Positions 1 to 64,000 of a stretch of 64,000 nt of DNA are shown piece after piece. This stretch comes from Botryllus schlosseri (taxonomy: Eukaryota): positions 436,001 through 500,000 of the forward strand of contig CM119373.1 in assembly GCA_051294905.1 (NCBI GenBank), given 5' to 3'. How positions within the stretch are numbered: position 1 is the first letter of the stretch; each line of letters begins with the position of its first letter. The position numbers were made by a program, and so were the translations under genes. Below the pieces are notes generated by a model that saw nothing but the letters and a program-made list of their open reading frames with translations, was not told where the DNA came from and made no database searches.

Positions 1-2535
1 AGTGTGATCATCGTTTCCGTTGTAAAAACAAGATTGCTTTTATCGAATACCCCACCGTCAGACGGGTGTATCACTAACGAATTCCCCTACCCTTTTAGAG
101 CTAGTGTAAAAGGCCATAGCTCCCGACCATCATGTTACAATACGAACAACCCTACCAAAAGGAGATGGCACGTAACAGTATCTTGTGGTTGATTAGCTAT
201 TCATAATAATATGAAATCTACATAAATACATACCGTCGGAGTCGTCGAGGGGGTAAAGCTGGTATTGTTGTGGGGTAAGATTTTATTCATCCTCAAATTA
301 CTACATTCTTGTGGTGCTAAACACGATTGCACTAACAACACATACACAGCCCGCAAATAGGTCACTACAAAGTTTCGCTGCACGCAGAACTATTATGCCT
401 TGTATGGAGGTGATCACGAGCCGGTCTTTCCAAATATCTACTCAAAAGTGTTGGACAGACTCGGCGTAGACCCATGGTCACTTATACCCTACACTTTTGC
501 TCGAGGCAATCGCTGGGAATGAGACAGACGAACCCCGTTTTCGATTGTGGTATGTGTGCGTGGAAAAATATAGTACAATTACTGGCATTATATCACACCT
601 CAAAAAGCTTTTGTGTCTCAACTTACCCCATGGGTCATTCAAGGCGACTCACACAGATATTCCTAGTTTATCCTTGACAGCTGTATAGATTACTGCCTAG
701 GTGTGTTTTTATTGATGATTGACAACCGTTAGCTGTCGCTATTGCCCAATTTACATATTTGTTATACAAGGGAGCGGGCAACTTCTTCAGTCGGCGGGCC
801 GGATATAAGAAAATTAGGTACTTGGCGGGCCGAATTGCTGAATCGATACATTATTCGCCCATTGATCCCCCATATACGAGGGATAAATCGTATTTAATCA
901 ATGTATTTTAACGACCGCAATGTCACTGCAAAGCCATATCTCGCCGATAGTAAAGAAGACAATGTGGATTTGAGAACAGCCTTGTTATACAGGCACCGCC
1001 GTGTCTGCTTCTCTCTAATCAATTAGCACACCGTGCAACCCATAAATAAGATTTACAAATTACTGGATTGCTTCGAAACTGCATTTTGGCTCGACAGTTT
1101 TATGGGGACCTACTCTTTATAATTAGGATAGAAAGCGATTTCACGATACCGACATTTCTTTAAAACTACTTCTACTTGAGTATTTCAAAGCTATATTTTG
1201 TGCTTCCATTTGAAGTAAATTAAGCATGTGTTGTAAAGCGCTCCAGCTATCTCGATAACCTCGCCAGAATGCGTAGTCTCGTCTAGATCTGCAGTACCTA
1301 GTACGTTGTGTAACACAGAGAGGGATTGCAGTGGCGACTTGCTTCAGTCGAGTAACGGACGATGCCGATTTCACACACGTTCCAAAGTACATCTTGTGAG
1401 AATGATGTATCAGCACCCCCGTATATTCTCGGTACGACATCGGATCATTTGGCTGTACTAAGGTGGGTAGATCCCGACAGGGACGGTCGAGTGCGATCGA
1501 TTTTATCATGTGATGGTAGCTTGGGTCGCTTTAACTATTCACCAATACATGTTTACACGGGCCCGTATCCACGTAACATCCCGCGCAATGCCATCAGGGT
1601 CATTTTTTCGACTTGACTACCTAAATACTCGACTTTCGTAAACTAGGCCCGCATTTTGCGTAATTCGCGGTGTTTTTTGGAGATTTTGAGCTAACAAGGG
1701 AGCAAATTGACAAGGTACATTTGGTCGAAGTGGGGGTATATCTGGGAAAAGGAGGACATATCCTCCCCTAAATGAGGACGTATGGTAACCCTATTAAAAT
1801 AGGGGGGTCGATGGTGACATCAAATGCATCGTATTGTGTTGCTGTCAACCCTCCCCGAAAACGCGAGTTTTTCCAAACAGGCGGATTGATGACTGACATC
1901 GATTGTGTCACGCTCGATTGATCACAGCTGATTCGCGTACATCACACCACATCGAAGTTGGAAGCGTACCAACGACAAGTCATGAGAGTTGTTGGCGGGT
2001 AAAGTTGTTATCGTTGTGTGATTTTGCCAATATGCTCCTTGTGGTGGCAGATCTAATGACACTAATAACACCTGTACAGACAAACAGAAGTCCGCCAATG
2101 AGTCGATACAAAGTCTCGCTGTACGCAAATTAATGTACGGCGACACTCCCCTTACAGCAGAACTGTTTTGTATGGACGGGGGTGGTCACGATTCGTTTCC
2201 GGACCCGGCGCAGATTTCATCAGTTTTGGTTAAACCCGGGCTGGATGCGACCAAGTGTCTTTGAGAGTCGGATTTATGCTACATTTTACCAGCCTAATAC
2301 ATGGAAATACCAGGACTTTGCGTGCCAGTCAGATTTTTTGGACTTTGATTTTGCAACCCTATAGTCGCAGTGGATTCCGATTTCGAAATCTCCCACTCAT
2401 CTTTACACCTCACCGAAAGCAGGCTATAGATCGCATCACGTATGATCTGTCACAATTCATTCCCATTACTGCACCACCGAAACCGAGCGCGTTTCAGCCA
2501 AATAAGGTCAGTCCACTGATCCCCGATGAAGCGAG

Positions 2536-3661
2536 CAGGGGCGTAGCCAGCCCAGATAAAAAGGGGGTGGAACTGAATAAAGGGGGCAGAATGAGCCTCT
2601 ATGCGTCATACCTTTAGCGATAGCGACTTCTGTATTCCGTACGCTTTTGAAAGCATAACTAATTGGCGGATCTAATTACTGAAAGCGAGTTAGCAATCAA
2701 CAGCGTGCACGGGGATCGTGTTAGCAATCAACAACTTGCACCGGGATCATATTACGATGCGCACGCGCTCATCCCGTGACAGTGCAGGAGATCTTATTTG
2801 TATTCAAATAAGTATCGACCTTGAAACAATACCAGAACAACATTTCACGACGAACAATCTACACAGCGCAGAATCTGGTATATCTTCATGAATTTTGACA
2901 TGATTCAATTCGCGTGTAAGAGTAACGTCTTCTCGGCGTTTTAATTCCAATCATTTCGAACATGGCGCATATACTAATTGTACCGGCGTGTGAATAATGA
3001 CTTATTCGCAAAGCGAGGGAATCTCAAACAAGTTTCGGCGCGGCTATTGAAGGCTGAATGCGTCCCGGTGGGATACCGATCACGAAAGGCATAATCTAGT
3101 ATGACGTATACATGGTCATTGAGGTCAAGACAACGCACAACAATGGCGTCAAAAATAAAATGCGAATCGAATGTATTGTGTCTTCACGCTGTTTTGGGGA
3201 ACAGGCTTGAGTTCGGCAAAACACGAATCAGAAGCGATTGCTTTAAAACATGATTTCATTCAGTTATAAGTTGTTATTTTCATGTTATTAATGTTCGTTA
3301 TCGTTTACAATGAACTGTTGATGAGAAAACCAACGCGTGAACGACGCGACAAATGTTATTATTGCGCGACGAGTGCATTCAGAATAAAGGGATTAAGCTG
3401 ATCGCTAACCCTCGCCAAGATAAAAATGTAACAATGCCCCTTTCACGCTTGCATAGACGCGCTTCCATAGACGAGAGATCGACGAGAAAAAGGCATGTAA
3501 TCAGCGTCGGCGATCGGCGTCGCGCGCAGCAAATTGAAATTAGGCGATAACGTGAAGAAATGTTGTCATAGCAGTAGCGTTGACTTGGGATTTTCTGGAT
3601 AGAATCGAGCCTGGAAGGGGGTAGAACGTTCTTCAATTCTACCCCCCTGTCTACGCCCCTG
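2536..3661. mobile_element. Non-autonomous hAT-type element
   Basis: TIR CAGGGGCGTAG...CTACGCCCCTG; perfect 8-bp TSD GAAGCGAG (2528-2535, 3662-3669). Confidence 0.85.
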
Positions 3662-3834
3662 GAAGCGAGCTACCCCGATTCGTCACTGTATAATTGAATC
3701 TGACATCATACTCGCAGTTACCGAGTTAGAACGGGAAATGCGAGGCTCGAAGGCGTGACGGAGCAATTCTCTGACGGTAACACTCCGCCGAGTCAATATA
3801 TCCGTAGAATGATGCTGCAAATATGTTTTGGAGG

Positions 3835-4060
3835 TGTTGGCATAACACGTGTTGAGGATATGTTACGGCACACGTGAGCACAACTCGTTGTCTGCAGCGA
3901 AATTAGTCGAATTCGAACGACAGTGCGTGGCTGCCGAAGCAATATATCCTTAGTATGATATTGGTGTTGGCATAACAAGTGTTGAGGTTATGTTACGGTA
4001 CACGCGAACACAACTGATTGTCTATAGCGAAATTAGTCGCTCTCGAACGACCAGTGCGTG
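3835..4060. repeat. Diverged local duplication, period ~130 bp
   Basis: tgttggcataac...gaacgac(c)agtgcgtgg occurs at ~3835 and ~3965. Confidence 0.7.
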
Positions 4061-5419
4061 GTGAGCTCGCGATCGATATATATCGTACAGACGGGTAAAG
4101 CATTAGTTCGCCAACTGATCGATTCAAGTTGTACATCATGTACAGCATACAAAATTAATATGCCGCGGTAAATTGTATATCATTTGCAGTCACCGGCATG
4201 ATTACGCTTGACCAGACGTGAAGCAGTAAAAGAACCCATCATAAATACATTGTTTGGTTGGGACTGTGCGTCGTATATGAAGACGCTAGAACGTGGTAAA
4301 GGTGTGGAACAGCAGTTGTTGCTTGCACCAATTACTAGGTACGTAATATCGGAAGTTAACACGTTGATGTAAGCCAAATTGAGAATCAGCTATTTCTTTA
4401 ATTACTTATTATACTCATAATGTTACTTTATTTAAGTTAATCTATGCTGGGGCGCCTAATACACATTTCCACTACACGACATTCCTTGTTGTTCTCGATA
4501 TGACACGCATATTTATAACCATAACAGAACATTTCTCGTTACCGTCTGGGTCGACAACAAATCACAGGGGTCAAGTACGACAATATGTATATGAGACAGA
4601 CAACAAGCGTCACTTTGTACAGTCGAGCCTATTGACATCTAAAACACGCACCAGGATCTCACGGATTAGGAGAAAACTATACTAGCGTCACGACCGGCAA
4701 TTATTCCCATGACCTACCGTACACGAAATTGAATCAACCACGGAACGACAAGTCAACCAGTTTGACGGGCTATTGTTCCCAAGCCACGAAATTGGACCAC
4801 GGAACAACAGGTCAGGGCAGGCAACTATTATCAAGCTCCGTCGTGTACGACCGAAGACAGCTGTAGATCGTGGAAAAATACAGTAAAATTACAATGTATT
4901 ATAATAAATCAATCCAAAGTTTCGTGTCTGGCCAGAGTACAAAGGTCAATCGGGATTCTTTGTTCTTTTTCTCTCTAGCGTTAATTATTCCCCAATTTTG
5001 ATTGCCGCACACAGGGTCATAAAAGTATTGCTGCTAAATTGAGAATCAGATATTTCTTTAATTATCTATTATATTGATAATCTTGGTTTGTTTAAGTAAA
5101 TAGGGTGCATGCGCGAGTTCCGCACATTTCCCTAACTACTGTGCATTGTACTTCGGGTGTACTAGTTATCAAAATGAGCAAGGTAGCACCATAAGATACT
5201 TGGTTCAACTCCGAAACATTTTTTCTCTCGATATTATCGAAGAGAATATTATTATTCGAGTTAGCGTGGTCGATTAAATCCACGACCTCCGACGCAAAAG
5301 AATGGGCATCTTTTATAATTTCCTCCGGACGCAGTTTGAACAGTGGAATTCCACCTTCCGGACATGTTCGGAAAATTCCGGGTGCATTACAATCCTAAAA
5401 TATGCCTAACAGCGCCGGC

Positions 5420-5960
5420 CGTAACCAATTATATATCAATAATCAAGAAAGAGAAATATCATACCGAATAGTAACCGAAGCTATATATTTACAGGATCAA
5501 AAATGTAAAAGGCAAAATGGACCCACAGGAAAAATATGCCAAATAAAGCCAATGCAAACTATGCGGAATAAAGAATGACACGATGAAGCATATGTACGTA
5601 GAATGCCAAATATACAAATAAATCTTTCATTTCATCAGGAACGAACTTGAAGAAAGAATCAGGCACCAATATAGCCAAACAGCAAGCATGCAAAAATATA
5701 TACTCTGGTCCACAATGGATAACCAGCACTGTGGCATAAACAATCACAAAATGTAAAATTTGAATATTCAAAATACATATGGACATTATAATCAATACGT
5801 AACAGCCGAAGAAATATACGATATCAAGGGAACAACAAAAAGATCAAGTTAAATGAAAAATCCAAGGACTGTAATGAGAAACGCCACCGAATATGCAATA
5901 CCAAATATTCCTACAGATGCGCAATATAAATATATGCCTTCAATACTCTACCCGTTAACA
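5420..5960 (+). mobile_element. Degenerate L1/Tx1-like LINE 3' fragment
   Basis: Manual translation gives CKLCGIKNDTMKHMYVEC (CCHC zf-RVT-type motif, ~5553-5607), preceded by NNQEREISYRIV; A-rich plus strand; stops and frameshifts present. Confidence 0.6.
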
Positions 5961-6098
5961 TAAGATATATATATATATATATCTTACAAGCACTTCTGTA
6001 TTTTTTTTTATGTTATGGTACTTGTCGGTTGTACTGATCTTTGAAATAAAAGCACCAAAAGAACTGAGCAGTCCATAGAACAGGAATACATTGCTACC

Positions 6099-7286
6099 CG
6101 GTGGTGTCAAACATAAGGCCCGCGGGCCGCATCCGGCTCGCCAGACGATTTCATTCGGCAATACTGAGTAGATTGAAAAATTCCTATATTTTCCAGTATA
6201 TTTGTTACAAATATTGAGAAATATGGAAAATACTTCCTTGTAAATAGGTCCCCTTATAACCACCTGATTATGGCGCTGTGGTTTCACTCTAGTTACCAGT
6301 ATCAAAAACAAGTCAGTTAAATTGACATCCCATTTCAAGAACGCGTAAAGTGCACACTAAGTTCATAGTTTTATACAGATATGGACCAAAACGTATTTAT
6401 TCGCAGAAGCGAAGACACTAATGCGGAACCATTGCATGCAGTTTACATGGAAAATATATTAGCTGCACAAATATATAATTGAAATATATATGGTCGCACT
6501 GTTGTGTCACTTTCGACCCAATAGATCCCCAGACATGAGAGAACCCGGACTCGCGTTGTAATAATAATAATAATAAATCAAATTCCAAGTTCCAACTAAA
6601 TATCTTGTATTCCTCGCAACGCATATGCAGGCCTAACGTCAGATTAAGACGAAATCAAAGGGGGCATAGAATATGCCAACTTATATCGTCGTTACCCCAG
6701 GGTTATAACCATGTCACAAGGCTCCAAGTCACAAGTCTATCTCACTTTTATAGTTTTGACGCGAGTCAAGTTGAGTCATTTTCAATTCACAACCGAGTCA
6801 TGTCCAAGTCAGCGAGCAGATGGTCGAGTCCGAGTCATATGACTTGGTTCGAGTCATGCGCAATGACTCGAGTCCAAGTCGAGTCAATGCACATATTGAC
6901 TCGAGTCGAATCATTTCCGTATTTTGAGAAAATAACTCGAGTCAAGTCGATTCATCATAAAATCGTGACTGGAGTCAGACTCGTGTCAAGTCATGACTCG
7001 AGTCATTACAACCCTGCGTTACCGCCACTGCTTTTTCAGTTCTGGAATCTATCCAACCGGACAATGCTCGTATTTTGCCAATCGCATTGTTTGCGAATAA
7101 AGGTGTTGTGACTGGCTATTAGAAAATCTTTATTATTCGTGTATTTTCTGTTACAAATGCGTTTGAGGTATTCAAGTGAAAAGCAAGAACACGAGGACAT
7201 TTTGGAATCAGTTGACTGGTCCGGCCCGCGGGCGATTTGAATAGCTTGAATCCGGCCCGCGACGCAATTTGAGTTTGACAACCCTG
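6099..7286. mobile_element. hAT-Charlie-like MITE; related ends at ~768, ~9049, ~24472, ~58080-59363, ~62545
   Basis: Ends GGTGTCAAAC...GTTTGACAACCCTG with GGCCCGCGGGCC subterminal motifs. Confidence 0.65.
6698..7016. mobile_element. hAT MITE rich in GACTCGAGTC, nested in the Charlie-like MITE; related copy near 19182-19640
   Basis: TIR CAGGGTT(A/G)TAA; TSD cgttaccc/cgttaccg (7 of 8 match). Confidence 0.75.
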
Positions 7287-7409
7287 CATATCAATGCTAG
7301 TCAAAAACTAAGCTCCAATAGCTTCATTTACGGTGACTCAGGTCATCCCGAACATCTACACAACGTCTACAACATGTCTACCAAGAACAGCCTACCCCAT
7401 AGCCCATAA

Positions 7410-8404
7410 TTACTTATCTCCTGAATTGTTTACATCATGACAGTCTACATTATGAGAGATGATCGTCCCATGGTTCTCAGTGCCGGTCGTGCGATGCAAA
7501 TGCACATCTCCGCTGACATTGATATTTCTTGTCGAAGTTCCACGGTAGCTCGATTCACTTTGTCCCGAAGTTGACGGATCTGTGACGTCAGGTCGCCAGA
7601 GGTATTTGATACCGTGATTATGCCATCTCGTATTATCTTTAAAGACCTGAAAACTCAATGTGACCTTTCTCGGCTCCATCTCGCTTTCTACCGTGGAGTA
7701 GGATATAAAACTCCCTTGACCCTGGATGACATGGTCCACTGTATGCTCAACCTCGGTCGGAGTAAAAGTGAGTTTATACTGCTCTGAGAATAGTTTACTT
7801 TTTATTGAAGTGGAAGATTTGCAGTAGAAGGTGCTAAAAGAATGAACAGCTACCTCCTTACCAATTTGAGTTTTTATTCTTTCCATACAGGCTTCTTTAG
7901 CTAGTTCATCGTCCAACACTGTGGCAATAGCAAATTGGTCTTTATAGAAACAAACGGTAGGGAATAGGACGTACGATGGAAACAAATAGTTCCACAAAGC
8001 TCCCAATAAATCACTGAAGTGCGTGGTTTGGAATTCAATTTCTCGTGACTGCCCAAGTTGATAGGAGTGGATACTTTTCCAATCTTTCGCATCTTCGTCA
8101 AAATGTAGCACTTCAACAGGTAAGTCTCCCTTATCATCATTGACGCACCATGTCCTCAGTTTAATGGTTGCAGGTACTTTCAAGTCATGCGCTCTGATGT
8201 GTAGAGTGGGCGTGATTCCCACTCTACTGCGAGGCCACGTCTCCGGATTTATGCTAGCTGATGCTGTCACTTGCTGTGTTTGTTCAAAACAGCCCGGTGG
8301 AAATGTGACAGAACATCCACCGATTTTGATTGTTCGACCTTCAGGGCCGACGTATTCTGAAACTTCATTGAAGTGATCTCTTTTACGCACCATATTTTGG
8401 GAAT
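7410..8404 (-). CDS. Large, probably terminal, exon: ZU5 (with HFS motif) + UPA-like domain + low-complexity tail
   Basis: Acceptor ttcctcttttcag|AT (phase 1); VGPEGRTIKIGGCSVTFPPG...ITPTLHI...FQTTHFS is a ZU5 pattern; open for ~330 codons to TAA. Confidence 0.8.
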
Positions 8405-8561
8405 CTGAAAAGAGGAAAGTTTTAAAAAATTTCTGACAGAACATCCACCGATGTTGATTGTTCGACCTGCAGGGCGGACGTATTTTGAAACTTCATTGAA
8501 GTGATCTCTTTTACGCACCATATTTTGGTAATCTGAAAAGAGGAAACTTTTAAAAGTTTTC
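8306..8561. repeat. 128-bp tandem duplication spanning the ZU5 exon splice acceptor
   Basis: 8306-8433 and 8434-8561 are near-identical. Confidence 0.9.
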
Positions 8562-11124
8562 CGACTTACAATACAGGAGTAAAATCCGGAAAATGGTAAA
8601 TTTATTCGAAATTTGTAGATTGTTGACTAAAAAAAGGTAATATTTCCGACTCGACGCCCGAAATACCCACTTTCTATGAATTGAACGCAAAAAGGGGTAT
8701 TTTTGGCTCACTCCCGAAAGACCCACCGGACCGTAACTTCAGTACTGATTTCCTATATCTCAGTTCGATCTTCACATACTTCGAACCAAAATTTTCAAAA
8801 AAGAGGACGTTTGGACGTCCTCCGAGGACACTTTAAAAAAAAATCAAAAAATACGACAAATCCTCTTAAAAGAGGACATATGGTAACAATATTTAAACCT
8901 CACAAGACAAATGTCATCCCGCAGGGAAAAAATATTAGCCAGTAAAGAAATAGCAATTTAAAATTCTGTGCGTCTTTTAGTATAGTACGTTTGGACGATT
9001 TCAATATATTTTGAAGATAGGAGGTCACGAAATACCATCATGTAACGCAGACCTGGGTAAAGTGCGGCCCGCGGGCCAAATGTGACCCGCCGAGCAATTC
9101 TGTGCGGCCCGCGAATGGTTGCTTGGAATACAAAACTTAAAATCTGCTTTTTGAATGTTGATGCGTGGACTAAAACCATAGGTTATATCAACTGATCAGG
9201 AAATTCGTTTACTTTGAAGCCTGTTCATTAATACACCACGATTACGCTGCTTACGTACCTCGCATGCGTAATCCAGATTCAAAATAAATTCAATGTAGCA
9301 AAGTAGCCCATAAGTAGCAATTGAAGTAGCAAGAAATCACTCTTTCCATATGGTTTAGTTCAAACCTTTTCTGTTGCCATTGTCACATTGCGCATTATAC
9401 GGTCTGTGTTTCAAATTGTTACGTGCTGATAGTTTCCAAATCCATAATTCGAAAAACAAGTCAATCAGTGCTAGCGATTACTATATGACTTATCATATCT
9501 ATCACCCATAAAGGAGGAACGGGTATGTCAAAGAAAGGAAGCCGAAAGCTGGGATTCAAAGAAGGTTTAGAGCACTAAATATTTGCTTTCTGGAGTCAGA
9601 GCTAAACCTCTCAGTTGGTGCCCAGCATGTCGCCGAGATTAAGGATTTTAATTAAAGTTGGCCTTATATGACAAAACACGAAGACAGACACTCAGTCAAG
9701 GCAAAATCGAGTACCTGAGTGATTCGATTCTGAATCACGTATTACGCATCGAGTTGAGTATTCGAATATCACTCATTATGACGTCACAACAGAATATACT
9801 ATTTCAAAGTACAAATATGTACGTACATTTTATGCCACGACGAAGAACATAATGCCTGTTATCCGTCACATTAAAGATACTTTGGTATTTTTTCGACCAT
9901 ACCGATTTCATTCCACTTGGTGACAATATTGTGGGATGATCATGACTTCGGAAATGTGCTACGTCCAGTAACCTTCGTAGCTTTGTACAATGTCTCGTAT
10001 CCTGCGCCACGGCCAATCAAGGTTGCAAGACTTCCCCAGTGGAAAATATTATCAAAACTATAATTGTAGTTAGTAAATTAACTTTCAATTGCGAGGAGCG
10101 CACAATTTCAGTACTTGAAAAAGTCGTATTTTACTACTCGACCCAAATCATTAAAATAAATACAAATACTCGATTCAGATTCGAGTACTCGAATCATCGT
10201 GCCCAGCCATAGACAAAGGGAAGGCGAATTTCAGAAAAAACCGCAAGCCTCGCTCATCAACATGCCTGTTTAAGCTGCACAGTGCACATTAGGGCTGTTC
10301 AAAAATAACCTTTTTTCCTTAATCTTGCGGGTTACTTGATTAAATCGTTAGGTTGCCTTAAAAAATGACGCACACCAAATTTGAATTCATTCCAACCAAT
10401 ATTCGCGGATTTCGTAGAGTTTAAAAATTTTAAATTTGCCTAAAAATGCAAAAAAAAAATTTTTTCCAATTTTCCTTCCAACCTTATGAAATTGTTGCGC
10501 TGTCTTCAAAAACGATGCAAAACAAATTTGACTCAATTCCAAGCTGCAGAAGCCGAGTTATTCGAGTTTTTTGATGATAATTCTGGGATGATCCACCAAT
10601 CAATGATAATCCCAAAATTATCAAAGAAAAACTGAAATAACTCCACTTCTACGGCTTCGAATTGAGTCAAATTTGGGGTTAACTTTTATCCTAACAGCCT
10701 ATATTAAATGCTTTAGTAGGTCCATCTGTACTGAAACCACGAGAATGTGAGAAATGCAAAACACAATTAGATCGGCGGAACGAATCTGTGCAGCATAAAT
10801 GTATTCTTTTCCACATATCGAACACAAAAAATACCCCATTTATTCGTATTTTCATAGGATTCTCGTAACATATTGTAATTTGTGAAAATAAGCTTCCTAT
10901 ACCAATTACTGTGATTGAAGTGAATAACAATATAGCAGTAATTCGGTAACAGCAAACCAAGTACACCTAAGCCTACAAAAGACGACAACTTGTAAACACA
11001 GACGAAATAAACAGGCGAGCAATATTTTTGTTTAACAATGCGTATTCAAATCTTCTCGTAGAAATAAATCAATATCGGGATGTGCATTAGTGAAGTTCTT
11101 AGATGCAACTTTTGTTATTAACTC

Positions 11125-11345
11125 AAATTAGCTTGAAGTCATCTGCAGGAAAGTCCTCTTGAACGATCTTGATGTGGACAGATTCGCAATAGGCATCTGG
11201 CAGTAATCAGTCATAATGTGAGCATCTCAACTATCTTGATATTTCTCTTCCATTTATTTGATTTATAGGAGAAACTTTCCACCTCGTTCCTCACTCATAT
11301 TTCTCTTTTTTGGGGGGAAACGATGATACTGAACTTATATGCTCA
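11125..11345 (-). pseudogene. Degenerate Chapaev3-like (CMC) transposase C-terminal remnant
   Basis: Translation MSEERGGKFLL*IK*MEEKYQDS*DAHIMTDYCQM resembles the SDEHGERFHQDI..ME.RYQG.W...M.ADYCW motif; candidate end CACAGTGCAC at ~10278. Confidence 0.55.
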
Positions 11346-12039
11346 TGTTTATAATTGATCCAAGAACGTTCGTGAATATCACCTCTGCGTTATCCCCATG
11401 GCTTCTTTTTTTTGTCGTCTCAACACCAGTCAAGACCTTCGTTGTTTAGCTGATCTCGAATAAAAGACGTTGGTTCACTCTGTATTCGCAATGATATTGA
11501 GGAGTCAGTTTTAATTGATTTTCTACAGCATATACTATTGTCATCTAGATCTTCCACTACATCCTATATCGTAGCATCATTCGAAATCGGATCTGACATG
11601 GACGTAAACCTGCCACTGGAATTTCAGGGTAGTGGGTAATTGGCTGTAAGGCAGAGTCAATGTTAAGAATGTGCTATTTCTTCTTGTTTTTGTTCCAACC
11701 TTACATCTCATTCATGCGAAAATATCAATCATCATGGTGACTTTTTGGCTCGCACAAAACTACGGGGTTACAAATTACATCATTTAGGCTTTACCTGGAG
11801 TCCATAAAGCGCGAATTTTCAGCCTAATGCTGGTGGACCGTTTGCGGTGCCCAGCGTTTATCAATATTACGAACCATCTATTTCTCTCTTTTCCACTCTC
11901 ACCTGCAATATGGAATCGTAGTATGGGGAAGTGCATGCACAACATTTTTATGCAGAATTCGAACCCTTCAAAACCGTCCGATACGGCTTATCTCATCTGT
12001 ACCGTCCTTTACGTACCAAACTATCGCCTTACTACCGTA

Positions 12040-12530
12040 AGCACCGAATTTTGCAAGTTAACAACTATATTGCTTCGAAGTATCAAAAGTCATTCTCAAA
12101 TATTTTTCAAATAGTTTGCCTCCTGTGTTGGATGACTTTTTCATGCCTGCTAAAAATGTCCACTCCCACTTTACGAGATCCTCGTCTAAAGCAAATATCT
12201 ACTTACCCCCACCCGAAAGCAACCTAACTAAGAGATCTGTCGACTACTCGGGACCTATCATCTGGAATACTTTACCACCACATATCCGTGAATTGCCTTA
12301 TAATAGATTCAAAAAAGTCCTACTTGATCACCTCTTGTCGTTACACTAACACTGTTGCCCTACCTCGCCCAGACATTGCTTCATTGATCATTTGCTACCA
12401 TCGTTTATTTTTTTCTGTTATATTTTTCTTAACTACCGTAACATTTTTCACAGTCAGACTGTTCAGAGTCAAGTGTACCTGTTTGATGCTGGTGTGATCA
12501 GACTAGATGACCTTCACGGTCTTATCGATC
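12040..12530 (+). mobile_element. CR1/L2-group LINE 3' fragment
   Basis: LPPVLDDFF...HSHFTR...IYLP...SVDYSGPIIWNTLPPHIRE...FKKVL is the typical ORF2 C-terminus (12116-12349). Confidence 0.75.
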
Positions 12531-12566
12531 ATTCCTATCTAATACCGAATACTGTGCAGTGTGCTG

Positions 12567-14621
12567 CAGGGCTGTGGAGTCGGAGTCGGAGTCGGGGTCA
12601 TTTTCGCTTGATGGAGTCGGAGTCGGAGTCGGAGTCGTGAAAACTATAATAGCTGGAGTCGGAGTCGGTGGGAAAATACTGACTGGAGTCGGAGTCGGAG
12701 TTTGTGAAAATGACTCTGACTTCGACTCCGACTCCGACTCCAACTTCTCTATCATGGAAACATTTGATTTCAAAGAATTTTCAATAGAATTTTTATGTAC
12801 CACCAATCACTGTTATTATTAACCATACAGATCAGGTGCGGCCAGCCCGTGGCACGCAGGCCAAATTTGGCACACGAGAAGGTTAGGTGTGGCCTGCGAG
12901 GTAATTCTCGAATTATTTATGACATCAGGTACAATTGCAAGGCCAACCAAAATTTGATTAGCATGACCGCGAAATTTGATGATGACTAAAACAACAGTTC
13001 TGACGCATTGACGTATCCAGGGGCCAGCAGCATTTATCCCAGATCTTCGTATATGACCATGAAGTAGAATATTTCATAGCAGATTTATTTGACTTGAAAT
13101 ATTTCTCGGTACTTCGCATGATTCATTGTCACTAGATTTCTTGCATTCAGTATTTGAGCCCCCTTCTGAAAATTACAAATACATATTATTCACAGAATTG
13201 AGTCGAACTATATTCGCAATTAGTAGATACGGCTTCGCTTGTGCACTCGCAGCGAGATCGACAAAGCATTTGCACAAAATGATACAGGCATGTTCTGATA
13301 CCGTCGATTTTGCTATGTCTAAACGTCGAATAATCCTGTCCTTGCCAAATGAGCTCAGTGGTATACAGATGCGACCCTCAATGTATGTTAGCGACATATT
13401 TATCGATATAGCTAAGCCTAATTCAGTCGTTATCTTGCAAAAAAATTTTGGGCTTCGCGCGACCAGGGCCTGATTGCGGATTGCACAGTTGCATGACATA
13501 TTTTTATCAATTTTAGAGCGTATTAATATAAGTCTTGTTTGCAATGTTACCTAATTCGGTTCGCTCCTATCGACGACTAAAAAAAGTTATCAACATTCCA
13601 GTTGCCCGCGCAATGGTTCGTAAATCTCAGGTGCCCATTTCGCCGAAAAAGTTGCCCACCCCTGATATAGATAAAATTAGACATTACTTGCAAATTACAA
13701 CTCAGTTGCAGAGGGGAAGAAAATCGCAAGATGCGTTTCGCGATGCAGTCAAAATTGATGCAATTTTTGGAATTATACCATGATACTGTGGCAGAGAAAC
13801 TGCATCGGCTGGTTTTGTAAAATTGTAAAAATGATGTAAATATGACCAAACGATGCTTCCCACTTGACAAAATTGAAAATATTTGTAGTGTAGCTTAGCT
13901 GTTTTGGTCGAACAAATGATTAAGAAAGACTGCAAGTCCCAATCGTTGAATACTTGATTAAGTACATGTAGACTATAGACATAGGATACGGTCTTTGACT
14001 ACTTAACTAAATTCCATTTATGACCAATGTCTATTATTAGTAGTAAGAGTGTTTGTGCTTGTAATCAGGATAGTGTGCAATGACAAAGTTAGTAAGTTCA
14101 ATTTCTTTATTAGTTGCTGAGTCATACACAAGAGCTACACTTGGATTTTTTATCTACATTTTTATTATACAGGATTGGATATCTGCCATATTTGAATGAT
14201 TCATACATTTCAGGATATTAGGGAGTCCATGTTATAAAAACTTGAATAAGGAAGGATATTTAGCAAATCTTTAGTTTATGTTAATTGCATAGTGGATAAT
14301 TCGAGCTGTGCCACAGTTAAACAATTTAGTATGCCACAGTTAATCATATGTTTGCATATGTTTAATGGTTGTATGATAGTCATCCAACAGACAATGTGGC
14401 ATATAATTTTCGAAGTAAATTGGTAATAATGCTGGAGTCGGAGTCGGGAGTCGGAGTCGGAGTCGGTACGTTTAAAGACCCAGGAGTCGGAGTCGGAGTC
14501 GGAGTCGGTACCTTTAAAGACTCAGGAGTCGGAGTCGGAGTCGGAGTCGGTATATTGAAAATGTGTGGAGTCGGAGTCGGAGCCGGAGTCGGTGGTAAAA
14601 TTTACCGACTCCACAGCCCTT
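12567..14621. mobile_element. Non-autonomous hAT element with (GGAGTC)n subterminal arrays
   Basis: TIR CAGGGCTGTGGAGTCGG...CCGACTCCACAGCCCT; arrays at 12576-12741 and 14434-14592; TSD degenerate. Confidence 0.75.
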
Positions 14622-15328
14622 GTGCATGCATATTTTCTGTACCACCACCACTGCCGTGTGTTATGTATTTTAGTTGGATGAAAATAAAGACACTCTCTCT
14701 CTCGCTCTATCTCTGTGGTCAGAGAGGATGAAATATTACTTGCAAAATCTATATGCAATGACCAATATTATTGACCGATTTAATCATGAAGTATAGAAAA
14801 TTTTCGTGCGATGAGGACGTCTACACTCACTGATTACCAATATGAAATCTCGAACACAGGTAGTAGTGAAAACGGTCATTCCAATGGGGATCTGTGGACT
14901 GCGTTCCCCAGACGTTTGGTCCATCACCCTATGGAGGGGGCAAGACCAACGTTTTTTGGGGGGCTGACGAAGTGCTGTTTCGACCCCGAGGCTGTATAAC
15001 GTTAATCACTTCGAAGAGATTAATAGTTCAGTAATTTTATGTATCTCATCAGCCGCGGTGATGAGATTTTCGTAGCCCATTGTCGATTTCGGATTAGTTC
15101 TGTCAGCAGTCAGTCACTGAATATGATGATTACTTTATTAGCGCTATTTCAATGTTCGGTGTTTTGCTTCTTTACAAATAGTCCTGGTCGGGAAATACCA
15201 GGTTATTTCCATGGGAAGCTGCTGGCATTATTTTCCATACAGTGACCAATTAGGGCACAAATTAAAACTTGAGAAGTCATCCCTTCAGCTACGACATTAT
15301 AACAGCAGGTAGGCCTAGTACTCAAATC

Positions 15329-15476
15329 CAGAGTTGTACAATTAATTGTAATTGTAATTGGGCTGGATGTAATAGAATTACATTTTTCATTGTAATCCTA
15401 ATTTGATATTTCTAACATGAAGTAATTGTAATTGTAATTGTAATTGAGCTGAAATATCGTAATTGATCCAACTCTG
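15329..15476. mobile_element. Small MITE with (TAATTG)n
   Basis: TIR CAGAGTTG...CAACTCTG; no TSD match. Confidence 0.5.
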
Positions 15477-15723
15477 ATGTGCACTGCAGATATATTAGCT
15501 CTCTTTCTCATACACCGGAACAAATAGTAATATATCTTGATCGGAACCCGATCCAACCTGGTCGTCCAGCAGACTTGTACAGACCATACTGGATTTTGAA
15601 AATGTGCAAATAGAACTGGAACTGGAACTTTTAAAACTTTTAAAAAATCTGAAACTAATTACTGAAAAACAACTACCTAGATTGAATTCCGAATCATTCA
15701 TTTTTATTTTATCGGAATCGGAT

Positions 15724-16281
15724 CTGTTTATCGTCTGAACAGCAGCACAGATTTGGAATGAGGCGGTTTCGATCCCCGCAACACGACCCCTGTATGTATA
15801 TGTGTCATTGCCGTTATGGCTGCAAGAACATCACGTGTCACAAACACGTGTTTTATATTTGATAGGCAATTAGATTTATTTTAGAAGTGGGGTTACCACT
15901 AGAACTACTCAAAACACATTTGTTAATTCACCATGCACTGACTAAAGTATATTGGTAGCTTGTACAAGTCTGTCGTCGGGGTAGAAAAGCTATGGCGATA
16001 AGTCTGTTTATCGTCTGAACATCAGCAGAGATTTGGAGTGAGGGGGTTTCGACCCCCCACAACACGCCCCCTGTATATGTATCATTGTCGTTATGGCTGC
16101 AAGAACATCACGTATCACAAACATTGTTTTCTGTTTGATAGGCAATTACATTTATTTTAGAAGTGGGGTTACCACTAGAACTACTCAAAACACAGTTGTT
16201 AATTGACCATGTACTGACTAAAGTAGATTGTTAGTTTGTACCAGTCTGTCGTCGGGGTAGAAAAGCTATGGCGATAAAGTC
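15724..16281. repeat. ~280-bp diverged tandem duplication
   Basis: ctgtttatcgtctgaac...agaaaagctatggcgataa occurs twice. Confidence 0.85.
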
Positions 16282-16355
16282 TACAGCCATAACGAAACCA
16301 TAAAGAAACCAATCATTGGTGTTATAGTTGATGAATATGAAAAAAATATACAAAC

Positions 16356-16559
16356 CTTGTTTCTGACTCCAGCGTCGAATCATAGCAACTCTTCTTCCGT
16401 ATTCTGTTCTGTTGTCGCTCTTAATTTCATCTAATTCCGAATAGCTCAAGCTGAGCCCGGTACCGGCAGATGCAAATTTTTCGAATTCTTGGCCGCTTGA
16501 AAAACGAGAGGACATAATTGGCGCTACGTCTTCTAGACGCGCCTTCTCTGTAGTTGGAG
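16356..16559 (-). CDS. Death-domain exon (204 nt, phase 1-1)
   Basis: cttttgtttcag|CT...CAAG|gtttgt; LEDVAPIM...FEKFASAGTGLSLSYSELDEIKSDN...VAMIRRWSQKQG fits the death-domain pattern. Confidence 0.75.
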
Positions 16560-17590
16560 CTGAAACAAAAGAAACCTTGAGATGCGCTTAAAATTGTATC
16601 ACTAACACTCTCGTCGTGTTGGTCGTTTACGTTCAAACGAACCATTAGTATTCTTCACTTCAAAATGTTGGCTTCTAAAATGGAACACGAATGCCATTCG
16701 TACACTCTTGTTCCGGACCGTTCGCACAATTATTACTAAGTTATTGAAACCATTTGTTCTCAACCGCCAGTCCATATTATATTATGCAGCGAACAATTAT
16801 TTTATATGTGTTTAGTCGGTTTATTATCATTTTCGTTATTCACACTAAAACTGATAAATACACATATAATCCCGGGAGCAACCTGCCCTGAAAGTAAGAT
16901 GGCGAGCTTGCAGTAAATTTTAAAAATTTCAGTAATACAGTCAAACTGTTATTCCTATGCAATGCATGAAGAGGTCAGATTACAGAATTGCTGTAGTTGA
17001 AGAATTGGCAAGGGTTGCAGAGCAGAGGGAGAGATGATTGAAAATGAAGAATCGAAATTACGGATTCAGCTAAAAGGTGCATTCGAGGCCTTCCGAAGAA
17101 TATGAACAGCGCCCAATAACGTGATCTTTTGGATCCAGTCGAATCGAACGTTACCCGGAATCTGTTGGATATGCCTCATGAGTTTTTTGCTCACGACCCC
17201 TGCAATGCCAGTAACTATCGGTACAATGTTCATCTTGAATCACCCCACTTTTCTCACTAAAATTAGGCGAATAGCGAGAATCTAATATTGCAAGGGTTCG
17301 AATCAATTGACGGCGTATAGCCGTATGTATGCTATGTATGTAGCCTATATTGGGGTTATGATGCTTATCAGCTATGGCGTATAGCCGTCTTGACCCCGTT
17401 ATCGGTGTTTGAGGTTTTTAAACTGTCGAGACTTGGGCATTTGTGCTGTATTGTAATATAACCCCTTTAAACAACTTTCGTTATAGGTCGTTCGACTGTC
17501 TTCCAGTGTTGGGATCAAGTCACTACCTTCGAGTCACGTGTCATCTCGAGTCATTGCACATTTTGACTCGAGTCAAGTCAATTCACTCGC

Positions 17591-18090
17591 TTTTGGAGGT
17601 GACTCGAGTCAAGTCGAGTCAATCGATTTTCAAAGGTGAATCGAGTCAAGTCAAGTCTCTCGTTTTTTGGAGTTGACTCGAGTCAAGTCGAGTCAATCGA
17701 TTTTCAAAGGTGAATCGAGTCAAGTCCAGTCTCTCGTTTTTGGAGGTGACTCGAGTCAAGTCGAGTCAATCGATTTTCAAAGGTGAATCGAGTCAAGTCC
17801 AGTCTCTCGTTTTTGGAGGTGACTCGAGTCAAGTCGAGTCAATCGATTTTCAAAGGTGAATCGAGTCAAGTCCAGTCTCTCGTTTTTGGAGGTGACTCGA
17901 GTCAAGTCGAGTCAATCGATTTTCAAAGGTGAATCGAGTCAAGTCCAGTCTCTCGTTTTTGGAGGTGACTCGAGTCAAGTCGAGTCAATCGATTTTCAAA
18001 GGTGAATCGAGTCAAGTCAAGTCTCTCGTTTTTTGGAGGTGACTCGAGTCAAGTCGTGTCAAGTCAAGTCAAGTCACAAGTCAAGTCAAA
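17591..18090. repeat. 73-bp minisatellite (~6.5 copies) inside a GACTCGAGTC-family MITE starting ~17504
   Basis: Unit starts at 17601, 17675, 17748, 17821, 17894, 17967, 18041. Confidence 0.9.
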
Positions 18091-19726
18091 TTGAATTTTC
18101 GCAGTATGAGTGATGATGCAAAGTCATTACATTTTGCTAACTGGGTGAAATACAATGAATATAAATTTGAATAAACATGCATAAAGGCGTTGTATTGCCC
18201 ACGCACACGAATTGCTAATATAATACGTGAATACCTGTATACTTACATGCTAGAGTCTGTTATTATCAGCCAAAATAGAGGATCGAATACGAAGCCTCGA
18301 GAAGTTGAAACAAATCGAAATGGTACAATACACTATCCATTAGGGGTAGGCCTACTTAAAAATGACTTTTTTCTCAAATAGTACTGGCTACTTGATAAAT
18401 TGTTAGGTTACCTAATTAAACGCTGCACACCAAATTTGGCCCAATTCCAGCCAGTAGCCGTATTGCTACAGAAGAAAGTTTCTCTTTCATATCTGACGTA
18501 CAGGTAGTGTGTTTTACAAGAAACTTTAAGTTTTTTATATGACGTCAGCTGTCGCAATTCCGAAGATTCAATTAATAATTATCCGTGGAGGCATCAAATT
18601 TTGGTATGACACATTTGAGTGGGGCCATGTCTTGGGATTCATTTAATTACCAACCTTGATGCCGCATATCCTGCAGTCCGTCAAAATATCGGTCAACCAC
18701 CTAAGCATTTTCGGTGGGTTATTGGAGAAAGCAAAGCCTACATTAATAATGCTCATTTGATTGAGATTGGAATGCAGTCAATAATAGTCTATGCGAATGA
18801 TGATCACAGCCTGATGTATCCACCTGATAGAACCGACCTTATAATTACACCCTGGAATAAATTGAACACAATACTTCAATCCAAATGATGCTTGACAAAC
18901 TACAACTAGCACATATAGGGACGTAGAAAGGAAAGGAATTAGACAGGTAGGGTGTATGACGCAAAGTAACCAAAAGAACTAGGGTAGCGATTGAATAAAT
19001 GCAGAGAAAGAAAACGCCGATCGAGGATGATGATTGGCTCAAATTGGGTCTAAATTGAGAAACACAAAGAAGGAAACGCTGCTCATTCGCTAACAAATCT
19101 GGTGAAGTATTCGATCGAGACCCCGTTAACGGGGTTTCTGAATTTTGAGGTATAGGATGTGATTTGATGTACCACATTTACCAGGGTTGTAATGACTCGA
19201 ATGGCGACTTTTTGATTTCGATGATCAACTAAACTCGAGTCAATTTAGGCATTGACTCGACTTGTACGGGAGTCATTGCGCATGACTCGATCAAATCAGA
19301 TACGAGTCGAGACTCGTATGGCCATATAGCAGGCATTTCATTGCAACTTCGACGAAAAATCAAAGTTATTATTACATTATTGGTATTTCGTCTATCAGTA
19401 CTGGTACCTCAGCTATCGCGTCAGAAACTGTTAAGAGTGAGGAAATAAACATGCGATGTATCACCCAAGCAGTGTTGTAATAAGTGGGTTAAACATGACT
19501 TGAACTCTAAACTTAACAGTAAACACAATGACTCGGACTCGATCCTCAGAACGGACTTGGACTCTGACTTGGCTCGGTTGAGAATTTAGGATTACCCGAC
19601 ATTACTCGAATCAAAATGATGAAAGAAAGATTGACTTGCGAGTCGAAACCAGTTGAATTCGCACGTCAGTCATATCACTCATGTCATGCAGATAGTGATA
19701 CCCGCTTCAAAACAAATTTCACTCAC

Positions 19727-20539
19727 CCTGTCCCAAGCAATATTGGAAACAATCTGCCTTTCGCAACGGCTTACCGCCCTCCCGAAGTTCGAACTCGAGT
19801 GTTATGTTCATTTTCGTGCCGTCACTCTCCAACTGACACAGACCGTACGACGGGATCGAATATTTGATGATGTTTTCAATGCCGTGCGAAAAGGATCCGC
19901 TTGCCACGAATTCGAAACCATGGCGAGGTTTCACGCATTTGATACAGCTGTCAATTGTCTGGGTCATCGTGCACGGCAATGGGCAGAAATCCATCGTCTT
20001 GAAATCGGCACCGAGATTATTTTTCATGTCGACCATCAGTTGATTTCTGTCTGGTTCTGAGTGACGGATCAAAGCTACCCCGAAGTCGGAATTTTTAAAA
20101 CAGATTATCGGCCGAACTACATAGGTAACCGTCGACGACTGCTCATCCCTGAGAGTCCCGATGTATTGACCGCCTTCGCGCGACTGAAATTGCAGAGATG
20201 CTGCATTTCTCACTGTGACCGGTGTGATTACCACCCATTTTTTCGTATCGTCGTTGAACTGCATTAGATCAATGCCTACGTTATCGTCTTGAAAAATACA
20301 CCAGGACGGTAACGCCATTGTTGCCTGTTTCTGTAGGTTTTTGGCGTGCAAGAGAAGTGTTGGAGTTATAGCTTCCCTTCCAGCCGGCCACTTCTCCACG
20401 TCAATTTCGACCGTCACCGTAACGGGCTGGGTCCCAGTAAAGGTTCCGGCGGGGAAGTCGACTTTGCATCCTCCAACTTCAATATTTCCCGCTTCCTTGT
20501 CCATAGTAACCGTGCTCGTTTCGCGGGGAACCTTTTTGA
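19727..20539 (-). CDS. ZU5-UPA-like exon (813 nt, phase 1-1)
   Basis: Acceptor aaagcag|TC, donor CAGG|gtgagt; GNIEVGGCKVDFPAG...AITPTLLL aligns along its length with the 7410 exon. Confidence 0.8.
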
Positions 20540-21592
20540 CTGCTTTGACATCGACAGAAAATTGTAATTAAGATTTTGTTGTAATATATAGTCAAGGGAG
20601 GTGCTTATCCAACTTAAGACACAGCAGGAGTGTTAGACGATGACAATTGCCAAGAGCGATCTTCGGGCTCAATCATTACTTGTTAAACAGAGGAAATCAT
20701 CTTGTTTGAAATATAAGATGTCGCACTTGGCAGCATCGTGAACCTGAGCGATTCGATTTTGAGTCGTGTATATTAGGCTTCGAGTCGAGTATCAATAATA
20801 TGATGTTATAAGAGTAGAAAGGATGTGGTAAGTTTTATGCTATCATAAAAACTATAGTGACTCTTCTATATCACATTTAAGCTAATTGTTGCTTTTGTGA
20901 CTATAGGTTTGCATTTAGTTTACAGTGTTTTAAACAAAGGCTTTGTTAAAAAAAAAAATTAGTTATATAAATATGCCACAATTGTGTAAATACTTTCCAA
21001 AAGCATGTTGTATGAGTCTACGGACGACGATTTCCACCTGATATAGTCAACGTATACGATTTGGGATGCTTAGAATAGGGTTGCCATACGTCCGGAATTT
21101 TACGGGCATGTCCGGAATTTCACTGTTCAAACTAGCGTCCGGGAGGAATTTCTAGAATATGCCAAATGTCCGAAATTTTGAAGACTTGACGTAGGCTCAT
21201 ATTTTTTTTCGTAAATCAGCATAAAAACAATATTTTGTGGGAATATTTATGCTAATGCATGATATTTTTCTTCGCGCTACGCGCGATTACTATCACATTT
21301 ATTGATTTTAGTATGGAGACTACCGCCCTCGCAAAACTGCAATAAAATATAAATAAAAACAACCTTCGTTTACTGGAATAAGCCTAATTGTAATCGCACT
21401 TATAGGTGAACGCTATGTTCCTAGAGATCGTTAAGGCCGTTTAAATGCTTTATTCAAAGATAGTGGTTCCATACGGGGGGAGGGGGTCGTTTGCCTTTAT
21501 TATGGGGTTTGCGAATATGTTGAACGTAATCAGCTTCCAAAATAGTCCGTGAGTAAGTCTGGGCAAAGGTGCTGACTTCTTTTAGTAATCAG

Positions 21593-22769
21593 TAGGGCGA
21601 TTTTTTTTTGACATGTCAAAAAAAGTAAAAATTAGGCCAAAATTGTAGCGTTAGGTCAAACTTTGTAAAAATTGTTTACAAAATCAAACATTTTTTGACC
21701 TCTACATTTCGTTTGTATCGTAGATTTTGCGCTGTCTGTGAACTTATCATTTGATAATTTACAGCCTGTAGCCTACTTTTTTGGCCTACCGTTGTAAACG
21801 GCCCATCGTCTGCTCATTGAGAATCATAAACGGTCAAATGAAACAAATAGTGACATGATTTTATGGTCAACGTACCGCAATATCCTAACTGAAGCAAGAC
21901 TGCTTGGGCATTGCATGGTTCTTAAATCATGAAGCGCAAGCTGAAAAATTGTGATATAGACAACATTGTCAGAATGAAGCAACACGGTGCATCACCAGCA
22001 AGCAGTGTGCACACAACTTCAGTGTTGTCAGCTAACAACTGCTGCTGTTGAACGTTCTTTCTCCATTCTTGACAAGCTACTTAGTAAGAACAGACACTTT
22101 CTACCCGAGATAGCGCAGTGGTATAATCCGCGGCTGCAACACCAATGGGTGTGGGTTCGATTCCGACCGATGTCGACTTCATAATTCCGATAGCTAAGTG
22201 TTGGAGGTTTACCTAGGCTCCGCCCCGCCACCTCATCCACGTAAGCGGTGTCTTACAAAAAAGCCTAGAGGTGGGCCGTGCTATATGTTGGCAGTTACGG
22301 AAAATAATGAAGAATATCGGCCTGGTGTGAATGACCATAGTAGTTGAAAAACACCATGAATACCACAAAACAAACAAACAAAACAAACACTTTCTACCCG
22401 AGAATGTAGGAAAGTATCTTTCGTTGTACTACAACAAATTTTAATTATTTCACCATAATACGTAATGTAACTATACTGCAATTCTTCATAGGGCCAGATT
22501 TCGTTAAAATACTAGTTTTTTCATGTAAAAATATGTCAGTTTTTGAGCCAAAAACGTTCTTTCAGGCCAATCTACTTTGTAGGGACAGACAGTTCCAACC
22601 AGAAATGAAGATAAGTAGTACAATTTTAACATTATGTGCGAAAACACCTAATTTGCATACGTGAGGTCAAAATTTGGTCAAATTTCAGTTTTTTAGGTCA
22701 AAAAAGGTCAAAATTTATATTTTTTAGGTCAAAATCATCCGTTTTTTAGGTCAAAAAAATATCGCCCTA
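21593..22769 (+). mobile_element. Nested hAT non-autonomous element with AGGTCAAA repeats and a transposase C-terminal remnant; all 4 units
   Basis: TIR TAGGGCGAT; TSD GTAATCAG (21585-21592, 22770-22777); remnant TTAAVERSFSIL...NRHFLPE|NVGKYL is split by the SINE. Confidence 0.85.
22111..22386 (+). mobile_element. tRNA-derived SINE; copies at 28107-28382, 47057-47332, 53052-53327
   Basis: A box TAGCGCAGTGG, B box GGTTCGATTCC, (CAAA)n tail, 17-bp TSD ACACTTTCTACCCGAGA. Confidence 0.85.
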
Positions 22770-24262
22770 GTAATCAGCTGGTCAAATTTTGATCTGGGCC
22801 ACGGAACATTTTCAAATTGGAGATGGAGTCGCGACCATAAAAGGTTGGAAACCACCGGATGTGGGGTGTTGATAAAGCTACGTGGTGCGCACCGGCATAA
22901 GGTTGATAAACAATTTTATCGATAGGACATGAACATGACTTGTGCAATTACGCTCCCTGTATTTCCGAACTCATCATCCTCCACAAGCTCTACCGCTAAC
23001 TCTGATCATGTGGGCGGAGAGTAGTATCTAGTAATATATGGAACTACTAATATTATTAACAGAATTCATTCAAATAATTTAACGACCAGATGCATATAGA
23101 AAGCAGATTCATATAACAAGCACCCCCCCCCTCCCCAGAAGCTGCATCGATTGCCATATAGTAAGGGCTCAAAATCAATGTTTATTTGGGCGGGAAGGGG
23201 CTGCTGAAAACATGTGCTTTCGGTCCAGGTTACACGACACACAGCCACACACTCCTGAACCGGATCGTGACCACCTCTGGTCTATGAGGAAAGCTTTGCT
23301 AGTGTGACGTCATAACTCATTTTGAAATCCACTAGTGGGCACTGAAGAGTGTCCGGAATTTGGGTTACAGAAACATGGTAACCCTAGCTTAGAACCCTCG
23401 AAATAGTCGGTTTAACAACTATAGTACGTATATATAGATCATTGGTACGAAATGAATGTTCTGATGATGATGAGCACCGACCGTAAAATGCTGCAATACG
23501 ATGGAGTTACAGATATTTTTAATCCGTATATGAAAGAGGTTGGAAGCCTATTTTGTGTAAGGAGCTATATCTACCCTATATTTGCGATTGTGAATATCAT
23601 TCATTAGCGGTACGGGTACCACAGTCGAGAACCACTGTGATTTACATGATTACAGCATACAGGTAATGCAATAGCGATATTTTCATTGCAGATAAATATT
23701 GAATTTATTTTAATATTGAGATAGCAGAAAATAATCGGTGGGGAAATTCCCCAGTTTCATCGTGGGATAAGCCATCACTGGTATACCGACATGGTCAGTA
23801 AAGAAGTAGGCTACTTGTACTTTTTCGAAGTTCCCAAGTGGTTTTACACTACTTATCCAAGTAAATATAATTTACGCCACTACTACTTCGTCATATTCTG
23901 TGATTTATGACAAATTGCATGATTCCGTTCATAACGCATTGTCGCCTATCATGACATGCTTCTTGACAGTAATATGGTTTATCAGAGCGTTTGGAGCTAC
24001 CGCTTCGCAATCTAGCATACATAACGTATAATCTAGCACCTTTCCTGACTACTTTGGGCATCTGTGTTAAAATTGCCCAACAACACTCGCAAGTGTTAGT
24101 CAGAACATTTCAAGGGTTCGCACCATCCCTAAAACTTACATTACCAATAATCTGGTCGCGATAAAATTCTATTTTATTCGATTTGCCAGATGCTGAACCG
24201 ATCTCGTCGTTTATCGAAACGCATTACAAAATACCAGAATGCAGATGAAAGTTTGTACATAC

Positions 24263-24322
24263 CTCCAGGCTTATGTTGTCCAGGCGTTACTGGAGTCCGA
24301 TGATCTTTCCGACTGACTTTGT
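24263..24322 (-). CDS. 60-nt linker exon DKVSRKDHRTPVTPGQHKPG; copies 43213-43272, 49209-49268, 55203-55262
   Basis: ttctacag|AC...GGAG|gtatgt; phase 1-1; donor is GC in units 3 and 4. Confidence 0.6.
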
Positions 24323-24902
24323 CTGTAGAATCAAATAATTGATTTATTCTCTCCATTCCAAGGCATAAATAAGTGGGGAGAATACAGTTATTATTATTTC
24401 TTTATTCACAGTCTGGTAACTGGTAACTATACATGTACAACCCGGAGAGCAACGTGCTTAAGCCTATAAATCAGGGGCGGGCAACTTATCCGGTCGGCGG
24501 GCCTGATATGGCAAAATGAAGTAGGCGTACTTGGCGGGCTGGATTGCAGATTTTATACACTAATCGCGTATTTATCCACATACATACAAGGGATAAATCG
24601 CATTTAATGTAAACTTTACGTTTAAGGCAGAGAGACCAAAACAGTATTTCATGAATATATTAACCAGATGTATTTCAATAGCCGTTGCAGACAATCATAC
24701 ATCAGTGGTCTATCAAAGTTGCACTACAGGTAAACATCAGTTATATTGAAATGCAGTCTCGTCTTTTTAATGCTCGAAATTGTCGGAAATATTTGCTCTC
24801 TAATGTATGTAGACCCGAACAGGAAAAGTAGTTGGCCATCTTTCTCAGGTCGTCAAACTTGGATTTATTCTGTGACTCATAAAATTTGTCAATACTTTCG
24901 TA

Positions 24903-26280
24903 GGGGAGACCGGGGACAATTGTAACAGTTTTTGTATTTTCGAACATTACGTGTTTTTCTCGTGGATATTTCATTTCCAAACTTTTATATAAATAAGCCA
25001 ACAACTCGATAGTTGATATAAAAACTAAAATGGATCTCAATCAATATTCAATCATGGAAATTTTGGGTCGCGAAAATTGTCGCTTAAATGTTACAATCGC
25101 CCCTTGCCCCGGGGCAATTGTAACGTCCATGCGGTGCAATTTTAACAGTGTTATTTATAACTAAAACAAACGAAATGAATAACAATTCTGCGAGCACAAA
25201 TTGTACTATTGAATTACACTAAAAAAGAGACGTTTGAACGCTTCCAGGTTACGCCCCATCGCATTTTTGGCATCTGAATAAATTCTCATCCTTCGTGCCT
25301 TCTGCATGAGCTCAAAGTGTACGAGAAACACATTCATTCCATCATATCCCTACACATATTCGGCCTCTTCTACCGAGGTGCTGTAGTTCAGCGTGCATAA
25401 AGGGTTGGGCAATCGGTCACCTGCGAAGTTGCGAAACCGAACTGGCTAAAACATCTTTGTTGAATGGGCTGATGATAGTGTACCAAAACGAGAACACAAC
25501 ATTGTGTGGCATCAAAGCTAATGGTATTTTTCTGTTCCGCACAAAATTAAAATAAATTGTTCACATCAGATGACAAAATGTAATTGGGTAATAATCAAAG
25601 TCAGAGGATGAGGATTCAGTCACGGGCAAGCTCTTAAGTGACCATTGAAGGTCGACACAACAAAAGTCGATCAACATGAGAAAGGGTGGTAGAATCACGG
25701 AAATAACCGGACCCTAAGATTCACATCACCACTTCTGTATGGCCGTTCCGACAGAGTATCATGGTAGAATTGGTATGACCAGGTAGAGTCTGTTCTGGTA
25801 TTGAACTTCTGGCTGTTGCAAGATTCATCTGCAATAGATAAATAGTTATACCAACGTATGAACACATATATTAAGCATTGAAAAGATATTGTAACGGGAC
25901 AAAAGTAACAGAGTGTTACAATTGCCCCTGATACGCTCGACCACGATTAATGTCTCAGGATGGTGCCTTCCCGGCGACGCGAGTCCTAGTTTCCCTATCA
26001 TCACGGTAGACTATGGTAACATTTTTCCAGCTACATATATTGCATTGTAACCACTTGAGGTTTTATTCTTCAAAACAAATTATTCCAGATCAGAAAATAT
26101 TTACTCAAGGGTCCAAAATTTCGTTTTTTCGAAATTATTCTGGGGTTTCGCGTCGTAACTCAACGTAACTTCAAGTATATTAGAAAACATAACTACCGCA
26201 TGTGCACTCAAAATATGAAGGCGATTTCTTCATCCTATACTAGCGGTGAGGTCGATTGTTACATTTGTCCCCGTCTTCCC
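24903..26280 (-). mobile_element. Tc1/mariner-pogo-like non-autonomous element; copies 43853-45230, 49849-51226, 55843-57220
   Basis: TA flanks; TIR GGGGAGACCGGGGACAATTGTAACA/TGTTACATTTGTCCCCGTCTTCCC; degenerate PHD-like WNECVS..*AH...FRCQKC at ~25260-25345. Confidence 0.7.
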
Positions 26281-26336
26281 TACTATAACTTCACTTGCAA
26301 GTTAGAAACTTTCTGCGGGCCGCTCAGCGGATTTAC

Positions 26337-26537
26337 CTAGCATCGATTTTTTTAGAAAAGCCGTTCGTTCCAAATCTCGGTGTGCAATTTCCAACTTGGA
26401 AAGATAATCAGAGATTTCTGCGGGCTGGGTCCCAGTAAAGTTTCCGGCGGGGAAGTCGACTTTGCATCCTCCAACTTCAATATGTCCCGCTTCCTTGTCC
26501 ATAGTAACCGTGCTCGTTTCGCGGGGAACCTTTTTGA
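26337..26537 (-). CDS. Chimeric in-frame exon made by the duplication junction (ZU5 N-part + 3' part of exon 57277-57555); copies 45287-45487, 51283-51483
   Basis: 201 nt, phase 1-1, no stop: ...VDFPAG(N/T)FTGTQP|AEISDYLSKL...KKSML|gtaaat. Confidence 0.6.
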
Positions 26538-29220
26538 CTGCTTTGACATCGACAGAAAATTGTAATTAAGATTTTGTTGTAATATATAGTCAAGGGAGGT
26601 GCTTATCCAACTTAAGACACAGCAGGAGTGTTAGACGATGACAATTGCCAAGAGCGATCTTCGGGCTCAATCATTACTTGTTAAACAGAGGAAATCATCT
26701 TGTTTGAAATATAATATGTCGCACTTGGCAGCATCGTGAACCTGAGCGATTCGATTTTGAGTCGTGTATATTAGGCTTCGAGTCGAGTATCAATAATATG
26801 ATGTTATAAGAGTAGAAAGGATGTGGTAAGTTTTATGCTATCATAAAAACTATAGTGACTCTTCTATATCACATTTAAGCTAATTGTTGCTTTTGTGACT
26901 ATAGGTTTGCATTTAGTTTACAGTGTTTTAAACAAAGGCTTTGTTAAAAAAAAATTTAGTTATATAAATATGCCACAATTGTGTAAATACTTTCCAAGAG
27001 CATGTTGTATGAGTCTACGGACGACGATTTCCACCTGATATAGTCAACGTATACGATTTGGGATGCTTAGAATAGGGTTGCCATACGTCCGGAATTTTAC
27101 GGGCATGTCCGGAATTTCACTGTTCAAACTAGCGTCCGGGAGGAATTTCTAGAATATGCCAAATGTCCGAAATTTTGAAGACTTGACGTAGGCTCATATT
27201 TTTTTTCGTAAATCAGCATAAAAACAATATTTTGTGGGAATATTTATGCTAATGCATGATATTTTTCTTCGCGCTACGCGCGATTACTATCACATTTATT
27301 GATTTTAGTATGGAGACTACCGCCCTCGCAAAACTGCAATAAAATATAAATAAAAACAACCTTCGTTTACTGGAATAAGCCTAATTGTAATCGCACTTAT
27401 AGGTGAACGCTATGTTCCTAGAGATCGTTAAGGCCGTTTAAATGCTTTATTCAAAGATAGTGGTTCCATACGGGGGGAGGGGGTCGTTTGCCTTTATTAT
27501 GGGGTTTGCGAATATGTTGAACGTAATCAGCTTCCAAAATAGTCCGTGAGTAAGTCTGGGCAAAGGTGCTGACTTCTTTTAGTAATCAGTAGGGCGATTT
27601 TTTTTGACATGTCAAAAAAAGTAAAAATTAGGTCAAAATTGTAGCGTTAGGTCAAACTTTGTAAAAATTGTTTACAAAATCAAACATTTTTTGACCTCTA
27701 CATTTCGTTTGTATCGTAGATTTTGCGCTGTCTGTGAACTTATCATTTGATAATTTACAGCCTGTAGCCTACTTTTTTGGCCTACCGTTGTAAACGGCCC
27801 ATCGTCTGCTCATTGAGAATCATAAACGGTCAAATGAAACAAATAGTGACATGATTTTATGGTCAACGTACCGCAATATCCTAACTGAAGCAAGACTGCT
27901 TGGGCATTGCATGGTTCGTAAATCATGAAGCGCAAGCTGAAAAATTGTGATATAGACAACATTGTCAGAATGAAGCAACACGGTGCATCACCAGCAAGCA
28001 GTGTGCACACAACTTCAGTGTTGTCAGCTAACAACTGCTGCTGTTGAACGTTCTTTCTCCATTCTTGACAAGCTACTTAGTAAGAACAGACACTTTCTAC
28101 CCGAGATAGCGCAGTGGTATAATCCGCGGCTGCAACACCAATGGGTGTGGGTTCGATTCCGACCGATGTCGACTTCATAATTCCGATAGCTAAGTGTTGG
28201 AGGTTTACCTAGGCTCCGCCCCGCCACCTCATCCACGTAAGCGGTGTCTTACAAAAAAGCCTAGAGGTGGGCCGTTCTATATGTTGGCAGTTACGGAAAA
28301 TAATGAAGAATATCGGCCTGGTGTGAATGACCATAGTAGTTGAAAAACACCATGAATACCACAAAACAAACAAACAAAACAAACACTTTCTACCCGAGAA
28401 TGTAGGAAAGTATCTTTCGTTGTACTACAACAAATTTTAATTATTTCACCATAATACGTAATGTAACTATACTGCAATTCTTCATAGGGCCAGATTTCGT
28501 TAAAATACTAGTTTTTTCATGTAAAAATATGTCAGTTTTTGAGCCAAAAACGTTCTTTCAGGCCAATCTACTTTGTAGGGACAGACAGTTCCAACCAGAA
28601 ATGAAGATAAGTAGTACAATTTTAACATTATGTGCGAAAACACCTAATTTGCATACGTGAGGTCAAAATTTGGTCAAATTTCAGTTTTTTAGGTCAAAAA
28701 AGGTCAAAATTTATATTTTTTAGGTCAAAATCATCCGTTTTTTAGGTCAAAAAAATATCGCCCTAGTAATCAGCTCGTCAAATTTTGATCTGGGCCACGG
28801 AACATTTTCAAATTGGAGATGGAGTCGCGACCATAAAAGGTTGGAAACCACCGGATGTGGGGTGTTGATAAAGCTACGTGGTGCGCACCGGCATAAGGTT
28901 GATAAACAATTCTATCGATAGGACATGAACATGACTTGTGCAATTACGCTCCCTGTATTTCCGAACTCATCATCCTCCACAAGCTCTACCGCTAACTCTG
29001 ATCATGTGGGCGGAGAGTAGTATCTAGTAATATATGGAACTACTAATATTATTAACAGAATTCATTCAAATAATTTAACGACCAGATGCATATAGAAAGC
29101 AGATTCATATAACAAGCACACCCCCCCCCCCTCCCCAGAAGCTGCATCGATTGCCATATAGTAAGGGCTCAAAATCAATGTTTATTTGGGCGGGAAGGGG
29201 CTGCTGAAAACATGTGCTTT

Positions 29221-29433
29221 TGTAACGGTGTCGCTACTAGTTCTTTATACTCTTCAAGTGTAAATCAGTTCACAGCCAGACAGATACCGTAACAGTTATA
29301 TTCACGACAGTAGAAAGCGTGTACCACCCATACACAGACACAAAACAGAATATTCCAGAAGGTTGCGGTTATCTCCCGCGAACGCATTGTCTCCAGGGGT
29401 GACGTCATTGGCCATAGATGGCGCCCCGTCACA
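29221..29433 (-). repeat. 3' LTR
   Basis: 2 mismatches seen against the 5' LTR; preceded on the minus strand by polypurine tract GGAGGGGGGTATA (29434-29446). Confidence 0.95.
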
Positions 29434-29600
29434 TATACCCCCCTCCAAATTTTTTCGAATGGTACATGAGAAAATATCTACCTCAAAGCAAAAAGCAACG
29501 ACACACAAAAAATAATACGGCATAAAAGCCCAAAAAGGAACGAACATACAAAGGGTTAGGACAACTGATTGTGAAAATCAACGACAATGATGAAAATATG

Positions 29601-32600
29601 TCATGTTATGTAGTCTTGCAGACGACCAGGTCTGTTGATCTGTCGGCCAGCACGAGTGGTGGTTGGCGTCGTATCGTCAGCAGCAGGATCTGATGTAGAG
29701 GGCGATGATTCCCGCGTCTCCAGCAGATAAGGTCTGATATAATCAGCATGCGAAAGTCTGCACTGCCCATTGTCCAAGTTCTCGATTCGGTACAGGTATG
29801 GCGATTTCACTTCAATGACCTTGAATGGTCCAACCCACCCATTGGACAACTTCTTCACCAAGGGTTTATAGAAGAACCAGACTAAATCGCCGACACAGTA
29901 TGTGGCTGGTTTAACAGAGAGGTTAAAGTTGCGCTCCTGTTTCTCAGCAGATCTCGATAGCTGCTGTCTTGCAAACGTAAAGGCATCAGATGTTGTTGAT
30001 TCGACCCATTGTACATATTCATGATAATACTCGAACGACAGTTCGTTAGATGGTTTTCCAAACATCAAGTCTGTGGGAAGGGAAATTTCTCTCCCAAACA
30101 TGAGTCGGTTGGGCGTGTACCCTGTACTCTCATGAACAGTGGATTTGTATGCCATCAACAGATAAGGGATGTAGTCCTCCCAATCATTGCGATTTCCATT
30201 CCCCACAAACGTTTTTATCATTTTTTGCAAAGTCCCATTAAATTTCTCGACCAGACCATCACTACGTGGATGGTAAGATGTTGTTCGAGTCTTGTCAATT
30301 TCGAACAATTTCATGAGATGACGAAACAGCTCAGATTCAAATGCGGATCCACGATCAGAATGAATGGTGAATGGAACACCATATCTCGTGAAAAATTGAT
30401 TGACCAGCGCCTCCGCAGTAGTTACGGCTTTAACATCTTTGACAGGGTATGCTTCCACAAATTTACTAAAATAGTCCGTAACACATAATATAAACTCATT
30501 TCCGTTCTCAGACAATGGTAATGGTCCAATGTGATCAATGCCCGCTCTATCCATGATTTCCGCACATGGCATTTTTCGCAAGTAGGCTTGATGTTGTCGT
30601 AATGGCGTTTTTGCAGCAAAGCACGGTTTACATAATCTGGTCCAATCAGCAATTTGTCGATGCATGTTAGGCCAGTAAAATCTTGACTGAATTTTTTTGT
30701 AAGTTTTCTCCTTGCCAAGATGGCCGCCTGTTCTCGATTCATGGAGTAACCGGTAGACATCCTTACGCAAGCTCGATGGCATCACAATTTGAAAGAGCTC
30801 AACATTGCCCGGTATTTGTGACAAAAATTCTCGGTGCAAGACGTCATCCAAAACTCTCAAGACATCCCATTGCATACATAGGGTGCGGACATCCCTTGGA
30901 TATGGTAAAAGTTCAGTGCCTTTAGGAGCATGATCTCTAGTCTCGTTCCAGTTCAGCACGACCGATATGCACTCATCCTCCATCTGCAGCTCTCTAAGTT
31001 GACTTGGACTATATGATTCCAGCCAGGAGCACATTCTTTCATCAGTTCCGCTCTCAGGAGCTGGTTGAATAGCAGTCACTTCCAATCCGGGTAGGAAACA
31101 GGTTGGTTCAATGTCCGGCTTGTCGCCGCATGTAGCACAGCAATCCCTTTCACATTTACGTCTGATGCGGGAAAGTCCATCTGCGTTGCCATGCTTTGCC
31201 CCCGCTCTATGTTCAATTTTGAAGTTGAACATAGGCTATCTAACATGCTGACCCATCTCGCCGTAATGCCTTCTAGGTTCCGGAAGTTATACAACCACTG
31301 TAAAGAACTGTGATCCACTCTCAGTCGGAATGGCCTTCCCCACAAATAAGACCTGAAATGATTCACGGCCCACTGTACAGCATATAATTCCTGGAAGGTG
31401 GCACAATATCGTCTCTGTTGCTTGTTTAGCGTCTTGCTGGCATATGCAATCACCTTTTCTTCATTTTCCTGTACTTGGGAGAGGACTGCTCCTGCACCAA
31501 AGCCAGAGCAATCAGTATCGAGAACAAACTCTCCTGCAGTCTCAAGCGGATAAGCCAATATTGGTGTACTTGTTAATTTTTGTTTCAGAGACCGGAATGC
31601 CACCTGGCAATCATCGGACCATTCAAAGGTAGCCTTCTTCCGAGTGAGTTTCACCAATGGCTCTGCAATGGTTGAAAACTGGTCAATAAATCTTCGATAA
31701 TAGTTTGCCGTGCCGAGGAATGCTTGAACGTCCTTGAGATTTTTCGGCACTGGCCAATCCTTCACAGCAGAAACTTTGTCATCACTGCACTTGAGACCAT
31801 CTGGGCAAATCACATGTCCCAGGTACTCTACCTCCTGGTAAAACAGTTTGCATTTTTTAGGCTTAAGCTTAAGACCAGCGTCACGAATTCGCTTGAAAAC
31901 ATCTTCCAGATTGCAGAGTGTTTGGTCAAAGTTCTCCCCATACGCCAAAATGTCGTCCATGAAGGCAAGGCATTTCTTCCACAAGAGTCCATCAAGTAAC
32001 TTCTCCATCATTGCCATGAACGTGGCAGGCGCATTACACAAGCCAAAGCAAAGGACTGTCCATCGAAATTGCGAATGCAGTTTTGTCTCGGTCACTTGGA
32101 TTCAGGGGAACTTGCCAAAAACCGGATTCAAGATCCAGAGAACAATACCATTTTGCCCCACCCAGAGAATCCAGGATATCGTCAATGCGGGGCAGAGGAT
32201 GGGCATCCTTTACCGTGATTGTATTCAATTTCCGGAAGTCGGTGCAGAAACGGTACGTGTTATCCCGCTTTGGAACCAGAACAATCGGCGCGTTGTACGG
32301 GCTTTGGGCCTTCTCGATAACGCCCAGTTTTTCCATCTTTTCAATCTGCTCACCCACAATTTCTCGTGCCCTCCAACTCAAACGTCGCGGAGGCACTTTA
32401 ACTGGTACGGTAGAAGATAGCTCAATTTTGTGCTCAATCAAAGTGGTATATCCCAATTTTCCATCAGGCCCCGTGAATATATCCTGATACTTGATGAGAA
32501 GATCTCTTAACTGTTGTCGCTGTTGTACATTCAAGTGGTCTGGTTCTTCTACGGGGTGTCGGAGATGGTCCGGCAGATCCAAGCACGGTTCAACTTCCAC

Positions 32601-33233
32601 GGTGTCAGGCGCCGCCACAGACCCACAAATCGTAAGGGGCACTAAAGAGCCTACTCGTTCCCCAGCGGGGATTACAATATCATTTTGAGATAGGTTTATC
32701 AACATCACAGGCACCTCATTACATGTAGGATCGACCAAACCGGACAACACACGCAAACCACGATTACCATACTGGCTCTCAAACACAGGCGAAGATTCAA
32801 CCACACCACATTGTGAAATTGACGGCAACCAAGGCCCACTCACTGCACCCATGACAGCTCTTTCACTCCACTTAGGAACTATTATCTGTTTCGGAGTTAT
32901 AACACCACAACAGGACACCGACACCTGTTGCAATATAACATTTTGGCCATGCAAACTCATCATTCCTTTACCCATGTACAGAACAGCATCATGCTTCTCC
33001 ATAGAATCACACCCTAGCAAGCCATATGGCGCACCCAGACGAGCAATCACAACCTCTTGTTGTGCACAAAAATCACCAATACGTAGGGTCAACACCACTG
33101 TGCCATATAGCTCCAAGGGGCCACCAGAAGCAGTAACAAATGGGATATCACATGGTTTCAAATCAGTTATATCATACAGTCGAGTGTACAAATCATAGTC
33201 TAGGAAGGTACGGGGACTGCCTGAGTCTACCAT
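29601..33233 (-). pseudogene. pol: pol (PR-RT-RNaseH-IN) with two frameshifts
   Basis: VDSGS protease; LDLESGFWQ, FGLCNAPATF, FMDD (RT); DTDCS, DHSSL (RNase H); HHCC, D,D35E and GPF (IN); frame breaks near 32070 and 31235. Confidence 0.92.
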
Positions 33234-34365
33234 CTCTATTTCTATTGGGGCACGAAACTAGAAGGTGACCCAACTGGCCACAGTTAGCACAATGGGAGTT
33301 TGGGCAATTTCTGTGAATGTGTCCAGTCATTCCACAGTTATGACAAGGTCCATACCCAAACGTTACTCTTCTTCGATAGGGAGGGCTTCTAGGCCTACTC
33401 ATCGGTGGTTGATTTCTGGCAGTCACTAGGTTGCTAACCAGGTCAATCAGCTTGTCAATTTTTGATTCCATCTCATTATCACACTTGCCTACTGCAAGAC
33501 GTTCAGCGCCATTTTTTGGTTGTAGACCTACAGGAGCCACAACTGGTTTACTAGTTTCGAACAATTGACTGTCAGGCGGTCCATCAACAGAGAAATACAA
33601 ATCCGCAGAAGCAACTAGTTCATCTAGGTTACTTGTTTTCATCAACGTTAGCTGTCGGCGAAGGTTAATATCACCAAGACCATTAATAAACTGTTGACAC
33701 ACAAACTCATCACGAGCTGCAGAATTCATACGTGGAAAAGCCTTCAAGCTAAGCGTAGCCAGAACTGATGCGAATTCTGTTGGGGATTCTCCTAATTTAA
33801 TTTTACGTTTGTTAAATTCAGTACGGCTCAAGGTTTCCATACCCCATGGAATGTAGCGCTTCTGCAATTGGGCAATTACACGATTAATATCCCGACGGCA
33901 ATCAGCCGACATTTGTGAAAGCACTTGCAAAGCGTTACCACGTAAGCTAGCATTAAGCCTAGCACAAGCAGTTTGTTCGTCCCATCCGTTGGCCAATGTC
34001 ACCGCATCAAAATGACATAAATAATCACCAATGGGCATATTCACACCATCAAATGGTTCCAGTTTAATAACACCAACAGCAGGTTTGGGCATGCTATGAC
34101 TAGATGGAGTGGGGTGTACAGAATTGCTACCAGTAACACGCACTTTATCATTTACATACTGTAGTTCTGGAGACATCACACCAGTTTTACTGTCAGTCAT
34201 ATCAACAAACTCCCCCATGTCACCATTATCATTACTGTCAAACACACATCCACTCGTATTCGGGGCTGCAGACATACTCTCACCTCCCAAACTTTGTACA
34301 ATGGTTAATACACGACTGAGGGTACTGTTTTGGGCATCCACCATATCGTCGATCCGGCGATGGAC
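33193..34365 (-). pseudogene. gag: gag main body with two CCHC knuckles, interrupted at the 5' end
   Basis: LEPFDG..IGDYLCHFDAVTLANGW; CHNCGMTGHIHRNC and CANCGQLGHLLVSC. Confidence 0.9.
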
Positions 34366-36368
34366 CAGTGATGAGCGGATGTGGATTTTTGAGAATCCGA
34401 ATCCGTCCGACAGTTTTTGTGTCTGCGGAACTATCCGTCCGACTCCGAAGAATCTCATCCAACTATCCGACTTTATCCGAAAATCTCGTACAAGAATCCG
34501 AAAAATCCTTATCGAATAATGATATCGCAGAATATCAATTGTACAGCTGAGCTTAGATACAGTTCTGCACTAAAAGACCACGAATTGTATATATGGAATG
34601 AACAAAAACAAACAGAACAAAAATTGGAATTTTAATTATAGGAACGTTAACGCGAAGAAACAACGCTACTAATTTCAAGTAAGTGCGCAAATAAAAGTGG
34701 TATCTCGGATCAAAAAAAATTAAAAAGGACAGATTATTAGGCCATGGCCATTGGCCGTGTATAACAATCAGGCATTTAACCATATTACCCAATATCAAGA
34801 AGTGATAATAGCAAGTTGTAACCGTGGAATTTTACAATCTCAGATGGTCAATATTGGATGCAGATAATCCGCATTTTGCCCACAAATGCTAAAATATGTG
34901 AAGGCCTGTTCAGTAGAAACTTGCTGATGCTTATAATACCTTTGGTCAATCAGTTCAAAGTTTTGAGCACGATGCTTATAGTTGAGTCACACAAAATGTA
35001 AATAATAGCACCATCCTGAATGTCCCTCAATAGCTGTTCAAATTTCCTCTCCAGTGACCAATAGCAGGTCAGTAGTTGTCTTGCCGACTTGTATATTAGA
35101 AGAGAAGAAACTATCTCCAACTGTGCTGCATCCTTGGCCTTTCGGATATGATTTGTAAGGTGCATCGGACCACTTGAAAAGTTGTTGTGTTTGACTTGAA
35201 CATATAGCAGAGGCAGTATCCCATGAACAGACCATTGGTTGAAAAAAAAACTAACAGCTTTTGTTTATATAGCTCAGTGGTTCTAGATGATTGATTCCGT
35301 CAATCATATTGGAGAAAATATAGCTGCTGAAGGAAGGGAAGTGTATGCGGGAGTTGAATAGGTTTGGGTTTCGTTGTAACAGTATATAGGAATTCTGGAT
35401 TTCATAGCCTTGTTATATGTTATTAGTTAACCTTAGTAAGGTATGCATGTATCTTGAATGATTTCAAAGAGGACGATAGGCTACTGTATAGTCGAGGCAT
35501 CGTTATAATTATCATAGCCTACATTTTATCTGTGTACATATCTTTTTATATAACTTTCTATATAATTTTCTGACTGCTGAAAGTTACTTGTATATGTTTG
35601 TATGCATATTCCTATTTGATTGGTCGGGCTACAAGTGTGTGGGTACGGTAGCTGCTAACTCGACGTGCCAAGCTGACGCAAAGTCCAAGTTCACACTGGG
35701 AATACCTTCTCACAAAATGAAGTTATTACATTGTTGAACGTCATCTGGATTAATTCCGTTATGATCATGAACTGCCGGAAGACTCATGGTAGATAAAGAT
35801 GGTGCCATAGCACAAGCACCGATGTATAGTGCTGAATACAACTACTGTGGTAGCATAAAAATCAGTCATGCAACAAAGTACGCAAAGAGGGATATATCTT
35901 ATATTTATCTACATAAGACTGCTGCAACAACTACTTTGAGGATTCTGGAGATTGTATGCCCTATTATGACATTCGTCAGCAATGGGTTCAAAAACTGCAT
36001 GTCAAGGTGGAAAGCAAATGCAGTTCTGCGACCGATGTTGAAACAAAACCTTCAATTTTGTGAGCTTCAGAAACTGCTCTGCGAGAATACTGTACTGACG
36101 ATAACTATGTCAGGAGAGCTCATGTCTAATCATAGCAATTTACAGCGTAGCTGGCATGGAGAGTTCCATCTGAATACGATCGATGTTGTGGTTAACAGCG
36201 ACACCTATCGCTAACGTAATACTTTTTCGTCGTCACCCGCCAGAACAGAGATGTAAACAGTAGCCGTAGTAACTAGTAACGCTAACTTTCTATACCTGTG
36301 GAACTGTGGATTCTGTGTACTTATATCCAGTTATAGTTGGACGTTGGTACTACAACATAGTCCCAACT

Positions 36369-39300
36369 ATGAGCTCCAATGCCAAACTTTATAAAAGCAG
36401 AGGCGGAACGTACTGCTGTATTCCTGAATGCACAAGCTCAAGTACAAAAGGCGGGTTCAGCCTGTACAAAATCCCTACTAGTTCTGGAAAGCAGTTTGGA
36501 GTGAGCACAAAGCAATGGGCGGAGGAGCTTCACCAGGTAAGATATCTATAGTAAAGAAATGTTATGAAAATGGCATCCCCATAATGTTGGATAATATAGC
36601 TCTTACAAAGAACACTGAATCGCGGGATTTTGACAGAAATATCCCAACTTGTGTCAGTCTCAAAATTTTGATTTTACAGGTAATCTTCAGATATCGATAT
36701 GATGCAAATTTCAACATAAAGGTGAAATCAGGAAAAGCATATATATGCTCAAGACACTTCCAAGATTGCGATATTCAGCATTCAAGTTGCCGCTCTTTTC
36801 TTAAGATGGGAGTGCTTCCAATTTTAAATTTACCAATGAAATCTCATCCCTCCAAAATTCCCGAAAAAAGACGACTCATTCAAAAAGTTTGTGACAAAAC
36901 AACCAAGGAAAAAAGGACATCAATTTCAACAATCGATGGCATTTTGGATTCCTGGAGAACACTTCAACTAAATGGTTGGCGTTGCTTTCAAGCTTCTGAT
37001 TACTTGCTTCACCTAAGCTATTACGAAAATCCCTTCCTGCATTCGACCCCTGACGTTAGTCTCCTCGTCACAGAGAAGGACGAATGTCTTCAATTATCTG
37101 TTGCATTTGCTGGGGAGTATGCAATGCAATTATCAACCGAATTAGAATTTGGGACTAAAAGTTTAGAGGATATGCTGCAGTTTCTTCAAACAATGAAAGT
37201 CTGTGAAGGCTATGAATCTGTTCCCAACAATGGAGGTTGGATTGAAAAGAAAGTTCCTCATATGCGTGAGGGTAGATTGGGTTATACCAGAAGGTAAGCA
37301 ATGTTTTCTGCCACAGTTTAGCCCAATCCACAACATTTGCATTCTAGATTTTTCAGTGATGATTGCCAAGTCGCCTATTATAGGAAATCGTTGGTATGCC
37401 AAACATGTATGATGCACCATGTGGAGTGCATTAACAGTTTGCAGCGCAGATTGGAACGCAAAGAACGAACTGAAGATCTTCCCTTAGAGAAGACAGCTCC
37501 TTTATCAAAGTGCACTAAAGAGAGGCTGAAATGTACTGTTAGCTCACATCGCACGAGGTATTCATTCTTACAAATATCAGCATAAATTAGCAAATGCTAT
37601 GTTTGAAACTACCCTATGTAATCTTAGAATCCGTCAGTTAGAAAAAGAGTCGAAGGATCATGGTGTTACAGTATCACACGCTTTTGAGAATTTAATAGCC
37701 AAAGTATCAGATGAGGATAATCTACTTCGTGACTGGTGGACATGTCAAAAACGGTTACATGAGACTAAGAGCATCCATGGGAGACGTTATGCTCCTTCTG
37801 TAATAAGGTAGGAACATCACCCAGTATTATGTATCAGGGGAGTGAACTATATTTCGTAAATTTGCTACAGATATTGCTTGAAACTTTATGCGAAGTCTCC
37901 ATCTGCCTACCGGCTAACTCAGAACATTATGATCCTACCCAGTGCTCGTACGCTTCGCAACGAAAGGGTTAAAGCAGTTAACAGGTGCAGCATTGGAGTA
38001 CAGTCAGGTGTTACCAAAAGGATTCGTAACGCAGTCAAAGCTACAGAAAATTATCATGAACAGTTTGCTGTGGTTTGCATTGACGAAATGACCATAAAAG
38101 GCAGGATAGTTTTGGTGTATTCATGTATAGAAGGGAATTTATTCTAATTTTATCTCTATAGAGGATCTTGTGTTTCAGTCAAGAAATGGAAAAGTTATTG
38201 GTTTTGTAGATTATGACAGTGATGATCTTAATTGCTTGTCTTCATCATCATCCAAGGTTGCGACTCACATGCTCGCTGTTTATATCCGAGGTAAAGTGCT
38301 CCTAAAACTTTTACAATTCTTTTACTATCTCGTTCTTATTTAACACAGGAGTTACAAATAAAAAACTGGACGGTGTAGTTGCATTCTACCCAACGAGCGG
38401 TGCTTCGTCAGAAGATCTATTCATGGTCCTTTGCCATTTGCTAGTGGAAATTCCTTATCAAACGGGTGTAACCATTGTTGGTGTAGTGTGTAAGATTTAT
38501 AATTGATATCATGTCATAGTTACTTTAACATGTACATGTACATGCTGGTCATCTACAAACGCCATAAATTATGCAATTCGTAGCTTTTTTCACAACTGCA
38601 CTATTTCAGTTGATGGTCTTGCGGCAAATCGTGCAGTATTGAAGTTGCTGTGCAACGTTGAGGAAAATGGAGAAACAGTATAGGATGACGAACCCAGTGG
38701 AACCTACACGGTGAGAGCCGTGTGTTCAATGTCATAATTGACAGAGAGTTGTTGATAATAATACATTATTTTTCAGGTTCATTTACTTTGTTCCAGATCC
38801 TCCACATCTTTTAAAAACGGCACGAAACAATTTACTTAATCCCAAGAAATGCATGTGGAACAATGGACACATTACAATGCAGCCAATCAAAGATTTAGTG
38901 AGGGTAGACTAGTGCATTATAATATTTTGTAGGATATGTTTATCCTATATGTTCATGCAGAAGGATATTGCGCGTGGCGACTTGAGATTTTACCCACAGC
39001 TGACAGAATCGCATATATCACCAACTCCGTGGGAGAAAATGAATGTTCGTCTAGCTGCGCAAACTCTTTCCTTCACATTAGGTAACTATAATATGACTTT
39101 TATGAAACATAACAAATTCAATGTTATAATCTGAGGAGCACGCTGTGAATTAACTGATCATTCTGAGCACCAAGATTGAATACATCAGAAATTTTGCTAT
39201 TTCCTATAGGCTTATGGTGGAACTGTACCCAATTTCTTTTAGGTTCTGCATTGAGTGAGGCATCACCTGCATTGTCGAAGTTTCTCTTTACTATGGACAA

Positions 39301-39721
39301 GTGGTTTGATTCAATGAATGCTGGATTCCAAGGATCCAAATTCAAACCACAGCGCCGGCCATATTATTCAGTTAACGATGACCGTTTGATTTGGCTTGAA
39401 CAAGAATTCCTAACTTACCTAAATGATTGGCGGGTTCAGGCTGAAACAAGACCCCTAATGGGTGATGTGAATCGATCCTTAATGATGCTGAGCACTGCGA
39501 CTGAACAAGGTTTACAAACTGCCACTAAATCCATGATTGCCATTGTAAGAGAGTGTTTGAGGATGGGGGCTGATTATGTACTGCCCCGCAGAGTCAACCA
39601 AGACCCGCTCGAATCTTATTTCGGTCATCAGAGACAGCAATGTGCACGAACAGACGCACCTTCTGTGGCACTATTTAGTGCCAATGCCCGATCAGCTGAG
39701 GTGTTGCGTGGGGCTTATTGA
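36369..39721 (+). CDS. THAP + P-type DDE transposase, 11 predicted exons, ~830 aa, one +1 frameshift in exon 8
   Basis: Exons 36369-36536, 36680-37293, 37348-37557, 37628-37807, 37871-38100, 38162-38290, 38349-38489, 38610-38710, 38777-38903, 38961-39081, 39243-39721; THAP CCIPEC..W..CSRHF; IDEM, FDG, DPPH, KMNVRLAAQ, QDPLE motifs; AATAAA at 39739. Confidence 0.88.
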
Positions 39722-39826
39722 TTTGAGTTCAAGTTTACAATAAATTCAACAGAGAAGAAATTGTTATTTTATTGTAAAGAGAGTTACGAGATGTCGAAAC
39801 AGGCACTTGAAACTTATTAATGAAAT

Positions 39827-40920
39827 TCATTCTTTGAGCTTTTTTCGTATAGCTGCAGATCGCCTTTTATTTAATTTGGCCTGATTGTGTGCAGCTAATA
39901 AATGTTTGAAGTGCATGTGTGCGCGTGCACGCACAAATCTTCTGATGAGTAATATCAGCACATCATTCCACGTCACATTGCTGGAAGTACTTAACGCATT
40001 GATGACTGCTTGCTCGTCCATGGATTTACTATTAATTTGTTTGCGGACTTCCACTTCTGCCGCAATCACAATTGTCATAAATGCATCACTGGGCACGATC
40101 AAAAATCCACGGTTCACTTTTTCATATTCCGGGCAAAGGGAACCAGATTGAGATATCTGCGAAGATACCCACTTTGCATCTTCACCGGAGAACTTCTTAA
40201 GTCCCCACTTTAACAGCGCTCCGGATATATACTGCAACACCTTTCTGTCATCGTCCGTAAGTGTCGAGTTGTTTGAAGCAGATCTCTGCCCCATTGGTGT
40301 TCGTAAACGTATTACTTGGGGAATGACTGCAGTCAGCATTCTCTTGATATCAATTTCCGTAGGGTCATGGTCGTGTACGGAATAAGTTTTGCGTAACAGC
40401 TCAGAATAAATTTTGAGCATATTCTGTTTCGTCCCGCGGATTTTAAAAATGTCACCAGTCATAGTTTCCCGGAGACCACTCGATATTTCCAGTTTTGACT
40501 CTGCTATGGCCTGTTCTATGATGTCTTTTACTAGTGGAAGAAGTTCATCGGTACCAGAACCAAATAATATTTCCACGCAGAACGGTCCCGGACTTTCGAT
40601 CAATTCCCCCGGAACAGAAATTTCATCATCCATCTGATAAATATAATATCAAGGTCAATGGAATTTCAATTGATAAAGCCTGCAACTGTAACTTATTCAC
40701 ATCGTATAGGCCAAGGACGGTGTTTGATTTGAAAGACACTTTCCTATATTTAAATTGTTACAGTATCGCGTGCTTTGAAATGTAAATTAGTAAATGAGCT
40801 CAACAAGTTTTCAAAATGATCACAAAACTGCTAATAGCCGCACTGCAGCAAGGGAATGAGATGATATGGGATACTCACGTCGTCAAAAATCTCCAGCAAT
40901 TCAGCTTCGCTCAAATCCAT
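39827..40920 (-). CDS. Second P-element gene, 282 aa, 2 exons (40879-40920, 39827-40633), resembling the P-transposase C-terminal domain
   Basis: MDLSEAELLEIFDD|gtgagt...tatcag|MDDEI, phase 0, uninterrupted; LQYISGALLK...VNRGFLIVPS...RFVRARAH; minus-strand AATAAA at ~39768-39773. Confidence 0.8.
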
Positions 40921-41827
40921 CTTCAACAATTCACTTACTAGCTTCTGTAAGGACAGTTATGAAAATAAATGATAAATTCCATTGATTTTAAATGAATAAT
41001 CATTTTAATGCTGCTGCAATACAACGCGACTTGTCTCCGCTCACGCGCTCAGTGGCGTCACAGTCATACGAAGATTGTCGGCGATTGTCTGTCGGCACCC
41101 CATTGTGTGAAACAATGACGATTTCTGACTTCGACGTCGATTTTGGGTGGGTTTCAGTTCCCGGGCCGGATTTCAACTTATATATTTAGAATCAGTGCGA
41201 AATCTGCTTTTGATTGATACCAGTTTTATTCACTTTTGCGCTCTGGTCCCATCTGTATGTTTACCGAGAAACACACTACAGCAGGTTGAAAAGCAGCATC
41301 TGTTATCTCACCACTGGGGGCAGTGCGAAACACAACATCGCATACCGAGTTTCCATGCCAGCTACGCTGTAAATTGCTATGGTCTAATCATACCACCTTT
41401 TATCAGTTCACATATTATATATCGATAGACTGGCAAGTATGGTATACTTGATGTATTTTAGCAAATAAATGTGATAACATGGCTGACATTACAGTATTGT
41501 CTATTCTTGAATGGTAAGAATGGTATTGGCGATAGTTTATTTGTATTTTCTTGGACTCTTGACTGACATTTTTAGACTGCTACCATTCATATCGCAAGGT
41601 GTCAGCTGTCTGTAATTGGTTATTGAATCGATGACTTCTTTCTATGGGCCTGTAATCAAATCTCACATCTGGTTACAACTATCCGGAAATATCCGTATGA
41701 GAAGTTACAGCTATCCGACAATATCCGGAAAAAAATCAGCGCCAACATCCGAATCCTATCCGACTGCCAAAAAATTGTCTAATATCCGGTCCGAATGCTA
41801 TCCGAGTCCGTCCGATGCTCATCACTG

Positions 41828-41886
41828 CGATGGACCCGCTCCAACTCTGCTCGCAGATACTCATTCTCGTCACGCAATGAATCCAT
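41828..41886 (-). pseudogene. gag: Displaced gag N-terminus
   Basis: MDSLRDENEYLRAELER joins in frame to VHRRIDD when the insert and one TSD are removed (407-aa Gag). Confidence 0.88.
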
Positions 41887-41935
41887 ACCGATACCGGTAT
41901 TCTTGTTGCACTGATCGCTGGTTGTTAACTTGAAG

Positions 41936-41951
41936 ACTGGTGTGCTCGCCA
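41936..41951 (-). promoter_or_regulatory. Primer binding site, tRNA-Arg-like
   Basis: TGGCGAGCacaCCAG begins 2 nt after the 5' LTR; partial complement of the tRNA-Arg(ACG) 3' end. Confidence 0.65.
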
Positions 41952-41953
41952 AT

Positions 41954-42166
41954 TGTAACGGTGTCGCTACTAGTTCTTTATACTCTTCAAGTGTAAATCA
42001 GTTCACAGCCAGACAGATACCGTAACAGTTATATTCACGACAGTAGAAAGCGTGTACCACCCATACACAGACACAAAACAGAATATTCCAGAAGGCTGCG
42101 GTTATCTCCCGCGAACGCATTGTCTCCAGGGGTAACGTCATTGGCCATAGATGGCGCCCCGTCACA
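41954..42166 (-). repeat. 5' LTR
   Basis: 213 bp, TG...CA, direct repeat of 29221-29433. Confidence 0.95.
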
Positions 42167-45100
42167 CTTTCGGTCCAGGTTACACGACACACAGCCACAC
42201 ACTCCTGAACCGGATCGTGACCACCTCTGGTCTATGAGGAAAGCTTTGCTAGTGTGACGTCATAACTCATTTTGAAATCCACTAGTGGGCACTGAAGAGT
42301 GTCCGGAATTTGGGTTACAGAAACATGGTAACCCTAGCTTAGAACCCTCGAAATAGTCGGTTTAAGAACTATAGTACGTATATATAGATCATTGGTACGA
42401 AATGAATGTTCTGATGATGATGAGCACCGACCGTAAAATGCTGCAATACGATGGAGTTACAGATATTTTTAATCCGTATATGAAAGAGGTTGGAAGCCTA
42501 TTTCGTGTAAGGAGCTATATCTACCCTATATTTGCGATTGTGAATATCATTCATTAGCGGTACGGGTACCACAGTCGAGAACCACTGTGATTTACATGAT
42601 TACAGCATACAGGTAATGCAATAGCGATATTTCCATTGCAGATAAATATTGAATTTATTTTAATATTGAGATAGCAGAAAATAATCGGTGGGGAAATTCC
42701 CCAGTTTTATCGTGGGATAAGCCATCACTGGTATACCGACATGGTCAGTAAAGAAGTAGGCTACTTGTACTTTTTCGAAGTTCCCAAGTGGTTTTACACT
42801 ACTTATCCAAGTAAATATAATTTACGCCACTACTACTTCGTCATATTCTGTGATTTATGACAGATTGCATGATTCCGTTCATAACGCATTGTCGCCTATC
42901 ATGACATGCTTCTTGACAGTAATATGGTTTATCAGAGCGTTTGGAGCTACCGCTTCGCAATCTAGCATACATAACGTATAATCTAGCACCTTTCCTGACT
43001 ACTTTGAGCATCTGTGTTAAAATTGCCCAACAACACTCGCAAGTGTTAGTCAGAACCTTTCAAGGGTTCGCACCATCCCTAAAACTTACATTAGCAATAA
43101 TCTGGTCGCGATAAAATTCTATTTTATTCGATTTGCCAGATGCTGAACCGATCTCGTCGTTTATCGAAACGCATTACAAAATACCAGAATGCAGATGAAA
43201 GTTTGTACATACCTCCAGGCTTATGTTGTCCAGGCGTTACTGGAGTCCGATGATCTTTCCGACTGACTTTGTCTGTAGAATCAAATAATTGATTTATTCT
43301 CTCCATTCCAAGGCATAAATAAGTGGGGAGAATACAGTTATTATTATTTCTTTATTCACAGTCTGGTAACTGGTAACTATACATGTGCAACCCGGAGAGC
43401 AACGTGCTTAAGCCTATAAATCAGGGGCGGGCAACTTATCCGGTCGGCGGGCCTGATATGGCAAAATGAAGTAGGCGTACTTGGCGGGCTGGATTGCAGA
43501 TTTTATACACTAATCGCGTATTTATCCACATACATACAAGGGATAAATCGCATTTAATGTAAACTTTACGTTTAAGGCAGAGAGACCAAAACAGTATTTC
43601 ATGAATATATTAACCAGATGTATTTCAATAGCCGTTGCAGACAATCATACATCAGTGGTCTATCAAAGTTGCACTACAGGTAAACATCAGTTATATTGAA
43701 ATGCAGTCTCGTCTTTTTAATGCTCGAAATTGTCGGAAATATTTGCTCTCTAATGTATGTAGACCCGAACAGGAAAAGTAGTTGGCCATCTTTCTCAGGT
43801 CGTCAAACTTGGATTTATTCTGTGACTCATAAAATTTGTCAATACTTTCGTAGGGGAGACCGGGGACAATTGTAACAGTTTTTGTATTTTCGAACATTAC
43901 GTGTTTTTCTCGTGGATATTTCATTTCCAAACTTATATATAAATAAGCCAACAACTCGATAGTTGATATAAAAACTAAAATGGATCTCAATCAATATTCA
44001 ATCATGGAAATTTTGGGTCGCGAAAATTGTCGCTTAAATGTTACAATCGCCCCGTGCCCCGGGGCAATTGTAACGTCCATGCGGTGCAATTTTAACAGTG
44101 TTATTTATAACTAAAACAAACAAAATGAATAACAATACTGCGAGCACAAATTGTACTATTGAATTACACTAAAAAAGAGACGTTTGAACGCTTCCAGGTT
44201 ACGCCCCATCGCATTTTTGGCATCTGAATAAATTCTCATCCTTCGTGCCTTCTGCATGAGCTCAAAGTGTACGAGAAACACATTCATTCCATCATATCCC
44301 TACACATATTCGGCCTCTTCTACCGAGGTGCTGTAGTTCAGCGTGCATAAAGGGTTGGGCAATCGGTCACCTGCGAAGTTGCGAAACCGAACTGGCTAAA
44401 ACATCTTTGTTGAATGGGCTGATGATAGTGTACCAAAACGAGAACACAACATTGTGTGGCATCAAAGCTAATGGTATTTTTCTGTTCCGCACAAAATTAA
44501 AATAAATTGTTCACATCAGATGACAAAATGTAATTGGGTAATAATCAAAGTCAGAGGATGAGGATTCAGTCACGGGCAAGCTCTTAAGTGACCATTGAAG
44601 GTCGACACAACAAAAGTCGATCAACATGAGAAAGGGTGGTAGAATCACGGAAATAACCGGACCCTAAGATTCACATCACCACTTCTGTATGGCCGTTCCG
44701 ACAGAGTATCATGGTAGAATTGGTATGACCAGGTAGAGTCTGTTCTGGTATTGAACTTCTGGCTGTTGCAAGATTCATCTGCAGTAGATAAATAGTTATA
44801 CCAACGTATGAACAGATATATTAAGCATTGAAAAGATATTGTAACGGGACAAAAGTAACAGAGTGTTACAATTGCCCCTGATACGCTCGACCACGATTAA
44901 TGTCTCAGGATGGTGCCTTCCCGGCGACGCGAGTCCTAGTTTCCCTATCATCACGGTAGACTATGGTAACATTTTTCCAGCTACATATATTGCATTGTAA
45001 CCACTTGAGGTTTTATTCTTCAAAACAAATTATTCCAGATCAGAAAATATTTACTCAAGGGTCCAAAATTTCGTTTTTTTGAAATTATTCTGGGGTTTCG

Positions 45101-48100
45101 CGTCGTAACTCAACGTAACTTCAAGTATATTAGAAAACATAACTACCGCATGTGCACTCAAAATATGAAGGCGATTTCTTCATCCTATATTAGCGGTGAG
45201 GTCGATTGTTACATTTGTCCCCGTCTTCCCTACTATAACTTCACTTGCAAGTTAGAAACTTTCTGCGGGCCGCTCAGCGGATTTACCTAGCATCGATTTT
45301 TTTAGAAAAGCCGTTCGTTCCAAATCTCGGTGTGCAATTTCCAACTTGGAAAGATAATCAGAGATTTCTGCGGGCTGGGTCCCAGTAAAGGTTCCGGCGG
45401 GGAAGTCGACTTTGCATCCTCCAACTTCAATATGTCCCGCTTCCTTGTCCATAGTAACCGTGCTCGTTTCGCGGGGAACCTTTTTGACTGCTTTGACATC
45501 GACAGAAAATTGTAATTAAGATTTTGTTGTAATATATAGTCAAGGGAGGTGCTTATCCAACTTAAGACACAGCAGGAGTGTTAGACGATGACAATTGCCA
45601 AGAGCGATCTTCGGGCTCAATCATTACTTGTTAAACAGAGGAAATCATCTTGTTTGAAATATAATATGTCGCACTTGGCAGCATCGTGAACCTGAGCGAT
45701 TCGATTTTGAGTCGTGTATATTAGGCTTCGAGTCGAGTATCAATAATATGATGTTATAAGAGTAGAAAGGATGTGGTAAGTTTTATGCTATCATAAAAAC
45801 TATAGTGACTCTTCTATATCACATTTAAGCTAATTGTTGCTTTTGTGACTATAGGTTTGCATTTAGTTTACAGTGTTTTAAACAAAGGCTTTGTTAAAAA
45901 AAAAATTAGTTATATAAATATGCCACAATTGTGTAAATACTTTCCAAAAGCATGTTGTATGAGTCTACGGACGACGATTTCCACCTGATATAGTCAACGT
46001 ATACGATTTGGGATGCTTAGAATAGGGTTGCCATACGTCCGGAATTTTACGGGCATGTCCGGAATTTCACTGTTCAAACTAGCGTCCGGGAGGAATTTCT
46101 AGAATATGCCAAATGTCCGAAATTTTGAAGACTTGACGTAGGCTCATATTTTTTTTCGTAAATCAGCATAAAAACAATATTTTGTGGGAATATTTATGCT
46201 AATGCATGATATTTTTCTTCGCGCTACGCGCGATTACTATCACATTTATTGATTTTAGTATGGAGACTACCGCCCTCGCAAAACTGCAATAAAATATAAA
46301 TAAAAACAACCTTCGTTTACTGGAATAAGCCTAATTGTAATCGCACTTATAGGTGAACGCTATGTTCCTAGAGATCGTTAAGGCCGTTTAAATGCTTTAT
46401 TCAAAGATAGTGGTTCCATACGGGGGGAGGGGGTCGTTTGCCTTTATTATGGGGTTTGCGAATATGTTGAACGTAATCAGCTTCCAAAATAGTCCGTGAG
46501 TAAGTCTGGGCAAAGGTGCTGACTTCTTTTAGTAATCAGTAGGGCGATTTTTTTTGACATGTCAAAAAAAGTAAAAATTAGGTCAAAATTGTAGCGTTAG
46601 GTCAAACTTTGTAAAAATTGTTTACAAAATCAAACATTTTTTGACCTCTACATTTCGTTTGTATCGTAGATTTTGCGCTGTCTGTGAACTTATCATTTGA
46701 TAATTTACAGCCTGTAGCCTACTTTTTTGGCCTACCGTTGTAAACGGCCCATCGTCTGCTCATTGAGAATCATAAACGGTCAAATGAAACAAATAGTGAC
46801 ATGATTTTATGGTCAACGTACCGCAATATCCTAACTGAAGCAAGACTGCTTGGGCATTGCATGGTTCTTAAATCATGAAGCGCAAGCTGAAAAATTGTGA
46901 TATAGACAACATTGTTAGAATGAAGCAACACGGTGCATCACCAGCAAGCAGTGTGCACACAACTTCAGTGTTGTCAGCTAACAACTGCTGCTGTTGAACG
47001 TTCTTTCTCCATTCTTGACAATCTACTTAGTAAGAACAGACACTTTCTACCCGAGATAGCGCAGTGGTATAATCCGCGGCTGCAACACCAATGGGTGTGG
47101 GTTCGATTCCGACCGATGTCGACTTCATAATTCCGATAGCTAAGTGTTGGAGGTTTACCTAGGCTCCGCCCCGCCACCTCATCCACGTAAGCGGTGTCTT
47201 ACAAAAAAGCCTAGAGGTGGGCCGTTCTATATGTTGGCAGTTACGGAAAATAATGAAGAATATCGGCCTGGTGTAAATGACCATAGTAGTTGAAAAACAC
47301 CATGAATACCACAAAACAAACAAACAAAACAAACACTTTCTACCCGAGAATGTAGGAAAGTATCTTTCGTTGTACTACAACAAATTTTAATTATTTCACC
47401 ATAATACGTAATGTAACTATACTGCAATTCTTCATAGGGCCAGATTTCGTTAAAATACTAGTTTTTTCATGTAAAAATATGTCAGTTTTTGAGCCAAAAA
47501 CGTTCTTTCAGGCCAATCTACTTTGTAGGGACAGACAGTTCCAACCAGAAATGAAGATAAGTAGTACAATTTTAACATTATGTGCGAAAACACCTAATTT
47601 GCATACGTGAGGTCAAAATTTGGTCAAATTTCAGTTTTTTAGGTCAAAAAAGGTCAAAATTTATATTTTTTAGGTCAAAATCATCCGTTTTTTAGGTCAA
47701 AAAAATATCGCCCTAGTAATCAGCTCGTCAAATTTTGATCTGGGCCACGGAACATTTTCAAATTGGAGATGGAGTCGCGACCATAAAAGGTTGGAAACCA
47801 CCGGATGTGGGGTGTTGATAAAGCTACGTGGTGCGCACCGGCATAAGGTTGATAAACAATTTTATCGATAGGACATGAACATGACTTGTGCAATTACGCT
47901 CCCTGTATTTCCGAACTCATCATCCTCCACAAGCTCTACCGCTAACTCTGATCATGTGGGCGGAGAGTAGTATCTAGTAATATATGGAACTACTAATATT
48001 ATTAACAGAATTCATTCAAATAATTTAACGACCAGATGCATATAGAAAGCAGATTCATATAACAAGCACCCCCCCCCTCCCCAGAAGCTGCATCGATTGC

Positions 48101-51100
48101 CATATAGTAAGGGCTCAAAATCAATGTTTATTTGGGCGGGAAGGGGCTGCTGAAAACATGTGCTTTCGGTCCAGGTTACACGACACACAGCCTCACACTC
48201 CTGAACCGGATCGTGACCACCTCTGGTCTATGAGGAAAGCTTTGCTAGTGTGACGTCATAACTCATTTTGAAATTCACTAGTGGGCACTGAAGAGTGTCC
48301 GGAATTTGGGTTACAGAAACATGGTAACCCTAGCTTAGAACCCTCGAAATAGTCGGTTTAACAATTATAGTACGTATATATAGATCATTGGTACGAAATG
48401 AATGTTCTGATGATGATGAGCACCGACCGTAAAATGCTGCAATACGATGGAGTTACAGATATTTTTAATCCGTATATGAAAGAGGTTGGAAGCCTATTTC
48501 GTGTAAGGAGCTATATCTACCCTATATTTGCGATTGTGAATATCATTCATTAGCGGTACGGGTACCACAGTCGAGAACCACTGTGATTTACATGATTACA
48601 GCATACAGGTAATGCAATAGCGATATTTCCATTGCAGATAAATATTGAATTTATTTTAATATTGAGATAGCAGAAAATAATCGGTGGGGAAATTCCCCAG
48701 TTTCATCGTGGGATAAGCCATCACTGGTATACCGACATGGTCAGTAAAGAAGTAGGCTACTTGTACTTTTTCGAAGTTCCCAAGTGGTTTTACACTACTT
48801 ATCCAAGTAAATATAATTTACGCCACTACTACTTCGTCATATTCTGTGATTTATGACAGATTGCATGATTCCGTTCATAACGCATTGTCGCCTATCATGA
48901 CATGCTTCTTGACAGTAATATGGTTTATCAGAGCGTTTGGAGCTACCGCTTCGCAATCTAGCATACATAACGTATAATCTAGCACCTTTCCTGACTACTT
49001 TGAGCATCTGTGTTAAAATTGCCCAACAACACTCGCAAGTGTTAGTCAGAACCTTTCAAGGGTTCGCACCATCCCTAAAACTTACATTAGCAATAATCTG
49101 GTCGCGATAAAATTCTATTTTATTCGATTTGCCAGATGCTGAACCGATCTCGTCGTTTATCGAAACGCATTACAAAATACCAGAATGCAGATGAAAGTTT
49201 GTACATGCCTCCAGGCTTATGTTGTCCAGGCGTTACTGGAGTCCGATGATCTTTCCGACTGACTTTGTCTGTAGAATCAAATAATTGATTTATTCTCTCC
49301 ATTCCAAGGCATAAATAAGTGGGGAGAATACAGTTATTATTATTTCTTTATTCACAGTCTGGTAACTGGTAACTATACATGTGCAACCCGGAGAGCAACG
49401 TGCTTAAGCCTATAAATCAGGGGCGGGCAACTTATCCGGTCGGCGGGCCTGATATGGCAAAATGAAGTAGGCGTACTTGGCGGGCTGGATTGTAGATTTT
49501 ATACACTAATCGCGTATTTATCCACATACATACAAGGGATAAATCGCATTTAATGTAAACTTTACGTTTAAGGCAGAGAGACCAAAACAGTATTTCATGA
49601 ATATATTAACCAGATGTATTTCAATAGCCGTTGCAGACAATCATACATCAGTGGTCTATCAAAGTTGCACTACAGGTAAACATCAGTTATATTGAAATGC
49701 AGTCTCGTCTTTTTAATGCTCGAAATTGTCGGAAATATTTGCTCTCTAATGTATGTAGACCCGAACAGGAAAAGTAGTTGGCCATCTTTCTCAGGTCGTC
49801 AAACTTGGATTTATTCTGTGACTCATAAAATTTGTCAATACTTTCGTAGGGGAGACCGGGGACAATTGTAACAGTTTTTGTATTTTCGAACATTACGTGT
49901 TTTTCTCGTGGATATTTCATTTCCAAACTTATATATAAATAAGCCAACAACTCGATAGTTGATATAAAAACTAAAATGGATCTCAATCAATATTCAATCA
50001 TGGAAATTTTGGGTCGCGAAAATTGTCGCTTAAATGTTACAATCGCCCCGTGCCCCGGGGCAATTGTAACGTCAATGCGGTGCAATTTTAACAGTGTTAT
50101 TTATAACTAAAACAAACGAAATGAATAACAATACTGCGAGCACAAATTGTACTATTGAATTACACTAAAAAAGAGACGTTTGAACGCTTCCAGGTTACGC
50201 CCCATCGCATTTTTGGCATCTGAATAAATTCTCATCCTTCGTGCCTTCTGCATGAGCTCAAAGTGTACGAGAAACACATTCATTCCATCATATCCCTACA
50301 CATATTCGGCCTCTTCTACCGAGGTGCTGTAGTTCAGCGTGCATAAAGGGTTGGGCAATCGGTCACCTGCGAAGTTGCGAAACCGAACTGGCTAAAACAT
50401 CTTTGTTGAATGGGCTGATGATAGTGTACCAAAACGAGAACACAACATTGTGTGGCATCAAAGCTAATGGTATTTTTCTGTTCCGCACAAAATTAAAATA
50501 AATTGTTCACATCAGATGACAAAATGTAATTGGGTAATAATCAAAGTCAGAGGATGAGGATTCAGTCACGGGCAAGCTCTTAAGTGACCATTGAAGGTCG
50601 ACACAACAAAAGTCGATCAACATGAGAAAGGGTGGTAGAATCACGGAAATAACCGGACCCTAAGATTCACATCACCACTTCTGTATGGCCGTTCCGACAG
50701 AGTATCATGGTAGAATTGGTATGACCAGGTAGAGTCTGTTCTGGTATTGAACTTCTGGCTGTTGCAAGATTCATCTGCAGTAGATAAATAGTTATACCAA
50801 CGTATGAACACATATATTAAGCATTGAAAAGATATTGTAACGGGACAAAAGTAACAGAGTGTTACAATTGCCCCTGATACGCTCGACCACGATTAATGTC
50901 TCAGGATGGTGCCTTCCCGGCGACGCGAGTCCTAGTTTCCCTATCATCACGGTAGACTATGGTAACATTTTTCCAGCTACATATATTGCATTGTAACCAC
51001 TTGAGGTTTTATTCTTCAAAACAAATTATTCCAGATCAGAAAATATTTACTCAAGGGTCCAAAATTTCGTTTTTTTGAAATTATTCTGGGGTTTCGCGTC

Positions 51101-54100
51101 GTAACTCAACGTAACTTCAAGTATATTAGAAAACATAACTACCGCATGTGCACTCAAAATATGAAGGCGATTTCTTCATCCTATATTAGCGGTGAGGTCG
51201 ATTGTTACATTTGTCCCCGTCTTCCCTACTATAACTTCACTTGCAAGTTAGAAACTTTCTGCGGGCCGCTCAGCGGATTTACCTAGCATCGATTTTTTTA
51301 GAAAAGCCGTTCGTTCCAAATCTCGGTGTGCAATTTCCAACTTGGAAAGATAATCAGAGATTTCTGCGGGCTGGGTCCCAGTAAAGGTTCCGGCGGGGAA
51401 GTCGACTTTGCATCCTCCAACTTCAATATGTCCCGCTTCCTTGTCCATAGTAACCGTGCTCGTTTCGCGGGGAACCTTTTTGACTGCTTTGACATCGACA
51501 GAAAATTGTAATTAAGATTTTGTTGTAATATATAGTCAAGGGAGGTGCTTATCCAACTTAAGACACAGCAGGAGTGTTAGACGATGACAATTGCCAAGAG
51601 CGATCTTCGGGCTCAATCATTACTTGTTAAACAGAGGAAATCATCTTGTTTGAAATATAATATGTCGCACTTGGCAGCATCGTGAACCTGAGCGATTCGA
51701 TTTTGAGTCGTGTATATTAGGCTTCGAGTCGAGTATCAATAATATGATGTTATAAGAGTAGAAAGGATGTGGTAAGTTTTATGCTATCATAAAAACTATA
51801 GTGACTCTTCTATATCACATTTAAGCTAATTGTTGCTTTTGTGACTATAGGTTTGCATTTAGTTTACAGTGTTTTAAACAAAGGCTTTGTTAAAAAAAAA
51901 ATTAGTTATATAAATATGCCACAATTGTGTAAATACTTTCCAAAAGCATGTTGTATGAGTCTACAGACGACGATTTCCACCTGATATAGTCAACGTATAC
52001 GATTTGGGATGCTTAGAATAGGGTTGCCATACGTCCGGAATTTTACGGGCATGTCCGGAATTTCACTGTTCAAACTAGCGTCCGGGAGGAATTTCTAGAA
52101 TATGCCAAATGTCCGAAATTTTGAAGACTTGACGTAGGCTCATATTTTTTTTCGTAAATCAGCATAAAAACAATATTTTGTGGGAATATTTATGCTAATG
52201 CATGATATTTTTCTTCGCGCTACGCGCGATTACTATCACATTTATTGATTTAGTATGGAGACTACCGCCCTCGCAAAACTGCAATAAAATATAAATAAAA
52301 ACAACCTTCGTTTACTGGAATAAGCCTAATTGTAATCGCACTTATAGGTGAACGCTATGTTCCTAGAGATCGTTAAGGCCGTTTAAATGCTTTATTCAAA
52401 GATAGTGGTTCCATACGGGGGGAGGGGGTCGTTTGCCTTTATTATGGGGTTTGCGAATATGTTGAACGTAATCAGCTTCCAAAATAGTCCGTGAGTAAGT
52501 CTGGGCAAAGGTGCTGACTTCTTTTAGTAATCAGTAGGGCGATTTTTTTTGACATGTCAAAAAAAGTAAAAATTAGGTCAAAATTGTAGCGTTAGGTCAA
52601 ACTTTGTAAAAATTGTTTACAAAATCAAACATTTTTTGACCTCTACATTTCGTTTGTATCGTAGATTTTGCGCTGTCTGTGAACTTATCATTTGATAATT
52701 TACAGCCTGTAGCCTACTTTTTTGGCCTACCGTTGTAAACGGCCCATCGTCTGCTCATTGAGAATCATAAACGGTCAAATGAAACAAATAGTGACATGAT
52801 TTTATGGTCAACGTACCGCAATATCCTAACTGAAGCAAGACTGCTTGGGCATTGCATGGTTCTTAAATCATGAAGCGCAAGCTGAAAAATTGTGATATAG
52901 ACAACATTGTTAGAATGAAGCAACACGGTGCATCACCAGCAAGCAGTGTGCACACAACTTCAGTGTTGTCAGCTAACAACTGCTGCTGTTGAACGTTCTT
53001 TCTCCATTCTTGACAATCTACTTAGTAAGAACAGACACTTTCTACCCGAGATAGCGCAGTGGTATAATCCGCGGCTGCAACACCAATGGGTGTGGGTTCG
53101 ATTCCGACCGATGTCGACTTCATAATTCCGATAGCTAAGTGTTGGAGGTTTACCTAGGCTCCGCCCCGCCACCTCATCCACGTAAGCGGTGTCTTACAAA
53201 AAAGCCTAGAGGTGGGCCGTTCTATATGTTGGCAGTTACGGAAAATAATGAAGAATATCGGCCTGGTGCAAATGACCATAGTAGTTGAAAAACACCATGA
53301 ATACCACAAAACAAACAAACAAAACAAACACTTTCTACCCGAGAATGTAGGAAAGTATCTTTCGTTGTACTACAACAAATTTTAATTATTTCACCATAAT
53401 ACGTAATGTAACTATACTGCAATTCTTCATAGGGCCAGATTTCGTTAAAATACTAGTTCTTTCATGTAAAAATATGTCAGTTTTTGAGCCAAAAACGTTC
53501 TTTCAGGCCAATCTACTTTGTAGGGACAGACAGTTCCAACCAGAAATGAAGATAAGTAGTACAATTTTAACATTATGTGCGAAAACACCTAATTTGCATA
53601 CGTGAGGTCAAAATTTGGTCAAATTTCAGTTTTTTAGGTCAAAAAAGGTCAAAATTTATATTTTTTAGGTCAAAATCATCCGTTTTTTAGGTCAAAAAAA
53701 TATCGCCCTAGTAATCAGCTCGTCAAATTTTGATCTGGGCCACGGAACATTTTCAAATTGGAGATGGAGTCGCGACCATAAAAGGTTGGAAACCACCGGA
53801 TGTGGGGTGTTGATAAAGCTACGTGGTGCGCACCGGCATAAGGTTGATAAACAATTTTATCGATAGGACATGAACATGACTTGTGCAATTACGCTCCCTG
53901 TATTTCCGAACTCATCATCCTCCACAAGCTCTACCGCTAACTCTGATCATGTGGGCGGAGAGTAGTATCTAGTAATATATGGAACTACTAATATTATTAA
54001 CAGAATTCATTCAAATAATTTAACGACCAGATGCATATAGAAAGCAGATTCATATAACAAGCACCCCCCCCTCCCCAGAAGCTGCATCGATTGCCATATA

Positions 54101-57100
54101 GTAAGGGCTCAAAATCAATGTTTATTTGGGCGGGAAGGGGCTGCTGAAAACATGTGCTTTCGGTCCAGGTTACACGACACACAGCCTCACACTCCTGAAC
54201 CGGATCGTGACCACCTCTGGTCTATGAGGAAAGCTTTGCTAGTGTGACGTCATAACTCATTTTGAAATTCACTAGTGGGCACTGAAGAGTGTCCGGAATT
54301 TGGGTTACAGAAACATGGTAACCCTAGCTTAGAACCCTCGAAATAGTCGGTTTAACAATTATAGTACGTATATATAGATCATTGGTACGAAATGAATGTT
54401 CTGATGATGATGAGCACCGACCGTAAAATGCTGCAATACGATGGAGTTACAGATATTTTTAATCCGTATATGAAAGAGGTTGGAAGCCTATTTCGTGTAA
54501 GGAGCTATATCTACCCTATATTTGCGATTGTGAATATCATTCATTAGCGGTACGGGTACCACAGTCGAGAACCACTGTGATTTACATGATTACAGCATAC
54601 AGGTAATGCAATAGCGATATTTCCATTGCAGATAAATATTGAATTTATTTTAATATTGAGATAGCAGAAAATAATCGGTGGGGAAATTCCCCAGTTTCAT
54701 CGTGGGATAAGCCATCACTGGTATACCGACATGGTCAGTAAAGAAGTAGGCTACTTGTACTTTTTCGAAGTTCCCAAGTGGTTTTACACTACTTATCCAA
54801 GTAAATATAATTTACGCCACTACTACTTCGTCATATTCTGTGATTTATGACAGATTGCATGATTCCGTTCATAACGCATTGTCGCCTATCATGACATGCT
54901 TCTTGACAGTAATATGGTTTATCAGAGCGTTTGGAGCTACCGCTTCGCAATCTAGCATACATAACGTATAATCTAGCACCTTTCCTGACTACTTTGAGCA
55001 TCTGTGTTAAAATTGCCCAACAACACTCGCAAGTGTTAGTCAGAACCTTTCAAGGGTTCGCACCATCCCTAAAACTTACATTAGCAATAATCTGGTCGCG
55101 ATAAAATTCTATTTTATTCGATTTGCCAGATGCTGAACCGATCTCGTCGTTTATCGAAACGCATTACAAAATACCAGAATGCAGATGAAAGTTTGTACAT
55201 GCCTCCAGGCTTATGTTGTCCAGGCGTTACTGGAGTCCGATGATCTTTCCGACTGACTTTGTCTGTAGAATCAAATAATTGATTTATTCTCTCCATTCCA
55301 AGGCATAAATAAGTGGGGAGAATACAGTTATTATTATTTCTTTATTCACAGTCTGGTAACTGGTAACTATACATGTGCAACCCGGAGAGCAACGTGCTTA
55401 AGCCTATAAATCAGGGGCGGGCAACTTATCCGGTCGGCGGGCCTGATATGGCAAAATGAAGTAGGCGTACTTGGCGGGCTGGATTGTAGATTTTATACAC
55501 TAATCGCGTATTTATCCACATACATACAAGGGATAAATCGCATTTAATGTAAACTTTACGTTTAAGGCAGAGAGACCAAAACAGTATTTCATGAATATAT
55601 TAACCAGATGTATTTCAATAGCCGTTGCAGACAATCATACATCAGTGGTCTATCAAAGTTGCACTACAGGTAAACATCAGTTATATTGAAATGCAGTCTC
55701 GTCTTTTTAATGCTCGAAATTGTCGGAAATATTTGCTCTCTAATGTATGTAGACCCGAACAGGAAAAGTAGTTGGCCATCTTTCTCAGGTCGTCAAACTT
55801 GGATTTATTCTGTGACTCATAAAATTTGTCAATACTTTCGTAGGGGAGACCGGGGACAATTGTAACAGTTTTTGTATTTTCGAACATTACGTGTTTTTCT
55901 CGTGGATATTTCATTTCCAAACTTATATATAAATAAGCCAACAACTCGATAGTTGATATAAAAACTAAAATGGATCTCAATCAATATTCAATCATGGAAA
56001 TTTTGGGTCGCGAAAATTGTCGCTTAAATGTTACAATCGCCCCGTGCCCCGGGGCAATTGTAACGTCCATGCGGTGCAATTTTAACAGTGTTATTTATAA
56101 CTAAAACAAACGAAATGAATAACAATACTGCGAGCACAAATTGTACTATTGAATTACACTAAAAAAGAGACGTTTGAACGCTTCCAGGTTACGCCCCATC
56201 GCATTTTTGGCATCTGAATAAATTCTCATCCTTCGTGCCTTCTGCATGAGCTCAAAGTGTACGAGAAACACATTCATTCCATCATATCCCTACACATATT
56301 CGGCCTCTTCTACCGAGGTGCTGTAGTTCAGCGTGCATAAAGGGTTGGGCAATCGGTCACCTGCGAAGTTGCGAAACCGAACTGGCTAAAACATCTTTGT
56401 TGAATGGGCTGATGATAGTGTACCAAAACGAGAACACAACATTGTGTGGCATCAAAGCTAATGGTATTTTTCTGTTCCGCACAAAATTAAAATAAATTGT
56501 TCACATCAGATGACAAAATGTAATTGGGTAATAATCAAAGTCAGAGGATGAGGATTCAGTCACGGGCAAGCTCTTAAGTGACCATTGAAGGTCGACACAA
56601 CAAAAGTCGATCAACATGAGAAAGGGTGGTAGAATCACGGAAATAACCGGACCCTAAGATTCACATCACCACTTCTGTATGGCCGTTCCGACAGAGTATC
56701 ATGGTAGAATTGGTATGACCAGGTAGAGTCTGTTCTGGTATTGAACTTCTGGCTGTTGCAAGATTCATCTGCAATAGATAAATAGTTATACCAACGTATG
56801 AACACATATATTAAGCATTGAAAAGATATTGTAACGGGACAAAAGTAACAGAGTGTTACAATTGCCCCTGATACGCTCGACCACGATTAATGTCTCAGGA
56901 TGGTGCCTTCCCGGCGACGCGAGTCCTAGTTTCCCTATCATCACGGTAGACTATGGTAACATTTTTCCAGCTACATATATTGCATTGTAACCACTTGAGG
57001 TTTTATTCTTCAAAACAAATTATTCCAGATCAGAAAATATTTACTCAAGGGTCCAAAATTTCGTTTTTTCGAAATTATTCTGGGGTTTCGCGTCGTAACT

Positions 57101-57276
57101 CAACGTAACTTCAAGTATATTAGAAAACATAACTACCGCATGTGCACTCAAAATATGAAGGCGATTTCTTCATCCTATACTAGCGGTGAGGTCGATTGTT
57201 ACATTTGTCCCCGTCTTCCCTACTATAACTTCACTTGCAAGTTAGAAACTTTCTGCGGGCCGCTCAGCGGATTTAC

Positions 57277-57555
57277 CTAGCATCGATTTTTTTAGAAAAG
57301 CCGTTCGTTCCAAATCTCGGTGTGCAATTTCCAACTTGGAAAGATAATCAGAGATTTCTGCAGACATCTGACCGAGGAGGTTATCATCACTTCGCGGAAT
57401 GCTGAGAAGTTCTTTCATATCTGTTGAGTGTATGGCGTACAGTGGAAGAACCGTCTCTGCGAATGGGAGCCAGACATTCAGGAATTTTTCAACTCTGGCG
57501 ACAAATCCATTTCCGAAGTGAATGATGTCTTGCGGTGTCCCCGCGTGTTGGTAAT
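57277..57555 (-). CDS. Upstream exon of the ZU5/DD gene (279 nt, phase 1-1; domain not recognised)
   Basis: cttttag|AT...CTAG|gtaaat; 93 open codons YQHAGTPQDIIHFGNGF...LKKSML; missed by the ORF track. Confidence 0.7.
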
Positions 57556-58045
57556 CTAAAAGTTTTAATCTAGTTTAAATCATTCTCGACATGCTCGTTT
57601 AAAATTATCATACATGATTATCCTATATTCTGATTGTGCCAAGCCTTTTATATCAAAAGCATATCAGATATTCGGGGCGTATGCACTTTTGATTTTGCGT
57701 GCCACGGATGCATATTCGAAGAGCTTCTTGGAGGTACAGAACTTCAATATACAATTGAATAGTATATTCATATTGAAATGAACCCGAATATTTTTCGGCT
57801 GACACTCGCAAGAGGTAATCGTCAGCAACTATTAGAGAATTGGAAAGAACATTGTATATCAACAATAGTATCACAAAATATGGCGTCACCAGCATGAAAT
57901 TTCGAATGAGAGAGCGTTCAATGTCTTATTTTTAGGTGGTACACGAACTTCTTTTTTTGACAGAGTTTGGGTTCGTGTATTTTGATGAAAGTCGACTCCA
58001 AGGCACACAAATGCATATTCCCAGCCATTTATCACGGGTGGTACA

Positions 58046-59738
58046 TAGGGTTGCATTTAAAACAAACGGTGTTGAAAACATGTTCAAACACGCGACCCGC
58101 GGGCCGCATGCGGTCCGTCAAATCATTTTGTGCGGTCCGAGTTGGCAATTTGGATTTTTAAGTATTCGACAATATTTACCTTCAACATATTTTTTGTTAA
58201 ATTTGAGAACTTGAAATTCGCTCTAAAACTACTCCAAAATCCAGAGACAATACTCATCAAACTTTACTATCACATCACTTTCAAAAGTTACATTGCGGTG
58301 GAAGATCAGCTATATGCGTCACATTACCTGTTTATGATGATAGGACTTGACCCGTTGATAATTCGTGACTGAAAATTGTGATTTGTACTCGGTTGCGACG
58401 TTTTGTAGAACTACGCGAACTCGGGCTGAATGGGTAATAAAATAAGTATGACTCAAGTTGGGTCGGGTCAAACGCTACAATCAGAGAATAACTTATTGTG
58501 ACTCCGAAAGCCGTGATTTAACCACAGACGCAACAAACTACCAAACTGTTATGGGAAAAAGCAATATACCAAAAGGCCGTAGCTTGCGTTTCGGAGCGTA
58601 TTTATAGCACCAAGTAGGTCGGTATGGCAGCCATTGGCATTCTGTTCTCCCCTCAATATGTAGTTAGTTATTTCTGCGTAATCTTGGGAATCTTTATACA
58701 TGTTACTATCGCCTATTGAAGGTGGCGGGTAAAGTAGCGGTAACCTATATACGTTCCATTGCTGTAACACCAATGGATTCGTCGGCGACTAGACATTTCT
58801 ATTGCTATGGCACATTAATCAGTCGGCATTTGTTATTGATCTGTAAATCTAACTCTGGTTTATTTTTATTTTTACTTTGGTAATGACTTGATCAATAGCC
58901 TAGCTATCAAGATTGTATGCCCGCATACCGGATTAGGATGTATTGCTCAAATGCTCTGATATCTGGTTAATCTTTGTTAAAGTTTTATATAATCTACCAA
59001 TAATTGTGGCACGTCAAATGTCCGATAGCTGCCAAATTATAACGCGACAGCTTTTACGCTGTCATGATGCATTTGTGCTCTGGCATGGTGTCTATAACTA
59101 CTAATGTTGACAAACTATGCCAAGTACAATAACAATTTTTTTCACATATATGAAAATATGATATTTTCGTACCAGGCGTTAATTCACAATATACTAGTAA
59201 ATCACAGCTCACGATGCGTGCGGTATGCCAGTCTGCAAGGTACCGTAAAATATGGCCTATACTTGAAAATACATTGAATACCTGTATCATTGGTGCTGCG
59301 GCCCGCGACGCCATCAAAAACTCTGAAATTGGCCCGCGACTACAATTGAGTTTGAGACCTCTGTTTTAAACAGTGTTTTAAAAAATGGCTTTTAAAAAAA
59401 AATTGTGTTTTTTTAAGTTGTAAAATTATGCCATAATTGAGTAAATACTTTTGAAAAAACATGTTCTATGAGCCAACGGACAATGCCCACCTGATGTAGC
59501 CGACTTATATCGAAATGGGACGGTTGGAGCCCGCAAAATAGTCGGTTCAATAGCACTAGTACATATATTTCGTCAAAGGAGCTATTCTTACCCTATATTT
59601 TCAATTGCCAATGTCAATCCCCTATGACGTCATGGCTTCAAAAAAATCAACAAAACTTAATGAAAAACATGTTTTAAATTAGGGCTTTGTTTCAAACATG
59701 TTTGTTTTAATTTGATTTTTGTTTTAAATGCAACCCTA
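58046..59738. mobile_element. hAT non-autonomous element containing a nested Charlie-like MITE
   Basis: TIR TAGGGTTGCATTTAAAACAAA; TSD GTGGTACA (58038-58045, 59739-59746); related to the sequence at ~20903-21067 and 23395-23590. Confidence 0.85.
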
Positions 59739-60151
59739 GTGGTACATGGGTGTGAATACACACATCTATTCTGCTATGAGAGTAGATTCGTAGTGTGTTC
59801 AAGTCTTGATCCCATCCTAAACGCGTTTCGCCATTGAATTTACAAACTTTTGTTTAATGGACGGGGATTCTGTCTTACTCAATAGTAAAGATCTTACGGT
59901 AGCAGTGAGCAATCAACCAATTTTTATACTTGCCATCATAGGCACCGAGTTACGGGGTGGCGCAGCCACCCCATGGTACATTTATGGGGTGGCGGCCACC
60001 CCATACAAAATGCTTAAAAGCCCGCCATCTGTCCGTGATATCACGTAAATGCCAACTATTTACCATTTGCCGATACGCGCGCCGTTAATTGGATACGCAG
60101 CTACGTCGGTGACGACAAACTAGTGCTTAGAACGTCGCAATTAAGTGTAAT

Positions 60152-60876
60152 CAGAGATGCCACTGGGTTATTTCGGAAAAAAACAGACATGGAGGCTAAA
60201 TAAACCCAGAAAAACCCAGATCCTATATTTCACTCAAAATTATGTAAAATAGCACCTGGGATAATGACACAGACGCATGTCTAGTCGAAAAAATAACTGC
60301 CAAGTCATGAAATTCAGAGTGTATTCTAATGTGCTGATAACCAACGCAGCCACTGAGTAACTTGCTGGGACTGCTGTGTCCTTGTTGGAACTAAATAAAA
60401 TCAGATAACAATTATCACCTGGTCTACCCAACCCATGTGCAATGTGCATACCATAAATAAAACTACATGTTATTCATCGCTACACCACGAATTTGTTGGA
60501 GTGATACTGGCATTGAAGTCCTAAATCGTTTCAAATTGTAAGACAGTGTTTCGAATGAGTTGCCCAACGAACATGACTTTCTTCGGCCTGTAAGTTACTG
60601 GTCAATGAAGCTCCGTCACATCACGCCGAGGCCTCTCATTTTACTATTGAATCAGTCTCACAATAACAGCAAAATTCATCGACGATGACGAACTGCAGTA
60701 CGTGCAGTTTACGATAATACGATCTTACTAATCTAATAAATAATTTTCGGGCGTAAAACTGACCTGACGAACATGAAGTTGAAAAAAAAAACAGATTTCA
60801 AGGATACAAACCCAGAAACCCAGGTGACGCTCAAAAACCCAGATCTGGATGGAAAAACCCAGGAGTGGCATGTCTG
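60152..60876. mobile_element. hAT MITE with AAACCCAG repeats; second copy from 63325 to the window end
   Basis: TIR CAGAGATGCCACT/AGTGGCATGTCTG; TSD AGTGTAAT. Confidence 0.85.
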
Positions 60877-62167
60877 AGTGTAATCCGTGACGAGTAACCA
60901 TACAAGCGAAGCGACCTCGTTTACGACGTCGATTTCGACATGCGTGCGCCGAGAAATATCATCTCCTCTTTCGACCAGACGAGCGAGTTAACGCTCTACT
61001 AAGTAAATTGTATTTGGGCGCACTGCGCATGTTCAATATTCATTTACAAAATAATTCTTGAAGCAGTTTCGTGATAGTCTCCTTATTTGGAGCGCGAAAT
61101 AGGACAGTGTGTTTGTGTATGCCAGCGAATTGAAAGTCATCCCTACGCAAAGTGCGCATATTCCTTACATTAACAAGGCGTTGCTAACTTTTATCGGGAA
61201 ATGCAGCAAGGCAGCTCAAGCGTCGTTATAATGAGCTAACAATTCTCGCGATGTCAGACTCGGAACCCCATTGTGCCGTACGCAAGTCGAGGAATTACTG
61301 ATTAGATGCACGCTTTCTCGTTTGATATCATCTGTAGGCTACTAATGCTTGTCTGCTTCACAAACTCGTATGCCCTCGATGTCACTTGTCAATGTCTGAT
61401 TTGTTATTAAGTGCACGGCGTTGAATTACGTATTCAAATATTGATGCAACACGAGATTCTCGGTGGCGCAAATTCTGAATTTATTCAATTACTTTGAGCG
61501 GGAACATTCTATGTTCCAATAAACGTCACTGCTGGACAGACTCTATCGGGCGCAACCATATCGCGGATCGAAGTTCAAACCATCGGGATTTGTATTTCTA
61601 ATGATAAGGCCGCGGCATGCGCCCATATTGCTCTTGTTGCAATAACACCTGGATAATTAAAATCGAACCATTTCATGATCAAATTCGACTGGCTGATCGG
61701 GACCTACGTAGGCCGTAGGCCCCTGTCTGATATTAACCAGCGCGTTGTCGGTATTAAGACCCTATCCTTGACGAGAAGTCCTGTCGTTTTGAAACGCTAC
61801 CGTCGCTGGTCTGATTTAGCGCGTCCACATGCAAGCCTGCGCGCTATAATCTCTGGCACGAACCAACACGCGCACCATGCTAGGTCTGATATCGTTACCA
61901 GCCTTAACTATCGAGTTTACACTACAGCAGGACTGGCCCATGTGATAACATCGCTGGCCTAAACTATAGCGTCTGCTACAGGCATCGTATGATTTGCCTG
62001 CTATCTCTACTTATTAGATTGTTATGTCATGCTGGCTTAAGAGTCACAGCATGACATTGAATAGCTTTGAATCTACGCAATTGGCCACGGACAGACTCGA
62101 ACGGACGTAGTTGATTAGCGCTAATACTAAAACATAAGAAGATGTGTGTCAAAGGCCTAGTTATCAA

Positions 62168-62305
62168 CAGGGCATGGTATGGTATGGTATGGAACGACAA
62201 TTTTCCATACTCCATACTTGCCTTACTCTCTCCATACCATACTTGCAATTTTCCATACCATACAAACATTGTTCCATACCATACTTGATACATATTCCAT
62301 ACTTT
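62168..62305. repeat. (ATGGT)n/(CCATA)n array, probable MITE end
   Basis: CAGGGCATGGTATGGTATGG followed by ccatac repeats. Confidence 0.55.
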
Positions 62306-64000
62306 CAAATACTTCAATATCATAAGTATAGTACCTTTTCTAGCACCTATATTATTGATATTTCGGATGTCAGTTTTGCTTAAACCGGCCATGATGCGAA
62401 TCTAATTCCTGGTGATAGTTTTACAGAGTCTGTCTTGGTGAGGTTTAGTTCACGATGGTGAGTTGACGTGTACGTATACTCTGCAGCTTCCGCGAGCAAA
62501 ATGAGATAGTCAGCAGATTGTTATCTAGGACAGTCCATAAAATGGACGGGTAACATACGGCCCGCGGGCCAGATGCGGCCCGCGACGAGGTTTTGTCCGG
62601 CTCGCGGACAGTTTCCCTTCTTGCATGATAATGTGGCCCGCGGCCTCAGTCTGCCGAGATTCCCCACTACTTGCCTAAACGTCAAATTTCAGTGACTATA
62701 TGTTATTATATAGGTGTGCGCACTGCGCAGCGTGCGAGAGTGGAGCTTACGCGTAAGTTCGTCGAAGCGAGAAGACTTGTATTATCGGCATTTACGATGT
62801 ACTCAACCCTAATGAATTGAAATATTGGTAAAATTTGGGTACCGGGCTTTAAACGCTTTAAAATCTTAATTAGGGATTTCACCGTGATTTAGTTGATCAG
62901 AGAGAAGTAGACATGGAGAAGCAGACAGTATGACAATGCTGTTCTCAAATCCACATTGCATTGTCATTATCGGCGAGAAATGGCTCTGAACTCTGAAGTG
63001 ACATGTTGCTGTCGATAAAATACATTCATTAAATATGATTTATCCCTTGTATATATGCGCGAATAATGTATCCATTCAGCAATTGCCCGCCCCTGCTCCA
63101 TAAGAATATCATCGCATTTCCGGTACATTGGCATGAGGCGCATGCAAGTTTGAAGTAAATACTCGCAAAATAATTTATAATATAGGCGCACCCATAAAAT
63201 GTCCCAGCTACAGGCTATCAATACTGCAGCGATCTGCGTGATTATTAGTACAGTATTTGGTTGAGGTTAGCGTGGCGAGAATTTCAAACTACATCTACCC
63301 CACTCCCTGATCTATAATCCTAATCAGAGATGCCACTGGGATATTTAGGAAAAACCCAGATGTGGAGGCGAAATAAACCCAGAAAAACCCAGATCCTATA
63401 TTTCACTCAAAAGACACGAGATAGCTGTGAAAGTGGAGCCTGATAGTCGTCGCATACACTGATTCAGTCATTGAAGCCTTCGATATTGAATTTACAACAG
63501 TTCATAATACACATTTTGCTTGGTTAAAACTGCGAATCGCACAAAAAAACATGTTGTTTTCCTCTCGACACATTGCAATGAAACAATTGGGGCGCAGCGT
63601 GAATACTTAGTAGTGCACCGGTACTAATTATATCATCGCGCTGCGAAAGTTCAATGCAATGCCATCCATTCCCTATTACTAAGGATGATTTCATGTATTT
63701 TCAGCGAGTTGAACAGCTTGAAAGTAGCTTTCGATTGATTAATCCGACGACAATCACTTTTATTTGGAATAATCACAGACCAATCTATATTGGAAATGAA
63801 TAACTGCCAAATCATGAAATTCAGGGTTAGGGTTAGGTTTCGAATGTGCTGATAACCAATGCCTCTGATTAACTTGCTAGGGGTGTCCAACTATCTAACT
63901 CTCGCTCTCTGAGTGTTCCTGTTGGAACTAAATATACTCAGATAACAATAGGATTATATTAGTCGGATCATCACCTGGTCTGTTCATGTGCTCGCGTGCA

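Follow-up and report, generated by a model that had tools for sequence, protein, structure and literature searches.

The locus analyzed here raises the question of whether an amplification within a single gene is adding a repeat to an immune-type protein or is a copy-number variant that the gene tolerates. It lies in a stretch of 64,000 nucleotides of Botryllus schlosseri (assembly GCA_051294905.1, contig CM119373.1, positions 436,001 to 500,000 of the forward strand), hereafter called the window, to which all coordinates refer. Our analysis favors the second answer: we consider the array to be a young, probably polymorphic intragenic tandem amplification that was tolerated because it is frame-neutral, i.e., an ordinary copy-number variant (probability of about 0.62).

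Self-BLAST and alignment of the window revealed four head-to-tail copies of a 6.0-kb unit at 20423-57360, inside one predicted gene. One of them carries a large insert:

20423..26420: unit U1, 5,998 bp, whose left end runs on into the intact ZU5-UPA exon
26421..45370: unit U2, 6,000 bp once its insert and one copy of the 4-bp target duplication of this insert are subtracted
29221..42166, minus strand: Ty3/gypsy-type LTR element of 12,946 bp with a 4-bp target duplication, intronic, present in U2 only, on the same strand as the host gene
45371..51366: unit U3, 5,996 bp
51367..57360: unit U4, 5,994 bp, whose right end runs on into the intact exon A

The three internal junctions (26420/1, 45370/1 and 51366/7) are letter-identical across the 51 nt compared. 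Their parental breakpoints lie within the ZU5-UPA exon (20422/20423) and within exon A (57360/57361). The join shows 1 bp of microhomology (C at 20423 and 57361), with the first mismatch at 57362, and no extended homology between the two breakpoints was detected over the 60 nt compared. Non-allelic homologous recombination was therefore ruled out as the first event, since only 1 bp is shared and long repeats are absent at the breakpoints. Head-to-tail copies with a novel junction characterize an intragenic tandem duplication, and here both breakpoints fall in exons of one gene, exon A being found spliced in one sequencing run (X6, see below) and the ZU5-UPA exon being recognized by homology and fold. 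Judging from their phases, exons A and B and the ZU5-UPA exon would be parts of a single mRNA. Self-comparison, alignment and inspection of the breakpoints thus bear out the original prediction that both ends lie in coding exons and share 1 bp; the large insertions, which had been predicted to be intronic, amount to a single one in the array, and it does lie within an intron.

The host gene is on the minus strand. Its exons, in the order of transcription, are as follows:

57277..57555, minus strand: exon A, phase 1-1 and 279 nt long, supported as an exon by splice sites and an X6 contig and predicted to form a helical hairpin
55203..55262, minus strand: predicted linker exon B in U4, 60 nt, GC donor
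51283..51483, minus strand: predicted fused exon 3, in frame and 201 nt long, in which the ZU5 start meets the end of exon A
49209..49268, minus strand: predicted linker exon B in U3, GC donor
45287..45487, minus strand: predicted fused exon 2
43213..43272, minus strand: predicted linker exon B in U2, GT donor
26337..26537, minus strand: predicted fused exon 1, with one private missense change
24263..24322, minus strand: predicted linker exon B in U1, GT donor
19727..20539, minus strand: intact ZU5-UPA exon, 813 nt, phase 1-1, devoid of the F/S self-cleavage motif (the slash marks the cleaved bond)
16356..16559, minus strand: candidate death-domain-like exon, 204 nt, phase 1-1, weakly supported and assumed to belong to the same gene
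7410..8404, minus strand: second ZU5-UPA-like exon, which ends in a stop and keeps HFS

The last of these is part either of the same gene or of a neighbouring paralogue. A candidate additional exon near 25830/56770 was dropped, as it is covered by diverged repeat contigs.

Exon A, exon B, the fused exons and the 813-nt exon all have open frames in phase 1-1, so that any pattern of inclusion or skipping keeps the frame. No stop or frameshift was found in them or in the death-like exon. On the minus strand, the junction peptide reads in frame as TQP/AEISD (the slash marks the join), each fused exon having 201 nt (67 codons) and each linker 60 nt (20 codons). Translation of the junction and a check of the splice sites agree with the predicted preservation of the frame and of the phase 1-1 splice sites. 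If all copies were included, the computed stretch from exon A to the ZU5-UPA exon would grow from 384 to 645 codons, 87 additional residues in each of three rounds being the possible maximum product. The lengths given in the original prediction (67 + 20 = 87 residues per unit) are therefore right, whereas its term "half-ZU5" is not, the piece covering about 37-39 of about 130 residues, i.e., the first three strands. The acceptor of the ZU5-UPA exon is predicted, two phase-1 AGs lying 3 nt apart. The donor of linker exon B has changed from GT to GC in U3 (49208) and U4 (55202), the first two transcribed copies.

In the structural model, the fourth ZU5 strand (residues 37-44) begins directly after the break. 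The fused exon would thus encode three ZU5 strands (under a third of the domain), followed by 28 residues that belong to the second helix predicted, at low confidence, for exon A. Such a stub is, from this model, unlikely to fold alone. Full inclusion would yield three repeats of the three-strand ZU5 stub, the 28-residue helix and the 20-residue linker; most likely, the fusion would produce a floppy, unstructured spacer ahead of the intact ZU5-UPA, or the fused exons would be skipped. No new domain or function would then arise and the allele would be near neutral or mildly harmful. The two further rises in copy number that followed the initial duplication speak against such near-neutrality.

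Four of the 24 sequencing runs listed (X1, X5, X6 and X23) were compared with the 51335-64000 part of the window at 88% likeness. In the DNA run X1, three contigs that match the unit perfectly have depths of 37.1, 37.3 and 38.7, compared to 9.38 and 7.66 for the two contigs of the single-copy flank. The resulting unit/flank ratio is 4.0-4.9, and the window sequence predicts 3.7-3.9 copies for these k-mers. Furthermore, the start of the flank contig, at 57332, precedes the first mismatch at the junction (57362) by exactly 30 nt; the contig breaks at this position because an assembly graph holding both continuations must fork there. Read depth, which had been proposed beforehand as a check of copy number, hence gives an about four-fold signal inside the unit together with a contig break at the junction. 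Since X1 possibly derives from the sample behind the assembly, its depth is a check on the assembly and not on the spread of the allele. Misassembly is unlikely, and a single copy or two haplotypes written four times is a highly improbable explanation: the pairwise identity of the copies is indeed 99.5-99.9% (7-27 substitutions, 0.1-0.45% divergence) and a long read spanning the array is not among the data seen, but this explanation conflicts with the depth and the graph fork, with the 39 substituted columns (22 transitions), whose variants are common to several copies in shared patterns, and with a copy-specific insertion that has its own target duplication and an empty site in the other three units.

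In X5, which comes from another sample, the summed contig depths of the unit-start and exon A bins are 59 and 62 (ratio of 0.95), compared to 64.3 and 22.6 in X1 (ratio of 2.8), the expectation being 1.0 for one copy and 2.3 for four; this comparison concerns two bins and a summed contig depth, which is no copy number. This second animal looks single-copy for the unit. The array is therefore probably polymorphic, with the unamplified form apparently still present in other animals. At 57257-57679, the summed depth of X1 is 22.6, compared to about 16 expected from this haplotype alone; the excess may correspond to a second, diverged allele, in which case the array is heterozygous.

The amplification preferred here would have proceeded in three steps. 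A non-homologous join with 1 bp of microhomology, through end joining or a replication template switch, would have duplicated the 6 kb from exon A to the ZU5-UPA exon. Unequal crossing-over or conversion among the 6-kb copies would have raised their number to four, the same junction being copied each time. The insertion of the LTR element into one copy and the GT-to-GC donor change in the U3/U4 lineage, both present in the sequence, would have come last. Among the 11 informative sites, the three U1=U4 sites all lie to the right of the eight U3=U4 sites (P 0.012, post hoc), as unequal crossing-over or conversion of a junction made once and then copied would leave them. The copies diverge less from one another (0.1-0.45%) than exon A does from the allele in X6 (4 differences in 280 nt), and, judging from this one short comparison, common alleles are probably older than the array. 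A random duplication would have both ends in exons and be in frame in about 0.5-0.9% of cases (a crude post hoc estimate), and the survival of this one may have been filtered by an expressed gene; the rarity of the outcome loses part of its weight because frame-breaking versions are lost from a working gene. The intact frames and splice sites of the three fused exons carry no weight because they are too young.

The nature of the host gene was examined through its ZU5-UPA exon, which gave 33 matches among 1.84 billion representative proteins. Among the 20 relatives that were looked up, 11 are named, all as uncharacterized Styela clava proteins (22-33% identity), and nine are unnamed. The 29 scanned relatives include four with a NACHT domain, one with a caspase domain, one with a kinase and a Ribonuc_2-5A domain, and two with a Pfam ZU5 match. 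In the uncharacterized Styela clava proteins P0009, P0011, P0021, P0023, P0025, P0028 and P0031, the module is accompanied by NACHT, caspase, or kinase plus Ribonuc_2-5A domains, and in P0009 it is present twice in tandem. The relative P0030 was treated as a chance match (30-residue stretch). The Pfam scan of the exon gave no ZU5 match, word-based protein searches were blank, the Atlas leads were all below 0.9, and sequence searches against solved structures were blank or gave chance matches. The predicted model (pLDDT of 93, built on a 21-row alignment) shows a ZU5 beta-sandwich followed by a UPA beta-sandwich, as in ZU5-UPA supramodules. It aligns with the ZU5-UPA of UNC5b (3g5b; Z of 18.8, rmsd of 3.6, 257 residues aligned) and with the FIIND of CARD8 (7jkq; Z of 15.8, rmsd of 3.2, 240 residues aligned), and Foldseek agrees. 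Overall, this exon is a member of a ZU5-UPA family that is divergent, ascidian and found in combination with NACHT, caspase and kinase-RNase domains. No description of such an ascidian family was found in the titles or abstract openings of the literature searched, from which subscription journals are largely absent. By association with these relatives and by the fold, a role of the gene in immunity or cell death is probable.

According to two papers, CARD8 and NLRP1 self-cleave at SF/S (PMC3210808, PMC7794362) and autoproteolytic ZU5 domains of the FIIND/PIDD type carry an F/S motif at the ZU5 end, with a catalytic serine (PMC3210808). The aligned site is FS in 11 of the 21 rows of our alignment, including the second exon (8404-7410), and GG in the exon at 20539-19727. 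An autoproteolytic FIIND/PIDD-type identity was therefore rejected for the latter, and the release mechanism of NLRP1/CARD8 should not apply to it. It is probably, from its sequence, a non-cleaving scaffold. The ZU5-UPA of UNC5 and of ankyrins are likewise scaffolds and are not known to self-cleave. The predicted fold is of the supramodule kind shared by ankyrins, PIDD1, UNC5b and the FIIND of NLRP1/CARD8, with the candidate death-like exon coming here after the module. However, the window copy differs from the UNC5b/CARD8-type supramodule by an identity of about 10%, the lack of a Pfam ZU5 match and GG in place of F/S, and no transmembrane, ankyrin, LRR or NACHT part was seen in the window.

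The death-like exon aligns with positions 23-56 of the 86 of the Pfam Death profile PF00531, at an E value of 0.083 and 13.5 bits compared to a cut-off of 22.6, and shows 41% identity over 44 aa with the N-terminus of P0023. The exon A model is a helical hairpin of no known family and of low confidence (pLDDT of 64); a word-based protein search with exon A was blank and the fold search of its model gave no match. No credible NACHT exon was found in the window by tblastn with 40 relatives, some of them NACHT-bearing, and the 5′ end of the gene may lie beyond the window. The second ZU5-UPA-like exon shares 27% identity over 238 aa with the first. Its tail contains short motifs rich in glycine, asparagine and valine, and several relatives end in similar tails; we take these motifs to resemble RHIM-like amyloid motifs.

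The element inserted in U2 has LTRs of 213 nt with two differences, and its gag and pol domains are spread over four ORFs, three of which share the protease, reverse transcriptase (RT), RNase H and integrase domains. A weak dUTPase-like match (E value of 0.017) lies between protease and RT. A nested DNA transposon at 36131-41381 is bounded by terminal inverted repeats of 30 nt without a mismatch, with a 7-bp duplication on its flanks, and its matches to THAP and to a transposase RNase H are weak.

Transcript evidence concerns, among the predicted exons, exon A only. A 713-nt contig of X6 matches 57277-57556 with four differences and no gap and ends at the predicted splice sites of this exon, from which we infer that X6 is an RNA run. 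This contig crosses the exon A breakpoint unbroken, where the X1 contig forks, which suggests that an abundant fused transcript is absent in this sample, keeping in mind that contigs show presence and not absence and that the animal may lack the array. The fused junction is absent among the 15 read joints listed (2262 further ones exist), transposon matches dominating at 88% likeness and the RNA coming from animals that may lack the array. Among the runs listed for 19500-26800 none is RNA, which says nothing about expression.

The amplified allele could have lost its function, the array being drifting debris in a family with fast turnover, if the sense LTR element with its transposon, the GC donors or misfolded stubs block the product. 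We regard this as unlikely. The insert, on the host strand, has extended the U2 intron to 16.7 kb, two of the four linker exons have GC donors, the two coding differences that distinguish the ZU5-stub copies are both missense, and a scan of the downstream part of the window gave no convincing exon for the remainder of the death-like domain. In the bulk RNA run X23, of which about 6% was read, the depth is also zero in each of the two exon bins. However, the exons are all free of stops and frameshifts, exon A is spliced in X6, and the 12.9-kb insert contains fewer sense AATAAA motifs (n = 5) than a plain 6-kb unit (n = 10).

It is less probable still that the expansion is expressed and selected, with fused exons spliced in singly or combined and forming an N-terminal arm of variable length (decoy, protease bait or competing ZU5 strands) on an immune sensor or adaptor, a reading implied by the original prediction. 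The in-frame junction with symmetric phases, the amplification past two copies, the NACHT (4 of the 29 relatives), caspase (1) and kinase + RNase (1) partners of the module, and a fold like those of UNC5b and of the FIIND of CARD8/NLRP1 would all suit such a role. It is at odds with the unbroken X6 contig (with the limit on contigs given above), with a stub smaller than one third of a ZU5, with a ZU5 lacking F/S and with a local precedent of decay. This precedent is an older 128-bp tandem duplicate (8306-8561, minus strand) that covers the acceptor of the second ZU5 exon together with its first 99 nt. Its upstream copy would shift the frame and all five coding changes (5/5) are non-synonymous. 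Furthermore, 16 of 18 relatives (scores of at least 35; P0030 and ids above P0033 left out) fit the downstream copy better, one fits the upstream copy better and one is a tie. From its sequence, this duplicate is decaying, its upstream copy having apparently become intron. The most far-reaching version is very doubtful: transcripts of carriers would include anything from none to all three of the fused exons, so that a single mutation would give a ZU5-UPA/death-fold immune adaptor, from an ascidian family not yet described, a tunable N-terminal arm, with stubs acting as bait or strand competitors and kept by selection, and a protein repeat would be born from a mid-exon junction.

The tolerated copy-number variant favored here can be compared with known systems. 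In KMT2A-PTD and in DMD exon duplications, an internal gene block is repeated head to tail and the frame is kept. There, the breakpoints are mostly intronic and the exons are repeated in full, whereas here the breaks inside exons create a fused exon. The original prediction saw in this locus exon shuffling and repeat expansion caught in progress in an immune/apoptosis-type gene. A recent and real expansion in a gene of the immune or cell-death type stands, given the depth, the fold and the relatives. Exon shuffling in the strict sense, i.e., intron recombination that moves whole exons, does not, since this is an internal duplication with both breakpoints inside exons, no fused transcript among the joints listed, a stub that is, from the model, probably too small to fold as a domain and an older duplicate that is decaying. 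The locus does resemble the shuffling of phase 1-1 modules in that all its exons are in phase 1-1 and that Styela clava proteins carry ZU5-UPA alongside widely differing domains. However, such shuffling moves whole modules through introns, whereas the array cuts two modules and stays in the gene. According to a study of Drosophila yakuba and D. simulans, tandem duplications of which the two ends both lie in coding sequence are common among segregating variants and are later modified by inserted DNA (PMC4069613). The array is like these in its two coding ends, its fused reading frame and its later insertion of foreign sequence; the fly chimeras described there join two genes, whereas here one gene is involved, with four copies and all exons in phase 1-1 (PMC4069613).

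The array is real and adds a new case to a class of structural variants that is already known. It provides a clean, datable example of how an internal duplication can seed a protein repeat regardless of exon borders and, since the unamplified form is apparently still present in other animals, the two alleles are directly comparable. Expression and selection of the fused exons, if they took place, would add to its importance. Possibly worth more than the array is the divergent single-exon ZU5-UPA module, missed by Pfam here, which occurs in ascidian proteins beside NACHT, caspase or kinase-RNase domains and with or without the self-cleavage motif. Finally, the introns flanking the death-like exon contain further tandem repeats at 15723-16282 (276 bp x 2) and 17564-18062 (73 bp x 6.8), so that this locus has been duplicated several times.

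Follow-up and report, generated by a model that had tools for sequence, protein, structure and literature searches.

The flagged gene, hereafter the partner, encodes a protein of 282 aa (849-bp CDS, minus strand) and lies within a 5,251-bp DNA transposon of the P superfamily (36131–41381) in the window, i.e. the 64,000-nt stretch of Botryllus schlosseri DNA analyzed here. P-superfamily elements have terminal inverted repeats (TIRs) that begin with CA and target-site duplications (TSDs) of 7–8 bp; at this locus the TIR starts with CA and the TSD measures 7 bp, a length that was also seen in related families. Between the TIRs, the partner faces a P-type transposase gene that ends without the C-terminal domain (CTD) of this enzyme class (Table 1).

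Table 1. Features of the P-superfamily element and its two genes, in window positions.
Feature	Position	Strand	Remarks
TSD, left copy	36124..36130	+	GTCTAAT, 7 bp; direct repeat; empty site seen in reads/contigs
TIR, left	36131..36160	+	30 bp, begins CATAG; 100% complementary to right TIR
P-type transposase gene without CTD	36369..39721	+	11 predicted exons; 833 aa in intact twin; broken in window copy
Transposase exons 1–6 (predicted)	36369–36536, 36680–37293, 37348–37557, 37628–37807, 37871–38100, 38162–38290	+	
Transposase exons 7–11 (predicted)	38349–38489, 38610–38710, 38777–38903, 38961–39081, 39243–39721	+	
GC-AG intron directly past first catalytic Asp motif	38101..38161	+	GT donor at equivalent position in the group's other families
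2-bp loss, shifts transposase frame	38675..38676	+	by comparison with twin L014; window copy only
Putative third catalytic residue, Glu of QDPLE	39611..39613	+	aligns with 6P5A_A motif (E 0.063)
AATAAA 3′ of transposase stop	39739..39744	+	candidate poly(A) signal
AATAAA 3′ of partner stop	39768..39773	-	candidate poly(A) signal; 3′ UTRs of both genes would overlap
Partner exon 2	39827..40633	-	268 codons + stop (TGA); contig coverage in runs X1 and X2
Basic C-terminal 16 aa	39830..39877	-	end of long terminal helix; homologues keep S..SLR..LK
P-transposase CTD-homologous segment	39878..40267	-	exon-2 residues 123–252 = fly 617–734; Z 11.3 (see text)
Extra N-terminal four-helix domain	40301..40552	-	exon-2 residues 28–111; pLDDT 89–96 per block
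Partner intron	40634..40878	-	245 bp, GT-AG, phase 0; acceptor ...TTTATCAG
Partner exon 1	40879..40920	-	42 nt, 14 codons, MDLSEAELLEIFDD; acidic amphipathic peptide; 28/33 loci
TIR, right	41352..41381	-	30 bp; perfect inverted repeat of left TIR
TSD, right copy	41382..41388	+	7 bp; matches left copy

An earlier note on this sequence had proposed a 14-codon first exon with strong splice sites, an acidic N-terminus and the absence of a CxxC motif, all of which were borne out. The donor reads GAC/GTGAGT, and 28 of the 33 related loci tested have a 14-codon exon of the same form whose GT donor is in the same phase; as the families compared are just 25–45% identical in exon 2, this recurrence goes beyond chance. 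In the database homologues P0010 and P0022, the exon-1 peptide is joined to exon 2. Contigs of the sequencing runs X1 and X2, which we guess to be RNA, cover partner exon 2 and neither the transposase nor the partner intron; one X1 piece ends at the acceptor (40633) with five letters over, and one X2 piece extends four bases into the intron. The first 30 residues of the protein hold 11 D/E and no K/R, residues 253–282 nine K/R and one D/E, and of its two cysteines one falls in the CTD part, leaving no CxxC. Elsewhere in the genome, the partner intron of the L022 family (L022 and L072) carries a short inverted TIR-like sequence, possibly an internal transposase-binding site.

Reads and contigs joining position 36123 to 41382, as expected of an empty site, occurred in four of the four runs examined; their source may be other copies of the flanking repeat. 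A twin copy on contig C9 (L014) is 99.92% identical to the window element, has a different TSD (ATAAAAT) and is separated from it by three events, namely two substitutions and two bases at 38675 that are present in the twin. The exact TIR matched the genome 57 times (0 matches for the reversed control), and 16 of its pairs have a span of exactly 1,019 bp, with three more at 998–1,014 bp; these near-equal pairs indicate recent mobilization of the element family. A non-autonomous family of ~1,019 bp, whose TIRs are exactly those of the window element, is present at 19 sites in the genome. As to its surroundings, the P element is inserted in a Gypsy-type LTR retrotransposon (29221–42166) with 213-bp LTRs (99% identical), a 4-bp duplication (CTTT) and minus-strand frames for gag, RT, RNase H and integrase (34569–29601), which itself interrupts a single unit of a ~6-kb tandem array. 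Farther away, the window holds two related long frames on the minus strand (7410–8492 and 19719–20567) that, by our assumption, resemble ZU5-domain genes.

With the two additional bases of the twin, the 11-exon model yields an unbroken transposase; its last junction (39081/39243) is present in RNA reads of a related copy, and the remaining junctions are predictions. An exon-wise Pfam scan returned THAP, Tnp_P_element HTH, TNP-like RNaseH_N, GBD and RNaseH_C in this order, each under its cut-off. For the THAP domain, a C-x2-C is found in exon 1 and a PF05485 match on exon 2 (E 0.0017), sub-threshold because an intron interrupts the domain. The RNase H DDE core with its GTP-binding insertion is represented by PF12017, PF21787, PF21788 and PF21789, ordered, on separate exons and each sub-threshold; in the related split family L118, PF21787, PF21788 and PF21789 all exceed their cut-offs. 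The last exon has 6P5A_A as its top PDB match (E 0.063) and reaches its stop 35 aa past the catalytic Glu. Such early termination is general in this group: 28 frames in 27 of the 35 related loci end 23–59 aa past this residue, and one broken copy ends 5 aa past it, whereas four intact single-ORF P elements of the B. schlosseri genome run on for 263–264 aa. Gene 1 hence lacks a fused CTD, and the single polypeptide combining CTD and catalytic domain that typifies P/THAP9 transposases is replaced here by two genes.

The partner had been described as an orphan, a view that did not hold: its C-terminal ~145 aa are homologous to the CTD of P transposases. An AlphaFold model built on a 22-sequence alignment (pLDDT 86) displayed the all-helical CTD fold and, among 48,161 chains, ranked 6P5A_B first, with Z 11.3 (rmsd 2.3 Å over 113 of 118 residues; next Z 7.2), in a range (below ~13) where helical proteins can score through a common arrangement. 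The same chain came first in Foldseek (probability 1.00, TM to target 0.72, E 0.066) and was the better of two matches in a profile search of 177,635 PDB sequences (E 0.2), both E values being non-significant by themselves. Sequence profiles pointed the same way: against the fused CTDs of the B. schlosseri genome, the partner profile gave a best E of 1.8e-8 among 439 frames and HHalign P 94.8 (E 4.8e-8), and in the reverse direction a fused-CTD profile placed the partner first of 789 window ORFs (E 4e-4; next 0.95). Pfam had no match for the partner itself; PF12596 reached E 0.03–0.08 for two partner homologues, and a fused CTD of B. schlosseri also stayed below the cut-off. The structure predicted for the fused CTD was of unusable quality (pLDDT 42), a viral structure library gave 0 matches at E 0.001, and two queries of the ESM Atlas returned no usable match. 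The first ~136 residues of the partner, i.e. the acidic leader and a confidently modeled four-helix bundle, are without a match in fused CTDs or the fly chain, and the four-helix domain obtained middling fold matches (Z ≤ 7.2).

The fly enzyme is described as having a disordered linker before its CTD and a terminal CTD helix directed at target DNA (PMC7776569). It is at the position of this linker that the split between the two genes falls. The basic C-terminus reported earlier is present, and its NLS-like appearance leaves an NLS possible, although not as the main reading: since the tail continues the terminal helix of the CTD, which faces target DNA in the fly, it is better read as what would be the domain's basic, DNA-facing helix.

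Searching the B. schlosseri genome with the partner gave 53 matches, the best ones within TIR-bounded elements. The best 30 of these correspond to 29 loci, of which 19 are convergent with a transposase, seven are tandem (partner upstream of the transposase, same strand) and three are without a transposase match, among them a TIR-bounded derivative of 1,250 bp; a transposase thus adjoins the partner at 26 of the 29. The anticipated tail-to-tail arrangement with truncated P transposases therefore applied to the convergent majority and failed for the tandem loci, and the pair stays linked despite the change in gene order. The partner of the tandem family terminates at a stop of its own, ~500 bp before the transposase start. 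Twelve of the other 23 partner matches were viewed and look like decayed derivatives, and L061 is a non-autonomous copy with the partner gene alone between its TIRs. Five weak genomic matches considered as fused CTDs were rejected as decayed non-autonomous copies. From the transposase side, a partner match was found at 11 of 19 loci and none at the other eight, which look fragmentary; this search also uncovered two additional split lineages at a greater distance, of which one has CAATG ends with duplications of 8 bp. All this departs from a single-copy host gene, with one locus, no TIRs or TSDs and no linkage to a transposase; single-copy host homologues unlinked to transposases were what the earlier note had named as grounds for abandoning its proposal.

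Several features of individual families deserve mention. The tandem family comprises L054–L060 (e.g. G000:C15:1515045-1521296), several copies having TIRs of 90–93 bp. Right next to a tandem-family copy lies another element that has CATAG ends and a 7-bp duplication (L054:7805-9415, L056:8665-9298); in L054, both adjoining elements have an identical duplication sequence, which hints at insertion beside existing ends. The CAATG-ended family (L118, L121–L124, L136; 8-bp duplications) has the bulk of its catalytic core within a single frame of 402 codons, which makes it suitable for structural studies. Finally, L139–L157, L169 and L170 fall into two lineages of P/THAP9-like transposases of the ordinary single-ORF kind, with fused CTDs and many intact frames.

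Beyond B. schlosseri, 27 homologues of the partner were identified among 1.84 billion representatives, none longer than 298 aa. One of them, XP_039271911.2 of Styela clava, is annotated as a host 'uncharacterized protein', exemplifying the misannotation that had been anticipated. Among 208 candidate metagenome contigs, a single one, 4.3 kb long, had a partner-like frame (355 aa); no transposase match was obtained in this contig, which stems from another organism and holds a distant homologue. Neither viral contigs (0 of 60 candidates) nor a word-based protein search with a single partner query (0 of 711) added relatives. The 22-sequence profile found none among the 7,999 scored proteins of 523–2,000 aa, a null result of little weight, because fused relatives were later found directly. 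A precomputed label, PF22824, on the distant homologues P0028 and P0036 was absent from our local Pfam scan and from the literature search. The latter turned up no description of a two-gene P element; Repbase and subscription papers (e.g. a 2009 paper on Ciona P elements) may contain one.

As to selection, the earlier note had invoked the intact partner ORF next to a frameshifted transposase. The frameshift was confirmed, but the argument is void because the twin has an intact transposase; moreover, with three events in total and a chance of 0.59 that all of them miss the 849-bp partner CDS, the lesion is uninformative on selection. Comparisons between subfamilies were more telling: partner dN/dS ranged from 0.05 to 0.37 in nine of nine comparisons, far from the neutral value of 1 and with upper bounds below 0.7 (NG86, which ignores transition bias; dS 0.4–1.1, one comparison near saturation). 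By part, the CTD half is more constrained (0.09–0.15) than the N-terminal half (0.18–0.43), and the transposase exons gave 0.09–0.17 where dS exceeded 0.39 (two of seven comparisons undefined). These rates indicate purifying selection on the partner, and neither outcome that the earlier note had said would refute its element-encoded protein was obtained. Near-identical copies were uninformative (ten comparisons, one undefined; four of the other nine intervals include 1). In trees of 12 transposase/partner pairs, one row of which combines two copies of one family, all five starred branches of the transposase tree recurred in the partner tree, and distances correlated accordingly (Mantel rho 0.82; 0 of 5,000 permutations as high). 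This agreement points to co-divergence of the two genes and thus to co-inheritance, not to physical interaction. An unrooted tree of 15 catalytic cores parted ten split from five fused rows at one branch (support 92/98, not starred), which allows a single origin of the split without demonstrating it.

Homology, complementary truncation, linkage, selection and mobility together lead us to view the element as a cut-and-paste transposon of the P superfamily that divides its transposase between two genes and probably employs a two-subunit enzyme acting in trans. Gene 1 would contribute the THAP DNA-binding, dimerization, HTH, RNase H (DDE) and GTP-binding parts and stop where the fly chain has its disordered linker; gene 2 would contribute the CTD plus the added acidic leader and four-helix domain. 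Both proteins would then come together in one P-type transpososome, in which the DNA contacts of the CTD would be provided in trans by the partner; we infer both its binding and its necessity. Speculatively, the acidic leader and helical bundle could form a docking surface that replaces the lost covalent link or, alternatively, could keep the basic helix covered before transposase binding. The family has been mobile without a fused CTD, as judged from the twin with its other TSD and the 16 TIR pairs of 1,019 bp. Whether these elements are an ancient P-superfamily branch, not previously described, with an obligate two-subunit transposase, whose CTD split off once, gained an N-terminal docking module and a promoter, and was kept and re-ordered, is a broader proposal to which we give about an even chance.

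The main rival reading, a rather unlikely one, is that the freed CTD serves as a regulator or targeting factor instead of an obligatory subunit, so that the short transposase works alone and the partner represses, boosts or steers it. An element-carried regulator would likewise show linkage, congruent trees and low dN/dS, and the coverage of partner exon 2 in runs (putative RNA) lacking transposase coverage agrees with an abundant regulator no less than with a subunit. The acquisition of a conserved acidic leader and a helical domain absent from fused CTDs points in the same direction, as does L061, which retained just the partner gene, and truncated fly P proteins are described as acting as repressors (PMC7776569). 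Against this stand the stronger constraint on the CTD half and the observation that no transposase of the group retained a fused CTD. Joining of the two coding regions at the RNA level, through trans-splicing or read-through, would restore an ordinary one-chain P transposase from parts that are exactly complementary, and the RNA data are too thin to speak against rare joined forms. The opposite strands at 19 of the 29 loci and the CTD-first order at seven rule out cis-splicing, though; besides, every listed transposase frame has a stop at the end of its last exon, the partner begins with a conserved ATG exon of its own, from which homologues are spliced, each gene has a separate AATAAA, and no such junction occurred among the listed reads of four runs, making this explanation very improbable.

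Equally hard to credit is that the split elements are non-autonomous, their two genes mere relics moved by single-ORF P transposases. Intact enzymes of that kind, with fused CTDs, exist here in many copies and could in principle mobilize split-element ends. However, dN/dS of 0.05–0.37 over dS of 0.4–1.1 is unlike relics and largely refutes this idea, and the split transposases form a deep group of their own with catalytic motifs retained. Capture of a host gene by the element, suggested by a homologue annotated as an uncharacterized host protein and by the lack of a Pfam match, was rejected as the least credible of the explanations considered, given the homology to a transposase CTD, the 53 genomic matches, the best of which lie within TIR-bounded elements, and the co-divergence with the transposase.

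If the two-subunit reading is true, these elements would represent a natural DDE transposase divided into separately controlled catalytic and target-capture subunits, and fission, not capture of a foreign gene, would be a way in which a one-gene transposon can turn into one with two genes. The role of the CTD in P transposase is known from one cryo-EM structure (PMC7776569), and a recently mobile family that makes this domain separately would permit a clean test of it. The same reading would account for a class of 'uncharacterized proteins' and seemingly truncated P transposases in invertebrate annotations, and might offer a gene-delivery system requiring two inputs.

Among known systems, the P element of Drosophila melanogaster (6P5A/6PE2; 87-kDa transposase) is one of the closest: its ~30-bp TIRs start with CA as here, its THAP, HTH and RNase H domains with GTP-binding insertion follow the order of gene 1, and its CTD (617–734) superposes on partner residues. 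It differs in encoding one polypeptide instead of two gene products, in having no counterpart in its chain to the ~136 N-terminal residues added to the partner, and in its TSD of 8 bp vs. 7 bp here; the P transposases described in the sources cited here are single chains. THAP9, zebrafish Pdre and the single-ORF THAP9-like elements L139, L141 and L170 have the CTD motifs YI[AS]G ... RG.L..PS in common with the partner. In the single-ORF elements, however, the CTD is fused, the chains of L139 and L141 continuing for 263–264 aa beyond the catalytic Glu, and YIAGY is followed by a CxxC that the separate partner lacks. Transposons with two proteins have been described in other superfamilies, namely Kolobok Kol0 with a THAP-DDE transposase and KolX, a 7-Cys cytoplasmic-ballast fold, between 5′-RR..YY-3′ ends (PMC9587614), RAG-like elements with convergent RAG1L and RAG2L, and PIF/Harbinger with two ORFs (PMC7204232, PMC5543537). 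An identity of the partner with KolX was rejected in view of its two cysteines, its P-CTD fold, the CA..TG ends and the 7-bp TSD. RAG-like and PIF/Harbinger transposons resemble the present element in carrying two element-encoded genes, which in the RAG-like case are convergent as at the window element; their second protein has an unrelated fold, whereas here it is a piece of the P superfamily's own transposase.
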